A program made the translations under genes and the position numbers. Of a stretch of DNA of 64,000 nucleotides, positions 1-64,000 are shown piece by piece. This DNA is from a candidate division WOR-3 bacterium. GTDB taxonomy: Bacteria; Hydrothermota; Tepidihabitantia; SM23-42. The stretch lies in the NCBI GenBank assembly GCA_020353055.1, contig CP070686.1, forward strand, positions 638,965 through 702,964, given 5' to 3'. The notes beneath the pieces were generated by a model. It had not been told where the DNA came from and did not search any database. It saw nothing but the letters and a program-made list of their open reading frames with translations. How positions within the stretch are numbered: the first letter of the stretch is position 1; each line of letters begins with the position of its first letter.

Positions 1-1479
1 GTTCAAAGAATCCCACGCATAATATTCCTGATTTCCTTCCAGCAATAAACCGTCGAAAAAGGCAATTTTGACACGCACCAAAGAGCCCTCATAGAGTTCA
101 GTATTCAGAACGACACCGCTTACATCGATCGGTTCGGGTATTGTAGCACCATGCGCAACAAGTGAATAAGTGAAATCTGTCAGTTCATTCTTACCCCGGT
201 AATGGTCAACCGAACCAGTTACGGTAATACTATCACCGAAATCCAAAGTAAGAGGATAGTTACCATAAAGGCATACGCCGCCCGTATTATCCTGGATGTA
301 TGACTCCGCGTTAGAGAATATACCCGGTGGTGCTGTGATCACACCGGTAATGGTAATGACCGCACCAATATCATCGGGTACGTAGTTGGAATCTAAATCT
401 CTGAACGCATAAGCAATAGGCCACACATACTCGGCACCGTTGCTGCGTCCGGGTGTTGCCAGAGCATTGCCCATCCAATTGTAGCTGCCATCCGGGAACC
501 GGGCGATCGCACAGTTAGGGTAAACCTCATTGCCGGCGTACGGTTTTTCATCGAGTTCGTTACTTGCTGCATCGTACAGATAGACCGTGTCCGCACCATC
601 GTCAAGGTCTGGCCATGAACCAAACCAGGTCCCGCTATTCAACGCGGCGCCATTTTGGTCAAAGAATAGAAATTCCCCGCTTGCATAAAGCAGCAGGTAT
701 CCTGAATCAGGTAGCACATTACCGGAAGGTAAAGAAAGAGTATTAACACCCAGTGCGTCCATTATCGAATAATTGCCGACGTCTATTTCAGTCGCGGTTT
801 TGTTGAAAATTTCTATGTACTCTTCATCGTTGTCCTCAAGGTTACCATTAGCGTTATGGTCAAAGGTTTCCGGGTTGACGAGCAACTCGTTCAATACTAC
901 TGTTTCGGGAATGGTGTCATAGTTCTTGACCTGAACTGAGTCTAACCAGAAATTACAATTGTTAGTGCTGATTAAACCATTAGGCATGTCTTCGAAATGA
1001 AATCTTATCCGCGCGTTTTCGTACGTATCAAAAGATATCAAAGGAACACGCGCGACTGTCCATATGTTTGTATCTGCACCCTGACCGATCTTCATCAGGT
1101 TCACCCAGAGAGTATTGTCATTTGATATATCAACGTGCATCGTATCGTCTGGACCGAGGTTTCCACTGTCCTGCGAAAATCTGTACCAGAAAAAGAGGCT
1201 TTCTCCACCTGAGGCGTCGCTGAGGTTTATGCTGTAAGTTTTTAAAGTAGTCCAACCGCTTCGTAGTGTATCTAAGTAAGAAAAGACGCGAACTCTCGCC
1301 TGGTATGAATCAGGACCAGAAGGCCCCGTGTAATAATATCGATACCAGTCGCCCATGCTCGTGTCTGACCGCAGTGTATCCCAACCCGCTGGCGGGAACA
1401 TTGTACCTGTGAAACTCTCATTTAGAAGCGGCGTCTGGTTGAATAGTAATAAAGCAAGGCTTAGCAATACCGGGTTCAT
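1..1479 (-). CDS. Secreted lamin-tail-domain (LTD) protein, partial; C-terminus lies beyond the window edge
   Basis: Minus-strand ATG at 1479 (cat at 1477-1479). Hand translation runs more than 200 codons without a stop (MNPVLLSLALLLFNQTPLLNESFTGTMFPPAGW...). The N-terminus is a signal-peptide-like hydrophobic stretch. The segment NELLVNPETFDHNANGNLEDNDEEYIEIFN fits the lamin-tail domain signature. It is absent from the ORF track only because no stop codon falls inside the window. Confidence 0.6.
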   Translation of the reverse strand, partial: MNPVLLSLALLLFNQTPLLNESFTGTMFPPAGWDTLRSDTSMGDWYRYYYTGPSGPDSYQARVRVFSYLDTLRSGWTTLKTYSINLSDASGGESLFFWYRFSQDSGNLGPDDTMHVDISNDNTLWVNLMKIGQGADTNIWTVARVPLISFDTYENARIRFHFEDMPNGLISTNNCNFWLDSVQVKNYDTIPETVVLNELLVNPETFDHNANGNLEDNDEEYIEIFNKTATEIDVGNYSIMDALGVNTLSLPSGNVLPDSGYLLLYASGEFLFFDQNGAALNSGTWFGSWPDLDDGADTVYLYDAASNELDEKPYAGNEVYPNCAIARFPDGSYNWMGNALATPGRSNGAEYVWPIAYAFRDLDSNYVPDDIGAVITITGVITAPPGIFSNAESYIQDNTGGVCLYGNYPLTLDFGDSITVTGSVDHYRGKNELTDFTYSLVAHGATIPEPIDVSGVVLNTELYEGSLVRVKIAFFDGLLLEGNQEYYAWDSLN

Positions 1480-1558
1480 GAGTTTGTGATTATATGCCCG
1501 AGAGCTGAAAAGTCAAGAACTGCGTGACAAACGATTGGATCGTGAATTCCGTTAGTCC

Positions 1559-1655
1559 CGCTAATATCGTTAATATCGTTAATATCGTTATTTTCGTTAT
1601 TATAGTTTCGTGCTCAACTTCTTAATCTCTCATCATCTCAACTTCTGTCTTTATC
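1559..1655 (+). repeat. Intergenic repeat element copy A: 9-bp tandem repeats (GTTAATATC x3 and variants) plus conserved tail TTTCGTGCTCAACTTCTTAATCTC...CAACTTCTGTCTTTATC
   Basis: Read directly from sequence. Three perfect and two degenerate 9-mers are followed by a tail shared with copies B, C and E. It lies in the divergent region between the LTD gene start (1479) and the 1719 gene. Confidence 0.7.
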
Positions 1656-1718
1656 CAGTACATACTTGTCCCCAGCGTTAGCGTTGACACCCGCTAGTGT
1701 GCCGTTATAATCCATCAA

Positions 1719-2105
1719 ATGATAATTTGTTTTCTACTTCTCTTGACTGCTGCTTCGAGGCCACCGGCACAAGACGAACCTGCTGATATCGACTCGCTAA
1801 CCCACGCAGACAGTCTTGTTATCATGCCGGAAATGAGAAAGGCAATATCAGACCCGTGGTTTGGTCAGGATAAATTACTGCACTTCTCCGCTGGTTTTGC
1901 GATTCCAGGAATCACCTATCACTTTTACATAAACAAGCTCAACGGTGAAGAACAAAGGGGCAAAGTATACGCCGTATCCTTGACTGCTCTATTGGCTTTC
2001 GGAAAAGAATTCTATGACAAGAAGAAAAAGGGGCATTTTTCCTGGAAAGATCTTGCCTGGAGTGGTTTGGGACTCGCGGTGGGATACCTCGTACTAATTC
2101 GTTAA
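1719..2105 (+). CDS. Small exported protein, possibly DUF2279/YfiM-like lipoprotein
   Basis: 128 aa with an N-terminal hydrophobic signal (MIICFLLLLTAAS). The motif WFGQDKLLHFSAGF recalls the DKxxHF signature of YfiM-like periplasmic lipoproteins. The family assignment is from memory and is weak. Confidence 0.35.
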   Translation: MIICFLLLLTAASRPPAQDEPADIDSLTHADSLVIMPEMRKAISDPWFGQDKLLHFSAGFAIPGITYHFYINKLNGEEQRGKVYAVSLTALLAFGKEFYDKKKKGHFSWKDLAWSGLGLAVGYLVLIR

Positions 2106-2216
2106 GACCGTTAATTTCGTTACTACCGTTATTCTCGTTAATATCGCTAATACAGCCAATATCATTACTTTCGTTAATATCATTTCGTTTCTCAACTTCT
2201 GAGCTTCTGTCTTATC
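2097..2216 (+). repeat. Intergenic repeat element copy B: about 10 degenerate 9-mers (GTTAATTTC, GTTACTACC, GTTATTCTC, GTTAATATC ...) plus tail CATTTCGTTTCTCAACTTCTGAGCTTCTGTCTTATC
   Basis: Begins at the stop codon of the 1719-2105 gene and ends about 6 nt before the stop codon (2222) of the convergent phosphoglycosyl transferase gene. Same orientation as copy A. Confidence 0.7.
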
Positions 2217-2221
2217 TAATA

Positions 2222-2878
2222 TCAGTCGCAATGAACAGAGAGTTTTCTCCCCCGTTTTTCCCACCGGCCGAGGAAGGTCACAGCCAGGGACAAAAGAATC
2301 AACCGTACATCTGTCAGCAGACTCCTCTTGCTGATGTACATGAGGTCATATTCAAACTTCCTTTCCCTTGGAACATCGCGTGGCATACAGAGCTGCGCTA
2401 TCCCGGTAAGTCCGGGCACAACTGAGATACGCTGTTCGTACCCGGGTATATTCTTCATATTAGACGGAATTGGATTATGGACTTCGACTTCACAGGAGAG
2501 TAAAGGACGAGGCCCAACAAAACTCATATCTCCAAGTAAGATATTTATTAATTGCGGTGATTCATCGATCGCGGTATTGCGAAGGATCTTCCCGACCTTT
2601 GTAATTCTTGTATCGTTTTCGTTTGCCTGAACGTTCACGTGCTCAGTCAGTGAAGAAATGTGCATTGAACGGAACTTGAAAGCATCGAAGTGTTTGCCGT
2701 TACTGCCTATCCTTTCCTGCTTTATAAAAACTGGAGACCCATCTTCGTTAGTGATGACTATCCATAAAATCACCCATACCGGAGCAAGGATGGTCAAACC
2801 AACCAAAGCAAGGATAATATCCATTATCCTCTTGAAAACGTAATATATCAGGAAAGTAACTTTCTTTTTATCATTCAT
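2222..2878 (-). CDS. Polyprenyl-phosphate sugar-1-phosphate transferase (small monotopic phosphoglycosyl transferase, PglC/WbaP C-terminal-domain type)
   Basis: 218 aa. Has an N-terminal hydrophobic helix and the motifs KFRSM, DESPQLINILLGDMSFVGPRP and PGLTGIAQ, which are diagnostic of the bacterial sugar transferase family. Confidence 0.85.
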   Translation of the reverse strand: MNDKKKVTFLIYYVFKRIMDIILALVGLTILAPVWVILWIVITNEDGSPVFIKQERIGSNGKHFDAFKFRSMHISSLTEHVNVQANENDTRITKVGKILRNTAIDESPQLINILLGDMSFVGPRPLLSCEVEVHNPIPSNMKNIPGYEQRISVVPGLTGIAQLCMPRDVPRERKFEYDLMYISKRSLLTDVRLILLSLAVTFLGRWEKRGRKLSVHCD

Positions 2879-3147
2879 CTATTATTACTTATCGCTCCTC
2901 GCGCACGAATATTCGTGCTAAGTCAATAATAAATAATAGATGATATTCCTCCGAAGTCAAGATTTTTCAATTATGAACTTGGGATCAATCAGTAAGTTAG
3001 TGCAGCGAATCATTGCAAAAGAGGTGAGGGCCCCCGGCCCCTGTAAAGCCTATGAGTATGCACGAGGTTTTAGACCGAGAGCCCTCTTATCGAGGAGGTG
3101 CATCTGTATGGCAAGACCCAACTAAATCTCAAAGACCAAAATGTCAG

Positions 3148-5472
3148 TCATCTGACCCAAACTATCTGCTTAACGTCCTGGCAATTATCGACCACCAATC
3201 TACAGAAATATACACCGCTTGCCACCTGTCTGTCAAGAGTGTCTTTTCCATCCCAAACAATGGAGTATTCTCCGGGGTTCTGGGTTTGTTCCACAAGTGA
3301 CCTTACCAGACGTCCGCTCACATCGAAGATACCGATTCTCACGTTACTCGGGGAAGACAACACATAGTCTATATTTGAACGCTGAAATGCAGGATTAGGA
3401 TAAATACAATCCAGACCGCCGGGCTCAATTCTTTGGTGGTCATACAAGAGTCCCAAAGCACCAACGTCTACTTTTTGTGAGATCTCTCCGTATTCGCCCT
3501 GAGTACAGTCGAAACCGCTATAATACATCAGTTGATAAGCGCTATTTCCGCTACGCACATCACTTGAAGTCCAAATGCCATGAAAATACATGTTGTTCTC
3601 GGAGTAGTTCCAAACCGAAGTAGCCTGGCCACTATCAGACTCGAAACCTCCGTTCCGTACACTTCCCCAGAAAAGTGCTATATCATCCCAGTACGTAACA
3701 ATTTCATTAATTCCTTGTGTGTAGTTTTTCTTACAGTATAAGCGGCAAGCAACTGTCACACTATCTTGTCCAATAACATAAGGAGTAACATTGGCAACAA
3801 CGTGCGTCCAACCTTCGCAGAAAGCTATGTCATCTTCCCATACTACATTCCCATTCAAAAGTATCTGTTTGAAGAAAAAACCAGTATCTGCCGAATGGCA
3901 TCTGTCGTTGACCCAAACACTTAGATAAAAACTATCATTCGAAGGTCCGACAACGATAAGCTTGTTTGCACTAGTTGGAATGCCGTCGTTGTCGTGAACT
4001 GTCAGTTCCACATTGTATATGCCGATATCATTGAAAGTATAGGTGACGTTAGGTTTTCGAACAGTATTAGCGTTGTCACCAAAATCCCATTCCCACCATG
4101 ATAGATCACCGTCCGGGTCATAACTACCATTACTGCTAAAAGAGACGTTCAAAGGAACTGTCCCTGAATCAAGATCGACACTTATCTCTGCCACCGGTAT
4201 TCTCGAATTCAATCCGGCGGGAACGGTTGTGCCAAAATGGTTGTCAAATATCCAACAATTAGTATTGCCGGTCCACAGCTTTATCGCCGCCGCGCTATCC
4301 GATGGGTAGAGCCAATTGTTATATATGCTACAGGCTTGGACCGGTAGACCACGGATTCGGATATTTTCACCACCTGTTGTCGTTTGTGTAACCCTTGCAT
4401 ATTTTCGACAGGTATTGTGGTGAATGATGGTCTTTCTTCCGCCATATTCACCCTCGCTCGGCCAGCCGTGACGGTCGAAGTTATGATTAGCACCGTGTTC
4501 AAGACCTATGTTCCACCTTGCCTCCCAGCTCTGCATTGTGTCGCCGGTTGAGGCAATGTTGTGCCGTACGAAATCAAACAGATTGGCTTCCCAAATTCCG
4601 TTCCCCGTACTGCCTGTGCATCCTCCCATGCCCATACAACAATTCTGACCTTCATGAAAATAGTTGTGATGCACGTAGAAACCCCTGGATGTCGCAGAAT
4701 AGATACACGAATGACTCCAGCCCCAAAACTCACAATTGTCTACAACGAGAGAATCATACCAAGCCTGTACCCCATATGATGAGTTGGCCAGAGAAAATGT
4801 GTCGAGAGTAGATTTTCCCTTCCTGTACCAGTAAGGACCCCGGACCCTGAGACCCGTTATGCGAACTCCCTTACCCGACATCATAAGAAAATCCAAACTG
4901 TTGTCGTCAGTATCATCAGTATATAACAACCCACCCCATGATACTGTATCTGCAAGAATACGTCCTCGACCCGAGGCCAAGGTCACATGTCCAGGAATGA
5001 AAACACGTTCCGTGCCTGTCATATTGATTTCAGCGGAATCGGCAACGTAGATAATATCACCAGAGGATGCATTCGCGACCGCATTGAGGAACTCGGCCTT
5101 TGTGCATACGTAGTAATCAGCATCCTGATGTCGAATGCTGTCACTGTAACCCGGTCCACCACCAATTGGATTCCCCGTCGGATTCCATTCAGCACCGATA
5201 TCAGAAAAGCAAATCGATGGTAGTATGAAAACACAAAAAAGAAAAACGGGAATTACTGTAACAGCGAAACCACACCTAAAGTACCGGCCAAGAATATCGG
5301 CCACAGAGTGTTCAAACCAAAACTCCACCTTGGATCTAGAATCGCCCCCTAACATTAGTATATGCAAAAAACGATATTTGTATATAGTTTTGCACATTCT
5401 TAGCCTCCTAGACTTAAGTCTAAATAATATAAAAAAAGACCATACCCCCAAGGGCACATAACCGACCAGCAA
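3148..5472 (-). CDS. Secreted right-handed beta-helix / PKD-domain protein with a Type IX secretion (Por) C-terminal sorting domain
   Basis: Carries parallel beta-helix repeat signatures (NCEFWGWSHSCIYSATSRGFYVHHNYFHEG...) and a PKD-like segment (LNVSFSSNGSYDPDGDLSWWEWDFGDNANT...NVELTVHDNDG). The C-terminal roughly 80 aa (YPNPAFQRSNIDYVL...VSGRLVRSL...GEYSIVWDGKDTLDRQVASGVYFCRL) fit the Por_Secre_tail pattern. The listed start at 5472 is the longest ORF. The true start is probably the downstream M around 5394 or later. Confidence 0.7.
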   Translation of the reverse strand: MLVGYVPLGVWSFFILFRLKSRRLRMCKTIYKYRFLHILMLGGDSRSKVEFWFEHSVADILGRYFRCGFAVTVIPVFLFCVFILPSICFSDIGAEWNPTGNPIGGGPGYSDSIRHQDADYYVCTKAEFLNAVANASSGDIIYVADSAEINMTGTERVFIPGHVTLASGRGRILADTVSWGGLLYTDDTDDNSLDFLMMSGKGVRITGLRVRGPYWYRKGKSTLDTFSLANSSYGVQAWYDSLVVDNCEFWGWSHSCIYSATSRGFYVHHNYFHEGQNCCMGMGGCTGSTGNGIWEANLFDFVRHNIASTGDTMQSWEARWNIGLEHGANHNFDRHGWPSEGEYGGRKTIIHHNTCRKYARVTQTTTGGENIRIRGLPVQACSIYNNWLYPSDSAAAIKLWTGNTNCWIFDNHFGTTVPAGLNSRIPVAEISVDLDSGTVPLNVSFSSNGSYDPDGDLSWWEWDFGDNANTVRKPNVTYTFNDIGIYNVELTVHDNDGIPTSANKLIVVGPSNDSFYLSVWVNDRCHSADTGFFFKQILLNGNVVWEDDIAFCEGWTHVVANVTPYVIGQDSVTVACRLYCKKNYTQGINEIVTYWDDIALFWGSVRNGGFESDSGQATSVWNYSENNMYFHGIWTSSDVRSGNSAYQLMYYSGFDCTQGEYGEISQKVDVGALGLLYDHQRIEPGGLDCIYPNPAFQRSNIDYVLSSPSNVRIGIFDVSGRLVRSLVEQTQNPGEYSIVWDGKDTLDRQVASGVYFCRLVVDNCQDVKQIVWVR
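5409..5422. promoter_or_regulatory. Perfect 14-bp palindrome TAGACTTAAGTCTA, a candidate operator
   Basis: Read directly. It sits in the divergent control region upstream of the beta-helix gene. The motif recurs at 5544-5580 and near 61045 and 61186. Confidence 0.3.
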
Positions 5473-5543
5473 ACCGTAAACCGGTTTGCTGTTGCTCCGC
5501 AGTTTGTTATCTCTGTTTTCAACATAGCATAATCCATTATTTG

Positions 5544-5580
5544 AGACTTAAATATAGATATAATATCTACACTTAAGTCT
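5544..5580. promoter_or_regulatory. 37-nt imperfect palindrome AGACTTAA-N21-TTAAGTCT whose centre (TAGATATAATATCTA) is itself palindromic, a candidate operator or cruciform
   Basis: Read directly. The half-sites are perfect reverse complements and 16 of 21 central positions are self-complementary. It lies between the divergent genes at 5472 (minus) and 5955 (plus). Confidence 0.3.
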
Positions 5581-5653
5581 ATTATATTATAATAAATATA
5601 ACTTTTTTGTCAAGGGGTAAAATGCACTTCTGCCCTATACGTCCGTTGGGTGC

Positions 5654-5746
5654 GTTTAGTTCGTTATTTTCGTTAATCTCGTTACTTTCGTGACTATCGT
5701 TTCGCTTTTTAACTTCTTAATTTCTCATCCTTGACTTCTGTCCTTC
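5654..5746 (+). repeat. Intergenic repeat element copy C: 9-mers GTTTAGTTC GTTATTTTC GTTAATCTC GTTACTTTC GTGACTATC plus tail GTTTCGCTTTTTAACTTCTTAATTTCTCATCCTTGACTTCTGTCCTTC
   Basis: Has the same architecture and orientation as copies A and B. It lies about 200 nt upstream of the 5955 gene. Confidence 0.7.
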
Positions 5747-5954
5747 TAGGTCTACCCGTTTCTTCACGTTAACGTGTCTGAAACGTTGCATATCTTAAGC
5801 AACCCACCGTACGAAACACCTCATTCAATACTAGATCCCCTACCGTTTTCTTTTTCTCAACCTCTCATCCTTTCAATTTCCATTTTTCTGCCGCACCAGG
5901 CTGTTGACATTTAATAGAATATCATTATTATTCACTAGTATTTAAGGAGGAAAG

Positions 5955-6371
5955 ATGTGGGTAGTCGTTCACTTCAAGGATGGTCGCTTGTTGAAAGGAT
6001 TCACGCGCGATTTTACACCAACGAATACAATGTTCCACCTAACCTCTGAGCAGGACAAGGATCGAGGGAGTGAATACGAAATCGACCTCAATGATCTGAA
6101 AGCAATATTCTTCGTCAAAACTCTTGAGGGGAACAAAGACTATGCCGAGAAGAAGAGATTCGAAGAGGTTGACACTTCGGGGCTAAAAGGGCTCAAAATA
6201 AGGGTCGAGTTTGCTGATGGAGAAGTGATCCGGGGAATAAGTCTCGGCTACAGCAAGTCGAGCAAAGGATTCTTTGTCATCCCGGTGGACCCTGAGAGTA
6301 ATAACGAGCGAATTTATGTAAATGCTGACGCACTCCGCGATATCAAGGTAGGAGCGGCAGCTGAAAAATAG
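5955..6371 (+). CDS. Hypothetical protein with two tandem roughly 60-aa repeats
   Basis: Strong SD (TAAGGAGG) sits 6 nt upstream of the ATG. There is an internal duplication (VVHFKDGRLLKGFTRDF...DLKAIFFVK versus IRVEFADGEVIRGISLGY...ADALRDIKVG). No family recognised. Confidence 0.5.
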   Translation: MWVVVHFKDGRLLKGFTRDFTPTNTMFHLTSEQDKDRGSEYEIDLNDLKAIFFVKTLEGNKDYAEKKRFEEVDTSGLKGLKIRVEFADGEVIRGISLGYSKSSKGFFVIPVDPESNNERIYVNADALRDIKVGAAAEK

Positions 6372-6395
6372 TGTAATTCCCTTCCGGAGGTATGA

Positions 6396-8048
6396 ATGTA
6401 TGCAACCATAATATCATTGCTGGTATCATATCTTGCAGGCACTTCCGGTTTCATCAACATACCGACTGCTGATCAATATGAAGCAAGTGGCACCTGGGGT
6501 GTCGGATTTGCCTATTCTGCCACAATGTTTACGGACGACGCCGACATTACCGATGACCTTGAACCGGATCCGGCTGATTTCAACATTTATCTTCGTTATG
6601 GATTCGCGGGTAGAGGCGAAATTGCCGTTTCAATGTACAAACCTAGCGCTTTTGCGCTGAGTTTTTCTTATGTGATAGTTAAACCAGGCAAGGGACCGTC
6701 ACTATTCGTGGGTATTGATCACATAACCTATGCTAAACATATATCGTCTCTGGGCACCGGTGATACCGTTGGTTTTCTCGAGGAAGTCAGATATGTTACA
6801 GAGTCAGGTGGAAGACCGGCAGAGCTGCTATCAGCATACTTAGGAATACAGCAGACTTTCGGTAAGGTCTTCAACGTCGTGATCGGTCTGGGTAGGGGAA
6901 GATTTGTTGGTTACGGTGAACGCAGCCGATACTTCAACACCGACTTTTTCGTTCTGGGCGACGAGTATAAGGTCGAAGAACATTCTCCCTGGGCATTTGG
7001 ATTATTTTTCGGCGCATCACTGCGTTTTCCGTTCGGCCTTGAATTGATGGGTGAAATGGACGGACGTGATGCAAGTATCGGTATCAAATACCATAATAAA
7101 TATATCACGCCCACAATAGCACTGACAAAAGTTGAGCAATTCGGTGACCGCCGGCCTTTCTCACCGCGCATTGCGGTCGGCATTGAAGCCACCAACCGTT
7201 TTATGCTCGATAAACCCGAGTTCGGCACAATTGAATGTGTAATTCATGATAACACGAGCAAAGAATTACTGGTAAATTCAACCGTCGAGATAGTAGAGTT
7301 GAACAAGCAGTATACTGCAACCGGTGGAACATTCTCCCTGAATCTACCAGCTGGAAATTACACGATCGTCGTTGCACGAACCGACTATGTAGACTACAGA
7401 GCAAAGATCAATGTCAAGTCGAATGTGCGCAGCAAACTGGTATTTAACATGCACAAGACCGAAGAAGCCCTCCGCTTGGAACAGGCAGCAAAAGACAGGG
7501 AAGCCAGCATACGGAATCATCTGGAACAGGGCAAGATATATTTTTCAGAAGGTAACCTTGAACAAGCTAAAGCGGCATTTGAAATGGTTCTTTCACTCGA
7601 TCCCGGAAATGTCGAAGCACAGGAATCGCTCGGCGCTCTCGAACTTAGACGTGCAAACCTCATTGCATACTATACTTCAGAAGCAACGAAGCAGACCCAG
7701 GCAAAAAGCTATACGCAGGCGATTCAATCCTGGCAAAAAGTACTGTCACTTGATCCCAACAATACCGAAGCAAAGAACGCGGTCGCAGAGCTACGTAAAC
7801 TAACGGCTGCACCTTCAAAACCACCTGCCAAGCCGTCAAAACCATCCACACCTGCTAAACCCAGAGTGAGTGAAGCCGAGATTGAGAACCTGTACAAAAG
7901 AGGAGTATCGTTATTCACCAGCGAGAAATACGATGAGGCGCTCAACGCTTTCAAACGTGTACTCGCGCTGAACCCAAATCATGTAGGCGCAAAGGAATAT
8001 AAGAGACGAACCGAAGCAAGACTGAGAGTTCTGAGGGGAAGTGGCTAA
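6396..8048 (+). CDS. Exported protein: N-terminal beta-rich region, carboxypeptidase-regulatory-like beta-sandwich, Pro/Lys-rich linker and C-terminal TPR repeats
   Basis: Signal-like N-terminus. The segment YTATGGTFSLNLPAGNYTIVVARTDYVDYRAKINV is CarbopepD_reg-like. The linker is PSKPPAKPSKPSTPAKP. At least three TPR-like units follow (AKAAFEMVLSLDPGNVEAQ, YTQAIQSWQKVLSLDPNNTEAK, ALNAFKRVLALNPNHVGAK). Confidence 0.55.
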   Translation: MYATIISLLVSYLAGTSGFINIPTADQYEASGTWGVGFAYSATMFTDDADITDDLEPDPADFNIYLRYGFAGRGEIAVSMYKPSAFALSFSYVIVKPGKGPSLFVGIDHITYAKHISSLGTGDTVGFLEEVRYVTESGGRPAELLSAYLGIQQTFGKVFNVVIGLGRGRFVGYGERSRYFNTDFFVLGDEYKVEEHSPWAFGLFFGASLRFPFGLELMGEMDGRDASIGIKYHNKYITPTIALTKVEQFGDRRPFSPRIAVGIEATNRFMLDKPEFGTIECVIHDNTSKELLVNSTVEIVELNKQYTATGGTFSLNLPAGNYTIVVARTDYVDYRAKINVKSNVRSKLVFNMHKTEEALRLEQAAKDREASIRNHLEQGKIYFSEGNLEQAKAAFEMVLSLDPGNVEAQESLGALELRRANLIAYYTSEATKQTQAKSYTQAIQSWQKVLSLDPNNTEAKNAVAELRKLTAAPSKPPAKPSKPSTPAKPRVSEAEIENLYKRGVSLFTSEKYDEALNAFKRVLALNPNHVGAKEYKRRTEARLRVLRGSG

Positions 8049-8084
8049 AATAGACTAACCGAAACAGAACTTTTTCTCAAAGAA

Positions 8085-8120
8085 AGAGGCCCCCGTGAAC
8101 GGGGGCCTCTTCTTCAAATT
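8085..8120. terminator. Bidirectional Rho-independent terminator
   Basis: 10-bp GC-rich stem AGAGGCCCCC / GGGGGCCTCT with loop GTGAAC. The stem is flanked by TCTTCAAATT on the plus strand and CTTTCTTTGAG on the minus strand. It lies between the convergent ends of the 6396-8048 gene and the last gene (8179) of the large minus-strand locus. Confidence 0.65.
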
Positions 8121-8178
8121 AAAAAACGCAACGCTGTTAGAATAATTGTATCGTTGGCTACTGACTGCAGTACGTGCC

Positions 8179-9243
8179 TTAGCCTGTCCTCGCTTTCATC
8201 GTCAGGAAATTGATGACGACCCTCATGAAATAATAGATATCAGTGGTAATAGGATGTTTTTTCCTCAATCTATAGTAGCGCCTCTCTGATTCAATTATCC
8301 CCTCAAACGTCTTCGGACAATCCGCATAATAAGGAGGTACGAACCCGGGTCTAATCGTCATACGTTCCTTGCGCCATTCTTCAGGGTATAGCTCAAGAAA
8401 TTCCTTGGATAAATGCCTCAGACCGATGAACGCCAAGTCGCCCTTCAGTATATTGAATAGTTGTGGCATTTCATCCAACCATAGTTTTCTCACCAGTCTT
8501 CCCCACGCCGGGACACGAAAATCATTGACTACCTTGCCATTATTGTCGATCACAAGACGATCAAGAACATAATCGTGAATGTAATTAGCATACGCATGCA
8601 TTGTTCTCAGTTTATAGCAGTATATCGGACGTCCGTCTAAGCCCTCCTTCTCTATCTTGATGAAAAGACCATCGCAGGGCTTGCCATTCATTAATACAGA
8701 GCTCTTTCTGGCCACAAAATAGAGCCTATTATCACACTCTTCTGTTGCCAGAATCTCAAACCCGCAGTAAACCAGTCTACCTAACGCCTCACATTTTGAC
8801 AGCATCCGGTGTTTATTTAATTTGAGAACTCTATAAACAGACCGTAAACCAAAAAGTCTCGGCATCAAACGCTTGAATATGAAGGCACCTAAAACCAGTA
8901 TCGCTGCAATGACACCGACGTTCTTAGAACGAATTCGATTTTGGAATTGGGTATATGTTTCAACATTGCCGATATAGATACCACGATCACTGAGCAACTT
9001 TCGGATATTCAATATGGCCTCATTGATATGTGTATAACTGTTTAGCGGCATTGTACTATATATACAATCGAATGAATCCCCGATCATATCATTATCTATG
9101 ACATTCGCATCACTAACAACCAACATGGCAGAATGACTCATGGCTACTCGCCTGAAATGTTTTCTGACCAGCGCGATGACCCTCTCTCCGAAGTTCTCTC
9201 GGAGAATTGACCTAAGGTCGTATTCCTTGATGATTAAATTCAT
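8179..9243 (-). CDS. Divergent bacterial sugar-transferase (phosphoglycosyl transferase-like) with an extra N-terminal cytoplasmic domain
   Basis: Carries KLRTM and LDEMPQLFNILKGDLAFIGLRHLS (GLR replaces the canonical GPRP), then RPGFVPP. A hydrophobic helix VGVIAAILVLGAFIF precedes the catalytic domain. The N-terminal roughly 110 aa are unassigned. Confidence 0.55.
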   Translation of the reverse strand: MNLIIKEYDLRSILRENFGERVIALVRKHFRRVAMSHSAMLVVSDANVIDNDMIGDSFDCIYSTMPLNSYTHINEAILNIRKLLSDRGIYIGNVETYTQFQNRIRSKNVGVIAAILVLGAFIFKRLMPRLFGLRSVYRVLKLNKHRMLSKCEALGRLVYCGFEILATEECDNRLYFVARKSSVLMNGKPCDGLFIKIEKEGLDGRPIYCYKLRTMHAYANYIHDYVLDRLVIDNNGKVVNDFRVPAWGRLVRKLWLDEMPQLFNILKGDLAFIGLRHLSKEFLELYPEEWRKERMTIRPGFVPPYYADCPKTFEGIIESERRYYRLRKKHPITTDIYYFMRVVINFLTMKARTG

Positions 9244-9248
9244 TGTGC

Positions 9249-11081
9249 TTAACTGTACCTTTCTGATAGATTATTCAACCACAATTCCAGATTGATCCAT
9301 TTCCAAATATCACGGGAAATATTGATCTTCCTTCGTAAATGCAGGTCATAGAGTTTGAGACACTTCCGGTAATCAACATATGGGCTTAGCCGAAAGGACG
9401 CTGAATGCATTATATCCATCACGTAAGTCTGAAAAACACTTTCTCTAAACCATTCATCTTCAGGTGTCATGAAACCAACTTTATCTTGGCGCCTAAGGAT
9501 CTCTTGAGGAACAATTTCTTGCATTGCTCTGCGTAGGATTGATTTGTTCTCACCAGCGTGAATGATCTCATTCGGGTTCAAGGCCAGCACACCCTCAACT
9601 ATCCTGTGATCCAAAAGCGGTACTCTCGATTCCAGTGAATACCACATTGAGTTTCTATCCTCCCATTTCAACAAGTGCTCCAGTTTGTATTCAAAATGAT
9701 TCAGCAGTGCATCGCGCAGTGAAGATGCATCAAATAATGTTGCGGCCAACCGAGTATTCCCAGCTTCTCGCTCGTAGAAACTCGGGTTCAGATAATTCCG
9801 GCCAACAAGTTTGGCACGTGATTTCACTGCATTGGGTAGAAGAAAATACAACAATGATTTAAAAGCATACAAAGATCGGTGCTTTCGGAAATAATGATAG
9901 ACTTCCTTCAAGAAGGTCAGTAAATGCATGTATGTCAGAAGTTCTCGATAGTAATTACCGAAGAAATAATGGTAACCACCGAGTATTTCATCTCCGCCCT
10001 GCCCATCCAAAAGGACTTTCACAGTTCCTCTGGCCAGTTGCATTACTTTAAACTGAGCATAGGGCCCCGTCGTAGCAACAGGTTCCTGTTGACAAGACAC
10101 GAACATATCCAGATCATCAAGAAGTGTGCGTACGGTCGGTGTGACCTTATGCATCCTGAAAACAGAATTGTCGAAGAGATCTATGTATTCTCCTTCATCA
10201 CCTACAACACCGGCACCGTACACGGCTGAAAAAGTATGCAAATCGTTCTTCTCAAGTATTCTTGTCATGATCGCTACGATACTCGAAGAATCCAGTCCCC
10301 CACTCAAACATACACCCACAGGCACGTCACTACGTAAGTGTATTCTGACCGAATCCGCAAGAAGATCTTTGAAATCCTTTGAAGACTTCAAAGTCGGCCT
10401 GATTTCTTCAGGTAATTTGTACCACCGGTGAAACTCAACATTGTGTCTGCTGACCTTTGCGTATTGACCATGCCCCAAACGCTTCACGCCGCTATAGAAG
10501 GTGTCATCGTATTGATCCGTACGATTATAGACCAAGTAATCGAAAATGACCGTATCGTTCGCCCCATACAAAGACGGAATCGTCTGCAGTACACCTTTAA
10601 TCTCAGATGCAAATACAAAAGTCGCATTATCACAATAATAATAAAGAGGCTTTATGCCAAATCGGTCGCGAACAAGAAATAACTCCCCTGTCTCGGTATC
10701 GTATATGGCAAATGCAAACATCCCGATGAATTTCTTTAAACATTCGATACCCCATTCAATAAATGAATAAAGCACTACCTCGGTATCAGTCCTTGAAACG
10801 AAGCGATACTTGCTATCCAATTCATTTCGCAATTCAAGATAATTATAAATCTCTCCATTGTGAATGATGCAGTAACGATTACTCTGATCAAACATTGGCT
10901 GCCGTCCTGCGGAAGTTAGATCGATAATACTCAATCTCATATGACCAAGCCCAACATTTTTATCGAGGTATAATCCTTCATCATCCGGCCCGCGATGTTT
11001 AACAGCAGACATCATGCGCTTTATTTGACTACTTTCAACTTTCTCCTGATTAAATGAATACATCCCTACTAAGCCGCACAT
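9249..11081 (-). CDS. Asparagine synthetase (glutamine-hydrolysing) family amidotransferase, WbpS-like
   Basis: Has the MCGLVG N-terminus (Cys2 nucleophile of class-II glutamine amidotransferases) and the PP-loop CLSGGLDSS, over about 610 aa. The ORF track extends to 11090 (MLDM...). The likely start is the Met-Cys at 11081. Confidence 0.8.
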   Translation of the reverse strand: MCGLVGMYSFNQEKVESSQIKRMMSAVKHRGPDDEGLYLDKNVGLGHMRLSIIDLTSAGRQPMFDQSNRYCIIHNGEIYNYLELRNELDSKYRFVSRTDTEVVLYSFIEWGIECLKKFIGMFAFAIYDTETGELFLVRDRFGIKPLYYYCDNATFVFASEIKGVLQTIPSLYGANDTVIFDYLVYNRTDQYDDTFYSGVKRLGHGQYAKVSRHNVEFHRWYKLPEEIRPTLKSSKDFKDLLADSVRIHLRSDVPVGVCLSGGLDSSSIVAIMTRILEKNDLHTFSAVYGAGVVGDEGEYIDLFDNSVFRMHKVTPTVRTLLDDLDMFVSCQQEPVATTGPYAQFKVMQLARGTVKVLLDGQGGDEILGGYHYFFGNYYRELLTYMHLLTFLKEVYHYFRKHRSLYAFKSLLYFLLPNAVKSRAKLVGRNYLNPSFYEREAGNTRLAATLFDASSLRDALLNHFEYKLEHLLKWEDRNSMWYSLESRVPLLDHRIVEGVLALNPNEIIHAGENKSILRRAMQEIVPQEILRRQDKVGFMTPEDEWFRESVFQTYVMDIMHSASFRLSPYVDYRKCLKLYDLHLRRKINISRDIWKWINLELWLNNLSERYS

Positions 11082-11082
11082 A

Positions 11083-12204
11083 TCAAGCAAAACGTAGTTG
11101 ATACAAAGGATTATTATTAATTATCGAAGCGCTCTCAGGATAACACTTCACGAACCAGATGAGGAATGCGGTGATATCAATCTTTTCTTTGAGCATACTT
11201 GCTCTCTTCTGTGCCCAAATCTCCCTTATATTTCTAATCCTCAATAATTGTAAAGCCTTTTGCTTTGCTGCATCAATGTCACGGATGTTGAAAATCAATC
11301 CGTACTCTTTCTCTAATTCAACAAAATTAGACATATCATACCGACCGACGAAAGTGTTACATCTAACAACTGGTGTCCCCAGAATTGCGGCTTCCGTAGC
11401 CATAGTTTGAGTATCAGTGAAAAGCAAAGATGCGTGGGCAAGCAAGAAATGAAGATGATTAGGATTACGTATTAACGTCGCCGGCAGTTCATCGTGCATA
11501 TCCTTTTCTGTAGAAACCAATACCTTGGCGAACCTGGATAAAACACTAAGTAGTTCTTTAACATAACCATCGCTGATCCCCGACACCCCTACATCATGAT
11601 ATGCATCCCAGGCATTTAATCGGACAATAACATAGATCTCGCCAGGTTGAATACCATAAGTGCCCAGCAAGTCTTTGCTTGCCGAGAACCTATGCGGATG
11701 CAAGTAGGCCAACTCCTTAAAGCTCTTCATGCGGATCTCTTTGTGCCCGAAGGAGCGTCTAAACCTCTCCGGAACGAGTACATGGCTTGTGAAAGGCACG
11801 TATGTCATCTGCTGAAGAGCTGTCACCTCATCATCTTCGAACATAATTGATGGTATTCCAAAGAGGAAGGAAGCCAATGAACCTGCGGTAGAACCGACGC
11901 CCAATACCATATCCGGACGAACTTTTCTGACTGCGTATGATATTCTCATCGTAGATATCAAATACTCGAATATCTTTCTGAGCATCGAGCGACGTTGAAA
12001 TGCAACCACCTGATATGGTGCGTCTAGATCTTCGAATAGTCTCTCAACGTTCTTGAATCTGCGAACCAGTACGTGAATATCTGCGGTATTCTTTAATTCA
12101 CGAATGACATTCTTAAAGAAATGAAAGTGGGCCTGAGTCCAGATTACAAAGACATATTTCTTTCTTGCAGAAATCGATTCTCCGGTAGCCGTGGAACACC
12201 TCAC
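11083..12204 (-). CDS. DUF354-family GT-B-like protein, the common partner of UDP-GlcNAc 2-epimerase
   Basis: N-terminus KYVFVIWTQAHFHFFKNVIRELKNTADIHVLV matches the DUF354 signature (KIWIDxxNxPHVxFFKxIIxELxxxGHEV). It sits directly adjacent to wecB. Confidence 0.5.
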   Translation of the reverse strand: MRCSTATGESISARKKYVFVIWTQAHFHFFKNVIRELKNTADIHVLVRRFKNVERLFEDLDAPYQVVAFQRRSMLRKIFEYLISTMRISYAVRKVRPDMVLGVGSTAGSLASFLFGIPSIMFEDDEVTALQQMTYVPFTSHVLVPERFRRSFGHKEIRMKSFKELAYLHPHRFSASKDLLGTYGIQPGEIYVIVRLNAWDAYHDVGVSGISDGYVKELLSVLSRFAKVLVSTEKDMHDELPATLIRNPNHLHFLLAHASLLFTDTQTMATEAAILGTPVVRCNTFVGRYDMSNFVELEKEYGLIFNIRDIDAAKQKALQLLRIRNIREIWAQKRASMLKEKIDITAFLIWFVKCYPESASIINNNPLYQLRFA

Positions 12205-12256
12205 TTTTTCATCTGAATCATGCTATGACGATAATATTCTCGCTTACCACTCGATG

Positions 12257-13477
12257 CTAGTCTATATCACTGCTGGTTCTCACCTGGGCAAGCAATTTGA
12301 CAATTCTCGCAGCAGCCTTGCCATCTCCTAAAACATGATCATCAGCATTTATGCCTTCTTGATTTTGCTTGTTGAGCGATCCTATGGCGCTGGCAACACT
12401 CTGACTTTGCACACCTCCGATTTTCATTGAATCATATTCGAGCAATTCTACCCACTCGGTCTCCTCACGTAGAACAACACACGGAACACCCAGTAAGAAT
12501 GCTTCTCGCTGCACACCACCTGAATCCGTCAGCACTACTGCGGAATTTTTTTCAAGTACGAGCATGTCACAGTAACTAACAGGATCTGTGAATCTGACAC
12601 GCGAATCATCCAGATGATATCCCCCCTGTCGACGCAGGACATTTTGCGTCCTCGGATGCACAGGGAAGAGAATCGGCTTCTTGTCATCAATGTCGTGGAG
12701 CGCATCGATGATACTTTTTACTCTGGTTGGATCATCCGTATTCTCGGCTCTGTGGATCGTCACCAGATAGTACCCTTTTGGCTCCAGAGCGAATTCATCC
12801 AATATTCTGGATTTTTTTTCGGCAACGCCCATGCTCATCAACAGGCTATCGTACATGACGTCTCCAACATTGATGACAACCGGTATCTGTTCCCGGGATA
12901 AAGGAATATTAGTGTCCTGAACGCCGATAAGCGCACCATTATTCAGGATCTCGACAAATCCTTCGTTACGGAGGTTTGAAATAGCAGTTCCGGTCGGGCA
13001 AAAAAGAAAATCTGCGCAGTGGTCGGTCAGCACTCGATTGATTTCCTCCGGCATGGAACGAACAAAACTTCTCAGTCCAGCTTCAATATGAGCCAGGGGA
13101 TAATGCAACTTAGCAGCGGCAAGAGCACCTGCAAGCGTCGTATTCGTATCACCGTACACGAGCACCACATCGGGTTTTTCGTCAAGCAAAATCTTTTCGA
13201 CACGCGCCAACATCTTTCCCGTTTGCCAACCGTGCGGGCCTGACCCCACGCCCAGATAGAAATCAGGTTTCGGGAGTTCTAAATCATCGAAAAAGATCCT
13301 ATTCATCTTGAAGGAATAGTGCTGTCCGGTGTGCACGACCTTATGCGATATGACTCTGTTTTCAGTCAATGAGTTATGTTCTGCAATTGCTCTTATGATG
13401 GGTGCAAGCTTAACGAACTGCGGACGGTTTCCGATCACGCTCAGTAATTTCATCTTTTCCATCGGCACTTTCTCCAA
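12257..13477 (-). CDS. wecB: UDP-N-acetylglucosamine 2-epimerase (non-hydrolysing), WecB family
   Basis: Carries HTGQHYSFKMNRIFFDDLELPKPDFYLGVGSG, VYGDTNTTLAGALAAAKLHYPLAHIEAGLRSF and MPEEINRVLTDH. Confidence 0.85.
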   Translation of the reverse strand: MEKVPMEKMKLLSVIGNRPQFVKLAPIIRAIAEHNSLTENRVISHKVVHTGQHYSFKMNRIFFDDLELPKPDFYLGVGSGPHGWQTGKMLARVEKILLDEKPDVVLVYGDTNTTLAGALAAAKLHYPLAHIEAGLRSFVRSMPEEINRVLTDHCADFLFCPTGTAISNLRNEGFVEILNNGALIGVQDTNIPLSREQIPVVINVGDVMYDSLLMSMGVAEKKSRILDEFALEPKGYYLVTIHRAENTDDPTRVKSIIDALHDIDDKKPILFPVHPRTQNVLRRQGGYHLDDSRVRFTDPVSYCDMLVLEKNSAVVLTDSGGVQREAFLLGVPCVVLREETEWVELLEYDSMKIGGVQSQSVASAIGSLNKQNQEGINADDHVLGDGKAAARIVKLLAQVRTSSDID

Positions 13478-14457
13478 AGATAGAACATCGTAATCGCCGT
13501 TTTGTACTTGCCAGGTTGATGAATCTTTTCAAAGCGGCCGAAATTCAAAATCGCTCCTCCGAATTTCTGTTTGAATCTGCGAACCCCGTAATCTTTATCG
13601 GGGCTGCCTGCTCCGCCAAAATCAAAGGTCGAATAACCGTTAGCCTTTCCCCATTTGAAAACTTCCCAGGGCAGTATGTCGTTGGGGTACTTTCTCAGAA
13701 ATTCGAACCGACTTCCCGCATACCAGTCATATAACAAGTCTTTGTACGCCAGAATGCAGATCACGCCGATGAGTTTATCGTCAATGAAGGCACCAAAGTA
13801 TCTGATCATCTGGTGAGGGCCGAGTACTCTGAAGGCCCCTTGAAACATTGTCTTGTCGGCCAGTGGCAATCCAGCTTGAGCATAGACTCCTTTCAGGATT
13901 TCGTAAGAAGTATCGATATCATCCTTTCCATCCAGTTCACGTACTTTCACCCCCTCCTTGTAAGCCTTCCTGATCTCGTTGCGTCTCTTTGAATGCATTT
14001 CATCCCATAATGACTGTTCTGATTTTGTTAAATCGATGATTATATTCAGGTGATCCTTATACGAATACTTTAGTTCAAGAAAATTTGGCTGCAACTTGTC
14101 AATATCCCAGAGGTTACGGAATTGGGTGTATAACGCCCTCGCCCGTATCTCCTTCTCATAGGCACGGAGTAACAAAGCAAGAATGTTAAGGTCGTCGTGT
14201 GCGACAAGGGGGCCCCCCCATACCACCGAACGTGTGGTTAGTCCGCCTAACGGACCGTCAAACTCCCGCAGTAAAACGGCAACTAATAACCCCTGAACAG
14301 CCCCGTTATCACTTACGACGGCAAATAGCAACGGCTCATTGTGTTTAGTGTTACTGTAGACATCATACATTTCCGGTGTCTGAAAGATATTCCCTTTAGG
14401 ATGATCACGAACGAAATCTGACCAGATCTGCCGATCTAATTTATTGACGATATTCAT
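13450..14457 (-). CDS. FemAB-family / GNAT-fold (Acetyltransf_6-like) aminoacyl- or acyl-transferase, resembling the exosortase-locus FemAB-like proteins
   Basis: 335 aa. The motif SLWDEMHSKRRNEIRKAYKEGVKVRE is the FemAB / BioF2-like hallmark (KRRNxIRKA). Size and context fit the PEP-CTERM-associated FemAB-like family. Confidence 0.5.
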   Translation of the reverse strand: MNIVNKLDRQIWSDFVRDHPKGNIFQTPEMYDVYSNTKHNEPLLFAVVSDNGAVQGLLVAVLLREFDGPLGGLTTRSVVWGGPLVAHDDLNILALLLRAYEKEIRARALYTQFRNLWDIDKLQPNFLELKYSYKDHLNIIIDLTKSEQSLWDEMHSKRRNEIRKAYKEGVKVRELDGKDDIDTSYEILKGVYAQAGLPLADKTMFQGAFRVLGPHQMIRYFGAFIDDKLIGVICILAYKDLLYDWYAGSRFEFLRKYPNDILPWEVFKWGKANGYSTFDFGGAGSPDKDYGVRRFKQKFGGAILNFGRFEKIHQPGKYKTAITMFYLWRKCRWKR

Positions 14458-14523
14458 CGGATACTTATCATCTGTCGACCTGACAAGAGTACTTAGCGTA
14501 ATCAGACAATGCTATGATAAGAC

Positions 14524-15294
14524 TCATAACCACTTGCGGCGCTTTACTAATACCCGTTTACCGAGATTCTTCACATTTTGCCAGACCAATTCCTCAAACC
14601 ACCGAAGGTAATCGTCATTCCACCGGTGTGGATGTGCATTCACCATTATCTGATCCGGTAATGCATTTCTACGAACGGCGGCAACAATGTCTGTTGTCTT
14701 CCTTAGATCGTGGCCGATTGCTGAATCCACTTTGTCTCTAACGTTAGTGTTGTCACTATTCCAGCGTCGACCTGTATCAGTCAGATAAAGCATCCGACGA
14801 AAATCAATGTCAAGATATGGTTCTCCAACAATCCCCAATTTCCGATAGTTGTGTCTCTGCCAGAGTGAACGATTATCCCATCTCGATAAAGGGCTGCCGT
14901 GCATGCAGATCGTCCTAACTGAACTTAGTGCTCTTAATTTCTCCAGGTTGTCCATAAAACTGATGATGGCCTTTGTGTAGTCGCCGTCTGCACGGGAAAG
15001 ATCCTCGTAGTGATATCCTATCTCATGACCCATCCTGTGTATATCACGTATGACATCCTCGTCATAGCAGGAGCCTACGCATCTGAAATAGTAGCTTGCT
15101 TTGATGCCCATTTTCTGCTCGCAACGTGCCATTGTTACGGCGGTATGCGGTCGCCTATCGACATCGTGACGCATCAGAACCCGTTTGCGACTTGAGTTCG
15201 CAGACCAGTAATCGACAACCGGCACAAACTCGTAACCGTTTGCCAAAAATTCAATACAAAGATTTTCGTAGCAGCGTAATGTAAAATCGCGCAT
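14524..15294 (-). CDS. Polysaccharide deacetylase / deformylase family protein (CE4, ArnD-like)
   Basis: N-terminal LMRHDVDRRPHT resembles the xIDVDTxRG motif of ArnD-type NodB-fold enzymes. About 256 aa. Several His/Asp-rich motifs (HEIGYHYED, CMHGSP). Confidence 0.4.
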   Translation of the reverse strand: MRDFTLRCYENLCIEFLANGYEFVPVVDYWSANSSRKRVLMRHDVDRRPHTAVTMARCEQKMGIKASYYFRCVGSCYDEDVIRDIHRMGHEIGYHYEDLSRADGDYTKAIISFMDNLEKLRALSSVRTICMHGSPLSRWDNRSLWQRHNYRKLGIVGEPYLDIDFRRMLYLTDTGRRWNSDNTNVRDKVDSAIGHDLRKTTDIVAAVRRNALPDQIMVNAHPHRWNDDYLRWFEELVWQNVKNLGKRVLVKRRKWL

Positions 15295-15334
15295 TACCTT
15301 GATCTCTTACTACATTGTTCTACCAACGCACATG

Positions 15335-16336
15335 TTACATTTTCCATTTGTCCTCTCCGCGATGTCTCTTACTTCCGCATACTTGTCTGTAGATATTGAT
15401 TATCTTGTCGGCAACGTTATTGATTTCAAGATACTTGATATTCTCACGACCATTTGTACGCTTACCATACTCGAGAGATAATTGGAGCTTTTTTGCCAAA
15501 TCTTCTTTGTCAAAAGAAGCAATATAACAACCTTCCGTATTACCTAATACCTCCCTGACATCACCGACATCGGTAGATACAATCGGTAAATTGCATGCCA
15601 TTGCCTCTTTGATCACATTGGGTGAACCCTCCTGCAACGAAGTGCACAGCAGGACATCTGCCATGTTCATATATGCGTTTACTTGCTGTGCATGAATACC
15701 AAACGGAACCACCAGTTCGACGTCTGGGTATTTCTGCTTCAGTATCTGTACGGCACTCACCGCAAGGCGAAAATTCTTGCGGGGATCGTCTGGGTCGCCC
15801 AGAAAGAGAATAGTCTTATTACGCTTTCCAGCATATAGTTGAGAAACAGCTTTGTCTTGCATTGGTCTGAATAACTCAAAATCTACACCGTTTGGTACAA
15901 CGTACACATGATCGGCATTTATGAGTTCTTTCATTCTGCTTGATTTAACTATTACCGCCTCTGCAAAATTGACGAGCAACGTCGAGAAAAGAATGTTAAA
16001 GTATCCGACAATTCTCTGACCACCTCTGCTGTTGAGAACCCCGAAGAGGTCATTACCCATGAAAGATACTACTACTGGAACTTTTCTTTGTAGAACACCC
16101 ACCCATCCACAATAGCTATAATGTGCATGAACAATATCATATCTCCGATTGAGAAGTCTTTTCCATAGCCTAACGACTCCTATGATGTAGTTGAACGTAT
16201 TCTCAGTAGCACGTAAATCCAAGATATCGACGGCAACACCTTTGCGGCCAAGTGATTTGATCTGAGATACGATGAACGGCTTCAGATATGGCTTTTCGCT
16301 CGTTGGCCAAGAACTGACAATATGTAGCACCTTCAT
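15335..16336 (-). CDS. Glycosyltransferase family 4
   Basis: C-terminal GT-B motif LLCTSLQEGSPNVIKEAMACNLPIVSTDVGD (EX7E). N-terminus MKVLHIVSSW. Confidence 0.8.
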   Translation of the reverse strand: MKVLHIVSSWPTSEKPYLKPFIVSQIKSLGRKGVAVDILDLRATENTFNYIIGVVRLWKRLLNRRYDIVHAHYSYCGWVGVLQRKVPVVVSFMGNDLFGVLNSRGGQRIVGYFNILFSTLLVNFAEAVIVKSSRMKELINADHVYVVPNGVDFELFRPMQDKAVSQLYAGKRNKTILFLGDPDDPRKNFRLAVSAVQILKQKYPDVELVVPFGIHAQQVNAYMNMADVLLCTSLQEGSPNVIKEAMACNLPIVSTDVGDVREVLGNTEGCYIASFDKEDLAKKLQLSLEYGKRTNGRENIKYLEINNVADKIINIYRQVCGSKRHRGEDKWKM

Positions 16337-18204
16337 AAGTTACCAAGATAAAGCTTTTGCCAAAATGCAAAGGAAACTGCCTTACAGAATTCAACCAGAT
16401 TACTTGTCCAATAACCGTTCTTGAAATCATCTAATATTCTTGTCGTATTCACAAATTCATTTCCGGTGAGTATTGAATCGCCATTCTTCGACATGAACAT
16501 CTTTATCCCACGCACGAGGCCGTAATCTTCCGATGGTGTACGACGGGAATGCTGTAACAAATATGCCATTGCGGCTCTTATCTTACCGCTTTTCGTGATC
16601 AAATCTCGCGGTGAATACTTCCTATCCGTAACCTGCCTGGCAAGCTCGGCGCTGTGCTTATCGATAAGGTAGGCATAGAATTGCTGACCACGCAGCCTGT
16701 CCAATGGATTCTGTGTGAAAAAACGAAAGTTGGCTCCACAAAAAGGTGTCCGGAAAATAAAATCGACAAACGCATAATCAAGAAAAGGCACTCGGTTATA
16801 TACGTACGGACTCTCCATCGCTATCTCAGGTCCGAAATACTTTCTCAACACCTCATTTAGAATGAATACGTAAAGTCTCTGATTTAGCGTGAGTTTGCGT
16901 TCATTGAATGACTTCAGTCCGAGTACAGACCCTTCTATTCGCTCAGAAAAATCCCTGGTTCGCGGTTTTCGAAAATACCTCAATGGCCGACCATCGGTCA
17001 ACATTTCTCGTATAGCGCTCACCCCATTGGTATACAACACCCTGATATTCTCGCTAATGACCGTGCCGACATTACTCAACGGCCGCAGTAGTTCGCTCCC
17101 GCATATTCCTGTCAGAACCACTTTCACTTGTGCGCCAATTTGTTCAAAGGCATATGGGTAATGCGCCCTCGCAATTGAACTTCTTCCGTCTGAATACATA
17201 ACGGCGAGTTCTGCATATTTGTCAAAGTGACACCGTTCGTAATCACCATCCAGGTATATGGGATAATAATCGTAACCTAGAAGATTGGAAATTCTATCGG
17301 GGACAACCATATCTCCTGATGTATGCTTGCCAAAAGAATAGAGCAAAATGTCCTTGCGATCTTTATCTAGTAAAGATAATATTGTTCTAGTGTCAAAACC
17401 GCCCGTAAGCGAAACTCCAACCCGGGCCGAACCGGCGTGCATCCGGTTGACGGCGCGCGTCAACCGGTAATCTGCCCCCTCAATGCTGTCTTCAACAGAC
17501 AAGAGTTTTTTACCGAAAAGAGACTCCTGATTCCAGTAGCGGGATTCCGTAATTCGTGAGCCTTCGACTGTCAGTACAGTCGCAGGCTCAAGAGTCTTTA
17601 CTTCCTCGAAGAATGTATCGTTGTCGAGCGGATAGTGAAACAGAGCATACTCAATCATAGCCTTCTTGTTGATACTTTTATCTATTAACGGGCACTGCAT
17701 CAAAGACCTCAAGCTGGATGAAAAAAGAAGATAACCGTCGATCTTAGCGAGGTACAATACGCGCAGCCCGAATCGGCTATTGATTATCCTATATATGTTC
17801 TTCTCTTTGTCGACGATAACAATGTTAAAACAACCCCTGAGGTACTTGAGAAAATCAAGTCCGTACTCTTTATAAAGATAAGGTATCGATTCGTGTCCGT
17901 CAATTTCCTTGTCTCCAGTGTTGACTTTCTGCTCCAACGGAGAAACAGCGTCATCAACAGTTACTTCCCCATCAACTATACATAATACACTTTGCTCACC
18001 ATTGCCTTGCAATTTAGGACCGTTCAGAAGGTTGTCAATATTTGTCACACCCAACAGGTGGTGAATGCCCCGTGATCTCTTGAGGTGATCTTGCTTACCG
18101 ACCTTAATGCCACTCGCCATTGCATCAAAGTACTTTTCCATCTTCCTTATTGATCTATCTAAACCGATTATTCCCACTATCCCTGGCATGAATCTATTCC
18201 GCAA
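16333..18204 (-). CDS. Asparagine-synthetase-family protein lacking the glutaminase nucleophile (Cys2 replaced by Pro: MPGIVGIIG)
   Basis: The first 14 residues align with AsnB but read M-P-G-I-V-G. The PP-loop variant VSLTGGFDTRT is present. About 620 aa. Confidence 0.7.
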   Translation of the reverse strand: MRNRFMPGIVGIIGLDRSIRKMEKYFDAMASGIKVGKQDHLKRSRGIHHLLGVTNIDNLLNGPKLQGNGEQSVLCIVDGEVTVDDAVSPLEQKVNTGDKEIDGHESIPYLYKEYGLDFLKYLRGCFNIVIVDKEKNIYRIINSRFGLRVLYLAKIDGYLLFSSSLRSLMQCPLIDKSINKKAMIEYALFHYPLDNDTFFEEVKTLEPATVLTVEGSRITESRYWNQESLFGKKLLSVEDSIEGADYRLTRAVNRMHAGSARVGVSLTGGFDTRTILSLLDKDRKDILLYSFGKHTSGDMVVPDRISNLLGYDYYPIYLDGDYERCHFDKYAELAVMYSDGRSSIARAHYPYAFEQIGAQVKVVLTGICGSELLRPLSNVGTVISENIRVLYTNGVSAIREMLTDGRPLRYFRKPRTRDFSERIEGSVLGLKSFNERKLTLNQRLYVFILNEVLRKYFGPEIAMESPYVYNRVPFLDYAFVDFIFRTPFCGANFRFFTQNPLDRLRGQQFYAYLIDKHSAELARQVTDRKYSPRDLITKSGKIRAAMAYLLQHSRRTPSEDYGLVRGIKMFMSKNGDSILTGNEFVNTTRILDDFKNGYWTSNLVEFCKAVSFAFWQKLYLGNL

Positions 18205-18230
18205 ACAAAATCATCGTTGGGCCGATCCTC

Positions 18231-28197: not shown

Positions 28198-28965
28198 TTA
28201 TTCGCTTCTCTGACAGTTCTCCGGGAAATCGAGAACATCACCCGCTTCGCTATCATCATTGAGAAATTTCTTTCTGTTCTTCTCAAACTGTTCGACAGCT
28301 GCGGCATGATCTTCTGGACGCCCGATATCCAACCAATATCCTTTGTGTACGTAACATCTCACAGGTTCATTTTTGCTGACCAATGACATAACCAATTGAG
28401 GAAAGTCGAACTTAACTCCTTCTGGAATGATATCCAGCACATTCTTCGACAGAACGTTAACACCCATCGACACAAGATACTGCAGTCTGGGTTTCTCATT
28501 GTAGGATACGATATGCCCGGCATTCTCGGTTTTAATAACCCCATAATCGATATTGACATACCGGCTGCTTGCCGCGATCGTCATCACATTTTTCTCTCTC
28601 ACATGGAGGGCATACAATTCACGGTAATCCAGGTCGGTCAGCGTATCTCCATTTATTATGAGGAAATCATCTTCAAGATTTTCTATGAGTTTGACTGGAC
28701 CGATCGTTCCTAACGGTTTCTCTTCGAGCGAATATTGAAGATCAATACCCCATTTCCTACCGTTACCGCAGATCGCCTGAAAGAGTTCATAGTGATACCC
28801 TACAGTAAGTATGATCTTCTTTATGCCGCATGCAGCAAGCTGCCGAATGAGAATCTCGAGTATCGAATAATCACCAACGGGCACAAGGGGCTTGGGCAAA
28901 ATCGTGGTATAGGGTCTCAGGCGTGTGCCTTTGCCTCCTGCAAGAATTACTGCTTGCATTGTCAC
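28198..28965 (-). CDS. Sugar-1-phosphate nucleotidyltransferase (RfbF/RfbA-like)
   Basis: N-terminus MQAVILAGGKGTRLRPYTTILPKPLVPV. About 255 aa, similar in size to glucose-1-phosphate cytidylyltransferase. Confidence 0.7.
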   Translation of the reverse strand: MTMQAVILAGGKGTRLRPYTTILPKPLVPVGDYSILEILIRQLAACGIKKIILTVGYHYELFQAICGNGRKWGIDLQYSLEEKPLGTIGPVKLIENLEDDFLIINGDTLTDLDYRELYALHVREKNVMTIAASSRYVNIDYGVIKTENAGHIVSYNEKPRLQYLVSMGVNVLSKNVLDIIPEGVKFDFPQLVMSLVSKNEPVRCYVHKGYWLDIGRPEDHAAAVEQFEKNRKKFLNDDSEAGDVLDFPENCQRSE

Positions 28966-29009
28966 CTCACATTTTCATGATAAAACAACAAAATACCGGA
29001 TAGAAATAA

Positions 29010-30206
29010 CTAGCACAAAATGTCCAGGAATCTATTTATATCATTCCCATTATTGTAGAAATGCGGGGAAATCCGTATTGCATTGTCACGTAATGCACAA
29101 ACGACATTTCGCTCATACAACTTTCTGTAAATATCCTTAACAGGAAGTTGTACGTGTGTGAATGATACTATACCCGAACGCTCACTGAGTTTCATGGAGC
29201 TTCGAACCTCATAACCTCGTTCGGTGAGCCCGGTAACAAGAGAATCAGTGAGCTCCAGAATTCTATCATAGATCGCTGGCAACCCAATACCCGATAACAT
29301 TTCGAGTGCAGCCTTCAATCCTACAATACCGAATATGTTCAACGTTCCTTCCTCGAAACGCGCGGCGCATGGCCTTAATCTTATGTCATACCTCAGATGA
29401 TCTGACTCCTCGGTCATACTCATCCACCCCATGTTGGATACTGTCAACGCATCCAGTGCGTTTTTAGAAACATATGCAATACCAATACCCTGCGGCCCGA
29501 GTAACCACTTGTGACTATCCGCCGAGAGCAAATCAATGTGACAACCCTTCACATCCACATCTACCGCACCCAAGGCCTGAATCGCATCCACAACAAAGAA
29601 AATTTCCCTCTCCTTGCAGAATCGACCAATTTCCGCAAGATTGCAGCGAAATCCATCAATAAAGGATACAGCGCTGACACTTATGGCTCGGGTTCTCTCG
29701 TTGACGACCCGTCGAATATTATCCAGGGTATATGTCCCGTTGATTAGAGGTGCAAACCTCACCTCGACCCCTCTGCGCTCTAAGGCAAGCCATGGGAAAA
29801 CATTTGCAGGAAATTCTCGTTCGGGTATCACAACATTATCACCCCGTTTCCATTCGATACCGTTCGCAGCCAACAACAGACCTTGCGTCGTGTTCTTCAC
29901 GAATGCGATCTCAGATGGATGAGCATTGATGAATTGTGCTGCCAATCGCCTTGTGTCTTCAACAATATCCAAAAATTCACGATTACAGACGATACCATAC
30001 TCACAATACTTCTGCATACAGGATGATACTTGTTCTTGTACCTTTTGCGAAATAGGCGCTATTGCGGCATGGTTGAAATAAATATAATTTCGGGTAACGG
30101 GAAATTGAACCCTTAATGCTTCCCAATCAGGCATTACGGAACCATCATTACTCTCATGCATATCAGCTCTATATCGCATACAAATCGGTTTTGTAGAAAC
30201 CTGCAT
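29010..30206 (-). CDS. Class-V (fold type I) PLP-dependent aminotransferase / desulfurase-like protein
   Basis: Motif LLSADSHKWLLGPQGIGIAYV (SHK with PLP-Lys). About 398 aa. Substrate unknown. Confidence 0.5.
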   Translation of the reverse strand: MQVSTKPICMRYRADMHESNDGSVMPDWEALRVQFPVTRNYIYFNHAAIAPISQKVQEQVSSCMQKYCEYGIVCNREFLDIVEDTRRLAAQFINAHPSEIAFVKNTTQGLLLAANGIEWKRGDNVVIPEREFPANVFPWLALERRGVEVRFAPLINGTYTLDNIRRVVNERTRAISVSAVSFIDGFRCNLAEIGRFCKEREIFFVVDAIQALGAVDVDVKGCHIDLLSADSHKWLLGPQGIGIAYVSKNALDALTVSNMGWMSMTEESDHLRYDIRLRPCAARFEEGTLNIFGIVGLKAALEMLSGIGLPAIYDRILELTDSLVTGLTERGYEVRSSMKLSERSGIVSFTHVQLPVKDIYRKLYERNVVCALRDNAIRISPHFYNNGNDINRFLDILC

Positions 30207-31155
30207 TGCCTGATATCCAATCGATGGTCTTCTGGAGACCTTCGCGGAGATTCACCTGGGGTGCGATCTTCAATAGATCTCTGGTACGCAATACTTCATC
30301 TTCAAGCGTGGAAAACTTTTTGGAATAAGGTCTCACCCTTTTCTCATCCCTCACAATATGTAGACCAGTACGGCCAATGAGTGAGAAGACTAACGCTGCA
30401 ACATCGCCAATCGAAGTGAATATGCCGGTACCCCAGGTCAGAATTTCACCCGCTGTATCCTCCCTCATTGCTGCGTGGAGAAATGCCCTCAGCGAATCGT
30501 CCACATAGTTAAAATCCATTTTGGGCTCAGTTGCTCCCAAGTGCACATCATCCTTGACCAGAGCCTGACTTATTATCGTAGGGATGACTGCACGTGCTGA
30601 TTGACGTGGTCCATAATTGTTGAAAAGACGAACCGTAGTCACAGAAGCATTCAATCCCTGAAAGAAACCCATCCCGATCCTTTCCATTGCTGCCTTGCTC
30701 GTAACATATGGAGAAGCCAACGGCCGTTGCTCACTTGCTCCGGCTGAAGAAGCCAGAATAATTCTTTGCGCACCGGCAGCTTTTGCCGCAAGCAGTACGT
30801 TCGTAGTGCCTTCTGTGTTAACCATGAATACGTGACGCGGGTTACGAAAAGAATAAGGTATGCTCGGAAGCGCAGCCATATGAAAAACCACCTCTATACC
30901 CTCCATTGCAACCCGAATAGATGATCCATCCAGTATATCTCCTGTGCATATTTCGATTTTTCGTCGCGTATCCTCTGGTATTACCTCAATGAGGCCATAT
31001 GAATTCATAGAGTTGTATCGAATAAACGCACGGACCCGGGCACCCGATTGAACCAGCTTTTCGGTCAAGTGGCTGCCAATGAATCCAGCAGCACCGGTAA
31101 CGAGCACAGATTTGCTCTTCCAAAAATCCAATGAATTATCTCTCATCGATAGCAT
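30169..31155 (-). CDS. NAD-dependent nucleotide-sugar epimerase/dehydratase (extended SDR)
   Basis: VLVTGAAGFIGSHLTEKLVQSGARV. YVTSK. Paralog of the next gene (shared FIRYNSMNSYGLIE / LVRYNSKGSHGFLE). Confidence 0.75.
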   Translation of the reverse strand: MLSMRDNSLDFWKSKSVLVTGAAGFIGSHLTEKLVQSGARVRAFIRYNSMNSYGLIEVIPEDTRRKIEICTGDILDGSSIRVAMEGIEVVFHMAALPSIPYSFRNPRHVFMVNTEGTTNVLLAAKAAGAQRIILASSAGASEQRPLASPYVTSKAAMERIGMGFFQGLNASVTTVRLFNNYGPRQSARAVIPTIISQALVKDDVHLGATEPKMDFNYVDDSLRAFLHAAMREDTAGEILTWGTGIFTSIGDVAALVFSLIGRTGLHIVRDEKRVRPYSKKFSTLEDEVLRTRDLLKIAPQVNLREGLQKTIDWISGNAGFYKTDLYAI

Positions 31156-31203
31156 CCTTTCTCAGTTCTATCCTTGTAAAGAGATATTAAGCATGTTTTA
31201 ATT

Positions 31204-32226
31204 TCAGATATTATACGTCCCTGGTTTGTAGATATTCATGTGTTCTCTTATCCACTCAACTGTCAATCGTAGTCCTTCTTCATAGCTGAATTCCGGCTTC
31301 CACCCCGTATTCTCGTGTATGTGAGTGCAATCTGCTCGCAGCAATGGAACCTCGCTCTTTTCCGGGCGAATCCGAGCTTTATCGGTAATCACTTTTATGC
31401 CCTGCTTACCGATAATCTTCTTGACCGTATCTAGTATCTCGCCGACGGAAATGTCGATACCAGAGCCGATATTAAACACGTCACCGTTATCTTTTAACTC
31501 GGCAACTTTAAGCAGTGCCCCAACGGTATCCAGGACGAATATAAAATCCCGCCTTGGATCAAGTGCTCCAATCCTTACGTGATCACCGTAGAGCACCTGG
31601 GTGATAATTGTCGGTGTAACAGCGCGTGCTGATTGGCGAGGTCCATAATTGTTAAACAGACGTACGATCGTCAACGGCAATGCATATGCAAAATAGAAAC
31701 TCCAGCCGAACTTTTCCATAGCGGCCTTACTGGCGGCATAAGGTGATTTTGGAAATTGCGGATGTTTCTCATCTATCGGCGTATATTTGGCATCGCCATA
31801 CGTTTCAGCCGATGAAACCAAAATGATCTTCTCCAGGTCAAACTCTCGGGCAGCGTTGAGTAGATTGAGCGAACCCAGTGTGTTCGTATCAAATACATCA
31901 TGCGGGTGCATAAATGAATAAGGTATACCTGGCACTGCGGCCAGATGAAAGACCATGTTCTGTTCTTTTAGATGTAAACGGAATGTACTCTCATCTCTGA
32001 TATCGCCAAAAACAATCTTGATATTCTTCTTAATATCCTCACCGGTATCCTCCAGAAATCCATGAGAGCCTTTGGAATTATATCGGACAAGAGCAGTAAC
32101 TTCGGCGCCGATCTGCACCAATTTCTCGCAGAGATGGCTGCCGATAAAACCACCTGCGCCGGTAATAAATACTCTCTTATTTTTCCAGTTCACTTCACCT
32201 CCTTTGCTCATTGAATTAATATTCAC
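31204..32226 (-). CDS. NAD-dependent nucleotide-sugar epimerase/dehydratase (extended SDR)
   Basis: VFITGAGGFIGSHLCEKLVQIGAEV. YAASK. Confidence 0.75.
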   Translation of the reverse strand: MNINSMSKGGEVNWKNKRVFITGAGGFIGSHLCEKLVQIGAEVTALVRYNSKGSHGFLEDTGEDIKKNIKIVFGDIRDESTFRLHLKEQNMVFHLAAVPGIPYSFMHPHDVFDTNTLGSLNLLNAAREFDLEKIILVSSAETYGDAKYTPIDEKHPQFPKSPYAASKAAMEKFGWSFYFAYALPLTIVRLFNNYGPRQSARAVTPTIITQVLYGDHVRIGALDPRRDFIFVLDTVGALLKVAELKDNGDVFNIGSGIDISVGEILDTVKKIIGKQGIKVITDKARIRPEKSEVPLLRADCTHIHENTGWKPEFSYEEGLRLTVEWIREHMNIYKPGTYNI

Positions 32227-33484
32227 AGTATTCCCTAAATACTCTTCTGTAGAGATCTATGTATTGTTCGGCCACGCACGGCCAGTGATGAATGGGCTTG
32301 ACAATATCCCGATCGAGAACATCAACCTTCTTGCCGCACAAAATCTCTCGCAATTCCCTTTCCCATACTTTGTATCCTTTCTTGGGAACAACATCACCAG
32401 CACCATGTCGGACCAACACCTCAGCCATTTGACCAGTAGCAGTGGAGAAGACGGGAACGCCCATTGCCAGAGCAATGATAGTAGCGGTCGGCCCGGCCTC
32501 TGACAGTGAGCTCATTATGAATAAATCGGCAGCAGTGTAGTAGTCAAAGAGTTCCTTTTCCCGAATGTAGCCTGTAAAAAGGAGCTTGCCCTTCTTGAGC
32601 AACCCTGCTCCCAACTTACTCAAATATCGCTCGTAGGCCTCATCGCCATGACCGGTCACGATATACACAAAATCATGATCCTTGTCCAATTTATTCAAAG
32701 TGCTAATGACCTTATCCACTTGCTTTGCATCAACCAATCTTGCTGAAGAAAGAAAGATTTTTTGTTTATTGTTTAACCCCAGTTTTGCTCTGACTCGCAT
32801 CTTTTGTTTGCGAGGCGTCCAAAAATCGAAATTAATACCTATTGAGAGCGAAATAATTTCATTTTTGGTGTACATCATAATGTTCTTCCTGCTGTACTCG
32901 TCACAACACGTAAAATAACCAACTCTACTAAGCAATTTCTTGAGGATAAAATGTTCTCGCACATCGTGCAGCTTTGCCGGTATGTTTTTCTGAAATCTAT
33001 GAAGATGACGTATCGGGCTGCTGAATTCACCCCAGAACTGACCGATGCAAGGGAAATTTATCGGGATTCTCAATATGTCCCTGGCAATTCCTTTATCCAT
33101 TGCCATCACTCTCACAAGTATATTACTCGTTTGAATCTCCTTCACGAGATACGTCATCATGCTCTCCGACTGCGGAAATACGATTCTTTTGACACCATAC
33201 ATTTGCTTCCTGCCAATTGCCGGGAATAACCTGTGTACCAATCCGTCGGGAAAAGTATGACTGTAGACTCTGTCTGCTCTATAGTCCGGTTGCCATATCT
33301 CAAATACGAAATCATCGGTAAGCATCAAGACCTCGGTTCCTATTTGATTGAGCCAATCGTATTCCCAGATGCCAACCCACTGACCGTTGGGCACATCCCA
33401 ATTCACGCGCGGGCGTGGGTCATTCCAATAAAGGTCATAAGGCGGACAAAAGGGCATGATATTTATTATCTTTCTCTTCAACAT
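32216..33484 (-). CDS. Glycosyltransferase (GT4-like C-terminal domain) with an atypical N-terminal half
   Basis: C-terminal LFIMSSLSEAGPTATIIALAMGVPVFSTATG motif. The N-terminal 200 aa are not recognisable. Confidence 0.5.
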   Translation of the reverse strand: MLKRKIINIMPFCPPYDLYWNDPRPRVNWDVPNGQWVGIWEYDWLNQIGTEVLMLTDDFVFEIWQPDYRADRVYSHTFPDGLVHRLFPAIGRKQMYGVKRIVFPQSESMMTYLVKEIQTSNILVRVMAMDKGIARDILRIPINFPCIGQFWGEFSSPIRHLHRFQKNIPAKLHDVREHFILKKLLSRVGYFTCCDEYSRKNIMMYTKNEIISLSIGINFDFWTPRKQKMRVRAKLGLNNKQKIFLSSARLVDAKQVDKVISTLNKLDKDHDFVYIVTGHGDEAYERYLSKLGAGLLKKGKLLFTGYIREKELFDYYTAADLFIMSSLSEAGPTATIIALAMGVPVFSTATGQMAEVLVRHGAGDVVPKKGYKVWERELREILCGKKVDVLDRDIVKPIHHWPCVAEQYIDLYRRVFREYCEY

Positions 33485-33491
33485 CTATCAC

Positions 33492-34658
33492 TCACCTTAT
33501 CTTTGCATGATAAGCAGCGAACAACCTATCGTAAACCTTCTCGGTTCTCGCAATCACGTTACTCCAGTCGTAATATGGTTTCGAGAGAGCCCGACAACTA
33601 TCATATTTTCTGGGATTTTGGGTAATTTTGAGAATACACTTCATAACCTCGTCTTTGTTTTCAGGAATCTCACCCAGTCCCTGCCTGATGTGACCTGGAA
33701 ATTCCTCGAGAATAGGGCTGACGACAGGCACTCCACACGCAAGGGCCTCTATCACCGAAACATCGATTCCCCAATAGTTAACCGCAAAAGCAGGATGCAC
33801 GTATATATCAGCAGCACTCAGATAAAGAGGTAGTGCATCATGCGGTAAATGCCCATAATAAATTGCACCAGATGATTTCACACTCTCATATAGTTCATCC
33901 CCGGGAGAGCCACCAATGAGTACCAGTTCCACCTTCATTTTAGTTTTTAGCTTTCGGTATGCTTCGATAATAAGATCGACCCCCTTGAGACGGTAGAATT
34001 TGCCTATGTAAAGCATTATTACTGCAGTATCAGGAAGACCTAATTTGCTTCTTGCATAGGACTTGCTAAACGGACGAAACACTCTAAAGTCAACGCCAAC
34101 AGTCTGCTTGGTTACGCGTGACTTGGATAAGAATCCCTCCAGAAACTGACTTTCACTTTCTCGCAACACAAAGAAGTGATCGATATTCATCAACGCTCTT
34201 CTTTCAACCACGGAGGACAAAAGGTTGAGAACGTTTCCATTCTGGTGAAACCGGGCTATAGAAGGAGAATCGCCATGATGCTGTGCCACTATCGGAACAC
34301 CCTTGAGTAAGAAAGACATGAGATAGAGTGGGTTACTATGTATGCCGTTGTGATGGATCAAAATTTCGTGGGCGCGGCATTGTCTCTTTAACTCACGCAG
34401 CAGAGATGGAGAATAATCACCGAAATACGGCACATGTCTTGCAGGGAAAAGCCTACACATGACACCCTGGACATTACGGCTAAGCTGCCGATCAATGGTG
34501 CGCTCGGGGCGCCAGTTCTCCACTTGATATTTATCAATGTACTCAACCGTTCGACGCGCAATGGCACCACTCCACCCTGCGAGGAAGTAGTAATCCGAAT
34601 CTCTCTCCGGAAAAAAAGAACCATGAGAGCGATAATACAGATGTATGATTTTCTTCAT
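33492..34658 (-). CDS. Glycosyltransferase family 4-like
   Basis: Motif YVHPAFAVNYWGIDVSVIEALACGVPVVSP. GT-B size of about 388 aa. Confidence 0.6.
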   Translation of the reverse strand: MKKIIHLYYRSHGSFFPERDSDYYFLAGWSGAIARRTVEYIDKYQVENWRPERTIDRQLSRNVQGVMCRLFPARHVPYFGDYSPSLLRELKRQCRAHEILIHHNGIHSNPLYLMSFLLKGVPIVAQHHGDSPSIARFHQNGNVLNLLSSVVERRALMNIDHFFVLRESESQFLEGFLSKSRVTKQTVGVDFRVFRPFSKSYARSKLGLPDTAVIMLYIGKFYRLKGVDLIIEAYRKLKTKMKVELVLIGGSPGDELYESVKSSGAIYYGHLPHDALPLYLSAADIYVHPAFAVNYWGIDVSVIEALACGVPVVSPILEEFPGHIRQGLGEIPENKDEVMKCILKITQNPRKYDSCRALSKPYYDWSNVIARTEKVYDRLFAAYHAKIR

Positions 34659-34667
34659 GCCTGCAAG

Positions 34668-36293
34668 CTAATCGCAAGTGTCGGCGTATTCACGACTGAT
34701 TTCAGCCGATGCATATCTTTTCATCTCTAAAGGGTTAAGAATCTTGAAAAAGAAACTCGCATCCTTCCTGTCAAACTCTCCAAGGACAACAAGGCTCAAT
34801 GTATACAGTACTACGCCACTAATTCCCGCGGCTACAAGATGCAACAAGTTGATGTTGCTGACAAAACGGGAAAACGAGAAAAGGAAGACACCCATGATTG
34901 CCGCTGCCGTAATTTGACGCAGGACGCGAGGATTCGGTTTTGAACCTGTAATTTTGTATGCATAGAATCTGAATAATACCGCGCCAACGCTGATTGATAT
35001 CAACGTGCTGACGGCGGCTCCAATACCTCCCATGCCGAGCAGTCGCAGCCCCATGAACTCTCGCGGAATGAAAATTACGTTGAGGATAGCATCGAGAACG
35101 AATATAACAACGCTTATCTTTGCAGCAAGGAAAATATGATTGGTCCCCCCTATTTGTTGTGTGTAGGGTGCCGTGGTACCGTTCACGAAAACAACAGCGA
35201 CGAGGATCACAAGAAGTGGTGCCGATTGAGCAAATCCGGCTCCAAGCAATACGGTGCATATGGGCCGGGCCAGTATAAGAATAAAAATCAGCGCTGGGCT
35301 GAAAACCATAGATAGATATCTCTCTGCTCGGTTTGAGAGGCTGCGTATAGATCCTACTTTATTCTGAGAATGATAGGCCGATATCGTCGGAAAAATAAGA
35401 GTCGTGCTTGCAATAGTGATGTAGGACAGTGCAAATGAAATCTGCTGCGCGGCAGAGTAGAAGCCGACATCACTCGTTGTCCAGAAAAACTGTATCATCA
35501 CTTTGTCCATGTTGTGGGTTATGTCCGTAAGGAAGGCAATCACGACCACTGGCAAAGCGAACTTCGCATAACTCTTCAAGTATTCCTTTGTCGGTTTCGC
35601 GACCGGATAGCCGCGAAACAAGTAAATAAAGCAGAAGAGGATAACAACCGCACTGATTAAACTGGCTCCCGCAAGCATGACAACACCGAGACCCACTACC
35701 GCAACAATGACCTTTCCGGAAACTTCCACGACCTTGCCAACGATCAACGGAATACTCTGTTTTGCCGTTTCCTTCCTCGCACCAAAGGTAATATTTATCA
35801 TCATCGATGCATTGCCGATGATGGTAGATAGTAACATCACATAAAGTACAAGTTCGTGCTCCCTGCTTACAAAACTGCTGTGTCCAAAGGCTTTCGGTAT
35901 CAAAACGGTGGCCAGCACTATGACGGACATGGATAAAGTAAGTAACATCTTCGCGCTGAAATAGGTGCCGTTACATACACCGAAATCCTTACCTTCAGAC
36001 ACGCGCTTTACATGAGCCGAACCAAAACCCAAATCTGAAAAACTGCGGAAAATTCCCACGTATGCCAGCGCGAATGCTATGATCCCGAGAGCTTCCGGGC
36101 CCATATAACGGGCGACAAAGAATAGCGAGATGTAACCTAACCCTGTCGTACCGACATTGCTGAAAAATGCCAGTGATACCTTACGTGCAATCATGACTAT
36201 ATCTTCTTTATGGTGCGCGCCGGGTTTCCTGCAACAACTGTTCGAGGAGGAACATCTTTGGTGACAACTGCACCAGCCCCGACAATAGCGCAC
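34668..36293 (-). CDS. Wzx-type oligosaccharide flippase (MOP superfamily polysaccharide biosynthesis protein)
   Basis: Multiple predicted TM segments. N-terminus after the probable true start is MIARKVSLAFFSNVGTTGLGYISLFFVARYMGPEALG. The track's first codon is a GTG shown as M. An ATG near 36194 would remove the overlap with the upstream acetyltransferase gene. Confidence 0.7.
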   Translation of the reverse strand: MRYCRGWCSCHQRCSSSNSCCRKPGAHHKEDIVMIARKVSLAFFSNVGTTGLGYISLFFVARYMGPEALGIIAFALAYVGIFRSFSDLGFGSAHVKRVSEGKDFGVCNGTYFSAKMLLTLSMSVIVLATVLIPKAFGHSSFVSREHELVLYVMLLSTIIGNASMMINITFGARKETAKQSIPLIVGKVVEVSGKVIVAVVGLGVVMLAGASLISAVVILFCFIYLFRGYPVAKPTKEYLKSYAKFALPVVVIAFLTDITHNMDKVMIQFFWTTSDVGFYSAAQQISFALSYITIASTTLIFPTISAYHSQNKVGSIRSLSNRAERYLSMVFSPALIFILILARPICTVLLGAGFAQSAPLLVILVAVVFVNGTTAPYTQQIGGTNHIFLAAKISVVIFVLDAILNVIFIPREFMGLRLLGMGGIGAAVSTLISISVGAVLFRFYAYKITGSKPNPRVLRQITAAAIMGVFLFSFSRFVSNINLLHLVAAGISGVVLYTLSLVVLGEFDRKDASFFFKILNPLEMKRYASAEISREYADTCD

Positions 36294-36841
36294 TCACCTA
36301 TTTCGACCCCCATAAGAATAGTTGTATTGGCGCCGATATAACAACCATTCCGAAGCACTATGGGTGCGCTTGTGCTATGGTAGGCAGAAATCTTCAGCGG
36401 ACTTTTACCAACATCCAGATGGGTTATGAACGTTGTTCTCAAAGAAACAGTGACCGAATCGTGGATTATTATTGAGTTCCGTAAATCAAAAAAAACCTCT
36501 TTCCCTATATGGCAGTTGTCACCTATCCTTAGGTTCGCATAGCTTTTACAATTATCGAAAATCAATGGAGTTTCAATGTCACAAGATTTCCCAATTACTG
36601 CGCCGTTTCCAAGCAGTATAGGTATTGCAGCTCTCCTGTCGACAATCCGCAAAAGTCTATTGGCATTGTCGAAACCCAAAACGACTTTGCTCAATTTGAA
36701 GCGAATTACATCAGCAGCAATACACAAACGTCCTATCAAATGCAGAATGCCTGTACCCATGAATACCTCTAAATGAAATGTCGTATCTTGAGCCTTTTGC
36801 TTCTCATACCCCAGCAAAGGCCTGAAATCAATCCTTGCCAT
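36197..36841 (-). CDS. Left-handed beta-helix (hexapeptide) sugar acetyltransferase, NeuD/PglD-like
   Basis: C-terminal IGANTTILMGVEIGECAIVGAGAVVTKDVPPRTVVAGNPARTI. About 214 aa. Confidence 0.75.
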   Translation of the reverse strand: MARIDFRPLLGYEKQKAQDTTFHLEVFMGTGILHLIGRLCIAADVIRFKLSKVVLGFDNANRLLRIVDRRAAIPILLGNGAVIGKSCDIETPLIFDNCKSYANLRIGDNCHIGKEVFFDLRNSIIIHDSVTVSLRTTFITHLDVGKSPLKISAYHSTSAPIVLRNGCYIGANTTILMGVEIGECAIVGAGAVVTKDVPPRTVVAGNPARTIKKI

Positions 36842-37725
36842 TTTGCTATAACCACAGAAACACGCCCTCTCTTAAGATAAATTAGTGAACTGCGACATAA
36901 ATCTCGCCTCAGGTGATACCAGAAGTATCTTCTGAAATATCTTTTCGTTCTGTGCAGCAGAACCACTAACATAGGATTCCTGGCATCATAATATGCCTTC
37001 AGAGCAGAATCCTTCCCCAAGGTCATACTTTCCTTATGCCACACCTTTGCCAGTGGCGTGTACATGATTTTGTATCCCGAACGCTTTGATCTCGCCTGCC
37101 AATCATATTCTTCTGATTGAAGAAAAAATGTAGTGTCATATCCTCCTGTATCCTTATATAATCTGCTACTAACGAGTGTACATATATCATCGGCAAAGTA
37201 ACGCTCACAGACTTCATCATACTGCCCCATATCCTCCTCACCATTGCCTATATGACCACCACTCCATCTCACAGGATGTTCTTTCTTGCCTACCGTCTGC
37301 AGTATGTTTTGCCTGTCATAATAGTAAACCTTACCAGTGACGAATCCGATCTTTCTGCCGGATTCAGCAACCCTTACGAATTCAGATATTGCCGCCGGGT
37401 CAATAACGGTATCATTGTTCATTACTATGCAATAATCCGAATTTCTTTCATCAAAGGCATATTTTAGCCCGACGTTGAAACCACCGGCATAGCCGAGGTT
37501 CTTTTTATTCTCGATGATCTCAATATTGGAGCCGAATTCTTTTCTAAATGCCTGCGGGCTGCCGTCGGTCGAACCATTATCGATTACCAGTATTCGGAAG
37601 TTCGGGTAGTTAGACTTGAGCACCGATTCAACACAATCGATAGTCACCGTCCGACCGTTCCAATTTAGAATCAGAACATAAACCAACGGTGTTTTTCTTG
37701 TCCTTAAGGTCTTCTTGGAACTCAC
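36769..37725 (-). CDS. Glycosyltransferase family 2
   Basis: LVYVLILNWNGRTVTIDCVESVLKSNYPNFRILVIDNGSTDGS. Confidence 0.8.
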   Translation of the reverse strand: MSSKKTLRTRKTPLVYVLILNWNGRTVTIDCVESVLKSNYPNFRILVIDNGSTDGSPQAFRKEFGSNIEIIENKKNLGYAGGFNVGLKYAFDERNSDYCIVMNNDTVIDPAAISEFVRVAESGRKIGFVTGKVYYYDRQNILQTVGKKEHPVRWSGGHIGNGEEDMGQYDEVCERYFADDICTLVSSRLYKDTGGYDTTFFLQSEEYDWQARSKRSGYKIMYTPLAKVWHKESMTLGKDSALKAYYDARNPMLVVLLHRTKRYFRRYFWYHLRRDLCRSSLIYLKRGRVSVVIAKWQGLISGLCWGMRSKRLKIRHFI

Positions 37726-38831
37726 TTGAAATCCCGGATCTTTTCAACGATATAATCCTGCTCAGCTTCGGTCAGATCAGGGAAGAGGGGAAGTGTGGCA
37801 AGTCGGCGCCAAATTCTCTCAGCTACTGGTAGTTTTCTGTAGTACGGCTTGTACATGTCATATAGATGGTTCGGGATATAGTGTACTCCGGCAGATATCT
37901 CATTCGCCGCAAGATATTCGATGAGGGCATCGCGTCGTCCGTCTAACACCTTAATCACATAATTATGATTCGCACTCTTCACATATTCCTTCTCTACCGG
38001 TGTCTCAATCCAGTTCACATCTTTAAATGCTTCATTGTATTTTTCGACGATCTCTCGCCGGCGCGCGTTCATCCGATCCAATTTCTGCAACTGAACCAAC
38101 CCGATTGCGGCAAGTATATCGTTGAGATGGTATTTATAGCCAACCTCCTCTACATCATATTCCCATTTGTACGCTTTGTCTTTCGTACGATCCCATGTTC
38201 CACGGCTGATACCAAGCCAGTACAGTTTCCTGATCCTTTCCGCAACGGCGCTGTCATGTACAGTAATCGCCCCACCATCGCCCATGGCGAGATTCTTCAC
38301 CGCATGAAAACTAAAGCAAGTGGCATCACCTATTGAGCCGATCTTTTTTCCTTTGTATTCACCGCCGCAGGCATGGGCAGCATCTTCGATAACCCTGACG
38401 CCTTTTTTCGATGCGATCTCCAATATCGGATCCATATCGCACGCATGCCCGCCATAGTGAACCAGCAGAATCGCTGCCGTCCTGGGGCCAACGAGACTCT
38501 CTATCTCGTCGATCCTCATGTTTAGAGTATCTTCTTCTATATCAGCAAATACCGGAACAGCCTCGTTGTACAGTATCGCGTGGTTTGTCGAAACAAAACT
38601 CATCGGTGAGGTGATAACCTCTTTGCCGGTAACGTCCATGACCTTTAACGCTAAATGCAGCGCCGCCGTACATGAATTGAGTGCGACCACATGTTCAACA
38701 CCGAGGTAGCTTGCGAATTGCCCCTCGAATTCTCTGGTCTTTGGTCCGAGACCAATCCATCCGGACCTAAGAACCTTCTCAACCGCTCTTATTTCGTCAT
38801 CTCCCATGGATGGTCTGAAAACAGGTATCAT
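37722..38831 (-). CDS. DegT/DnrJ/EryC1/StrS-family sugar aminotransferase
   Basis: MIPVFRPSMGDDEIRAVEKVLRSGWIGLGPKTREFE...ALNSCTAALHLAL. Lys in FSFHAVKNLAMGDGG. Confidence 0.8.
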   Translation of the reverse strand: MIPVFRPSMGDDEIRAVEKVLRSGWIGLGPKTREFEGQFASYLGVEHVVALNSCTAALHLALKVMDVTGKEVITSPMSFVSTNHAILYNEAVPVFADIEEDTLNMRIDEIESLVGPRTAAILLVHYGGHACDMDPILEIASKKGVRVIEDAAHACGGEYKGKKIGSIGDATCFSFHAVKNLAMGDGGAITVHDSAVAERIRKLYWLGISRGTWDRTKDKAYKWEYDVEEVGYKYHLNDILAAIGLVQLQKLDRMNARRREIVEKYNEAFKDVNWIETPVEKEYVKSANHNYVIKVLDGRRDALIEYLAANEISAGVHYIPNHLYDMYKPYYRKLPVAERIWRRLATLPLFPDLTEAEQDYIVEKIRDFK

Positions 38832-38910
38832 ATGACCCCCTTAATCTCGGCCGACAATAATGATGGGCTTGACTGTAAGCACAAAAAGACTAAGCAACCC
38901 ATCGAAAAAT

Positions 38911-40788
38911 TCACTCGGCGATTTCATAAATATCGTTACTCCCGATCTGCATCGTAAGCCGCCCTCGTGATTCAATCAATTTTCTCTGTTCCGGGAAGAG
39001 ACCTTGATCATTTCTTTCATTATACTGCAATTCGAAGCCGTGCTTTTGCCATGCAGTCACAATGAGCTGGATACTTCGATCGTTCCGTATGTGCCTCGGA
39101 GGCATGCCTTGACTGATATCCCACAAGGGTGTGCCGGAAAGAAGAGAAATATCATAAGCGCCTGTTGTACCCCATGAACAAAATACATTTCTGTCACGAC
39201 TCTCCACTACATAACTTGCGAGTTGCTCTTGCCCTTGCCGCATAGGAATTGCCCACTCGAACCAGGCGGTATCGGTTATCAATCCTTTGATACTGAAAAC
39301 CATCAAGAGCATCAGAAGAACAGCCACAAAAGAAATTGTGATCGTGGTCCGTTTCTTATTGCTTACGTTTCGCATTCTTTCATTCTGTTCCGTAACGAAA
39401 TGACGAAAAAGATTTGCGCAACAGCCACCGATTAGAATGCAGAAAAACAATATGCCAACAATCAAATGCCTGGGCATACCCATACTATCAAAGAAGACCC
39501 ACCACGCCAGCCATGTACCTGTAGCAAGAAAGACAAAAAGCTTCAGAGGATATCTAAATCTTTCCTTTAGTAGTACGACCATCATGAGTATCATAACACC
39601 AGCGAATACCGGCCATGAAAACAATCTGTCGATGACGAGTAATTTAGCATAAACCGGCACCTCGACAGTTGATGCGAGTGTCATATGTATGTCCGATATG
39701 AACCAATAAGAGAAGATGTGACTCAGTACGGCCTTGGCATTGCCAAATAGAAGAACCTTGGACACTGTGTCCAGCACCCAAACTAGCGCAATACCTATAA
39801 TAGGACCCAACGTGATACCAAAGACCCGATCGCGTGATTTCTTGTTGATTCCTGAAACAAGCCCCGTGACAAGAAAAACAGGCGCGAGTAAAAGCAATGT
39901 AAACTTAAGCCATGTTGAGATACCAATCATCAAGCATGCCAGCAGCAATACCCACCGTGATTTGTAAGAACGCTGATATAACACGAAGATTCCGATCAGT
40001 AAAAATAGACAAGCAACGAACTCGGTCCGTGCTGAATCGGTGGCGATCAGGTGGTAGAATGGCAGCGGCAGCATTGATGCAAAGAATATCGCGTAACCGC
40101 CGGATCGATACCCGAATATTTGTTTAGTGACATACCCGAGAGCAATGATGCAAAGGGCACAGAAGATCGCGTAGAAGATTCTCGCACATAGAATATCCCC
40201 TCCGGCGACAACGCAAAGTATCGCAGGTATATATCGTACGAATGGTTCATCCCAGCGATCCTCTATTCTATTACCGGCCGCATCAATCGGCAGTATATTC
40301 CCGTTTGCTACGTACTCCTGAGCCCCGCCAAAACGAAGCGCAGCGTCAATGGATAGGGGCGTACTGAAAACACTCACGGTTAGCATGGCAATCAGGAAGA
40401 CTGCACCCACTAACCCCAAAACCCTCCCTATCTGTACGTCTTGAATACTGTTAACCAGTTTGATTTTTGTGAGAAATGAACGCAGGTTCTTCGCAAAATT
40501 AGGCAGAATATACCACGCGATCAGCAAAAGTACCCCGCAAGATAATGAAAATATGGCGATGAATCGCAAACGCGCCTGTGCAACGCCCAAACTCTGAAGC
40601 AATGCTTCTGTAACATGGCCGTCCGGACTGAACATCAAAGCAATTCGTGCAACAGCACTCCTATTCGCAAATATCAATTCCGACGCTAAAGTGCCGGCAC
40701 CCAGAACCACCGCACAGAGTGCTATTACGTGTATAGTAATACTATATCTTTTCCAGCCCGACATTCGGCATGAACCGCCCATAATCAA
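38911..40788 (-). CDS. Large polytopic membrane protein with C-terminal soluble domain, possibly a GT-C-type glycosyltransferase
   Basis: More than 12 hydrophobic segments. A loop carries RWDEPFVRY (DE..Y-like). The roughly 110-aa hydrophilic C-terminal domain is unassigned. Confidence 0.3.
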   Translation of the reverse strand: MIMGGSCRMSGWKRYSITIHVIALCAVVLGAGTLASELIFANRSAVARIALMFSPDGHVTEALLQSLGVAQARLRFIAIFSLSCGVLLLIAWYILPNFAKNLRSFLTKIKLVNSIQDVQIGRVLGLVGAVFLIAMLTVSVFSTPLSIDAALRFGGAQEYVANGNILPIDAAGNRIEDRWDEPFVRYIPAILCVVAGGDILCARIFYAIFCALCIIALGYVTKQIFGYRSGGYAIFFASMLPLPFYHLIATDSARTEFVACLFLLIGIFVLYQRSYKSRWVLLLACLMIGISTWLKFTLLLLAPVFLVTGLVSGINKKSRDRVFGITLGPIIGIALVWVLDTVSKVLLFGNAKAVLSHIFSYWFISDIHMTLASTVEVPVYAKLLVIDRLFSWPVFAGVMILMMVVLLKERFRYPLKLFVFLATGTWLAWWVFFDSMGMPRHLIVGILFFCILIGGCCANLFRHFVTEQNERMRNVSNKKRTTITISFVAVLLMLLMVFSIKGLITDTAWFEWAIPMRQGQEQLASYVVESRDRNVFCSWGTTGAYDISLLSGTPLWDISQGMPPRHIRNDRSIQLIVTAWQKHGFELQYNERNDQGLFPEQRKLIESRGRLTMQIGSNDIYEIAE

Positions 40789-40821
40789 TACACTCCTTCC
40801 ATGAACACCACAAGCTATGTG

Positions 40822-41817
40822 CTACTTTCTAAACGCATATACAACTCCACCCATAAGGCTTGTTGCCATGGCTATGGCGTAGACTAAAAGGGACATGGAA
40901 ATCGCTTCGGCACCTGATACGCCGACTCTGGTAAAGAAAAAAAGAAATGCCCCCTCGCGAATACCTATGCCATTCAGAGATATTGGCAACATTTCAAAGA
41001 TACCGATGAGCGGGCAGAACAAGAAGAAATAGATCACGGGGATATTCAGATGAAGAGACTGTGAAACTACGTAGACCACGATCACAACCGACAAAATCTG
41101 GTATACAAAGGACAATACTACAACCTTAATCAGACACCGTTTATCGTCCTTGTACAGGTAAATCGCGCGATGCATCTCGGCAAATTTATTCCGTAATTTG
41201 GTTGACCTCAGGATTGTTAAAATTCCGGAGAGCGATTTGAAGAGTCTTTTGTTGAATATAACAAACAGGGCGCACACATATCCTACAAAGAGACATATAA
41301 TTAGTACGATAATTCCGCGATCAACAATTATACCATAGCCAATCAGCAATGTCAGAATCGAAATCGTCAACAATGCCAGTAATCCACTTCCTCTCTCAAG
41401 AAAGACGGATGCGATGGACGCGGGCGTATTTTTGCTTAATCTTGACACGCTGTAGATCTTGTACGCCTCTCCTCCGATGGTTGAAAGGAAATTCCTCAAG
41501 AACATACTCACGAAATAAAACGATACAAGCGTCACAAGGCCTACGTCTATGCGGTGCACAGACAAAAGCATTTGCCATTTGTAAGAGCTTATGAAAACAC
41601 CAACCAGAAAAAGCATTAGGGCAGTAACGAGATACCCAATGTTTACTGAACTCACCGTATGACGCAAATCCACGAGGCCGACCTTGTGGAGCAGAAAGGC
41701 GATGAGCAAAGCACTAATGACGATTCTGAGAACTCTCAGCAGCAGTCCTTTACGCATTCTGATCATGTTATTGGCTCCGGTCGCTCGTTTCAATGTTGTG
41801 CAATGGCAAATGGTCAT
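40822..41817 (-). CDS. UPF0104 / flippase-like (lysyl-PG synthase TM-region-like) membrane protein
   Basis: N-terminus LRVLRIVISALLIAFLLHKVGLVDLRHTV, 8 TM-like segments, about 331 aa. It lies directly downstream of the ArnC-like GT2. Confidence 0.5.
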   Translation of the reverse strand: MTICHCTTLKRATGANNMIRMRKGLLLRVLRIVISALLIAFLLHKVGLVDLRHTVSSVNIGYLVTALMLFLVGVFISSYKWQMLLSVHRIDVGLVTLVSFYFVSMFLRNFLSTIGGEAYKIYSVSRLSKNTPASIASVFLERGSGLLALLTISILTLLIGYGIIVDRGIIVLIICLFVGYVCALFVIFNKRLFKSLSGILTILRSTKLRNKFAEMHRAIYLYKDDKRCLIKVVVLSFVYQILSVVIVVYVVSQSLHLNIPVIYFFLFCPLIGIFEMLPISLNGIGIREGAFLFFFTRVGVSGAEAISMSLLVYAIAMATSLMGGVVYAFRK

Positions 41818-41856
41818 TGAATAACAGCATGCTCTGATATTGTTTTTGGCTTTGTC

Positions 41857-42828
41857 CTAATCCAGAAAGTCTCTGATGCAATAAATCTTCCTATCATGGG
41901 ATTCGTAATAGATTCTAATAATCAACTCACCTATCAAACCCATGGCAATGAATTGCACACCTACAACGATCAGCAAGATCGCAAGTAGCATAAGTGGACG
42001 GCCGGCTAACTCGGCACCCCGAAATAACTTCAAATACGTTAAATAGGAGGCAATACAGAACCCCGTAAAACCAGTAATGAGTCCAAACAGCCCGAATATC
42101 TGCATCGGACGGGTCGAAAAACGCAATAGGAATTCCACCGTGAAAAGATCCAGGAGGACTCTGAGGGTCCTTGAAATACCGTATTTCGCAACACCATGTC
42201 GACGGGGATGGTGTGCAACCGGGATTTCCACGATCCTAGCTCCATTAAGAGACGCCAACGCGGGAATGAACCTGTGTAATTCACCATACAGATGAATATT
42301 CTTCACCGTATTACGCCTGTATGCCTTCAAGGTACAGCCGTAGTCATGTAATTTGACACCTGTTACTGTCGAAATTATGAAATTTGCAATATGGGACGGT
42401 ATTTTCCTCGTTATCAGCGTGTCTTTTCTGCACTTCCTCCATCCGCTGACAATATCGAATCCTTCTTCAAGTCTCTGAAGTAACACCGGGATATCTCCAG
42501 GATCGTTCTGCAAATCACCATCCATAGTTACTATCACATCACCGCGCGAGATATCGAATCCAGCGGCCAATGCTGCACTCTGACCATAATTACGCCTGAA
42601 TCGTATGACTTTAACGTGATTGTCTTTGTCATGCAAGGTTTTAAGAATTTCGAACGTTCCATCATCGCTTCCGTCATCCACAAAGATAATCTCGTAACTC
42701 AGTTTTAGTGATGCTTTGACAACTGTGTCTATTTTACCGTACAGTGCCGCTATGTTTTCGGCCTCGTTGTATACAGGAACTACAATTGATAATCTAAGGT
42801 CGTTAGTTCTTTCGGTCATCATTGCCAC
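41857..42828 (-). CDS. Polyprenyl-phosphate glycosyltransferase (GT2; ArnC/GtrB/DPM1-like Und-P-sugar synthase)
   Basis: LSIVVPVYNEAENI...IIFVDDGSDDGT...RFRRNYGQSAALAAGFDISRGDVIVTMDGDLQNDP, plus two C-terminal TM helices. Confidence 0.85.
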   Translation of the reverse strand: MAMMTERTNDLRLSIVVPVYNEAENIAALYGKIDTVVKASLKLSYEIIFVDDGSDDGTFEILKTLHDKDNHVKVIRFRRNYGQSAALAAGFDISRGDVIVTMDGDLQNDPGDIPVLLQRLEEGFDIVSGWRKCRKDTLITRKIPSHIANFIISTVTGVKLHDYGCTLKAYRRNTVKNIHLYGELHRFIPALASLNGARIVEIPVAHHPRRHGVAKYGISRTLRVLLDLFTVEFLLRFSTRPMQIFGLFGLITGFTGFCIASYLTYLKLFRGAELAGRPLMLLAILLIVVGVQFIAMGLIGELIIRIYYESHDRKIYCIRDFLD

Positions 42829-44272
42829 CTGCCCTGTTTCTATGGCTTACATATCTTACTGCAAACTGAGAAATTGCCAAAAAAATCGATACAAAGAATA
42901 TTCCAGTCTGACTACCACTAAGCCCAAAAAACTGGTATGTAGAAAAATGAGCAACCAGCATTGCCGTAAAAACGCTTAACAGTACTTGTAGGGACCGCCT
43001 ATGAGAGCTGTTGAAAGAAACTCTACGCGCAGCCCCGTGGACCATTTTGAAATAGCCCCACCAGAGATACGAGAATAGCATAAACCCTATGATTCCCACC
43101 TGCAATAACATATTGAAATTACCCACGTGTGCATCATTGTATTTTACGTATGAGTCAGAAAAACCCCACCCCAGTAACCAATTTTGCTTTATTCCCTCAA
43201 CTACGTGGGGCAACCTGACCGAGTATCTCTGATCAAAGGAAGTATCCACGCTGAATCTTCCCTGCATAACACTCGACAAGCGGCTAACGCGTACCCAGGA
43301 ATCCGTAAATCGTTCTTTCAGAGGGGTCACGTTCACGACGATGAGCAATAACAAACCAACGACAGACGCGATGTGAATATATCCTCTTGCACTTCTCTTA
43401 ATGAATATTAAATAGAACAGCAGCATGAGCGAGAACATTATTACCCAAATTCTCGTCGCGGACATGAATATGGACAAGCAACTGAGCACCATTACTACAT
43501 ACAAATAGACTCTGGTAAGTCTTCTCTTTTCGTGCTGCAAGAGAAACAGCGAGAATGCAAACGCAAAAAAAATCAGCACAACACCGCCCATGACAGGACG
43601 AAGCATACCGGTCTCGGTGTATGCAAGTTCACGTTGTCCAGCACTCAGAAGGTTCACGAATTCATTGCCCGAAAGGACGAAATAGACCTGGGTGAAAAGT
43701 ATGAAGAAAACCACCGGGAAAATAAGATGCATGAATCTACGGACCTGTTCCCAATCATATATTAGAAAGAGGAAGGAAAGAATCGCTGAATACATAAATG
43801 TACTGCGCAACATATTCGCGAGCACATTGATATCTGAACCATAAACAACTATAGACATAACCAACAGGAATATCCCATACAAAAGAACATAGGTAAGCGG
43901 TCTTTTCATTATCAGATCACATTTCCGGCCGTATACTAACGCCTTCACAAAAACCAAGAACACGAATAGATCCATGGGCGTGAGCGAAGTGCTCGGGAGA
44001 AATGTATAAATGGGCACGCGAGCCGTAGCTCCAATGCTGTATGCTTTGAACAACCACCCGGGTTGTGCTATGATGATAAAAAAGAAAGCGAACCAGAAAT
44101 AGTCTTTCTTTGTCAACAGAAATATAACCAGCACAACCAAGAAGAAAATCTTTGCGGCCTGCTGACTCATGAAATATATTGTATAAACAGAAGCAAAAAG
44201 CAGTATCGCCAGCAGGGCTAAGTCAATCACTAAGCGTGGTGGGTGTTTTTGCCTATTAAACGCTGGATTCAT
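42803..44272 (-). CDS. O-antigen ligase / Wzy-type polymerase family membrane protein
   Basis: About 10 TM segments. The periplasmic loop YNDAHVGNFNMLLQVGIIGFMLF fits the Wzy_C signature (H-N...E/Q-G..G). Confidence 0.55.
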   Translation of the reverse strand: MNPAFNRQKHPPRLVIDLALLAILLFASVYTIYFMSQQAAKIFFLVVLVIFLLTKKDYFWFAFFFIIIAQPGWLFKAYSIGATARVPIYTFLPSTSLTPMDLFVFLVFVKALVYGRKCDLIMKRPLTYVLLYGIFLLVMSIVVYGSDINVLANMLRSTFMYSAILSFLFLIYDWEQVRRFMHLIFPVVFFILFTQVYFVLSGNEFVNLLSAGQRELAYTETGMLRPVMGGVVLIFFAFAFSLFLLQHEKRRLTRVYLYVVMVLSCLSIFMSATRIWVIMFSLMLLFYLIFIKRSARGYIHIASVVGLLLLIVVNVTPLKERFTDSWVRVSRLSSVMQGRFSVDTSFDQRYSVRLPHVVEGIKQNWLLGWGFSDSYVKYNDAHVGNFNMLLQVGIIGFMLFSYLWWGYFKMVHGAARRVSFNSSHRRSLQVLLSVFTAMLVAHFSTYQFFGLSGSQTGIFFVSIFLAISQFAVRYVSHRNRAGGNDDRKN

Positions 44273-44317
44273 TTTTCGATTGATACCCGATGTGACATTA
44301 AAAGGGGTCTACGGTGC

Positions 44318-45658
44318 CTATTGGACATTCTGCAAAACATTACCACTTTTGCGCTTGGTCAATTCATATATCTGCAACATACCATATGAAGCCAATATGA
44401 TGATGAACGAGTCAATCGGATTTCTGTACCTCGTGAGCGCCCATTGCATTACGTGCAGCAACGTCTGAACGCACAAGGGAAATAGTAGAAACCAGACAAC
44501 TTTCTTTCTTTTAAGGAAAAGATCCATAATTCCCCAAACCATGAATGGCAAGAGCAATCCATATAGTAGTATACTGGCCAAATTGTGTCTCGTACTCCAA
44601 TATACGAACCGGCAATCAGGAAAGGGTCTGTACGCATAATTGAACCTGAATGGCCGCCAAAATTCCTTGAATTGAAACCATTTTCTTTGCAGGAATGTTG
44701 AATCCGGATAGACATTTTTCTTTATCGCATCGATTTCTTGAGGCGTTCGATTATTCGGATTCATATTTTGTTTTATAAAAATCCTTTCTTCCTCTGAGGG
44801 ATAATCATCCTTATGAGTCTGGCTGATAATTCCGAAATTCATCACGTTGACCTTCAACTGTCTTTCTATACTTTTATCCCTATCTTGAGGCGTTCTTAGA
44901 TCAAGAGTCCTTACGTTTATTAATACAAAACTGTTGTAAGCCAGGTAATTTCTGATCGTCCACGGGACCATAAATAAGACAGTAAGAACCACAAATAGAA
45001 AATAGTATCGTACCCCTTGCCAGAAGCGCCGATATACGACGAAGAGGATGACAAGAAAAGGAACGTAGAAGAGATACCTCGGGTCAGTGTGTATGAGGAC
45101 AGCAAATATCACCAAAATCAGCCAGAAATATCTCGAAATTCCTTTGTTATAGGTAAGATACCGATGGAAATAATAGAAAAACAGAATTACCAAGAAGAAA
45201 ATCATGGTTTCCGCCATCAACATCCTCACGTATTCCAAGTAATAAAGATAAATACCGGACCAAGCGAGCGATAGAAATGCAACTTTATCATTGAATATAT
45301 GCCTACTCAGTTTATAGATGAAAAAGCAGGTCAGCGTACTTATGAATGCGTGGAATATGTATACTGCAACAAGGTTATTGATACCGCACAAAAGATAGAT
45401 GGCGGCAACGACTATCGGATAGAAGGGTGCCCGGAATGCACCGTAAAAATCAGGGTTGGTCAACCAGTCCTCATTCTGAACGATCGCGGTTGCATAGCCG
45501 TTATAGCTCGTTGCATCTGCAATATTAACATCCGGATACCCCCACTTTACAGCCACCACGATTCTTAGCAGCAGAATGACCAACAGCATTAGTATGACTG
45601 GTCGATATTTCTGCCAGACAAAATACTGATTATATTTCATATTCGAAAATCCGGCCAT
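44318..45658 (-). CDS. GT-C fold membrane glycosyltransferase (PMT_2/ArnT-like, GT39/GT83-type)
   Basis: The first periplasmic loop PDVNIADATSYNGYATAIV parallels ArnT PDETRYAEISREM. About 11 TM segments. Confidence 0.5.
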   Translation of the reverse strand: MAGFSNMKYNQYFVWQKYRPVILMLLVILLLRIVVAVKWGYPDVNIADATSYNGYATAIVQNEDWLTNPDFYGAFRAPFYPIVVAAIYLLCGINNLVAVYIFHAFISTLTCFFIYKLSRHIFNDKVAFLSLAWSGIYLYYLEYVRMLMAETMIFFLVILFFYYFHRYLTYNKGISRYFWLILVIFAVLIHTDPRYLFYVPFLVILFVVYRRFWQGVRYYFLFVVLTVLFMVPWTIRNYLAYNSFVLINVRTLDLRTPQDRDKSIERQLKVNVMNFGIISQTHKDDYPSEEERIFIKQNMNPNNRTPQEIDAIKKNVYPDSTFLQRKWFQFKEFWRPFRFNYAYRPFPDCRFVYWSTRHNLASILLYGLLLPFMVWGIMDLFLKRKKVVWFLLFPLCVQTLLHVMQWALTRYRNPIDSFIIILASYGMLQIYELTKRKSGNVLQNVQ

Positions 45659-45803
45659 CTCTAATAATTATTCCCTATATATGTAGAAATGCATTACCCA
45701 ATCCGCAAACTCCCCCATCCTCCGATTGCCATGCCTTTGCTTCAAACAATAACCTCCACAATTTCCTTTCTCACACTCTACCAAGCAACATGGACATACA
45801 ACA

Positions 45804-46949
45804 CTAACTGAACATCAAGTAATTAGTAAACATCTTACCCAAATACCGAGGGTTCATGAGCATATTCGAATATGCTTGATTTGCCAAAGGGCAACAACAG
45901 CGACCATCCCTTATGTACTTCCGTACTTTCCTTGCCTTTCTCGAACCATATAGCGCGTAATAGTCATATCTGAAATCCCGAAGGTTACCTAATGAGTGTG
46001 CATAACCGAGAACACAACAGGGCCACAGCTCTCCATCATAGTTCAGATGGATATTCGATATACCTGCATAGCAAGGTATGACCTGTTTTCGTTCCCTGAG
46101 TATTTTCAACGCCAAATCATAGTAAACCAATCTCATTGATTCGGTCATCTTGGCAAGAGGCCTCTTGGTACTCAAATTCTTTTTGATCTTTTTTGTAAAA
46201 CTCACCATGAGTTTTTTGTACACTTCATCTGACGGCGTGATGTTCTCCCCGATGTTGAAGAACTCCTCACGCTGCTCCGCAATTTCGTTACGATAACTCT
46301 GTACACCTTGACTGTGCACCCAGTCTTCGATCTCGGTAAGATCAGCAACATTATAATTAGACACGACCGTGCCCAACTCGAGATGAAAATTCGGGTGTTC
46401 TTCCTCGATGACTTTCAATCTCTTGATAGTTTCTTCCAACCTCTCGAAGTTACCCTTCAACCCTCTGATTTCATCGTGCCTTTCACCAATGCCGTCGATG
46501 GAAGGTTTGACAGTCAGCGGGATCGTATGGTTGTATTTACTCATGGTCTCCAAAATCGTTCTCGTCATAGCGTCGATTCTCTCGGGAAGAAAGGCATTCG
46601 TCGGGATATGCACGATCCGGGGTTTGAGATATTGCATTGCGAGTTCAACAATCTCAGGCAAATCTCTTCGCAGGTATGGCTCACCCCCGCTGATGTTAAG
46701 ATAGTAAACCCGTCCTAAATTTTGAAATGTTTTCTCTATCTCCCCCAAACTCAGACTTTTTGCCTTAATTTCCTTGGCATTTTTCCTAAATTCCCTCCCA
46801 ATGTGGCAAGTTTTACACTCTGATTGACACATCCCCGTCACCGAAAACGTAATAGCGACCGGAGGACAAGCGCTCGCTTTATCATTCCGCGCCAACCTAC
46901 AGCGTATGATCATCGGTATAATGGAAAGTGTGTCGGTATTGATCCTCAT
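45804..46949 (-). CDS. Radical SAM enzyme with Cys-rich SPASM/twitch-like C-terminus
   Basis: CQSECKTC (CxxxCxxC). GGEP motif in NISGGEPYL. C-terminal Cys cluster IPCYAG...WPCCVLG...DGRCCCPLAN. Confidence 0.7.
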   Translation of the reverse strand: MRINTDTLSIIPMIIRCRLARNDKASACPPVAITFSVTGMCQSECKTCHIGREFRKNAKEIKAKSLSLGEIEKTFQNLGRVYYLNISGGEPYLRRDLPEIVELAMQYLKPRIVHIPTNAFLPERIDAMTRTILETMSKYNHTIPLTVKPSIDGIGERHDEIRGLKGNFERLEETIKRLKVIEEEHPNFHLELGTVVSNYNVADLTEIEDWVHSQGVQSYRNEIAEQREEFFNIGENITPSDEVYKKLMVSFTKKIKKNLSTKRPLAKMTESMRLVYYDLALKILRERKQVIPCYAGISNIHLNYDGELWPCCVLGYAHSLGNLRDFRYDYYALYGSRKARKVRKYIRDGRCCCPLANQAYSNMLMNPRYLGKMFTNYLMFS

Positions 46950-48385
46950 CCTCGCTCTATATGTACTCTTTGACGAAATAGATTCGCCAGGATCTCGAAA
47001 TCGGGCTGTCTGACTTCCCGTGTAGCATAGAGCACTACTACGTATAAAGTGTAGAGTGCGATAAATTTTACTACAAAACTGACTGGAATACTTATTGTCA
47101 CAATAGCAACAAGCAGTACGGCAGTCAAGGCGATCCCCACTTTTGCGATACTACCCACCTCGACTGAAAGACCATGTCTTCTCCGGACATAAAAGAAAGG
47201 CAGAATTACAATGACCGCCGCAGATATCATCGTTGATATAGCGCCACCTATCGGACCGATTACCGGAACAAGTATGGTATTCGTGATAACTGCAGCAGCA
47301 ATACCCAATAGCGAATACAAAACCATTGTTCTTTCTCCTTCCATACCGATCATTATGCTTGAGAACACATAAGCTATACCCAATAACATCAGCCCCCATA
47401 TCAAGACCGCCAGTATCATTCCTGCATCTCTGTATTCACTTCCATAGACTAATCCAATAATGTCATGACTGTATATGGATATTAGAAGGATCACCGGTAA
47501 TATCATCAGCAAAGAGTATCTCACGACATCATCAATATACTTAACCATTTGCTTTGATTCACCGCTCGTAAAAGTAGAGGAAACAAAGGGTAGAAGAACG
47601 ATCCCAAAAGCCGCGAAGTACCAGTAAATCAATCTTGAAATTGTCGCTGCCGAGGTATAGTATCCTGCGAATCGGCCGTCTGTGATGAATAGTTTCACTG
47701 CAAGCAGATCCGCGTTCATTATTACGGTCATAGCGCCGAACATCACCATTATCGGCAAGGCGTGTCTCAACAGGCTATTGATCCGTACATTAGTGTATTC
47801 GCTACCAGGCACGTCTCGTGTTAATATCGTACCCAGGACAAATGCGAAGACAGCACCAAGCAAGAATCCCAGCAGGCCTCCAATAACGCCCATCCCCATG
47901 TAAACCAATAAAACAGCTGCAAGTGCTTTCGCGATACCGTAACCACCCATTAAAACGTTTTCTGCCCTGAATTTTTTCAATCCGTTCAGCACACCCATAT
48001 TAACGAAAAACAAACTCTGCACCACGATAACGACAGCTACAATATACAGGGGCATCACCAGCTGCGGGTCATTGAACACGGCTGCCAGATATTTAGTAAA
48101 CAAAACCAACATAAAACCCAAAACCAATGAAATGCAAACTTGAACAACCAACGCCTTTTGCAGAAAATATTTTGCACTACCCGGTTTCTTCGATACAGAG
48201 TTTGAAACTGATTGCCTTACACCGTTGCCAAGCACTACATAGCAAATCGTAATGATCGCAATACAGATTCCGAAGGTACCATATCTTGCAGGACCCAGCA
48301 GACGCGCCAGGCAAATATGCATTACATAACCGCCAAGCACGAATATCAATCTAGAAATGAGACTGTATATTACACCCTTTGACAC
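46946..48385 (-). CDS. Second MOP-superfamily flippase (Wzx-like polysaccharide biosynthesis protein)
   Basis: 479 aa. 12-14 hydrophobic segments. N-terminus IYSLISRLIFVLGGYVMHICLARLLGPARYGTFG. Confidence 0.65.
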   Translation of the reverse strand: MSKGVIYSLISRLIFVLGGYVMHICLARLLGPARYGTFGICIAIITICYVVLGNGVRQSVSNSVSKKPGSAKYFLQKALVVQVCISLVLGFMLVLFTKYLAAVFNDPQLVMPLYIVAVVIVVQSLFFVNMGVLNGLKKFRAENVLMGGYGIAKALAAVLLVYMGMGVIGGLLGFLLGAVFAFVLGTILTRDVPGSEYTNVRINSLLRHALPIMVMFGAMTVIMNADLLAVKLFITDGRFAGYYTSAATISRLIYWYFAAFGIVLLPFVSSTFTSGESKQMVKYIDDVVRYSLLMILPVILLISIYSHDIIGLVYGSEYRDAGMILAVLIWGLMLLGIAYVFSSIMIGMEGERTMVLYSLLGIAAAVITNTILVPVIGPIGGAISTMISAAVIVILPFFYVRRRHGLSVEVGSIAKVGIALTAVLLVAIVTISIPVSFVVKFIALYTLYVVVLYATREVRQPDFEILANLFRQRVHIERG

Positions 48386-49509
48386 TATACCGCCGCGCTT
48401 TTCGCAGATTTGTCTGCTTTAAGATACGTGTAGTCCGCAACAGCAAAATCTAGCATTTCCATCGTCCTTACCACCTCAAGACCATCTTCACCATTAACCG
48501 GCATTGGATCATCGCGACGCAGAGCGCTATAGAAAGCACGCATAAGACCAAGATGACCCGGGCGCCGCTTGAGCCTACCCGCTGCTATCCGCACCGAATT
48601 GCCTATTGTCTGCCATACCTTTTGCATTGACTGTTCCAATGTAGATGCCATGCGTGCGGCGGTAAGTGGCAGGAAATCACGTATGCGCTCAATTGAATAC
48701 GTAAGGTCCATCATGTTTATATGCAAAGCCGCTTCACTACCATAGATGTCGATACCAAAATGACCGTATGGCATATTGTCGGTCACAAAAACCCTGGCAA
48801 CCGCTGCTTCACATTTAAGTTGAACCATCCACGAATGGATTGAATACGTCGTTTGTGAGTGACTGGAGTTGGTGCCGTGAATAAGCTGTAAACGGTTACA
48901 CGAACCGGCAAAAGACTGAAGAAGATAGACGGTATGGGGCATGAACTCACCTGCCGTCCCGCTCTTCAGCGTATGAACCCAGTGCTCGGGTGAATGCAAT
49001 CCCTCCACTTCCATCTTTCTATATTCATAGAAATGCCTGCCTTCAACACAAATAACTTCTCCAAGAAAACCTCTCCGGACGATCTCATGTGCCTTGATGA
49101 TCGTCGGGTCAAACATATGATTGTGCATCATACACAGTCTGGTTCCTGTTCTATTACGAATTTCGAGTATTTGTTGCGCATCCTCCACGGTCGTCGCCAT
49201 CGGTTTATCAAGCATGATATGACAGCCCTTTTCCATTGCCTGGATTGCAAGTGTGGCATGTGTTGCTGGCGGGGTGATAATGTGAACAACATCGGGTGTA
49301 TGATTGTTAAGCAGTTTATTGAAATCTGCATTCACAAGCGAGTCGCTCCCACTTTGTTGCGCCATCTTGTAAGCACGATTCTCGTCCTTGTCACAAAACC
49401 ACAGCACCTCAATATCCGGCACGACACGTAGCGCTCTCAAGTGATGTTTTGATCCCACCCCGCAACCGACTATTCCAACGGTTATTCTATTCAAACTCGC
49501 ACTTCGCAC
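48385..49509 (-). CDS. Gfo/Idh/MocA-family NAD(P)-dependent sugar oxidoreductase (WbpB-like)
   Basis: ITVGIVGCGVGSKHHLRAL Rossmann motif. DKP motif in ML-DKPMA. Confidence 0.75.
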   Translation of the reverse strand: MRSASLNRITVGIVGCGVGSKHHLRALRVVPDIEVLWFCDKDENRAYKMAQQSGSDSLVNADFNKLLNNHTPDVVHIITPPATHATLAIQAMEKGCHIMLDKPMATTVEDAQQILEIRNRTGTRLCMMHNHMFDPTIIKAHEIVRRGFLGEVICVEGRHFYEYRKMEVEGLHSPEHWVHTLKSGTAGEFMPHTVYLLQSFAGSCNRLQLIHGTNSSHSQTTYSIHSWMVQLKCEAAVARVFVTDNMPYGHFGIDIYGSEAALHINMMDLTYSIERIRDFLPLTAARMASTLEQSMQKVWQTIGNSVRIAAGRLKRRPGHLGLMRAFYSALRRDDPMPVNGEDGLEVVRTMEMLDFAVADYTYLKADKSAKSAAV

Positions 49510-49585
49510 AGGACCTACATTTTGACCAAGTATGCTATTGAAAGTAGATTCGTTATCTCTGGCATTTCTATGATATTACGAGCGG

Positions 49586-50566
49586 TCAAGAAAATAGTCT
49601 TTCTCGCCTACACCATTCGATTGTACGTTTCACACCTTGTTCAAGCGTGAGAGTCGAGCGAAAGTCCAAAAGCATACGAGCCTTGCTGTTATCTGTGCTA
49701 TGATCTTGGGTCAAGAATCTCACTTTGCTTGTTGTAATTGGAGATTCAACCCCTAAAATTCTATTGTACACCAACTCAAATAAGGCAGCGCCTGAATAGG
49801 CAAGGAAAGAAGGAACTTTACCAGTGGGTAGAGGTACACCGAAGCTTGATGCAATCGTCTTTAAGAAGTATTCCACCGTCACCTGCTCACCGGAGACGTT
49901 GAATATGCTATTGTATGCATGCTTGTTCTCTATACAGCTAATAAAAGCATTAACAGCATCAGTGACGTATGTCGGACTTATGGATGCCTGACCCGTTCCG
50001 ATCAAGTACATCCTGCCAGATTTGATTCGTTTATATAAAGGAACTCTCCTCAAATCGCCAGGTCCGTACACGAAATCCGGTCTTAAGATCGACCATTTTA
50101 TCCGTCTTTCTGCGCATAACTGCATAACCATACATTCGGCTGTGACTTTGGACTTTTCGTACATTCCTGCTGGGCCATAGGGCAAATCCTCCGTTGCCTT
50201 TTTGTAGCCAAACCCTTGAACACCAGGAGTACTACTAAATATGAATTGTTGTACGTCACTTGACACCTCAACCAAATGCCTGGTACCATTAACATTAACA
50301 TTCCAGATATCGCTATCTCTGTTGCTGGAGTCACCGAGCAAAGCAGCAAGGTGAAAAACAACATCTATGTTGTCTGTAATTCCGGCCAGGCTTCGTGGTT
50401 GCGTGATATCGCCGACCACGAACTCAATATGCTTAAGGCCTTTGTGAATTTCGGAGATATTATTGATGTCTCTGACCAAACATCGACAATGATATCCCTT
50501 CTCATCAAGAGTCTCGGTCAAATATCGACCTATGAAACCAGTTGCTCCTGTAACCAGAATTCTCAT
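49586..50566 (-). CDS. NAD-dependent epimerase/dehydratase (extended SDR)
   Basis: MRILVTGATGFIGRYLTETLDEKGYH. YEKSK. Confidence 0.75.
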   Translation of the reverse strand: MRILVTGATGFIGRYLTETLDEKGYHCRCLVRDINNISEIHKGLKHIEFVVGDITQPRSLAGITDNIDVVFHLAALLGDSSNRDSDIWNVNVNGTRHLVEVSSDVQQFIFSSTPGVQGFGYKKATEDLPYGPAGMYEKSKVTAECMVMQLCAERRIKWSILRPDFVYGPGDLRRVPLYKRIKSGRMYLIGTGQASISPTYVTDAVNAFISCIENKHAYNSIFNVSGEQVTVEYFLKTIASSFGVPLPTGKVPSFLAYSGAALFELVYNRILGVESPITTSKVRFLTQDHSTDNSKARMLLDFRSTLTLEQGVKRTIEWCRRERLFS

Positions 50567-51702
50567 GCCCTGACAAAATCTTGTTCAATCGAGTTGGTCA
50601 GATTCTCCCATGAGAACAGATGGCCGTCTTTCGATATGTTCTTCCTAAATGTTCGCAGCAAGTCATTATCGAAGCACCTTATGATTGCGTCAGCAAGTAA
50701 TGTAGAATCCTCGGGTGGTACAATCAAACCACGCCTCCCATTCTCTACCACGTACGGTAAATCACCGGTTGCCGTTGCTACGACAGGTTTGTTGAATCCA
50801 AATGCGATTTGGGTTACGCCGCTTCCAGTGGCCGTCACATAAGGCAAAACGACGACGTCGCAAGCAGAAAAATAGAGAAACACATCTTCATTGGGGATAT
50901 ACTCGTCGAGGATAAGAACATGATCAGCGACGTCGAATCTATGAATCATGTCAACAATCAAATCCTTCTCTTGCCAGAATTCTCCAGCGATGACTAAACA
51001 TAGATCGGGTATTTCTTTGATCACCCTGGGCATTGCTTCAATCAAATACCTTAAACCCTTGTATGGACGCACGATGCCGAAGAACAATAGAACTTTCTTG
51101 AATTCCGGTTCGATACCCAATCTCTGCCTAGCTTCACCGCGTTTTATTCGTTCACGGTTGAAGAACTTATATGTCGGATGAAAATTAAGTTTGATAACGG
51201 CGTGCGGGAAAAGTTGCTTGAGTCTATCATAATCATCTTGCGAGTGAGCAATATAAAAATCGCCACTGGTGAGCGCAAATTTCGACAAAAAATTCCGCCA
51301 GAAATTGGGCTCGTGTTCAATAACATTATGACATATATACAGGATCTTTGCACCGCTCCGAATCCGCGACAGCTGCGCAATGATCCAAAATGGCACTACC
51401 CAACCCCACATCCACCAAGCGAAGATCACAATAACTGGCGAGAAATCCGTGATAACCCTTGCCGCCTTTACCCATGATACCGGATTTGCCCAATCGATAA
51501 TTGGCAGAGCGTCATCTATCGACAGCTTGATTCTACTCTTATCACATCCGGGATCTCCTGGGTACAGTAACGCTGGGTACTGTCTGCTAAACGTCAGGAA
51601 CTTGACCCTATGCTTTTTCCGCAGTTGGAGACACAGAAGCGTTGAATAATGCGCAATGCCCCCCTTGAACGGGTAGGTAGGACCGACTAGTACGATATTC
51701 AT
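50563..51702 (-). CDS. Glycosyltransferase family 4
   Basis: VVLPYVTATGSGVTQIAFGFNKPVVATATGDLPYVVENG. Confidence 0.75.
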   Translation of the reverse strand: MNIVLVGPTYPFKGGIAHYSTLLCLQLRKKHRVKFLTFSRQYPALLYPGDPGCDKSRIKLSIDDALPIIDWANPVSWVKAARVITDFSPVIVIFAWWMWGWVVPFWIIAQLSRIRSGAKILYICHNVIEHEPNFWRNFLSKFALTSGDFYIAHSQDDYDRLKQLFPHAVIKLNFHPTYKFFNRERIKRGEARQRLGIEPEFKKVLLFFGIVRPYKGLRYLIEAMPRVIKEIPDLCLVIAGEFWQEKDLIVDMIHRFDVADHVLILDEYIPNEDVFLYFSACDVVVLPYVTATGSGVTQIAFGFNKPVVATATGDLPYVVENGRRGLIVPPEDSTLLADAIIRCFDNDLLRTFRKNISKDGHLFSWENLTNSIEQDFVRA

Positions 51703-52844
51703 TATGACGAGGAAGCTGTATGGTCAAAGTACCTGGATTCTTCGTGATTGTTCTCGTCGTATTCAAGGAGATAATCCAATACCTTCTCAGATGGAGAACA
51801 TCGGCTTTCCATCATCCAATTGCTCCTGAATGCCCTGAAATTATCTAGAAAATAGGTCACCCGGTCATCATTGAACTCGGCCATGAAGATATTGTGACCC
51901 TGTCCTTCCTGCCGTTCGGTCCTTTTTCTCAAAACCAAACAGGGTATATTCAGGTAATAACTCTCTTCTTGAATACTGCCACCATCGGTCACCAAGAATT
52001 CGGCACCGCTGATCAAATGAATAAAATCGGCATGTTCAAGCAGAGGTCGTAATTCTATGTTTTCTGTCCCTGTGAGCACCCTGTCAAGATGAAATCGCTT
52101 CAATTGCTTCGTGGTGGGTTCGTGCATCACCCAAACCAATGACCATGATTTTGAGATTCTGACAAGTAAATCGATAACATACCGCATCTTCTTCTTATTG
52201 AGTATTGTCTCAACCCGGTGTACAGTGGCGACCACAAACTTGCCTCGAGGTCTTGGACAATCGCTGCCTCGCGCCAGGGCATAACGCGTCGACTCTATAT
52301 TTGTATTGGCTCCCAGATTAATGATCTTGCCCTTGACATTCATCCTGGTTAGATTACTACAGGCCCAATACGAGGGCGCGAACAAAATATCAGCGAATTT
52401 CATTGTTACAACTCTGATAAGCTCCTCAGGAAAGGGATTTGAATAACTGAAAGACCGCAAACCGGCTTCAATATGAGCAACTGTTAATCCGGCTCTCTTC
52501 GCCAAGACCAATGAGATCAAAGTAGATGGCGTATCACCATGAATTACACAAATGCCGCGCTTATTGACAAAGATATTCTTCAATACCCAGTGCGGTGCAA
52601 AACACGCAAGCAAGATATATTTCAACCCCCACAAAAGAGCGTGAAAAACTCTGGCGATATCCTTGCCCTTTCTCAAATAAACGTCCGGGTCCCGTAAGCC
52701 CAATTCCCTTCTCAGTTTTCCTGACAAGCAGGCATGTTGTCCGGAATCCACCAGATTGTAGTCAATACCATGAAGGTCCAGTTTTCTCAACAGCGGTGCC
52801 GTTTTGATATACTGGGCTTTTGTACCAATGAAAATATGAATCAC
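51702..52844 (-). CDS. UDP-N-acetylglucosamine 2-epimerase family protein (WbpI/NeuC-like paralog)
   Basis: MIHIFIGTKAQYIKTAPLL...VIHGDTPSTLISLVLAKRAGLTVAHIEAGLRSF. Confidence 0.7.
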   Translation of the reverse strand: MIHIFIGTKAQYIKTAPLLRKLDLHGIDYNLVDSGQHACLSGKLRRELGLRDPDVYLRKGKDIARVFHALLWGLKYILLACFAPHWVLKNIFVNKRGICVIHGDTPSTLISLVLAKRAGLTVAHIEAGLRSFSYSNPFPEELIRVVTMKFADILFAPSYWACSNLTRMNVKGKIINLGANTNIESTRYALARGSDCPRPRGKFVVATVHRVETILNKKKMRYVIDLLVRISKSWSLVWVMHEPTTKQLKRFHLDRVLTGTENIELRPLLEHADFIHLISGAEFLVTDGGSIQEESYYLNIPCLVLRKRTERQEGQGHNIFMAEFNDDRVTYFLDNFRAFRSNWMMESRCSPSEKVLDYLLEYDENNHEESRYFDHTASSS

Positions 52845-52869
52845 ATCAGGTTGATCAGAACAACATTCA

Positions 52870-53976
52870 TTAATTGTAATGTAACACCGTATTTATGGTT
52901 CTGAGCGTATAGGTATTGACCAACGAGGCTGCCAGTAGTTCCCAGCCGTGCAAACTACGCACCTTGCATTTGCTGCAACAGGTTATTGCCGCCCTGGCAT
53001 CCGCGATATGTCGACTTCTGAATTCGACAAAATCACTCCCACCCCACACATCCGAAATAGTTTGCCTGTTCAAATCACCAAGGACACATTGCTTATCATA
53101 AATGTAATGGCAAGGAACAACCGTGCCGTCCCAGAATACACTCAGGTGGCGCCAGAGACGATCACAAGGCAGCACACTTCCTGCGTTCGTATTGCTTTTG
53201 TAAGAACTGAGCATATTAATTGCATCAACATCACCCGTCCATGTCATGAGCGGCTTGAGATGCACCTGTATGCCTCTATTGGTCCAGTAATCGGTGAATC
53301 TCTTTATCTCACGCGCGTTATCCTGCATCTCAATAAGTTGCACTACAACATGCCTGGGAGAAGCGGAGGTCCTATTTCTCAAAAAAGTCTCGACATTGCT
53401 CAAGACTTTTCCGTAATTTATGCTGCCCCTGATGCGCGAATAGGTTGCTGCGGTAATACCATCCAGACTTATGGTGAGAAAATCAATATGTGAATCGATC
53501 AACGAACGAGAAATACTTTCATTAAGCGGTATGCCGTTTGTTGAAAGGGCAACATACATACCGGCTGCTTTGCAGTATCTTATCATCTCACAGATTTGAG
53601 GGTGCAACAATGGCTCACCGAACAAATATAACTCAACATAGTCAATTTTACCCCTCGCTTGATCTATTATTCTTCTGAACAACGAGAAATCCATAAACCC
53701 AAGATCGCGCTTCATATGCAATCGCGGGCACATTTTACATTTGAGATTACACTTGTTTGTCACCTCCAAATGAAGAATAACGGGAAACCCCCGAATGCGT
53801 GGACGGCGACGTATATAGCTGGTCATGATCCTGCTTCTATTTCTCAACGCATTCAAATTAATTGCTTCCCTATCGATGAGTCTTACGATTTTTGTGAGTT
53901 TTTTCAGCACAATATGCCTATACCCTTGAAGATTCCAAATCCATGACGTCAAAATACTGTGTAACTGCACATGCAA
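52870..53976 (-). CDS. Radical SAM / SPASM-domain enzyme
   Basis: VTNKCNLKCKMC (CxxxCxxC). C-terminal VVPCHYIYDKQC...AITCCSKCKV is typical of a SPASM auxiliary cluster. Confidence 0.7.
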   Translation of the reverse strand: MHVQLHSILTSWIWNLQGYRHIVLKKLTKIVRLIDREAINLNALRNRSRIMTSYIRRRPRIRGFPVILHLEVTNKCNLKCKMCPRLHMKRDLGFMDFSLFRRIIDQARGKIDYVELYLFGEPLLHPQICEMIRYCKAAGMYVALSTNGIPLNESISRSLIDSHIDFLTISLDGITAATYSRIRGSINYGKVLSNVETFLRNRTSASPRHVVVQLIEMQDNAREIKRFTDYWTNRGIQVHLKPLMTWTGDVDAINMLSSYKSNTNAGSVLPCDRLWRHLSVFWDGTVVPCHYIYDKQCVLGDLNRQTISDVWGGSDFVEFRSRHIADARAAITCCSKCKVRSLHGWELLAASLVNTYTLRTINTVLHYN

Positions 53977-54002
53977 GCATCAAGTCACCCGAAATATTCT
54001 TA

Positions 54003-54950
54003 CTAAGGTAGGAGCTCTTTCTTCCTATAATAGTAGAGCAACTTCTCGATCAACTTACGGTTGTCAGCTATCAGATCTGCAACTATTCCAAGGAGGAAGA
54101 GTATGAAGGAAATGATAACCAGTATGGCAGCGAAGATCAGCGATTGTATGTGGCCTGTCGCTTGCTCAGGTATCAGTATGAAGAAATACAAAAAACGTAA
54201 TCCAAGCAGGAGACCTGGGACTAGAAATAGGAAACCGAGATATGTGAACGTCTTCAAAGCCTTATACATCGCGTAAGATCTTATTATTGTCTGAATTTGA
54301 CTGGCCATGAAGTGAAGAGTTCCCCTGTGCAATCTTGATGCTCTTAACGGAACATTAGTGCCCACGGGGACAGATATCACTCTGAACTTTTCAGCACCCA
54401 ACTGAATAAGATTCTCGACCGTATAGGAAAACTCACTCATAATATTGATCCGCATTGCAGATTCCCTTGAATAAGCCCTAAAGCCGCTTACCGCATCACT
54501 TATATCTACATTTGATAACCGCCTCACCAGCGCACTGCCGACTTTTTGAAGCAACTTTTTCGAAGGCGAGAATGTCGATATCCTGCTTGTCTGTCTGTCA
54601 CCGATGACGATATCAGCCTCGTGGTTTAGAATGGGTTTAACTAGTCTGGGGATATTCTCACCACTATACTGATTATCCGCATCGGTATTGACAATTATGT
54701 CTGCGCCCAACTCCAGGCACTTTTCTATGCCTGCTGCGAACGCCCGTGCCAAACCCCTGTTATACTTGAAAGAAAGAATATGTTGAACCCCATTCTGCCG
54801 TGCAACTTCAACCGTACGGTCGGTACTGCCATCATCGATGACCAAGATTTCAATCTCATGAATACCCGGGATACTCGCGGGTAGATCATCCAGTGTCTCT
54901 TTTAAACACTTCTCCTCGTTGTAACAGGGTATTTGTATTATCAATTTCAT
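54003..54950 (-). CDS. Polyprenyl-phosphate glycosyltransferase-like GT2 (DPM1/ArnC-like) with C-terminal TM helices
   Basis: MKLIIQIPCYNEEKCL...LVIDDGSTDRT...NTDADNQY. Two hydrophobic helices at the C-terminus. Confidence 0.75.
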   Translation of the reverse strand: MKLIIQIPCYNEEKCLKETLDDLPASIPGIHEIEILVIDDGSTDRTVEVARQNGVQHILSFKYNRGLARAFAAGIEKCLELGADIIVNTDADNQYSGENIPRLVKPILNHEADIVIGDRQTSRISTFSPSKKLLQKVGSALVRRLSNVDISDAVSGFRAYSRESAMRINIMSEFSYTVENLIQLGAEKFRVISVPVGTNVPLRASRLHRGTLHFMASQIQTIIRSYAMYKALKTFTYLGFLFLVPGLLLGLRFLYFFILIPEQATGHIQSLIFAAILVIISFILFLLGIVADLIADNRKLIEKLLYYYRKKELLP

Positions 54951-55053
54951 ACAAGATCCTAATACTGACTTACTTTTTAGCTTTGATAAAGCAATCTCAC
55001 AGAAGATGTCGCCTTACTGGAGATCCCCAGACCAAATCACCCGGTGCCGTAAT

Positions 55054-56736
55054 CTACTTGATCTCTACAACTCGCTCTTCCTGCTTTGTATACCTGCGCG
55101 AACATTTTCGGCACACCGCGCCATTGTCGCCAAATGTCAATTTGTTCCCGCATTCGCACACCCAGCCGATGTGCTTAGCCGGTACCCCAGCCACGATCGC
55201 ATAGTCGGGAACATTATGTTTGACCACTGCTCCGGCACCAACAAGAGCACAGCGGCCAATCGTAACTCCACAGATGATCGTCGAATTAGCCCCGATCGAT
55301 GCTCCCTCTTTGACAAGTGTTGGAACCCATTTACCGAATTCCGGGTAGAGCCGCTTCGGGTATCTGGCGCGCGGGTTGATATCATTGGTAAACGCCGCTG
55401 ACGGGCCGACAAATACATAGTCTTCCAATGTTACTAAATCCCAGACATCTATGTTGGATTCAAGTTTCACCCCATTTCCCAGACGTGCCTTCGAACCAAC
55501 AAAACAGTTGTGCCCGATTATGCAGTTCTCACCGATTTGAGCTCCGGCTTGAACCTGCGCGTTATTCCATATCTTACTTCCTCGGCCGATCCTCGCCTTA
55601 TCAGCAACAATAGCGGTCGGATGTACAGAAACGTCTTCGCGCAGCGCTCGAGCGCTTTTCTTCGTATCGAACGTGACTTTGAGACCATTGTTGTTAAGCG
55701 AATTCTGTGCACTATAGAGAAACGTAAGCACGTTCAACCCTTCTTGGCCATCGGTATAAGGAGTCCATCCGTTCTCTATACACTCGATGAAATGCTGGCA
55801 TTCCAGTCTCAACGGCTCCTCCATCTGGACTGGAACAACCTCGGCATCCGCCTTGCGTGCTATCGGAGCGCGGTTTTGCCATTCGATCTTGTGTGGGTAC
55901 AGGAAGAGTTTCTCGGTTGTCAGGTCATCAAACACCGCCATTTTACGATCGCCGACTACGACCAGTTTCTGCTCTTTATACGGATGCAACCATGAGACAA
56001 ATATATGGCACTGCACACCGCTCGGAAAATCCATCGTCGTAAGAGTGACGTCAGCGATCCCTTTCTGAACATACGTGCCGCCGATGGCAGACAGCGAACT
56101 CGGTTGCTCGTTGAGTAGATAAAGAATCACCGAAATATCATGTGGGGCAAAACTCCAGAGTATATTCTCAGCATCCCTAATCTTACCGATATTCAACCGG
56201 TTTGAATAGATATACTGTATCTTGCCCAGTTCACCATTATCGACTAGTTCCTTCAGTTTATTCATCGCCGGATGGTACCGCAGAACGTGCCCGACCATTA
56301 TCACACGCTCGTTATCCTCGGCCAGTTTAATAAGCTCTTCAGCCTCCTCGACCTTCAACGCAAGAGGCTTCTCGACAAACAGATGCCGCTTGGCAGCGAG
56401 CACTTTCTTCGACAATTCGTAATGGCTCTTTGCTGGTGTTGCTACAACCACGCCATTGATCTCCGGGTCATTCAGAATATCATCAAGCGATTCTGTGCAA
56501 TTAATGTTAGGATAAGTGACCCTGCACGACCTCACGCTACTCGAATTGACATCGCAAACGGCTCTTAAGACACCAAGTTGGGCAAAATTGCGTACTAGAT
56601 TCTTACCCCAGCCGCCCATACCTACGACACCGATGCGCGCTGGCGTGCGCTGATCCAAAGTCGCATATTGTGCGCTGCTTTCACGTATCGTGTGTTCTAC
56701 ATTCTCCGCCATATTGACACCCCCTAATCCCTTCAA
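55054..56736 (-). CDS. Bifunctional Gfo/Idh/MocA oxidoreductase (WbpB-like) fused to hexapeptide N-acetyltransferase (WbpD-like) with C-terminal CxC...CxxC zinc-ribbon tail
   Basis: N-terminal half: [18 protein letters not shown] and FVEKPLAL. C-terminal half: hexapeptide repeats [40 protein letters not shown]. Tail [24 protein letters not shown]. Confidence 0.75.
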
Positions 56737-56836
56737 ATTTCACATATGATTATTATATAATGTACACAAGTCCCCTTTCAACGAGAAAACATTATCTGGG
56801 TTTCTCATTGCAAGTATACAATGAAACATATACATA

Positions 56837-57955
56837 TCAGTTGTTATAAAATTCTCTGACACATTTGATTACGTACTCGACTTCAGTATCCGTTAGATCC
56901 TGCTGAATGGGCAATGAAAGGACTTCGGCTGCGGCCTTTTCCGCGATTGGAAAGTCACCTACTTTGTAGCCGAGATACTTAAACGCTGGTTGCACATGTA
57001 AGGGAACCGGATAATGAATTGCAGTTGCTATGCCTTTCTCATTGAGATATTTTGCCAACTCATCCCGTCTTGCTGCTCTGATCGTATACTGGTGGTATAC
57101 GGATTCATTATCTTCCCTAATAAAGGGCGTGGCCACAACATCTCTCAGGGCATCGTCATATTTCTTGGCAATACGGCGCCTTTGTGCGTTCCAGTTGTCG
57201 AGATACTTCAATTTTATTCTGAGAAATGCTGCCTGCATTGCGTCAAGGCGGTCATTATGCCCCAAAAAATCATGGTGATATTTCTTAGACGCTCCGTGAA
57301 CACGGTAAGCCCTGATCTTAGTAGCAAGATTCCCATCATTGGTCAGGATCATGCCGGCATCTCCGAGCGCATTGAGATTCTTGGTAACATAGAAACTGAT
57401 ACAAGCAGTATCGCCGAAATTACCAACCATTTGTCCATTGTATTTTGCACCAATGGCCTGCGCCATATCTTCGATCACCTTCAGTCTGTGATCCTGAGCA
57501 ACACGCATTATCCTCGTCATATCAGCTGCCTGGCCGTATAGATGGACCGGCATAATAGCCCTGGTACGGGCTGAAACACATTCCTTTATGCTGCCTGCGT
57601 CGATATTGAATGTTTTCCGATCAATATCACAGAAAACAGGTTTGGCACCGACCAGAGCGATAACCTCTGCCGTCGCCACGAAAGTAAACGGAGTCGTTAT
57701 GACCTCATCGCCCGGTCCGATACCCAACGCCCTCAGTGATAGCAGGAGAGCATTAGTGCAATTCGACACACCTATTGCGTGTTTGGTTTTGGCATATGAA
57801 GCTATCTCTTCTTCGAATTTCCTCACCTCATCACTGAGAATGAATTTATTGCTATCCAAGACTCTCTCAAACGCTTGCATCAAGTCATTCTTTATAGGTT
57901 TGTGCTGCCGTTCAAGATCTATGAATGGAACCTTCATGAACCTCCTTTCAACCAT
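56837..57955 (-). CDS. DegT-family aminotransferase (WbpE-like UDP-2-acetamido-3-oxo-uronate aminotransferase)
   Basis: MKVPFIDLERQHKPIKNDLMQAFERVLDSNKFILSDEV...VSNCTNALLLSL. Confidence 0.8.
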   Translation of the reverse strand: MVERRFMKVPFIDLERQHKPIKNDLMQAFERVLDSNKFILSDEVRKFEEEIASYAKTKHAIGVSNCTNALLLSLRALGIGPGDEVITTPFTFVATAEVIALVGAKPVFCDIDRKTFNIDAGSIKECVSARTRAIMPVHLYGQAADMTRIMRVAQDHRLKVIEDMAQAIGAKYNGQMVGNFGDTACISFYVTKNLNALGDAGMILTNDGNLATKIRAYRVHGASKKYHHDFLGHNDRLDAMQAAFLRIKLKYLDNWNAQRRRIAKKYDDALRDVVATPFIREDNESVYHQYTIRAARRDELAKYLNEKGIATAIHYPVPLHVQPAFKYLGYKVGDFPIAEKAAAEVLSLPIQQDLTDTEVEYVIKCVREFYNN

Positions 57956-58180
57956 CCTCTAATATATTCCTTAGAAACATCATCAAATCACACAACCCTA
58001 AGGCAACATTCAATGCCTCATCTCAAGAACACCCTGGCTCTATCAAGGATGTCTGGACAGGCTACCGCCCTTGTCAGACGCGGACAATTCAGGTTGTACG
58101 GCGGCGAAAATGTACTTCGCACAGCCATCGTCCGTTTTCTGACCACCTGAGGCATGATAGAAGAGCCTTAAGTGTATCAT

Positions 58181-58228
58181 TATGCTAAAAGAAAAGTTAT
58201 CAGCGGTCACCAAAACATTTTGACCGCT
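58181..58228 (-). terminator. Candidate intrinsic terminator/attenuator between wzc and the downstream biosynthetic genes
   Basis: Stem AGCGGTCA/TGACCGCT (8 bp, 58202-58209 and 58221-58228) with an 11-nt loop. On the minus strand it is followed 7 nt later by CUUUUCUUUU. It lies in the 310-nt gap between wzc (stop 58267) and the DegT gene (start 57955). Confidence 0.35.
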
Positions 58229-58266
58229 ATCAGATATCTATCAAAAGAGCAATGACCCATTTCCCT

Positions 58267-60891
58267 TCAACCGGTTTTGTAATACTTTGAATAGTGCCTA
58301 TAATAATTATCGTAGTAGTAGCTTCCCCTCTCTTTGGGAGCGCCATTCAACACTACACCGAGAATATCGGACTTTGCACTGATCAATATATTATTGGCAA
58401 CATCAAGCGTGTTCAACGTCGTCCTACCGTACCTTGCGGTGAGGATCACGCCGTCCGCAAACGTAGCGAGATAACTGGCATCTGCAAACAGAAGCAATGG
58501 GACACCGTCAATTATTATGTAATCATACTCCTTTCTTAAACTGGCCACCAACTTCTTCATGGCCTCTGACTCAAGAAACACAAAGGGGTTTGGAGGGACT
58601 TTACCAAGAGGCAAAAGGTCAATTTTAGATTTGCTTTCTCTTGCCGCACTCCTGTGACCGGAGCCAAACGGCAACGTCACATCCTGGGGTTCAACTGAGC
58701 CCATCAGGATATCGAACAAGCCGAGTTCCTTTTTTAACTTAGTCACTGCGGTAAGATGCCCCGATGTTTTTCTGAAATCGGTATCGATCATCAAAATGCT
58801 CTTACCCATGCTGCCGATTACCTGACCGAGGTTAAGCGCAACAAATGTCTTACCTTCTTCGGGACCAGCCGAGGTCACGTACAAAACCCTGTACTTCTTG
58901 TAGGGATGGATAAAATCGAGACTGACTGCCAGTTTCCGAAATGATTCAAACTCTGGCGAGGAGATATCCGTACGCAGCAACTTGAGAGGCTCAGGGTGAT
59001 TCGCATTCATCTTGTTCCGCCTTACCCTCCTCCACAACGCCATCAACCCTGTTTCATTGAGCATATGTTCAAACTCGCTAATCTTCTTCTCATCGCCGAT
59101 CAAAGGAATCGTTTCAAGCAGGATTATACCCAATCTATTCGTTATTTTATCAGGGTCCTTGATGGTATTATCAAGGTAATCGGCCGCCAAAACAGCCAGC
59201 GCGCCTCCGAACGCAGCAATTGCCATGGCAAAGATGACACCTCTGATCCTGCCCCGCCCATTGACTGGTGAAGATGACACCATCGGGGGATTAATGATCT
59301 TCAAATCAGATGTCACACCCGCTTCCTGAACCCGTGTTTCTTGCAATCTTTCGGACAAAGTCAGGTATGTTTTCTCGGCCGTTTCTCGGTCCCGCTCAAG
59401 CCTGGCAAGACTGACCTCTTCAAGTGGCACGTTATCGAGTCTCGCCTGCAGAATCCTGATCTGACGATTATAACCATCTATCTCTGATCCTACGGCAGAG
59501 GTACGTTTGAGAACTTCTTCATTAAGTAGTTCTACAAGACCGTCCAATCTCGCCTGTATTTCCCTTACTTTTGGATGATTCGATGAATATTCCCTTAACT
59601 TTCCTTTGAGTTCGGCTTCTGTCTGCAGAAGATCAGAATACAATGCTCGTAGAGATACATCGGAAAGCATCGTCATCCCAAAATCCGGTATGGTATCACC
59701 AAAAGCCGCAGGATTAGCTAAATAGCCGATAAGGTCCTGCATCACTTTCTGTTCGATCTCAAGCAGGCTCTTTCTCGACTGTAGTTCTGACACCTGTGAT
59801 ATCAATTCCTGCGTTGAAGCCTCAAGGTTTGATATAGACTTACGCTCTTTAAATCTCCTGACCTGTTCTTCCAGGTCGGTAAGTAGGTTCTTACTAATAA
59901 TCAGTTGGGAGTCGATAAAAGCCTTCGATTGAGTGAATTGCTGTGATTTCTCCTCCCGGTTCTCCATAAGTAACTGTTCTGAAAGGGAATTGGCTATGCG
60001 GAGCGCGTCCTGGGGGTTCCCCCAGTGCACATCAATCCTCAGGATACCAATTAGATTCATCCCGGGAAATATAGACTTTGCTACAACAGGAGGGTCAGAA
60101 GCACCTTCACCAGAAAAGGGTATGTTTGAGCCGGAAAAACCATCGTCAATTTTGTCCGCATCAAGCACCTTTATCGACAGAGAATTTCTCAAGGCCAATG
60201 CTAAACTCTCCTTCGGATATATCATGAGCCGGTAGTGCTTGTTCAACGGCTTCCCGTGTACTGATGTAATTCTCAATTCACAGATGCCCGCATCGATATA
60301 CTCATCAAGCAAACCCTCGGCGATTTTCTCATCGCCGTTGAATACCGTAATTAAACCGTAGACACTATCCTCTGCCCGACTGCCGTCCCTATAAATAGAC
60401 ACCGGGACATCGTCTATCACAAGCCTCAGAGGTCCAAATGGCTCGGATATTCTCTTTTTCATGATGGCATCGACCCTCAAATCTGAACCGCCATCATCGA
60501 CATAAGTAAACAGGGATAGATCCTCGATAACCTTCTCAGCAAGATTAACGCTTAGAAGACTCGTTATAGCCCGTTGTGTAACCGAGCCAATAACTGTAGG
60601 CAACTCCGCACCGCCAGGTCCGGGAAAAACAGCATCCAAAGGTTTTTCATTTACAACACCCACGTCAAATGTAGCGCGGAAAATTGGACTGTATGATCTT
60701 AGAAAGCTGTTGACTGCGAACCACAGGAAAACCGGCACGAAAATATAAAGAAACAGCCGCTTCCTTCTAAGGAATTTATTGACTACCTCATGAATATCTA
60801 ACGGCTTTTCCTCGGGCTCGCCATAGGTAAGATTAGTATCTCCCTTCTTCTGCAACCGCCTGTTTATATAACTGCTCATCAACCTCCCCAT
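58267..60891 (-). CDS. wzc: Polysaccharide co-polymerase / BY-kinase (Wzc-like chain-length determinant fused to tyrosine kinase)
   Basis: 874 aa. The N-terminal Wzz-like region has a TM helix and coiled coils. Walker A VTSAGPEEGKT, A' ILMIDTDFRKT, Walker B YIIIDGVPLL. C-terminal Tyr cluster ERGSYYYDNYYRHYSKYY. Confidence 0.85.
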   Translation of the reverse strand: MGRLMSSYINRRLQKKGDTNLTYGEPEEKPLDIHEVVNKFLRRKRLFLYIFVPVFLWFAVNSFLRSYSPIFRATFDVGVVNEKPLDAVFPGPGGAELPTVIGSVTQRAITSLLSVNLAEKVIEDLSLFTYVDDGGSDLRVDAIMKKRISEPFGPLRLVIDDVPVSIYRDGSRAEDSVYGLITVFNGDEKIAEGLLDEYIDAGICELRITSVHGKPLNKHYRLMIYPKESLALALRNSLSIKVLDADKIDDGFSGSNIPFSGEGASDPPVVAKSIFPGMNLIGILRIDVHWGNPQDALRIANSLSEQLLMENREEKSQQFTQSKAFIDSQLIISKNLLTDLEEQVRRFKERKSISNLEASTQELISQVSELQSRKSLLEIEQKVMQDLIGYLANPAAFGDTIPDFGMTMLSDVSLRALYSDLLQTEAELKGKLREYSSNHPKVREIQARLDGLVELLNEEVLKRTSAVGSEIDGYNRQIRILQARLDNVPLEEVSLARLERDRETAEKTYLTLSERLQETRVQEAGVTSDLKIINPPMVSSSPVNGRGRIRGVIFAMAIAAFGGALAVLAADYLDNTIKDPDKITNRLGIILLETIPLIGDEKKISEFEHMLNETGLMALWRRVRRNKMNANHPEPLKLLRTDISSPEFESFRKLAVSLDFIHPYKKYRVLYVTSAGPEEGKTFVALNLGQVIGSMGKSILMIDTDFRKTSGHLTAVTKLKKELGLFDILMGSVEPQDVTLPFGSGHRSAARESKSKIDLLPLGKVPPNPFVFLESEAMKKLVASLRKEYDYIIIDGVPLLLFADASYLATFADGVILTARYGRTTLNTLDVANNILISAKSDILGVVLNGAPKERGSYYYDNYYRHYSKYYKTG

Positions 60892-61499
60892 ACCAACACA
60901 TACATAGCCATAGACACCCCGTTATGGCCATCTCAGATACATAGCTTTCACTAGTCCTGTTGGGCGACAGACTCAAATGAAGAGCTACTATACTTAATTC
61001 TCGCTATATTATAACCAAAAAAAGCGTCTTGTCAACCCCCAAAATGAAACTTAAACTTAAGTCATTGATGTCGCGCAAAGTGTTGTTAGCACTATCGCTG
61101 ATGAACATATCTCAAAAAACTACCTAATAGTAGGGACCTTCAACCTGTTCCCGTTGGCAAAAAAAAATAGAGTCGTTTTGACGAGACTTAAATGGCGAAA
61201 AACCAGCAATTAGGAAAGTGAGAAGATGAGCCAAGACCCCCTGTCATTCTCCGGTTTATCCGGGGAATCCAGACTGGCACTTGACGCTCTACGCTAGACG
61301 CATCATGCCCGAATAGGCTTGTCATTGCGAGGAGCGACGCGACGAAGCAATCTCCGTTGGTCGGCGTAGGTTGTAATATCACCCTTGGTTTCTGTAGTAT
61401 ATATAGGAATGAACATTATGATCCTGGTATCACGCTACAGCACCTGTGATCCTGCGATCGCTAGTCAATTGTACTTGAAAGTTACATATAACGTATTTC

Positions 61500-61808
61500 A
61501 TGGAGGTACTACACAGTAGCATGGATGATACACTGAGGGTGTTCAAAGCAGTAGCTAACGAGAAGAGATTAGATATGATCAAGTTACTGGCGGAAAAAGG
61601 AAAATTGAGTTTAAGGGAAGTCGCTTTTCTCATGGATATTCCTGAAGCGACGGCTTGCCGTAATCTGAAGATACTCGAGAATGCGGGGATCGTTAAAAGC
61701 ACGATCATCCGTGCCATTGCCCAATACTGGTTGGACCGGGACATGACCGAATTGCCGAACGGAATGGTGGTCGGAATCGTACTGAATGGATTAACTCAAA
61801 AACGTTAA
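61500..61808 (+). CDS. ArsR/SmtB-like winged-helix transcriptional regulator
   Basis: LRVFKAVANEKRLDMIKLLAEKGKLSLREVAFLMDIPEATACRNLKILENAGIV fits the HTH_20 pattern. An SD-like GGAGGT at 61502 suggests the real start may be the second ATG at 61521. It is divergent from the large minus-strand locus. Confidence 0.55.
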   Translation: MEVLHSSMDDTLRVFKAVANEKRLDMIKLLAEKGKLSLREVAFLMDIPEATACRNLKILENAGIVKSTIIRAIAQYWLDRDMTELPNGMVVGIVLNGLTQKR

Positions 61809-61850
61809 TATCGTTTAGATCGCTATTATCGTTAATAACGTTGATTTACA
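61803..61850 (+). repeat. Intergenic repeat element copy D (truncated: 9-mers GTTAATATC GTTTAGATC GCTATTATC GTTAATAAC GTTGATTTA only)
   Basis: Starts at the stop codon of the regulator gene, as copy B does with its upstream gene. It lacks the conserved tail. Confidence 0.55.
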
Positions 61851-62053
61851 TTTCCAATTGCGACTATGACAAATTGATAGGAAGTAGTATATTCAAAAAC
61901 AGGATATCAGCAGGACGACTATCAGCTTTTAGTATACCAAATCATGGTCGAGCCAAGCTGATCCCCCATAGTCAATCCTGCTGATATCCTCCTTATCTTA
62001 TCAGCGAAGCATGTCATCAGGAGCAAAGCGACATGACTCCAGTCACAGGCGTG

Positions 62054-62251
62054 TTATCTGTCTTTAAGTTGGATTGAATGCTGGACGCCGCCATGCGCCC
62101 AATTCTCCTTCCGCACTTCGCGGATGATGATGTGAACCGCTTCTTTGGGACAATCAACGACCTCAACAATAGTATCGGTAACCCTGGAAATCAGAATCTC
62201 CTTCTTCTTGGCGTCAAATCCAGCCCAAAGATTAATCTCTATGTGTGGCAT
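62054..62251 (-). CDS. Tautomerase-family enzyme (4-oxalocrotonate tautomerase-like)
   Basis: 65 aa. N-terminal MPHIEINLWAG (catalytic Pro1) and the length match 4-OT family members. Confidence 0.7.
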   Translation of the reverse strand: MPHIEINLWAGFDAKKKEILISRVTDTIVEVVDCPKEAVHIIIREVRKENWAHGGVQHSIQLKDR

Positions 62252-62650
62252 ATTCTCTCCTTTCTTAGCCTGTTACCCTCTTGATACCTCATCTCCTTTG
62301 ATTCTCCGAGCTCTGTGTCTCCCCTCTCGGTAATCAATAGTATAATACGTTCACTCCGCTATCTTAACATGACGTGGTGCAGCCTGTCAATGGAGGAATA
62401 TATGATTACTATGATTTCACCTGATAGACGGGTTAAGTGCAATCCGCCTCAGGTAGGCGTGTCTCCGACCGCTTTTTGGTATTGGACTATTAATTTGTGT
62501 GAATTCTGAAAGGAAAGTCTCTACTGAATTAATGAAGGAAACTGTTGATCTACGATACTGGCGCGTATCAACTCAGCACCTGTTTGATAAATTAGGGTTA
62601 GTTAGAGCATACCTCTACAGATTCACTTCTTCGCAAAACCGAGTGCAGCA

Positions 62651-62752
62651 CTTTCTTTACTTTTTGAGCTCTATTTCTTTACAGTTCTTTACGTTACTCA
62701 GCTTCTTAATTTCAAAACATCTGATTTTCTTTCTTGAGATGCTTCTGTCCTC
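62651..62752 (+). repeat. Intergenic repeat element copy E (diverged 9-mers CTTTCTTTA CTTTTTGAG CTCTATTTC ... plus tail CAGCTTCTTAATTTC-N35-GCTTCTGTCCTC)
   Basis: The tail shares the ACTTCTTAA and CTTCTGTCC boxes with copies A-C. The element ends exactly at the stop codon of wecB (62752), as copy B does with the gene at 2222. Confidence 0.55.
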
Positions 62753-63867
62753 TAACGCTTGTGTTCAAACGTACTGTGTAGTATTTTGGCTATGCGCACG
62801 GCAGCCTTGCCGTCCCAGTATTTGGGAATCCGCTTTCGCCTCTTCCCTTTCTTCAATTGTCGCATGGCACCTTTGATGATCTGCTCCGGGTCATTACCGA
62901 CCAGAATATTCGTACCCTGCTTGATCGTTATCGGTCTTTCTGTATTATTGCGCAAGGTGAGACACGGAATACCTAAGATCGTGGATTCTTCCTGAATGCC
63001 GCCGGAATCAGTAAGCACCAGTGAAGCATTCTGCATCAATCCGAGAAATTCCAAATAGCCGAGAGGTTCCACCATTAAAATTCCCTTTTTCTGCACACTA
63101 TCAAAAACATGCTTATGAATATTACCGTACTGCTTAGCGGTTCGGGGATGAACCGGAAATACGATCGGCAAATTCTGTGAAACCTGACTCACAGCCCCCA
63201 TAACGCGTTGCAGCACGGCTATGTTATCGACATTGGACGGGCGGTGCAAGGTCATTACTCCATAATTCGTATTGTCCAAGCCTAATTTCTGCCACGACCG
63301 TGTTGCCCTTGCGGCTGTGAGATGCCTTTTCAGACTGTCAATCATGGTGTTGCCGACAAAAAAGAGCTTCTTTCGTGAGATCCCCTCCCGTAACAGATTC
63401 TTATCTGCATCCGGACATGTTGTGAACAGGTAGTCAGATATCTGGTCGGTCAGCAGACGATTTATTTCCTCGGGCATCGTACGGTCGAAACTTCGCAGAC
63501 CGGCCTCGACATGCGCCACCGGTATGCAGATTTTTGCCGCGACAAGGGCACAGGCAATGGTCGAATTGACATCGCCGACGACGATGACCAGATCAGGGAC
63601 GTCCTTTATGCAGACCTTTTCAAACCTTTCCATTATCTTACCGGTCTGGACCGCGTGAGTGCCAGAGCCGACGCCAAGGTGAATATCTGGTTTGGGTAAC
63701 TTAAGGTCATCAAAGAACACCTTAGACATCTCAGCGTCATAATGCTGACCAGTATGAACAAGAACAGGTTGAAACCGGCGGTGTTTTTTCAATGCTTCAT
63801 ACACCGGCGAAACTTTCATGAAGTTTGGTCTTGTGCCACCAACCAGCAATATCTTCTTCTTTTTCAT
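62752..63867 (-). CDS. wecB: UDP-N-acetylglucosamine 2-epimerase (WecB family)
   Basis: KKILLVGGTRPNFMKVSPV...VHTGQHYDAEMSKVFFDDLKLPKPDIHLGVGSG...VVGDVNSTIACALVAAKICIPVAHVEAGLRSFDRTMPEEINRLLTD. Confidence 0.85.
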   Translation of the reverse strand: MKKKKILLVGGTRPNFMKVSPVYEALKKHRRFQPVLVHTGQHYDAEMSKVFFDDLKLPKPDIHLGVGSGTHAVQTGKIMERFEKVCIKDVPDLVIVVGDVNSTIACALVAAKICIPVAHVEAGLRSFDRTMPEEINRLLTDQISDYLFTTCPDADKNLLREGISRKKLFFVGNTMIDSLKRHLTAARATRSWQKLGLDNTNYGVMTLHRPSNVDNIAVLQRVMGAVSQVSQNLPIVFPVHPRTAKQYGNIHKHVFDSVQKKGILMVEPLGYLEFLGLMQNASLVLTDSGGIQEESTILGIPCLTLRNNTERPITIKQGTNILVGNDPEQIIKGAMRQLKKGKRRKRIPKYWDGKAAVRIAKILHSTFEHKR

Positions 63868-64000
63868 AATGTTATCGTCTGATTATATCCGTAAACACTT
63901 CAACCACAAGCACATTATCGCAAAACCGAGTGGGTCAGGTTTTGTTGCTCCTCATCAATTTTGTTCTCGTAGCAAGTAAAGAAGCTAAGAAATTGGGAAA

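Follow-up and report, generated by a model that had tools for sequence, protein, structure and literature searches.

The 64-kb stretch of candidate division WOR-3 DNA analysed here (the window) carries a 53-kb polysaccharide operon, and most of the true intergenic spacers around it are occupied by members of one family of 9-bp repeats. Four strict CGTTAnTnT arrays were identified, all on the + strand: array A (1541–1603; seven unspaced units, CGTGAATTC CGTTAGTCC CGCTAATAT, CGTTAATAT twice, CGTTATTTT and CGTTATTAT), array B (2100–2180; nine units), array C (5644–5697; six units) and array D (61803–61847; five units, without a tail). TRF returned period-9 arrays at 1562–1607, 2095–2181, 5660–5701 and 61803–61842, and a PWM derived from the units and scanned over both strands of the window gave four-unit scores of 42–50 exclusively at these four sites, on the + strand, compared with 7 for the runner-up elsewhere on either strand and a maximum of 17 in shuffled sequence. 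Most of the information in the PWM lies in CGTT. Both analyses bear out the strict 9-nt register reported in a preliminary description of the locus, a register strictly kept by the nine units of array B and continuing across mutated units. The repeat family itself is real, but two of the starts first given need moving: array A begins at 1541, which adds two units to it, and array C at 5644.

The 5′ module of a full copy consists of 5–17 unspaced 9-bp direct repeats with the core consensus T-n-T-CGTTA-n (5–9 units per array in the window, 5–17 when relatives are included), followed by a conserved junction, TATC(G/A)TTTCG, and a pyrimidine-rich tail of CTCAAC(T/C)TCT-like units. Junction and tail together occupy 1604–1655 in copy A (AGTTTCGTG CTCAACTTCTTAATCTCTCATCATCTCAACTTCTGTCTTTATCC; nhmmer E = 1e-13), 2181–2216 in copy B, where the tail is short (CATTTCGTTTCTCAACTTCTGAGCTTCTGTCTTATC), and 5698–5746 in copy C (CGTTTCGCTTTTTAACTTCTTAATTTCTCATCCTTGACTTCTGTCCT; nhmmer E = 3e-14), all on the + strand, and the pattern TTTCG-N5-6-AACTTCTKA-N1-30-CTTCTGTC matched these three copies alone, against an expectation of 0. 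Five elements had originally been proposed; the four arrays stand, as do the junction and tail of A, B and C, but D is tail-less and copy E (62689–62751, + strand) is a diverged tail only (CTTCTTAATTTC ... CTTCTGTCCT), with no CGTTA array in the PWM scan, a weak match to the tail profile (nhmmer E = 0.054) and nothing in common with tail C beyond one 12-mer and one 10-mer. Element C probably includes a second pyrimidine module (CTTTTTCTCAACCTCTCATCCTTTCAATTTCC; 5850–5881, + strand), which shows a weak BLAST match to a long element in the relative L228 (E = 0.046) and lies immediately upstream of the DUF6982 promoter. The listed copies do share one orientation, as was claimed, but the family does not: a minus-strand copy lies in the same genome 6 kb left of the window (L121, 2381–2232), and a possible minus-oriented tail relic, placed by alignment only and purine-rich on the + strand, occurs at about 61190–61240, upstream of the EPS operon promoter.

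Copies fill entire intergenic spacers and extend from the stop codon or promoter edge at one boundary up to the next signal. The TAA within the first CGTTAA unit of array B (2103–2105) is the stop codon of the + strand gene at 1719–2105, and that of array D (61806–61808) terminates the ArsR-like gene at 61500–61808, so that both arrays begin at the end of a + strand gene as described. Tails B and E were likewise correctly said to end at the stop codons of − strand genes, finishing 6 nt short of that of the gene at 2222–2878 and 2 nt short of that of an epimerase gene (62752), respectively; copy E is antisense to both of its neighbouring genes. Copies A and C do lie between divergent promoters, which match the sigma-70 consensus at 11–12 of 12 positions. 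Outside the repeat, the promoter of the LTD-domain gene (TTGACT-N16-TATAAT, 1489–1516, − strand) is 24 bp from array A and that of gene 1719–2105 (TTGACA-N16-TATAAT, 1684–1711, + strand) is 28 bp past tail A, while array C begins 30 bp upstream of the −35 box of a minus-strand promoter at 5613–5586. The TTGACA-N16-TATAAT promoters and AGGAGG ribosome sites of flanking genes are conserved, and the distance from array to nearest −35 box (about 24–51 bp) is variable among orthologues.

In agreement with the preliminary description, inverted-repeat, folding and ORF checks were all empty: no inverted repeats of at least 9 nt were present in A, B, C or E, folding of both strands gave z-scores of −1.6 to +1.3 and no structure, and the sole ORF across A is 33 aa, TAA occurring in one frame per strand. 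The variable unit positions (5, 6 and 8) lacked codon periodicity, and a protein-coding tripeptide repeat was rejected for want of an open frame continuous with a gene and of a third-position variation pattern. A CRISPR array was rejected because the units are contiguous, without spacers, and a MITE or non-autonomous DDE transposon because there are no terminal inverted repeats. Rfam returned no match at gathering score over the whole window, nor at E ≤ 1 over positions 1400–6000; a small RNA, riboswitch or known RNA family was dismissed on the absence of both a covariance-model match and conserved structure. No transposase, and no RAYT (Y1 transposase), was found in the 64 kb, no target-site duplications were seen, and a Pfam scan of all flanking genes identified no ribbon-helix-helix (RHH), ParA/ParB or Rep proteins. 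Plasmid and phage collections yielded no match.

The best reading is that the family is a lineage-specific, non-coding, interspersed modular repeat of one WOR-3 branch. Arrays and tails are present at site C in L145 and L148, and at sites A, B and C and an HHH_3 site in L227, L228 and L230; L219 has array D in the matching position, likewise with five units, and the region of the 61190–61240 relic holds a full array and tail in L216 and a long tail array in L219. A tail profile from A, B and C matched L145 (E = 4e-4) and, on WOR-3 chromosome CP070802.1, an unrelated locus (L098, E = 2e-3) with three arrays within 8 kb. Recurrence of the family, junction and tail included, at orthologous and non-orthologous sites of related WOR-3 contigs supports the earlier proposal of a novel miniature repeat family. 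In the contig L118, arrays of opposite sense separate successive genes of what looks like a single operon, 9–11 nt from the next start codon. More distant WOR-3 bacteria yielded no copies in 40 kb of two other genomes. Element C is absent in L152 and array D in L216, at empty sites too rearranged or diverged to define edges. Copies persist at orthologous sites down to about 73–81% protein identity of the neighbouring genes, despite scrambling of the intergenic DNA around the arrays, which is alignable at promoters and operators only.

Unit numbers and modules turn over between relatives. The element at site B measures 116 bp in the window versus about 210–390 bp in L227, L228 and L230, and longer versions in relatives contain, in addition, a second tail and two further modules, one GC-rich and one G/T-rich (TTAGGATTTG); such additions are present in L228 and L230. 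Copies of one genome can also converge on a common sequence through gene conversion or re-insertion: in the L228/L145 genome, four copies score 118–180 when compared with one another but 43–59 when compared with the orthologous copies of the window's genome, which points to concerted evolution or re-insertion, and copies B and H of L228 share about 95% identity across about 330 bp. Throughout, the CGTT core and 9-bp register are kept while positions 5–9 drift. Unit-by-unit comparison of orthologues, in which units were paired by similarity, gave 21 changes at positions 3–9 and none on CG (P about 0.005 under uniformity), and a chi-square for uneven change over all nine positions was not significant (p = 0.25).

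We tentatively favour, with a probability of about 0.4, a modular repeat in which the nonamer array is a putative cooperative protein-binding platform; the binding-site arrays envisaged earlier are plausible, given a CG core that stays constant in the comparison of orthologues and a precedent for unspaced 9-bp repeats. Any action of the element would be exerted at the level of double-stranded DNA and not of RNA, with which the lack of structure on either strand, the lack of an Rfam match and the occurrence of both orientations between co-directional genes are consistent. A sequence-specific protein might bind cooperatively, with one protomer or dimer per 9 bp, perhaps as RHH centromere and operator proteins do, and the bound array could then form a nucleoprotein block between transcription units, serving as an insulator, topological barrier or recombination scaffold. 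A 9-bp register had been called unusual for iterons or response-regulator sites, but the RHH protein ParB of pCXC100 binds cooperatively to nine unspaced, modestly conserved 9-bp direct repeats (PMC3074162). RHH centromere and operator arrays resemble ours in their unspaced 7–9-bp period, modest conservation and 5–10 units, an arrangement that suits cooperative head-to-tail binding, but they are single-copy and lie beside par or regulator genes, whereas the WOR-3 copies are many, dispersed in the chromosome and have no cognate gene nearby. Omega heptads, MetJ 8-bp metboxes and ParG sites are further unspaced direct-repeat protein sites. Counting against a platform, no RHH, par or rep gene lies beside the copies, and the remaining modules, too, consist of simple tandem repeats, which slippage-prone selfish DNA would fit equally; the variable distance to the −35 box and the free unit number (5–17) make the arrays a poor fit to a precisely phased regulatory site.

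Selfish or mutational repeat DNA without host function, non-autonomously mobile or gene-converting, slippage-prone and surviving where it is harmless, between stop codons and promoters, is a somewhat unlikely explanation that would account for the make-up of the elements from three kinds of short tandem repeat, the free variation in unit number, the frequent gain and loss of modules at a single site (site B), the confinement to a sublineage and the coincidence of copy ends with flanking stop codons. Homogenisation over 330 bp is the behaviour of a mobile or converting selfish repeat, and a host function is not needed to explain it. Against it, terminal inverted repeats are lacking, no target-site duplications were seen and the 64 kb holds no transposase; it also sits less easily with persistence at orthologous sites amid scrambled intergenic DNA, or with a preserved CGTT core and register beside drifting positions. 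Action at the RNA level appears improbable, whether as a hairpin-less, factor-dependent (Rho-type) terminator or 3′-UTR module, or with the junction TAT(A/C)(G/A)T as the −10 box of a tail transcript. Arrays B and D, like the copies at the HHH_3 site, do start 0–15 nt past the stop codon of a co-oriented gene that has no hairpin terminator there, gene ends with hairpin terminators (8088–8112, 3027–3041) are free of arrays, and the plus-sense transcript would be U-rich, unstructured and richer in C (0.21–0.23) than in G (0.10–0.17), like the unstructured, roughly 80-nt stretch of a rut site. Described rut sites, however, have regularly spaced C residues about 12 nt apart, not 9, and the sense orientation downstream of a terminated gene expected of them is not kept, as the arrays of L118 occur in both senses in co-directional contexts and copy E is antisense to both neighbours. 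Orientation in convergent and divergent spacers is uninformative, because any rule there is a geometric necessity. The promoter scan found TTAATA-N16-TATAGT at junction A and TTAATA-N16-TATCAT at junction B, but at 9 of 12 positions each these are no better than many random matches, real promoters here scoring 11–12. With such matches inside the arrays as the only promoter-like sequences and no terminator, and without an Rfam match or fold, the small RNA family once suggested finds no support. The resemblance of the junction to the −7 box of Bacteroidetes-type promoters (−33 TTTG, −7 TAnnTTTG) dissolves similarly, since TAT(A/C)(G/A)TTTCG is one off TAnnTTTG and the flanking promoters are canonical sigma-70.

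It is very unlikely that the arrays are operators through which the ArsR-like winged-helix regulator (61500–61808), or another locus regulator, controls the surface-polysaccharide region, and any protein binding them is probably a different one. Array D adjoins the ArsR-like gene, copies are grouped at both ends of the 53-kb operon, and the ArsR and operon promoters of L216 are separated by an array with its tail. The grouping at the ends of the operon, however, arises because the intergenic DNA of the window lies there, and copies are also found beside HHH_3 and beta-lactamase genes, beside IVP and oxidoreductase-like genes in L118 and at the three L098 sites. L216, whose ArsR relative is 96% identical, lacks array D, and a different conserved palindrome, ACTTAAGTC, sits in operator position at the promoters of both the T9SS-protein gene and the operon. 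The link to this regulator and to polysaccharide loci drawn in the preliminary description is accordingly not sustained.

Returning to the modular repeat with its putative platform, one parallel is BOX of Streptococcus pneumoniae (boxA-boxB(n)-boxC), likewise about 100–400 nt, non-coding, intergenic, modular and without its own transposase, and like our family carrying an internal tandem unit in varying copy number together with conserved modules. In BOX and other MITE-like repeats the ends are complementary and the folded structures stable, and the BOX unit is 45 bp; the WOR-3 family has neither inverted repeats nor a fold, and its unit is 9 bp. Cyanobacterial STRR sequences are near-perfect heptamer tandem arrays found in many intergenic regions of heterocystous cyanobacteria, and our family shares with them short-unit arrays scattered intergenically within one lineage, but its nonamers are degenerate with a conserved core, are joined to a junction and tail, and belong to another phylum. 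Enterobacterial REP/BIME elements are imperfect palindromes mobilised by RAYT (Y1), often at convergent gene ends, proposed as sites for nucleoid or topology proteins and subject to concerted evolution within genomes; high intergenic density and concerted evolution are common to both families, whereas ours has no palindrome or hairpin and no RAYT gene in the 64-kb window. A separate REP-like hairpin is present at 61321–61354 and inserts beside arrays in relatives. Iterons are also direct repeats serving as protein-binding sites, but they are 17–22 bp long, usually helical-repeat spaced and adjacent to an origin rep gene, unlike unspaced 9-bp units.

In cultured bacteria, repeats such as REP, BOX, Correia and STRR influence transcription, the fate of mRNA, genome plasticity and typing schemes; to our knowledge, almost nothing is known of the interspersed repeats of uncultivated phyla. 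The WOR-3 family supplies two genes with their stop codons and differs rapidly between close relatives, and its stop-codon overlap, spacer occupancy and fast change therefore affect gene-end annotation, MAG assembly and binning, and possibly regulation. If the arrays are protein platforms, a new nucleoid or insulator factor would be implied; if selfish, they would represent a hairpin-less bacterial repeat type without inverted repeats. As a long shot, the arrays may be loading platforms for an unrecognised abundant DNA-binding protein polymerising in 9-bp register over most intergenic spacers, which would create a repeat-encoded chromatin, insulator or topological-barrier system, and similar families elsewhere would in that case be instances of one principle shared by several phyla. 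CGTTA-core nonamer families with multi-copy intergenic arrays occur in Firestonebacteria, Oscillatoriales and Bacteroidales, and a genome scan found multi-copy CGTTA-containing nonamer arrays in Microcoleus, Tychonema and Calothrix.

A position weight matrix of the CGTTA-core nonamer, trained on 28 units and scored as the sum over four consecutive units, reached 42-50 at exactly four sites in the window, all on the plus strand, against a runner-up of 7 on either strand and a best of 17 among 30 shuffles. These sites are arrays A (1541-1603, seven units in register), B (2100-2180, nine units), C (5644-5697, six units) and D (61803-61847, five units, without a tail). Tandem Repeats Finder, applied to the whole window, placed period-9 arrays at 1562-1607, 2095-2181, 5660-5701 and 61803-61842 and found none comparable elsewhere, the sole other period-9 row being a 19-nt two-copy repeat at 22155-22173. 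Matrix information is high at C1, G2, T3 and T4, intermediate at A5, T7 and T9, and low at positions 6 and 8, and the strict 9-bp register is preserved even across mutated units. The preliminary description, which listed five copies, was thus a real and careful observation for A-D, although the register adds two units to the start it gave for array A, and its fifth copy, E, has no CGTTA array at 62651-62752. Copies B and D do lie at a stop codon, as had been noted, and both provide it, as CGT-TAA, for the gene upstream.

Directly after the array, A, B and C have a junction and tail in common, and the pattern TTTCG-N5-6-AACTTCTKA-N1-30-CTTCTGTC matches these three copies only, with 0 matches expected. 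The tail had also been assigned to E, where the likeness is weak: E has a 12-mer and a 10-mer in common with tail C, and the profile of tails A, B and C matches it at E=0.054 only. Given these values and the missing array, E is best regarded as a marginal, decayed member. The tail pattern also gave 22 matches in a metagenome collection that does not include the source organism, which we rejected as chance because none of them (0/22) has an array upstream.

The only ORF across A encodes 33 aa, TAA occurs in one frame per strand and the variable positions lack codon periodicity, so that a protein-coding origin was rejected. Known or structured RNA was ruled out by the lack of Rfam matches (at gathering thresholds in the whole window, and at E<=1 in 1400-6000) and by minimum free energies resembling those of shuffles on both strands (z -1.6 to +1.3). 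A, B, C and E contain no inverted repeats, whether terminal or internal, the 64-kb window contains no transposase, and BLAST found no similarity to plasmid and phage records; the ORF scan, domain and gene survey, inverted-repeat search and folding accordingly bear out the earlier statement that ORF, transposase, terminal inverted repeat and REP-type hairpin are all lacking. G-poor tracts proved unspecific as a signature, because the entire plus strand is G-poor, and adenine-specific variation of the DGR type (positions 5, 6 and 8 have consensus A) was discarded since T7 and T9 vary too and a reverse transcriptase is absent. A possible likeness of the nonamer to an H-NS-like motif, tCG(t/a)T(a/t)AATT, was also considered.

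Copies extend beyond the window. L121, a Logan contig from this genome that reaches 6.7 kb left of the window, carries an additional decayed array in minus orientation directly behind an HHH_3 gene, so the reported co-orientation holds for array copies A-D but not for the genome. Among related loci, site C is occupied by 8-9 units in L145, by 14 units in L148, where a REP-like hairpin is inserted ahead of the tail, and by an array in L230, and is empty in L152. Site D has five units, again starting within the stop codon, in L219-221; it is absent from the closer relative L216, in which a 23S-rRNA-IVP (PF05635) gene stands there, flanked by inverted tail-like sequence. At sites A and B, L227, L228 and L230 have arrays with differing unit numbers, split arrays and extra modules, and at the HHH_3 site L227 and L228 carry a full array and tail in minus orientation. 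Ahead of the operon promoter, a minus-oriented array with tail is present in L216 and a long tail array in L219, where the window retains only a purine-rich relic and a REP-like hairpin. On WOR-3 chromosome CP070802.1, an unrelated 8-kb stretch (L098) bears three arrays, one with a tail found by the window-derived profile (E=2e-3). Two more distant WOR-3 genomes have no copies in 40 kb, and the tail profile finds none in loci from other phyla; this distribution points to a sublineage-specific family. Since the observation is real and the family is kept in relatives, the copies are neither unconserved low-complexity sequence arising by chance nor parts of coding frames. By our tally, about 7/10 of the spacers >100 bp in the window and L121 are occupied, a local density from which the family is probably abundant genome-wide.

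Orthologous arrays compared unit by unit (C in window and L145, D in window and L219) differ at 21 places, none of them on C1 or G2 (P ~0.005 under uniform change, with units paired by similarity and an overall chi-square that is not significant); the differences are T-to-C exchanges at position 3 and unrestricted change at positions 5-9. In L228 and L145, which come from the same JGI sample and were taken as one genome, the copies at the A, B, C and HHH_3 sites reach 118-180 out of 220 among themselves and only 43-59 against their orthologues in the window's genome. Copies B and H (the HHH_3 site) of L228 are ~95% identical across ~330 bp; these long elements (3440-3930, minus, and 10388-10770) lie in two different convergent spacers and run in the order array, tail, GC-rich module, G/T-rich TTAGGATTTG module and second pyrimidine tail, which indicates recent conversion or transposition. 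Together, the scores and this identity indicate concerted evolution, brought about by gene conversion between dispersed copies or by recurrent insertion at already occupied sites; tandem array-spacer-array layouts in L227, L228 and L230 are compatible with either.

The window is filled by a 53-kb polysaccharide operon on the minus strand (8179-60891), leaving few true intergenic regions, at both operon ends; a DUF6982 protein (5955-6371) sets the organism among relatives of candidate division WOR-3. Genes flanking the copies have AGGAGG ribosome-binding sites and near-perfect sigma-70 promoters with 16-bp spacers, at 1684-1711 and 5904-5931 on the plus strand and 1516-1489, 5613-5586 and 61035-61008 on the minus strand, and the C spacer is alignable across four relatives at these promoters only. 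Given such conserved signals, the proposed Bacteroidetes-type -7 box is not this organism's way to start transcription. Element A lies between divergent promoters, with a -35 box 24 bp away on one side and 28 bp away on the other; element C starts 30 bp upstream of a minus-strand -35 box, and element B makes up the complete 116-bp spacer separating two convergent stop codons. Hairpin terminators occur elsewhere in the window, at ~3027-3041 and at 8088-8112, where a bidirectional intrinsic terminator of classic form (GAGGCCCCCG-TGAA-CGGGGGCCTC plus A and T tracts) separates a TPR gene from the last operon gene; this genome thus uses them in spacers without the repeat.

That an array always follows a co-oriented gene was rejected as evidence, because in a convergent or divergent spacer geometry forces such placement: whichever way the array points, its end adjoins a co-oriented gene end or an opposite promoter. 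Spacers between co-directional genes do carry information, and in them array orientation is mixed: three consecutive genes in L118 are separated by a sense and then an antisense array, 9-11 nt away from the following start codon, copy E is antisense to both neighbours, and the array at 849-823 of L152 has the same sense as its upstream gene. Although plus-strand RNA would be unstructured with C > G, the mixed orientation and lack of structure argue for a role at the DNA level or none, and disfavour a terminator or, with the Rfam null, the small RNA that had been suggested.

We favour, with a probability of roughly 0.4, a modular interspersed repeat whose array module would serve as a protein-binding platform. 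The strict 9-bp register, conserved CGTT(A) core and 5-17 units match arrays that small dimeric proteins bind cooperatively. A 9-bp register had been called unusual for iterons or response-regulator sites, yet in the pCXC100 centromere an RHH ParB cooperatively binds nine 9-bp direct repeats that are unspaced and modestly conserved, and hydroxyl-radical protection there follows a 9-bp period (PMC3074162); this was the only useful precedent in the literature searched on 9-bp intergenic tandem repeats and STRR. The family matches RHH-type arrays in sequence architecture, though not in genomic context, and behaves like BOX, STRR and BIME-type interspersed repeats; it lacks the inverted repeats or hairpin that define MITEs, REPs and BOX, and differs from STRR, which are heptamers of cyanobacteria. 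A purely selfish or slippage-driven repeat is a close second. Array-promoter distances of 24 to 51 bp among orthologues and unconstrained unit numbers count against a precise regulatory role, and the more specific proposal that the copies are sites of the ArsR-like regulator (61500-61808), whose gene adjoins array D, is disfavoured by copies beside unrelated genes, by the missing array D in L216 and by another conserved palindrome, ACTTAAGTC, common to the promoters of the T9SS-protein gene and the operon (5570-5579, 5411-5420 and 61054-61063). Placed just downstream of the -10 box of these minus-strand promoters as (G/C/A)ACTTAAGTC, and invariant in alignments of relatives, this palindrome probably acts as a shared operator and is a stronger candidate than the arrays for the ArsR-like site; an inverted pair, AGACTTAA...TTAAGTCT, spans 5544-5580.

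A genome scan for CGTTA-N4 x4 returned at least 120 loci in many phyla, which cannot prove the core special because the pattern itself requires CGTTA; family members among them are L098, L109 and L118 only, all WOR-3. A viral scan brought up chiefly perfect coding repeats from giant viruses, which have no bearing on the family. Degenerate CGTTA-core arrays form multi-copy intergenic families in several unrelated lineages, with no over-representation implied by a pattern that forced the core: Firestonebacteria (e.g. L013, L019, L031, L043, L103) have ACGTTAnnA x4-5, frequently with a hairpin terminator on one side and the following start codon on the other, Oscillatoriales (Microcoleus, e.g. 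L001, L014, L016) have ATCCGTTAC xN then GCCGAACTTCCTTCTTCC, and Bacteroidales (Alistipes, e.g. L010, L078, L100) have units of GGCGTTAGA type.

The REP-like hairpin (GTCATTGCGAGGAGCGACGCGACGAAGCAATCTC and variants) occurs at 61321-61354 in the window, where it takes the place of L216's array, at ~2492-2530 in L148 and at ~7270-7180 (minus) in L098; its insertions in relatives directly abut the 3' end of nonamer arrays, which may be its preferred landing sites. Genes of PF05635 (23S-rRNA-intervening-sequence or Avd-like four-helix bundle) adjoin family modules in L216 (10496-10843, in place of array D) and in L118 (2086-2457 and 2516-2941, minus), where two are separated, then followed, by arrays of opposite orientation; iterated HMM searches found none in other array-bearing loci, and a general link was rejected.

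Around the copies, TTGACA-N16-TATAAT (promoter region 1684-1721) ends 7 nt 5' of the ATG of gene 1719-2105, which probably leaves its mRNA with little or no leader; the promoter of the LTD gene (1516-1489) similarly stops 9 nt short of that gene's ATG at 1479. The listed TTG start (5472) of the 774-aa PKD / T9SS-tail protein (3148-5472) is probably too far upstream, since orthologues have 697-735 aa and a GACTTAAGTC site (5411-5420) falls inside the supposed N-terminus. The ArsR-like gene and the tautomerase gene are separated by a spacer with a perfect 15-nt inverted repeat, AGGATATCAGCAGGA / TCCTGCTGATATCCT (61901-61915 and 61976-61990, 60 nt apart), which could be a terminator or operator and of which one arm is kept in L219.

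What the first reader, a model, noticed from the sequence alone, without database searches (positions are those of the whole stretch)
8179..60891. Uninterrupted 52.7-kb, 42-gene single-strand glycan locus headed by wzc, with two Wzx, one Wzy, two phosphoglycosyl transferases and no Wza in the window
Every ORF from 60891 down to 8179 is on the minus strand. Gaps are at most about 310 nt and often overlap by 4-30 nt. The block ends at a strong bidirectional terminator (8085-8120). It combines two initiating-transferase-like genes (8179-9243, plus the stand-alone canonical one at 2222-2878), two MOP flippases and a single Wzy-like polymerase. This suggests either two glycans assembled from one operon or a very large repeat unit. 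A Wzc-type co-polymerase normally works with a Wza/OPX outer-membrane exporter, and none is recognisable in 64 kb. For an FCB-type cell envelope the export route is therefore open. The TPR/beta-rich exported protein at 6396-8048 is the only nearby candidate.
Basis: partly seen in the sequence, partly recalled or inferred. Interest (0 to 1): 0.6.

Follow-up and report, generated by a model that had tools for sequence, protein, structure and literature searches.

The report
Giant variable surface-sugar gene cluster
This is a real, unusually long (42 genes, 52.7 kb, one strand) but otherwise ordinary gene cluster for building a variable cell-surface polysaccharide in an uncultured WOR-3 bacterium, and the outer-membrane exporter that seemed to be missing is encoded elsewhere in the same genome.

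Summary
There are 42 consecutive minus-strand ORFs from 60891 to 8179, with gaps of at most 311 nt, ending at an 11-bp GC hairpin. Nearly all match glycan-synthesis families. The block starts with a true Wzc and holds two Wzx, one Wzy-like protein and ten Leloir glycosyltransferases.

The host is a candidate division WOR-3 MAG. Relatives keep the flanks (82-94% identity) and the head genes. The tail genes diverge (34-55%) and the middle is replaced. This is a hypervariable, serotype-like glycan locus at a conserved site, about twice the size of a relative's.

No Wza is in the window. However, the same genome encodes a 228-aa Wza directly upstream of a second Wzc paralogue, so the export route is not open.

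The TPR protein at 6396-8048 is predicted to be a 12-stranded outer-membrane barrel with periplasmic TPRs. It stays next to the small phosphoglycosyl transferase in distant relatives, and its paralogues head the wza operon. That makes it a lead, not proof.

One consensus promoter precedes wzc. A WOR-3-specific leader element with an ops-like core follows wzc.

Verdict: a new member of a known kind, of moderate interest.

The parts
61008..61035 (-). Consensus sigma-70 promoter TTGACA-16-TATAAT, 117 nt upstream of the first ATG of wzc
   Evidence: 12/12 match. The promoter and the following leader are the conserved part of an otherwise divergent intergenic region in four related loci.
61500..61808 (+). 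Divergent ArsR/HTH_5-type regulator, a conserved partner of wzc
   Evidence: Pfam HTH_5/HTH_20. 90-93% identical and in the same position in L003, L004 and L010.
58267..60891 (-). Gene 1: Wzc (PCP-2a co-polymerase with BY-kinase); likely start at 60879
   Evidence: GNVR and AAA_31. Matches E. coli Wzc structures over residues 481-866 at E 1e-32. Two predicted TM segments and a Tyr-rich C-terminal tail.
58059..58077 (-). Leader element CTGACAAGGGCGGTAGCCT; it contains GGCGGTAGCCTG, which fits the E. coli ops consensus
   Evidence: Unique in the window, expected 0.03. It is a conserved island in related loci. The exact 19-mer is almost confined to WOR-3 genomes.
56837..57955 (-). Gene 2: DegT-family sugar aminotransferase (start 57937)
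   Evidence: PF01041 at E 4e-126. 85% identical in relatives.
55054..56736 (-). Gene 3: GFO/IDH/MocA sugar 3-dehydrogenase fused to a hexapeptide N-acetyltransferase (WbpB/WbpD-like)
   Evidence: UDP-GlcNAc 3-dehydrogenase model, 176 bits, below its cut-off.
54003..54950 (-). Gene 4: GT2 glycosyltransferase
52870..53976 (-). Gene 5: radical SAM/SPASM enzyme
51702..52844 (-). Gene 6: UDP-GlcNAc 2-epimerase-like protein
   Evidence: PF02350. WecB model 163 bits, below its cut-off of 210.
50563..51702 (-). Gene 7: GT4 glycosyltransferase
49586..50566 (-). Gene 8: SDR sugar epimerase/dehydratase
48385..49509 (-). Gene 9: GFO/IDH/MocA oxidoreductase
46946..48385 (-). Gene 10: Wzx flippase no. 1
   Evidence: Polysacc_synt_3 and Polysacc_synt. 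About 15 hydrophobic segments.
45804..46949 (-). Gene 11: radical SAM enzyme
44318..45658 (-). Gene 12: GT-C fold (PMT_2/ArnT-like) membrane glycosyltransferase
   Evidence: PF13231, 30.2 bits against a cut-off of 26.1. 9 hydrophobic segments.
42803..44272 (-). Gene 13: Wzy-like polymerase (or ligase)
   Evidence: Wzy_C, 36.7 bits against a cut-off of 31.7. 11 hydrophobic segments. 38% identical to a 499-aa protein in L004 and L010.
41857..42828 (-). Gene 14: GT2 with two hydrophobic segments (polyprenol-phosphate sugar synthase-like)
40822..41817 (-). Gene 15: flippase-like membrane protein (LPG_synthase_TM)
   Evidence: PF03706 at E 5e-33. TIGR00374, 58 bits against a cut-off of 43.
38911..40788 (-). 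Gene 16: second GT-C (PMT_2) membrane glycosyltransferase
37722..38831 (-). Gene 17: DegT aminotransferase (PseC/ArnB-like)
   Evidence: 82-84% identical in L004 and L010.
36769..37725 (-). Gene 18: GT2 glycosyltransferase
   Evidence: 67-69% identical in L004 and L010.
36197..36841 (-). Gene 19: hexapeptide acyltransferase
34668..36293 (-). Gene 20: Wzx flippase no. 2
   Evidence: 13 hydrophobic segments.
33492..34658 (-). Gene 21: GT4 glycosyltransferase
32216..33484 (-). Gene 22: GT4 glycosyltransferase
31204..32226 (-). Gene 23: NDP-sugar 4,6-dehydratase (LegB-like)
   Evidence: 354 bits, below the cut-off of 475.
30169..31155 (-). Gene 24: SDR, LegB-like
29010..30206 (-). Gene 25: class-V PLP enzyme (cysteine desulfurase-like)
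28198..28965 (-). Gene 26: sugar-1-phosphate nucleotidyltransferase
27211..28182 (-). Gene 27: SDR epimerase
26034..27206 (-). Gene 28: LegC-family aminotransferase
   Evidence: TIGR04181, 470 bits against a cut-off of 420.
24652..25983 (-). Gene 29: nucleotide-sugar 6-dehydrogenase
   Evidence: TIGR03026, 376 bits, above its cut-off.
23457..24671 (-). Gene 30: GT4 glycosyltransferase
22393..23460 (-). Gene 31: GT4 glycosyltransferase
21047..22396 (-). Gene 32: PaaK-like adenylate-forming ligase
   Evidence: No Pfam hit. NCBIfam CoA-ligase models at E 5e-29, below their cut-offs.
20056..21060 (-). Gene 33: polysaccharide deacetylase
   Evidence: 55% identical in L009.
18231..20054 (-). Gene 34: degenerate AsnB-like protein
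16333..18204 (-). Gene 35: AsnB-like amidotransferase (weak match)
   Evidence: 42% identical in L009.
15335..16336 (-). Gene 36: GT4 glycosyltransferase
   Evidence: 52% identical in L009.
14524..15294 (-). Gene 37: conserved 256-aa protein with no family match
   Evidence: 50% identical in L009.
13450..14457 (-). Gene 38: FemAB-like aminoacyl/acyl transferase
12257..13477 (-). Gene 39: UDP-GlcNAc 2-epimerase
   Evidence: PF02350 at E 1e-99.
11083..12204 (-). Gene 40: DUF354 (GT-B-like) protein
   Evidence: 34% identical in L009.
9249..11090 (-). Gene 41: glutamine-dependent AsnB-type amidotransferase
   Evidence: TIGR01536, 435 bits against a cut-off of 267.
8179..9243 (-). Gene 42: divergent PglC-like phosphoglycosyl transferase with an extra N-terminal region
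   Evidence: Bac_transf match over profile positions 35-138 of 179 only. KLRTMH and DEMPQL are kept, GPRP is replaced by GLRH. 55% identical and in the same terminal position in L009.
8085..8110 (.). Bidirectional terminator hairpin: 11-bp GC-rich stem with a 4-nt loop
6396..8048 (+). Conserved neighbour: predicted 12-stranded outer-membrane barrel, then a transthyretin-like domain, then periplasmic TPRs
   Evidence: AF2 model, pLDDT 84.6. The Foldseek hits to outer-membrane barrels include NanC and a KdgM-type porin. Paralogous to the barrel-OmpA proteins next to wza. Adjacent to the small PGT in L011 and L018.
5955..6371 (+). DUF6982 protein; probably co-transcribed with the barrel-TPR gene
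   Evidence: 11/12 promoter at 5904-5931. 93% identical in L009.
2222..2878 (-). Canonical small (PglC-type) phosphoglycosyl transferase in the conserved flank
   Evidence: Bac_transf, full length, E 1.5e-55. 82% identical in L009 and 54% in L011.

Best explanation
The block is the hypervariable, serotype-like surface-heteropolysaccharide locus of a diderm WOR-3 bacterium, and it works by the Wzx/Wzy-dependent route.

Proposed pathway (inferred from family assignments):
- Cytoplasmic enzymes make unusual nucleotide sugars. These are 2,3-diamino uronic acids (WbpB/E/D-like), a LegB/LegC-type 4-amino-6-deoxy sugar and uronic acids.
- About ten Leloir glycosyltransferases build a repeat unit on a polyprenyl-phosphate carrier. 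A PglC-type transferase starts it.
- AsnB-, FemAB-, PaaK-like, deacetylase and radical-SAM enzymes tailor it.
- Wzx flips it across the inner membrane.
- A GT2 + flippase-like + GT-C module adds single-sugar branches in the periplasm.
- Wzy polymerises it under the control of the Wzc encoded at the head of the locus.

Export across the outer membrane most likely uses the Wza encoded elsewhere in the same genome, in a barrel-OmpA/wza/wzc2 operon.

Transcription most likely starts at the single consensus promoter upstream of wzc. It then runs through a conserved leader element after wzc to the terminator at 8085-8110.

Shown here: gene content, synteny, the Wza elsewhere in the genome, and the promoter and element pattern. 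Inferred: the chemistry, a single transcript, and sharing of Wza in trans.
For: - Gene content.
- Wzc identity: alignment to E. coli Wzc structures, two TM segments, Walker motifs and a Tyr-rich tail.
- Organism and envelope: the Wzc is 100% identical over the full 870 aa of a protein of a WOR-3 MAG. The first WOR-3 isolate has inner and outer membranes (PMC12285271).
- Variable locus at a fixed site: flanking genes are 82-94% identical to those in L009 and L010, head genes 64-86%, tail genes 34-55%. The middle genes have no close counterpart there apart from genes 17-18. The relative's wzc and barrel-TPR gene both fit on one 39-kb contig.
- A closer relative (L003) shares genes 1-10 in order.
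- In a more distant relative the flank genes lie within 9 kb of each other, with no wzc locus between them.
- Wza elsewhere: P0132 is on the same 2,688,392-bp contig. Its contig from the same sample reads barrel-OmpA, IVP, wza, then a Wzc paralogue (845/848 identical to P0043). Its model has a confident C-terminal helix at 203-227.
- Transcription: every flanking transcription unit has a 10-12/12 consensus promoter in its upstream gap. Among the 41 internal junctions there is only one such hit, and it is not conserved in relatives. No internal gap holds a canonical terminator.
Against: - No transcript data exist. A 52-kb single transcript is only inferred from the lack of consensus promoters and terminators, and non-consensus promoters would be missed.
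- Two Wzx with only one Wzy fits a single polymer imperfectly.
- Pairing between the window's Wzc and the distant Wza is untested. That Wza already has its own adjacent Wzc, which is only 48% identical to the window's.
- The Wzy_C family also contains O-antigen ligases.
- Most sugar-pathway assignments score below the curated equivalog cut-offs.
- The complete genome could not be read, so other exporters, Wzb and WaaL were not checked.
Confidence: 0.6

Rival explanations
1. The block is two glycan pathways joined end to end. A wzc-to-wzy part (genes 1-16) makes a polymerised capsule or EPS. A wzx2-to-PGT part (genes 17-42) makes a second lipid-linked oligosaccharide that is flipped by the second Wzx. 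That second product would either not be polymerised or be attached elsewhere, for example to lipid A-core or to proteins.
For: There are two Wzx of different ancestry. Wzx1 is 69% identical, over the 111 of 479 residues that L003 covers, to the L003 copy. Wzx2 is only 28-32% identical to the single Wzx of L004 and L010. There are two phosphoglycosyl transferase-type genes in the window. The relative's locus is roughly half the size and has one Wzx and one Wzy-like gene, so the window's locus looks like a merger of modules. There are also twelve glycosyltransferases, counting the GT-C enzymes.
Against: There is only one Wzy_C protein and no second co-polymerase or ligase. No promoter or terminator separates the two halves. 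The head and tail genes that bracket the whole block are the same ones that bracket the relative's single-Wzx locus. The GT-C/GT2/flippase-like module already explains extra membrane steps.
Confidence: 0.25
2. The product is an O-antigen-type chain ligated to lipid A-core and carried out by the Lpt pathway, so no Wza is needed. The Wzy_C protein or a distant gene would act as the ligase.
For: Wzy_C (PF04932) is the O-antigen ligase family. No Wza is in the locus. Variable loci at a fixed chromosomal site are typical of O-antigen loci. The WOR-3 isolate carries some LPS genes.
Against: The locus is headed by a PCP-2a Wzc with an intact BY-kinase domain and tyrosine tail, not by a PCP-1 Wzz. That is the hallmark of capsule/EPS systems that use an OPX. 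The genome does encode a Wza.
Confidence: 0.1
3. The 42 genes are several independent operons that merely share a strand, driven by internal promoters that do not resemble the sigma-70 consensus.
For: An 11/12 promoter-like site lies 16 nt before gene 3. The leader element after wzc is preceded by a 12/12 promoter where it occurs in other genomes, so a weak promoter may persist here. A hairpin followed by a T-rich tract lies just after wzc. The gaps of 100-311 nt could hold regulatory sites.
Against: The gene-3 site is absent from all relatives examined. The best promoter match upstream of the element in the window is 9/12. Most junctions overlap or are shorter than 50 nt. No internal gap has a canonical terminator.
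Confidence: 0.2

Closest known systems
E. coli group 1 capsule (K30) cps locus and Wzx/Wzy-dependent EPS loci in general
   Same: It has a PCP-2a Wzc with a BY-kinase and tyrosine tail, Wzx, Wzy, a phosphoglycosyl transferase, and a serotype-specific block of glycosyltransferase and sugar-pathway genes on one strand.
   Different: There is no wza or wzb beside wzc. Wza lies at a separate locus with its own Wzc paralogue. The locus has 42 genes and 52.7 kb, two Wzx, and added GT-C, radical-SAM, AsnB and FemAB tailoring genes.
Myxococcus xanthus EPS/BPS/MASC pathways and the OPX class scheme (PMC9603273)
   Same: The assembly and export genes are split between loci. There are several Wza/Wzc paralogue sets per genome. 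Outer-membrane barrel genes lie near OPX genes.
   Different: The WOR-3 Wza is very short (228 aa, one SLBB) but is predicted to keep a C-terminal helix, unlike the class 3 proteins of Myxococcus. The neighbouring barrels are about 12-stranded and fused to OmpA or TPR modules, not 18-stranded PgaA-like porins.
Bacteroides capsular polysaccharide loci
   Same: Both are long, single-strand, highly variable glycan loci in the FCB group, each read from one upstream promoter.
   Different: No UpxY/UpxZ-type genes and no invertible promoter were seen. The window uses canonical sigma-70 promoters and Shine-Dalgarno sites.
RfaH/ops (JUMPStart) and the Bacillus eps-associated RNA
   Same: The conserved element sits on the sense strand of the leader of a long glycan operon. 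Its core GGCGGTAGC equals positions 1-9 of E. coli ops (PMC5995543). Its position directly after the co-polymerase/kinase gene parallels EAR, which lies between epsB and epsC (PMC10653937).
   Different: The element also heads acyl-CoA dehydrogenase/ETF operons. The pause-inducing TG of ops is not conserved in the related copies. No NusG paralogue could be looked for. There was no Rfam match.
XrtA/PEP-CTERM exosortase-associated EPS loci
   Same: The tail genes best match the amidotransferase, FemAB, deacetylase and sugar-transferase models of that system.
   Different: All scores are far below the curated cut-offs, and no exosortase was found in the window.

Membership tests
Wzx/Wzy-dependent capsule/EPS assembly system | PCP-2a co-polymerase: two TM segments, a periplasmic coiled-coil domain, a cytoplasmic BY-kinase with Walker A/A'/B motifs and a C-terminal Tyr cluster | tested here: met
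   Aligns to E. coli Wzc residues 358-713 at E 1e-32. Motifs GPEEGKT, DTD and IIIDGVP are present, with the tail YYYDNYYRHYSKYY.
Wzx/Wzy-dependent capsule/EPS assembly system | Wzx (MOP-family) flippase | tested here: met
   Two copies, each matching Polysacc_synt_3 and Polysacc_synt above the cut-offs.
Wzx/Wzy-dependent capsule/EPS assembly system | Wzy polymerase | tested here: inconclusive
   One Wzy_C hit just above the cut-off (36.7 against 31.7 bits) with 11 hydrophobic segments. The family also includes ligases.
Wzx/Wzy-dependent capsule/EPS assembly system | Initiating polyprenyl-phosphate phosphoglycosyl transferase | tested here: met
   A full-length Bac_transf protein at 2222-2878. 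Gene 42 is divergent: the Asp-Glu dyad is kept, but it scores 75 bits against a cut-off of 296.
Wzx/Wzy-dependent capsule/EPS assembly system | OPX (Wza) exporter encoded with wzc | tested here: not met
   None in the window. It is present elsewhere in the same genome next to a Wzc paralogue.
Wzx/Wzy-dependent capsule/EPS assembly system | Cognate phosphotyrosine phosphatase (Wzb or PHP type) | tested here: not met
   No LMWPc or PHP hit among the 42 genes of the block and the flank ORFs that were scanned. The rest of the genome could not be read.
XrtA/PEP-CTERM-associated EPS system | Exosortase, plus equivalog-level matches to the system's accessory proteins | tested here: not met
   No exosortase hit in the window. 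TIGR03108, TIGR03019 and TIGR03013 score 364, 69 and 51 bits against cut-offs of 817, 260 and 393.
RfaH/ops antitermination | 12-nt ops (GGCGGTAGnnTG) on the non-template strand of the leader | tested here: inconclusive
   There is one exact match in the window. Across the related copies, GCGGTAGC and usually the preceding G are conserved, while positions 10-12 vary.
RfaH/ops antitermination | A specialised NusG paralogue in the genome | not testable with these tools
   The genome is not readable here. A tblastn with a remembered E. coli RfaH sequence hit only distant, non-WOR-3 loci.
GfcD/YjbH outer-membrane proteins | A match to the YjbH family and a double-barrel architecture | tested here: not met
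   The window protein has no YjbH hit, and its model has one barrel of about 12 strands. 11 of 56 family members hit YjbH weakly, best E 4e-9, so only a distant relation to the N-terminal barrel is possible.
Synthase-dependent TPR/beta-barrel exporters (PgaA, BcsC, PelB) | N-terminal periplasmic TPRs followed by a 16-18-stranded C-terminal barrel, encoded with a processive synthase | tested here: not met
   The domain order is reversed and the barrel has about 12 strands. No synthase is adjacent.

The most novel reading that the evidence does not exclude
WOR-3 bacteria may use two lineage-specific devices for surface glycans.

(1) A promoter-proximal leader element, CTGACAAGRGCGGTAGCYT, with an ops-like core. 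It marks both this biosynthetic operon (after wzc, kept even where its promoter has decayed) and the separate barrel-OmpA/wza/wzc2 export operon. It would act during elongation to carry RNA polymerase through very long operons.

(2) A small family of 12-stranded outer-membrane barrels fused to periplasmic TPR or OmpA modules. These stay linked to the initiating transferase and to wza, and would form part of the export or anchoring apparatus together with an unusually short Wza.
Probability: 0.2. Interest if true: 0.6.

Novelty: new member of a known kind. Interest (0 to 1): 0.35.

Why it matters
WOR-3 has a single cultured isolate and its cell surface is uncharacterised. This locus shows that the phylum carries a fast-evolving, serotype-like polysaccharide locus at a fixed chromosomal site, which is the pattern that drives phage and predator escape in well-studied bacteria. 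The core export genes sit in a separate conserved operon. That gives a marker for strain typing in metagenomes. It also gives a set of unusual tailoring enzymes (radical SAM, AsnB, FemAB, GT-C) and two testable leads on transcription and export. The original puzzle of a missing exporter is resolved.

Tried and rejected
- Source genome: a scan of genome contigs with Wzc peptides gave no relative. Exact-protein look-ups of the end-of-window epimerase and of P0043 failed. Only short Logan fragments of the source genome could be read.
- RNA genes: the Rfam and tRNA scans of the window were empty.
- PEP-CTERM/exosortase membership: rejected on scores.
- The 11/12 promoter before gene 3: rejected as a conserved feature.
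- A hairpin directly after the leader element (nut- or terminator-like): rejected. Mean MFE was -9.2 against -8.6 for shuffles over 46 copies.
- Glycan specificity of the element: rejected, because it also heads acyl-CoA dehydrogenase/ETF operons.
- An RfaH-like gene near the WOR-3 loci: none found (the query was recalled from memory, so this is only a lead).
- The hairpin after wzc is not a canonical terminator, because the T-run starts 6 nt after the stem. No counterpart is evident by eye in the L003 gap.

Full report
**Observation.** The ORF list shows 42 consecutive minus-strand ORFs from 60891 down to 8179. Spacing between neighbours runs from a 97-nt overlap to a 311-nt gap. The plus-strand ORFs inside the block all overlap minus-strand genes that have strong family matches. 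The block ends at a perfect 11-bp GC-rich hairpin, AGAGGCCCCCG-TGAA-CGGGGGCCTCT (8085-8110). It is A-rich on one side and T-rich on the other, so it could terminate transcription from both directions. GC content is even across the block, 0.41-0.48. The window holds no tRNA genes and no Rfam families.

**Gene content.** Pfam and NCBIfam scans give the order below, in the direction of transcription.
- Gene 1: Wzc.
- Genes 2-3: a DegT aminotransferase, then a GFO/IDH/MocA dehydrogenase fused to a hexapeptide acetyltransferase. This is the WbpB/E/D theme for 2,3-diacetamido uronic acids.
- Genes 4-10: GT2, radical SAM/SPASM, a 2-epimerase-like protein, GT4, SDR, a GFO oxidoreductase and Wzx1.
- Genes 11-16: radical SAM, GT-C (PMT_2), Wzy_C, a GT2 with two hydrophobic segments, a flippase-like LPG_synthase_TM protein (TIGR00374, above its cut-off) and a second GT-C.
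- Genes 17-20: DegT, GT2, a hexapeptide acyltransferase and Wzx2.
- Genes 21-22: two GT4.
- Genes 23-28: two LegB-like SDRs, a class-V PLP enzyme, a nucleotidyltransferase, an SDR and a LegC-family aminotransferase (above its cut-off).
- Genes 29-31: an NDP-sugar dehydrogenase and two GT4.
- Genes 32-42: a PaaK-like adenylating enzyme, a deacetylase, two degenerate AsnB-like proteins, GT4, an unknown 256-aa protein, a FemAB-like protein, a UDP-GlcNAc 2-epimerase, DUF354, a strong AsnB amidotransferase and a divergent phosphoglycosyl transferase.

That set is the usual arrangement for adding single sugars in the periplasm from polyprenyl-phosphate donors (established knowledge of the Gtr/Arn-type systems).

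**Key proteins.**
- Gene 1 is a genuine PCP-2a. It aligns to solved E. coli Wzc structures over residues 481-866 (E 1e-32). It has two hydrophobic segments, Walker motifs and a tyrosine-rich tail.
- Gene 42 keeps the KLRTMH and DEMPQL motifs, including the Asp-Glu dyad that aligns with PglC. It replaces GPRP with GLRH and carries about 190 extra N-terminal residues. It scores far below the curated cut-offs.
- The protein at 2222-2878 is a full-length small transferase.

**Organism.** The Wzc is 100% identical over the full 870 aa of a protein from a candidate division WOR-3 MAG that has a 2,688,392-bp contig. The only cultured WOR-3 strain has inner and outer membranes (PMC12285271), so an outer-membrane export step is needed.

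**The missing Wza.**
- No Poly_export protein is in the window, either by Pfam or by tblastn at E<=1.
- The same genome has a second Wzc paralogue, P0043, which is 48% identical to the window's.
- Its 75%-identical orthologue in another WOR-3 genome lies two genes downstream of a 229-aa Poly_export+SLBB protein, with one small IVP gene between them.
- A search with that protein returned P0132 (228 aa), which is on the same 2,688,392-bp contig.
- P0132's contig from the same sequencing sample reads barrel-OmpA protein, a small IVP protein, wza, then a Wzc that is 845/848 identical to P0043.
- The P0132 model has a signal helix, the export and SLBB domains, and a confident C-terminal helix at 203-227. 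It has no Wza_C Pfam match.

The genome therefore has a canonical wza-wzc pair elsewhere. The window's Wzc heads the variable biosynthetic locus without its own Wza. Sharing of that Wza in trans is the simplest reading, but it is inferred.

**Comparative structure.**
- A 75%-identical Wzc (L003) is followed by orthologues of genes 2-10 in the same order.
- Two 64-65% relatives (L004, a complete WOR-3 chromosome, and L010) share the divergent ArsR-type regulator (90-93%), wzc and genes 2-3. After that their content differs. They have a Wzy-like gene, orthologues of genes 17-18, a FemAB-like gene, one Wzx and an AsnB.
- At the other end, L009 keeps the flank in the same order: the small transferase (82%), a PKD/T9SS protein, DUF6982 (93%) and the barrel-TPR protein (84%).
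- L009 also keeps the tail genes 33, 35, 36, 37, 38, 40 and 42, but at only 34-55% identity.
- The relative's wzc and barrel-TPR gene sit on one 39,067-bp contig. Its locus is therefore roughly half the size of the 52.7 kb seen here.
- In a more distant relative (barrel-TPR 50% identical), the flank genes tautomerase, epimerase, barrel-TPR and small transferase lie within 9 kb of each other, with no wzc locus between them.

Highly conserved flanks, a semi-conserved head and tail, and a replaced middle are the signature of a hypervariable surface-glycan locus at a fixed site.

**Transcription.** This genome uses textbook promoters. TTGACA-16-TATAAT matches of 10-12 out of 12 sit in the upstream gap of every flanking unit. 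A 12/12 site lies at 61035-61008, 117 nt before wzc. That promoter and its leader are the conserved part of the regulator-wzc intergenic region in four loci. Among the 41 internal junctions, only one intergenic match of 10/12 or better exists (before gene 3), and it is absent from relatives. No internal gap holds a canonical terminator. This supports one main transcript but cannot prove it.

**Leader element (found in passing).**
- The 311-nt gap after wzc contains CTGACAAGGGCGGTAGCCT. This includes GGCGGTAGCCTG, the only match to the E. coli ops consensus in the window (expected 0.03).
- It is an island of conservation in otherwise divergent gaps.
- Allowing up to two mismatches, it occurs 10 times in 2.1 Mb of fetched sequence, against about 0.16 expected from my own count. 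All copies are on the sense strand. Nine lie upstream of DegT genes, and one heads a barrel-OmpA/wza/wzc operon.
- An exact scan of 185,579 species' genomes found 40 stretches. Of these, 28 were named WOR-3, Stahlbacteria or TA06 DG_78, 8 were unnamed MAGs and 4 were unrelated organisms.
- In most WOR-3 copies an 11-12/12 promoter starts 65-165 nt upstream.
- The copies that lie after wzc, or directly ahead of a DegT gene as in L112 where the upstream gene was not identified (window, L003, L013, L016, L112), have no such promoter. The element is therefore retained without its promoter, which argues that it acts during elongation or in the RNA.
- It is not glycan-specific. A recurrent downstream operon encodes three acyl-CoA dehydrogenases and an ETF subunit.
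- Its core equals ops positions 1-9, which include the bases needed for RfaH recruitment (PMC5995543). Its position after the kinase gene parallels the Bacillus EAR element (PMC10653937).
- No downstream hairpin is conserved. No NusG paralogue could be sought in the source genome.

**The TPR protein.**
- The AlphaFold model (53 sequences, pLDDT 84.6) shows about 12 strands over residues 34-266, a transthyretin-like domain and C-terminal TPR helices.
- The Foldseek hits to outer-membrane barrels include a KdgM-family porin and NanC (TM about 0.55 on the target), as well as OmpA and PorV.
- The barrel family is small: 105 clusters among 1.84 billion representatives.
- Of 56 members, 28 end in OmpA, 22 end in TPRs, and 11 hit YjbH weakly.
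- The window protein is 28% identical to the barrel-OmpA protein next to wza in its own genome.
- It is adjacent to the small transferase in three different arrangements at 50-84% identity.

This is a conserved genetic link to the pathway. An OmpA-like structural role is equally possible, and the predicted helix on Wza makes a separate porin unnecessary.

**Verdict.** The locus is a large new member of the Wzx/Wzy/Wzc class in a poorly known phylum. The leader element and the barrel family are the more novel leads.

Noticed in passing
window 58059-58077 (minus strand); also L003, L005, L013, L015-L018, L021, L093-L132: A 19-nt leader element, CTGACAAGRGCGGTAGCYT, has an ops-like core. It is almost confined to WOR-3 genomes and usually lies 65-165 nt downstream of the start of a perfect TTGACA-16-TATAAT promoter. 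It heads glycan, wza/wzc and acyl-CoA dehydrogenase/ETF operons. In many copies an upstream GGTCAG could pair with its CTGAC.
   Followed up: partly
window 60892-61100 (minus strand); L003, L004, L010: The wzc promoter and 5' leader contain blocks conserved across four loci: GATGACTTAAGTTTAA upstream of -35, then GAGAATTAAGTATAGT, CTGTCGCC, GTAAAAGC and CACGAGGTGTC. A CTTAAG motif recurs in the gap after wzc. These may be operator sites for the divergent ArsR-type regulator.
   Followed up: no
window 57956-58266: The gap after wzc is strongly structured (MFE -95.6 kcal/mol over 311 nt). It holds an 8-bp hairpin, AGCGGTCA...TGACCGCT, followed by a T-rich tract. No counterpart is evident by eye in the L003 gap.
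   Followed up: partly
L007 559-6204; L005 3410-12592: WOR-3 genomes have a separate conserved export operon. It holds one or two barrel + CarboxypepD_reg + OmpA proteins, small 23S_rRNA_IVP-family proteins flanking wza, a 228-aa Wza and a second Wzc.
   Followed up: partly
window 3148-5472 (minus strand): A PKD-domain protein with a type IX secretion C-terminal sorting domain sits between the small transferase and the barrel-TPR operon. It is far less conserved (43%) than its neighbours (82-93%).
   Followed up: no
window 62054-62251 and 62752-63867 (minus strand); L010 342-5812: A tautomerase and a highly conserved UDP-GlcNAc 2-epimerase lie upstream of the regulator. In a relative they are preceded by GT4, GT4-WecG and SDR genes, so a second, conserved glycan cluster probably continues beyond the window's end.
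   Followed up: no
P0041 (homologue of the window's Wzc): One Wzc homologue (1144 aa, 50% identical) carries an N-terminal TPR extension.
   Followed up: no
L021 300-570: The leader upstream of the element in this locus contains tandem repeats of about 38 nt (GGTGGTAACATCCGCCACTCCTTTTGGCGG).
   Followed up: no

Follow-up and report, generated by a model that had tools for sequence, protein, structure and literature searches.

Among the described radical SAM enzymes of carbohydrate metabolism, the best structural reference for one of the two enzymes reported here, RS-B, is BtrN, the 2-deoxy-scyllo-inosamine dehydrogenase of the butirosin pathway (PDB 4M7T), which, like DesII, HygY and NeoN, acts on a soluble substrate. 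HygY and NeoN are twitch radical SAM sugar epimerases, while AprD4/AprD3 pair a radical SAM diol dehydratase with an NADPH reductase in the C3′ deoxygenation of apramycin; twitch enzymes also include epimerases, dehydratases, decarboxylases and C-C bond formers, and this diversity counts against a set reaction type. Sugars on lipids are modified as well: DprE1/DprE2 epimerise decaprenyl-phosphoryl-ribose, and three-component glycosylation employs a polyprenyl-phosphate-sugar synthase, a flippase and a GT-C (PMC11127046, PMC8035078), and two enzymes of the radical SAM type, Cds (calditol) and HpnJ (hopanoid cyclitol ether), work on sugar head groups carried by lipids (PMC13459092). Fusions of the lipid flippase domain PplT to enzymes that modify lipids are common (10.1101/2022.03.11.483950; gpgSDF, PMC12713373), and gpgSDF itself consists of a GT4, a deacetylase and a PF03706 flippase (PMC12713373). 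Additionally, the presence of a radical SAM gene block on plasmid pBHWA1 of Brachyspira hyodysenteriae correlates with virulence (PMC4267127).

The two radical SAM enzymes analysed here, RS-A and RS-B, are encoded in a stretch of 64,000 nucleotides (the window) from an uncultured bacterium of candidate division WOR-3, nearly all of which is a single glycan locus of about 53 kb, recognised as a Wzx/Wzy/Wzc polysaccharide locus by a scan of all window genes (Table 1). Among the 45 window ORFs of at least 150 aa, CxxxCxxC occurs in these two and in no others, and the genes of their operon overlap by 1-4 nt. By Pfam, the neighbours of both are a Wzx flippase, a GT4, a GT2, an SDR ('epimerase') and an Epimerase_2, in agreement with a preliminary description that had seen two radical SAM proteins (CQSECKTC and CNLKCKMC) among flippase, glycosyltransferase and epimerase genes; RS-B lies downstream of WbpB/WbpE/WbpD-like UDP-sugar genes. 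A second GT2/flippase/GT-C set occupies 38911-42828, and its PplT is the same flippase domain as that fused to RS-A in Fermentibacterota.

Table 1. Features of the window discussed in the text, in order of position.
Feature	Position	Strand	Basis or remark
Second PMT_2 GT-C	38911-40788	(-)	within 38911..42828 set
PplT/LPG_synthase_TM flippase-like protein	40822-41817	(-)	within 38911..42828 set
Second GtrB-like GT2	41857-42828	(-)	within 38911..42828 set
PMT_2 membrane glycosyltransferase of GT-C fold, next gene downstream of RS-A	44318..45658	(-)	Pfam
RS-A, twitch-type radical SAM enzyme, 381 aa	45804..46949	(-)	Pfam Radical_SAM 51.5 bits
RS-A twitch segment C293-X12-G-X4-C311(C312)...C351-X-C353	45891..46073	(-)	Cys conservation
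RS-A CQSECKTC radical SAM cluster motif, aa 41-48	46806..46829	(-)	invariant in 74 homologues
Wzx-type flippase, 3′ end overlaps RS-A start by 4 nt	46946..48385	(-)	Pfam; gene order same in L171
GFO/IDH/MocA oxidoreductase, accessory, closest relatives only	48385..49509	(-)	Pfam, neighbour loci
Extended SDR, 3beta-HSD/HpnA/OleD type, co-conserved with RS-A	49586..50566	(-)	Pfam, NCBIfam
GT4 glycosyltransferase, co-conserved with RS-A	50563..51702	(-)	Pfam and paralogue counts
Divergent Epimerase_2 (WecB/WbpI-like), constant RS-B partner	51702..52844	(-)	Pfam 176 bits
RS-B, BtrN-like twitch radical SAM enzyme, 346 aa	52870..53910	(-)	Pfam Radical_SAM 56.7, SPASM 51.1 bits
RS-B twitch segment C249-X12-G-X4-C267...C312-X2-C315	52966..53166	(-)	aligns to BtrN auxiliary-cluster cysteines
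RS-B CNLKCKMC radical SAM cluster motif	53728..53751	(-)	invariant in homologues
GtrB/AglJ-like GT2, two C-terminal hydrophobic segments, first cassette gene	54003..54950	(-)	Pfam Glycos_transf_2 99.6 bits

Both cluster motifs lie where they had been described, and each protein scores above the Pfam Radical_SAM gathering cut-off (PF04055, 29.5 bits). A full SPASM domain is defined by CX9-15GX4C...CX2CX5CX3C...C, with seven cysteines and two auxiliary clusters, and a twitch domain is a truncated SPASM with a CX(n)GX4C hairpin, two later cysteines and one fully ligated auxiliary [4Fe-4S]. Of the SPASM/twitch character ascribed earlier to the C-terminal cysteines, the twitch part stands, while the seven-cysteine SPASM (PF13186/TIGR04085) was rejected, since each protein has only four conserved C-terminal cysteines: RS-A scores 19.4 bits, under the 21.5-bit Pfam SPASM cut-off, and RS-B exceeds it, yet conserves only CX12GX4C...CX2C. 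Judged from their sequences, RS-A (CX12GX4C...CXC) and RS-B are twitch-type enzymes with one predicted auxiliary cluster each, because four C-terminal cysteines, invariant or nearly so, suffice for one. Both carry a GGEP/GEP motif, both are without a transmembrane segment in sequences and models, and they are homologous along their full length (hhalign probability 99.2%). The same comparisons place them in two different, distantly related families with partners of their own, RS-A as a distant relative within the BtrN clade.

For RS-B, the longest ORF (52870-53976) begins at a TTG, and the gene end had accordingly been set at 53976; six homologues of 346-349 aa, one of them 99% identical, instead start in alignment with the GTG at 53910, 12 nt upstream of which stands AAGGG. 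Therefore, the RS-B gene is 52870-53910. Its family profile finds BtrN in the PDB at E 2e-34, over BtrN 162-260 (single sequence, E 1.4e-11), and Foldseek against 4m7t gives TM 0.81 and rmsd 3.4 at 18% identity. The two proteins are alike in the compact radical SAM core, the twitch domain, the carbohydrate context and the positions of four auxiliary-cluster cysteines; RS-B C267, C312 and C315, invariant in 61 homologues (C249 is conserved in at least 90%; 346-aa numbering), align with C188, C232 and C235, which we take to be auxiliary-cluster cysteines of BtrN, and this bears out the proposed twitch positions. RS-B differs in its low identity, in additional helical residues at both ends (about 40 at the N-terminus and 25 at the C-terminus), in its UDP-sugar 2-epimerase homologue as partner and in its surface-glycan locus, where the scan of all window genes found no aminoglycoside or 2-deoxystreptamine genes; RS-B was rejected as a BtrN orthologue (DOIA dehydrogenase) on these grounds of identity and gene content. 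The best NCBIfam names stay far below their cut-offs (TIGR04317, 130.6 vs 380; TIGR04311, 110.5 vs 400; TIGR04321, 98 vs 250).

The divergent Epimerase_2 comes after RS-B in every close orthologue, as seen in the window and at loci L003, L004, L165 and L167. It scores 163 against the TIGR00236 cut-off of 210, and its top PDB matches are UDP-GlcNAc 2-epimerase and UDP-2,3-diacetamido-2,3-dideoxyglucuronate 2-epimerase. Around more distant RS-B relatives (30-38% identity) the gene content is quite different, B12-radical SAM genes being frequent neighbours, and GT4 and SDR genes near RS-B-like loci show no bias towards the window cassette copies. Plasmid pBHWA1 holds six paralogues similar to RS-B (24-27% identity, E down to 2e-33), which, in an anaerobe, stand among glycosyltransferase, NAD-epimerase and rfb genes as RS-B does among glycan genes; however, it has no RS-A orthologue, and the adjacent glycosyltransferase and epimerase share no homology with the window GT4 and SDR.

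RS-A has 2607 homologues, including a 100% identical candidate division WOR-3 protein, and its family forms 432 clusters at E<=1e-30, hosted mostly by anaerobic Bacteria and Archaea. Across 74 homologues (25-67% identity), C293, C311 and C353 never vary, C351 is conserved in 99%, and a fifth cysteine, C312, beside a cluster ligand, in 79%; compared by description, C312 recalls the cysteine H-donor of HygY/NeoN. In Foldseek, the AF2 model (pLDDT 91) resembles SPASM/twitch folds only in a generic way (TM about 0.55-0.59), with SkfB and CteB at the top, the best PDB set being peptide maturases, BlsE and MoaA (TM about 0.55). The match to BtrN is weak (TM 0.39/0.56), and the best NCBIfam name, TIGR04053, reaches 57.7 against a cut-off of 395.

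RS-A is the signature gene of a mobile six-part cassette comprising GT2, GT4, 3beta-HSD-type SDR, flippase, RS-A and GT-C. In L171, GT2-GT4-SDR-Wzx-RS-A-PMT_2 stands alone with unrelated genes on both flanks; cassette genes are shared by the window, L003, L165 and L167, RS-A is followed by PMT_2 in L001-L004, L165, L167 and L171, and the position of the GT2 is kept in L165 and L171. In the 36 genome loci where at least 5 kb flanks RS-A on either side, GT4 and GtrB-like GT2 genes were each counted in 22 loci, an SDR in 19 and a gene for a large polytopic membrane protein in 29, counts that are lower bounds given crude ORF calls and many short loci; among the large membrane neighbours, GT-C families prevail (PMT_2 21, PMT 7, YfhO 4, GT87 4, TMEM260-like 4, STT3 2). 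Since about half of the RS-A loci are without it, the SDR is not an obligate partner. The window GT4 is the closest paralogue of 44 of the 52 GT4-like ORFs near RS-A homologues, and the window SDR that of 37 of 49 SDR-like ORFs. The GT4 has weak best named hits to MshA, GlcNAc-PG synthase and monoglucosyl-DAG synthase; the SDR, proposed to be the ketoreductase partner of RS-A, has OleD, HpnA (121 bits), SdmB and NSDHL as its nearest named relatives, with lipidic 3-oxo/3-hydroxy substrates. [quoted passage not shown]

RS-A-like domains are also fused to other domains, namely to PplT/LPG_synthase_TM in nine genomes and in P0242, to GT2 in five proteins, and in one protein each to a GT4-type domain, to FAD_binding_6 and to a PTPS_related membrane domain, which we take to be GT-C-like. 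Because the neighbours of RS-A recur in unrelated phyla and such fusions to GT2, GT4, flippase and GT-C-like domains exist, the glycan link is not a chance co-location, and participation of the radical SAM enzymes in glycan assembly is well supported. The suggestion of a sugar rather than a peptide as target was favoured by every in-silico test named along with it, with the chemistry remaining inferred.

Based on the fold, the cluster motifs, the synteny and the domain fusions, we infer a substrate, a site of attack and a product, and propose, at about an even chance, that both enzymes modify sugars during lipid-anchored surface glycan assembly, RS-A working with its cassette on a lipid-linked sugar. 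The reaction type is argued by analogy, because no characterised member was found in either family. The RS-A cassette resembles DprE1/DprE2 and three-component systems in its polyprenyl-phosphate-type GT2, flippase, GT-C, and oxidant with NAD(P)H reductase, and the latter pair could invert a stereocentre on a lipid-linked sugar in the DprE1/DprE2 manner; it differs in a radical SAM oxidant in place of a flavoenzyme, an extra GT4 and an extended 3beta-HSD-type rather than DprE2-type classical SDR. Compared by description, RS-A with its SDR also resembles AprD4/AprD3, a radical SAM enzyme paired with a ketoreductase, whereas the substrates of AprD4/AprD3, HygY and NeoN are soluble aminoglycoside intermediates.

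GT2 and GT4 would build a short saccharide linked to polyprenyl phosphate or another lipid at the cytoplasmic membrane face, and RS-A likely takes this lipid-linked sugar in preference to a free UDP-sugar. Each enzyme would hold a SAM-cleaving [4Fe-4S] and one fully cysteine-ligated auxiliary cluster. In RS-A, the 5′-deoxyadenosyl radical would remove an H atom from a sugar carbon and the auxiliary cluster would accept the second electron, giving a keto-sugar as in BtrN. The best reading is such a radical oxidation completed by the SDR, either by ketone reduction for net epimerisation (DprE1/DprE2 logic) or, alternatively, by elimination and then reduction for deoxygenation (AprD4/AprD3 logic). 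Wzx (in other loci PplT) could then flip the product, and the PMT_2 GT-C would carry out its transfer on the outside of the cell. RS-B is a BtrN-like add-on paired with the WecB/WbpI-like 2-epimerase, most likely oxidising or epimerising the amino sugar from the adjacent WbpB/WbpE/WbpD-like genes, either as a UDP-sugar or already placed on lipid by the upstream GT2.

It is rather unlikely that both enzymes instead act on soluble cytoplasmic nucleotide sugars before glycosyltransfer, RS-B on the UDP-ManNAc(3NAc)-type sugar that its partner epimerase makes and RS-A on a UDP-sugar reduced afterwards by the SDR. The adjoining UDP-sugar 2-epimerase homologue, the upstream UDP-sugar enzymes and the lack of transmembrane segments speak for it, and GT2-radical SAM fusions fit donor-sugar modification before transfer equally well; however, RS-A is fused to a lipid-flippase and a PTPS_related membrane domain, its partners are a polyprenyl-phosphate-type GT2 and a GT-C using lipid-linked donors, and its SDR resembles lipid-substrate 3beta-HSD/OleD/HpnA rather than NDP-sugar 4,6-dehydratases. 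That RS-A remodels a membrane glycolipid head group by the synthase-modifier-flippase logic of gpgSDF/hexSDF, for instance through the hexose ring contraction to a carbocycle proposed for Cds and HpnJ, appears improbable. The sugar would, as in Cds/HpnJ, undergo modification on a membrane lipid, RS-A fusions couple a PF03706/PplT flippase to a modifying enzyme as in gpgSDF, a separate PplT gene exists in the window, the weak GT4 hits are lipid/polyol glycosyltransferases, the SDR matches HpnA, and precedents are at hand (PMC12713373, PMC13459092). Yet GT-C and Wzx stand beside RS-A in most loci, indicating onward sugar transfer to another acceptor, the window is a polysaccharide locus, the Pfam scan found no B12-binding domain in RS-A or RS-B, and HpnJ shows no specific similarity to RS-A, no model of it being among the 25 best NCBIfam hits listed out of 43.

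We regard it as very improbable that the two serve in peptide or protein maturation, in the manner of RiPP sactisynthases or anSME, targeting a small peptide or glycan-associated protein and standing among glycan genes by chance. The SkfB and CteB Foldseek matches, the many peptide maturases among the NCBIfam hits and a 38-aa ORF with three Cys between RS-A and PMT_2 point that way, but this ORF has no homologue across 170 related loci and relatives have a gap of 9-60 nt in its place. No cut-off was reached, and no anSME model appeared, among the 25 best NCBIfam hits listed per protein (43 families matched by RS-A, 68 by RS-B), in which equivalog RiPP-maturase scores lie 4-20 times under their cut-offs; four auxiliary cysteines are conserved, against seven in SPASM maturases. 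RiPP maturases (PqqE, AlbA, SkfB, CteB, MftC and others) were rejected for want of a conserved small ORF near either gene and of an RRE, the N-termini of the models being short helices, and anSME on its cysteine count and the missing sulfatase. The scan of all window genes found no sulfatase, peptidase, RiPP gene or RiPP transporter, and the intergenic ORFs of the locus, compared with related loci, included no precursor-peptide-like ORF, as had been noted from the start. Glycosyltransferase synteny and fusions persist across phyla, which with the missing sulfatase also tells against the chance co-location of an anSME-type family that had been raised as a possible refutation.

In conclusion, the preferred reading remains sugar modification during lipid-anchored glycan assembly. 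The carriage of GT-C and Wzx sets the RS-A cassette apart from Cds, HpnJ and gpgSDF. This widespread and unstudied cassette, which exists elsewhere as a stand-alone six-gene operon, probably uses radical chemistry to change a sugar anchored in the membrane ahead of export.

Two of the genes in this glycan locus encode radical SAM enzymes, RS-A and the BtrN-like RS-B, and the preliminary description was right to single them out, as the CxxxCxxC motif occurs in only these two of the 45 window ORFs of at least 150 aa and both proteins exceed the Pfam Radical_SAM threshold. RS-A matches an NCBI MAG protein of candidate division WOR-3 at 100% identity, and a look-up of its exact sequence gave no record. 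The RS-B gene is present where it had been placed (52870-53976), but its start had been set 66 nt too far upstream: six homologues of 346-349 aa, one of them 99% identical, begin at the GTG at 53910, upstream of which lies AAGGG, and the shorter gene predicted from them is the one listed in the table. Both proteins had also been credited with SPASM/twitch auxiliary cysteines, of which the twitch pattern, with four conserved cysteines per protein, holds, whereas the full seven-cysteine SPASM signature is absent from RS-A and RS-B. RS-B passes the SPASM Pfam model (51.1 bits) and RS-A falls slightly below it (19.4 vs 21.5). Four auxiliary cysteines represent the twitch architecture, with one auxiliary [4Fe-4S] cluster.

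Across 61 RS-B homologues, the CX3CX2C triad is conserved together with four further cysteines, C267, C312 and C315 without exception and C249 in at least 90%, which gives the twitch pattern CX12GX4C...CX2C. The RS-B family profile matched BtrN in the PDB with an E of 2e-34 (next match, 1.5e-17), the twitch segment aligns cysteine for cysteine to the auxiliary-cluster ligands of BtrN, and the AF2 model (pLDDT 92) superposes on BtrN with a TM of 0.81 and an rmsd of 3.4 Å; the twitch/BtrN-like assignment of RS-B is specific. For RS-A, the triad plus C293, C311, C351 and C353 are conserved among 74 homologues (25-67% identity), and the AF2 model (pLDDT 91) gives generic SPASM/twitch matches only, with a TM of about 0.5-0.6 (SkfB, CteB, BlsE, MoaA, DesII and anSME). 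The two enzymes are homologous over their full length yet distant (hhalign probability 99.2%, 16% identity), and in RS-A about 45 additional residues form a helical insertion ahead of the twitch domain. A fifth RS-A cysteine, C312, adjoins a cluster ligand and is kept in 79% of the 74 homologues; a cysteine acting as hydrogen donor is a feature of radical SAM epimerases such as HygY and NeoN, and by analogy C312 could, speculatively, serve as such a donor. Neither protein reached a curated NCBIfam cut-off (best 57.7 vs 395 for RS-A and 130.6 vs 380 for RS-B), and the Pfam scan found a B12-binding domain in neither, so that a class B (cobalamin) methyltransferase function was set aside.

Window coordinates of the two radical SAM genes, their cassette and other features discussed in the text
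Feature	Coordinates	Strand	Remark
GT2	54003-54950	-	cassette
RS-B	52870-53910	-	346 aa; BtrN-like radical SAM enzyme
Divergent Epimerase_2	51702-52844	-	RS-B partner
GT4	50563-51702	-	cassette
SDR	49586-50566	-	cassette
GFO/IDH/MocA oxidoreductase	48385-49509	-	inserted gene
Wzx	46946-48385	-	cassette
RS-A	45804-46949	-	381 aa; cassette
Small ORF	45668-45784	-	38 aa, three cysteines
PMT_2	44318-45658	-	cassette
Wzy_C protein	42803-44272
GT2, PplT flippase-like and PMT_2 set	38911-42828		second complete set
PplT gene	40822-41817		separate gene
Hexapeptide (LbH) acetyltransferase	36197-36841		214 aa
Second Wzx, longest ORF	34668-36293		Cys-rich start at 36194-36293
Asparagine-synthase-like	9249-11090
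Asparagine-synthase-like	16333-18204
Asparagine-synthase-like	18231-20054
FemAB-like	13450-14457

A Pfam scan of ORFs of at least 150 aa assigned nearly every gene from ~8 kb to 61 kb, on the minus strand, to glycan assembly, including two Bac_transf phosphoglycosyltransferases, six further GT4s, several GT2s, DegT aminotransferases, SDR dehydratases/epimerases, a UDP-sugar 6-dehydrogenase, three Epimerase_2 proteins, asparagine-synthase-like amidotransferases, two Wzx flippases, a Wzy_C protein and a Wzc-type co-polymerase/kinase. Scans of the window found no tRNA and no Rfam family, and promoter- and terminator-like sites are no more frequent than chance predicts and are therefore uninformative on operon boundaries. 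Additionally, the three asparagine-synthase-like amidotransferase genes of this supercluster, the third below the Pfam Asn_synthase cut-off (19 vs 21 bits), and the FemAB-like gene suggest amidated or amino-acid-substituted uronic acids.

RS-A belongs to a widespread and well-conserved family. The 90%-clustered collection yielded 2607 matches, of which the top 120 have 57-74% identity; a search of 1.84 billion representatives gave 432 clusters at E<=1e-30, and the species-level genome set contributes at least 557 stretches. Among the matches listed in this genome set, the carriers are mostly anaerobes of many phyla, both bacterial (Aminicenantes, Desulfobacterales, Syntrophobacter, Clostridia, Chloroflexota, Planctomycetota, Omnitrophota, Fermentibacterota and Cloacimonadota) and archaeal (Nanoarchaeia, Methanosarcinales, ANME-1, Bathyarchaeia, Micrarchaeota and Methanomassiliicoccales). 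Carriers available in culture include Desulfosarcina variabilis (L035) and Pelotomaculum terephthalicicum (L062). Plasmid relatives are distant only (<=27% identity), and the plasmid search found no RS-A relative in Brachyspira. When ORFs called in 80 RS-A genome loci were matched against the window proteins, the recurrent neighbours were GT4, SDR and a GtrB-like GT2; counts come from the 36 loci whose flanks both reach at least 5 kb, in which these occurred in 22, 19 and 22 cases, respectively, and 29 of which have a polytopic membrane protein, 400 aa or longer, within 8 kb. The large membrane neighbours are mainly GT-C proteins (PMT_2 21, PMT 7, YfhO 4, GT87 4, TMEM260-like 4 and STT3 2), and Wzx-type flippases are also among them. 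The GT4-like ORFs near RS-A were closest to the cassette GT4 in 44 of 52 cases, as compared with five other window GT4s, and the SDR-like ORFs to the cassette SDR in 37 of 49, as compared with three other window SDRs, while this paralogue bias is absent from loci retrieved with RS-B. Judged from these gene neighbourhoods, the association of RS-A with the cassette GT4 and SDR is specific. Three further proteins, absent from the window, recur near RS-A elsewhere, namely a weakly methyltransferase-like protein of ~270 aa (29 loci; for example, L059:14807-15619), DUF362 (8; L075:11135-12274) and DUF218 (8; L032:8748-9413).

An isolated six-gene operon, GT2-GT4-SDR-Wzx-RS-A-PMT_2, occurs in the compared locus L171 (L171:3446-10910; ENA ERZ869946 NODE_13), flanked by an ammonium-transporter/ABC region on one side and by unrelated genes on the other. 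This operon is the cassette in its minimal form, to which the window version adds inserted genes: from 54950 to 44318, genes and order are those of L171 with two insertions, RS-B and its Epimerase_2 in the GT2/GT4 gap, and the GFO/IDH/MocA oxidoreductase in the SDR/Wzx gap. Locus L165 has the gene order of the window, and L003 and L167 have the same genes permuted. Directly downstream of the window cassette lies a second complete set of GT2, PplT flippase-like and PMT_2 genes, as well as the Wzy_C gene.

RS-A also occurs fused to other domains. In nine genomes of Fermentibacterota and relatives (L036, L038, L039, L040, L045, L046, L050, L052 and L054), it forms the C-terminal half of ~700-aa proteins (ORFs of 700-747 aa), the N-terminal half being an LPG_synthase_TM/PplT domain, the same domain as that of the separate PplT gene in the window; the protein P0242 also has this fusion. 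A YfhO-like protein of 750-910 aa precedes the fusion in 8 of the 9 loci, the preceding ORF of L040 lying outside that cluster. In the representative library, RS-A-like domains at 30-49% identity are further fused to GT2 (five proteins), GT4-type, PTPS_related membrane, FAD_binding_6 reductase and HEAT/LRV repeat domains (P0333, P0341, P0342, P0367, P0379, P0385, P0243, P0336 and P0290), of which we take the PTPS_related membrane domain to be GT-C-like. Such fusions tie the RS-A family physically to glycosyl transfer and the membrane, and they are the strongest argument that the RS-A substrate is a sugar, probably a lipid-linked one. PplT is the lipid-flippase domain of MprF and is frequently fused to lipid-modifying enzymes (10.1101/2022.03.11.483950), and in gpgSDF it stands alongside a GT4 and a head-group-modifying enzyme (PMC12713373). 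The link of RS-A to glycans, which the preliminary description drew from its position, is borne out by the cassette synteny across phyla and by the glycosyltransferase and flippase fusions.

RS-B is more restricted, with seven close orthologues (at least 52% identity) in the collection, and those with known context all lie inside RS-A cassettes. The divergent Epimerase_2 directly follows RS-B in the window, L003, L004, L165 and L167. It scores below the WecB equivalog cut-off (163 vs 210), the PDB proteins closest to it are UDP-GlcNAc 2-epimerase and UDP-2,3-diacetamido-2,3-dideoxyglucuronate 2-epimerase, and immediately upstream lie a WbpE-like DegT aminotransferase and a fused 3-dehydrogenase/N-acetyltransferase (WbpB+WbpD-like). 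Because of these epimerase relatives and upstream genes, a 2,3-diacetamido sugar is a plausible substrate family for RS-B, and it is for RS-B that action on soluble UDP-sugars is most plausible.

The distant RS-B relatives (30-38% identity) reside in diverse loci that contain many radical SAM genes, frequently with B12-radical SAM genes (beside the relative in 19 of 80 metagenome loci), methyltransferases, GT2 and PMT_2/YfhO, and such heterogeneous neighbours add little on the function of the orthologue group. In one glycan locus (L169, Logan ERR14788038_36661), YfhO, GT2, GT4, DegT, methyltransferase and 3beta-HSD-type SDR genes are interspersed with five radical SAM genes, of which two are B12-binding, one is RS-B-like and two are of other kinds. 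The Brachyspira hyodysenteriae plasmid pBHWA1 (L168, NC_012226.1:7270-20028) carries seven annotated radical SAM/SPASM genes among glycan genes, six of which each give one full-length tblastn match to RS-B at 22-27% identity, whereas the seventh gives an 86-residue match only. The neighbours of its RS-B-like genes are rhamnan-synthesis, glycosyltransferase, NAD-epimerase, rfbC and rfbF genes, and the presence of this block among LOS/rhamnose genes correlates with virulence (PMC4267127). However, the pBHWA1 glycosyltransferase and epimerase are without homology to the window GT4 and SDR.

Maturation of a peptide or protein by RS-A and RS-B is an alternative to sugar chemistry, and the evidence argues against it. 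Neither a sulfatase nor a RiPP context was found: the Pfam scan of all window ORFs of at least 150 aa, together with the structure models of RS-A and RS-B, revealed neither a sulfatase or peptidase nor a RiPP transporter or RRE-like domain. The claim of the preliminary description that no precursor-peptide ORF lies nearby agrees with a full list of the intergenic ORFs from 36 to 61 kb, down to a length of 15 aa, which yielded no conserved candidate; the genes around RS-A and RS-B lie 25-145 nt apart, except for several that overlap by 1-4 nt. The sole Cys-containing small ORF near a radical SAM gene sits in the 145-nt gap from RS-A to PMT_2, which in relatives is 9-60 nt, and was rejected as a precursor; it has no homologue in 170 related loci and so is probably a chance ORF. 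Farther away, a Cys-rich stretch of 33 aa (MRYCRGWCSCHQRCSSSNSCC...) opens the longest ORF of the second Wzx. This stretch was likewise rejected, as it shares DNA with the 3' end of the acetyltransferase ORF, which is read in another frame; almost certainly it is an artefact of longest-ORF calling, the true start being an ATG near 36194.

We consider it highly probable that RS-A and RS-B modify sugars in glycan assembly, whereas that RS-A does so at the lipid-linked stage is about evenly balanced, and oxidation plus reduction as its chemistry is put forward tentatively. From the observations, namely that each enzyme has two cluster-binding motifs, that RS-B has a BtrN-like fold, that the cassette is conserved and that RS-A occurs in fusions, we infer the following steps. 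The cassette GT2, which has two C-terminal hydrophobic segments and AglJ and PpgS as best named matches, would make a polyprenyl-phosphate sugar, which GT4 may extend. RS-A would then abstract a hydrogen atom from the sugar, and its fully ligated auxiliary cluster would oxidise the sugar radical to a ketone, as in BtrN. The nearest named relatives of the cassette SDR are OleD, HpnA, SdmB and NSDHL, with lipidic 3-oxo or 3-hydroxy substrates, and this enzyme could reduce the ketone to an epimer, by the logic of DprE1/DprE2, or to a deoxy sugar, by that of AprD4/AprD3, in which elimination precedes reduction. For comparison, three-component systems are treated in PMC11127046. The product would be flipped by Wzx or PplT and passed to an acceptor by the PMT_2 GT-C enzyme. 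RS-A could instead remodel the head group of a glycolipid, for example by Cds/HpnJ-like ring contraction (PMC13459092); this would be another lipid-level role, but is less likely because of the GT-C and Wzx partners.

The radical SAM superfamily and its twitch subclass are known, and carbohydrate-acting members exist. To our knowledge, radical SAM carbohydrate chemistry has been described almost exclusively in antibiotic and cofactor pathways, and the part it plays in making cell-surface glycans is virtually unexplored. No characterised member of the RS-A or RS-B family was found in the PDB, NCBIfam or the searchable literature, nor in the latter any paper linking a SPASM/twitch enzyme to polysaccharide assembly or any precedent for a radical SAM enzyme as a fixed part of a GT2/GT4/SDR/flippase/GT-C cassette. 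It is possible, though still doubtful, that RS-A represents a widespread, oxygen-independent editing of a sugar on polyprenyl-phosphate or another lipid carrier, in which a radical SAM oxidant and an SDR reductase form an anaerobic counterpart of DprE1/DprE2, or else perform lipid-level deoxygenation or ring contraction, and that this autonomous, horizontally mobile six-gene cassette makes an undescribed surface sugar in hundreds of anaerobic bacterial and archaeal lineages.

Glycan loci of anaerobes, among them the pig pathogen Brachyspira, commonly contain radical SAM genes. The compact, widely distributed cassette, with its clear partners and natural fusions, is a defined target for enzymology and may reveal a new sugar, or an O2-free way to epimerise or deoxygenate sugars. 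Its recognition would also improve the annotation of thousands of metagenome proteins labelled only 'radical SAM protein'. It could account for part of the surface-glycan diversity in uncultured anaerobic Bacteria and Archaea.
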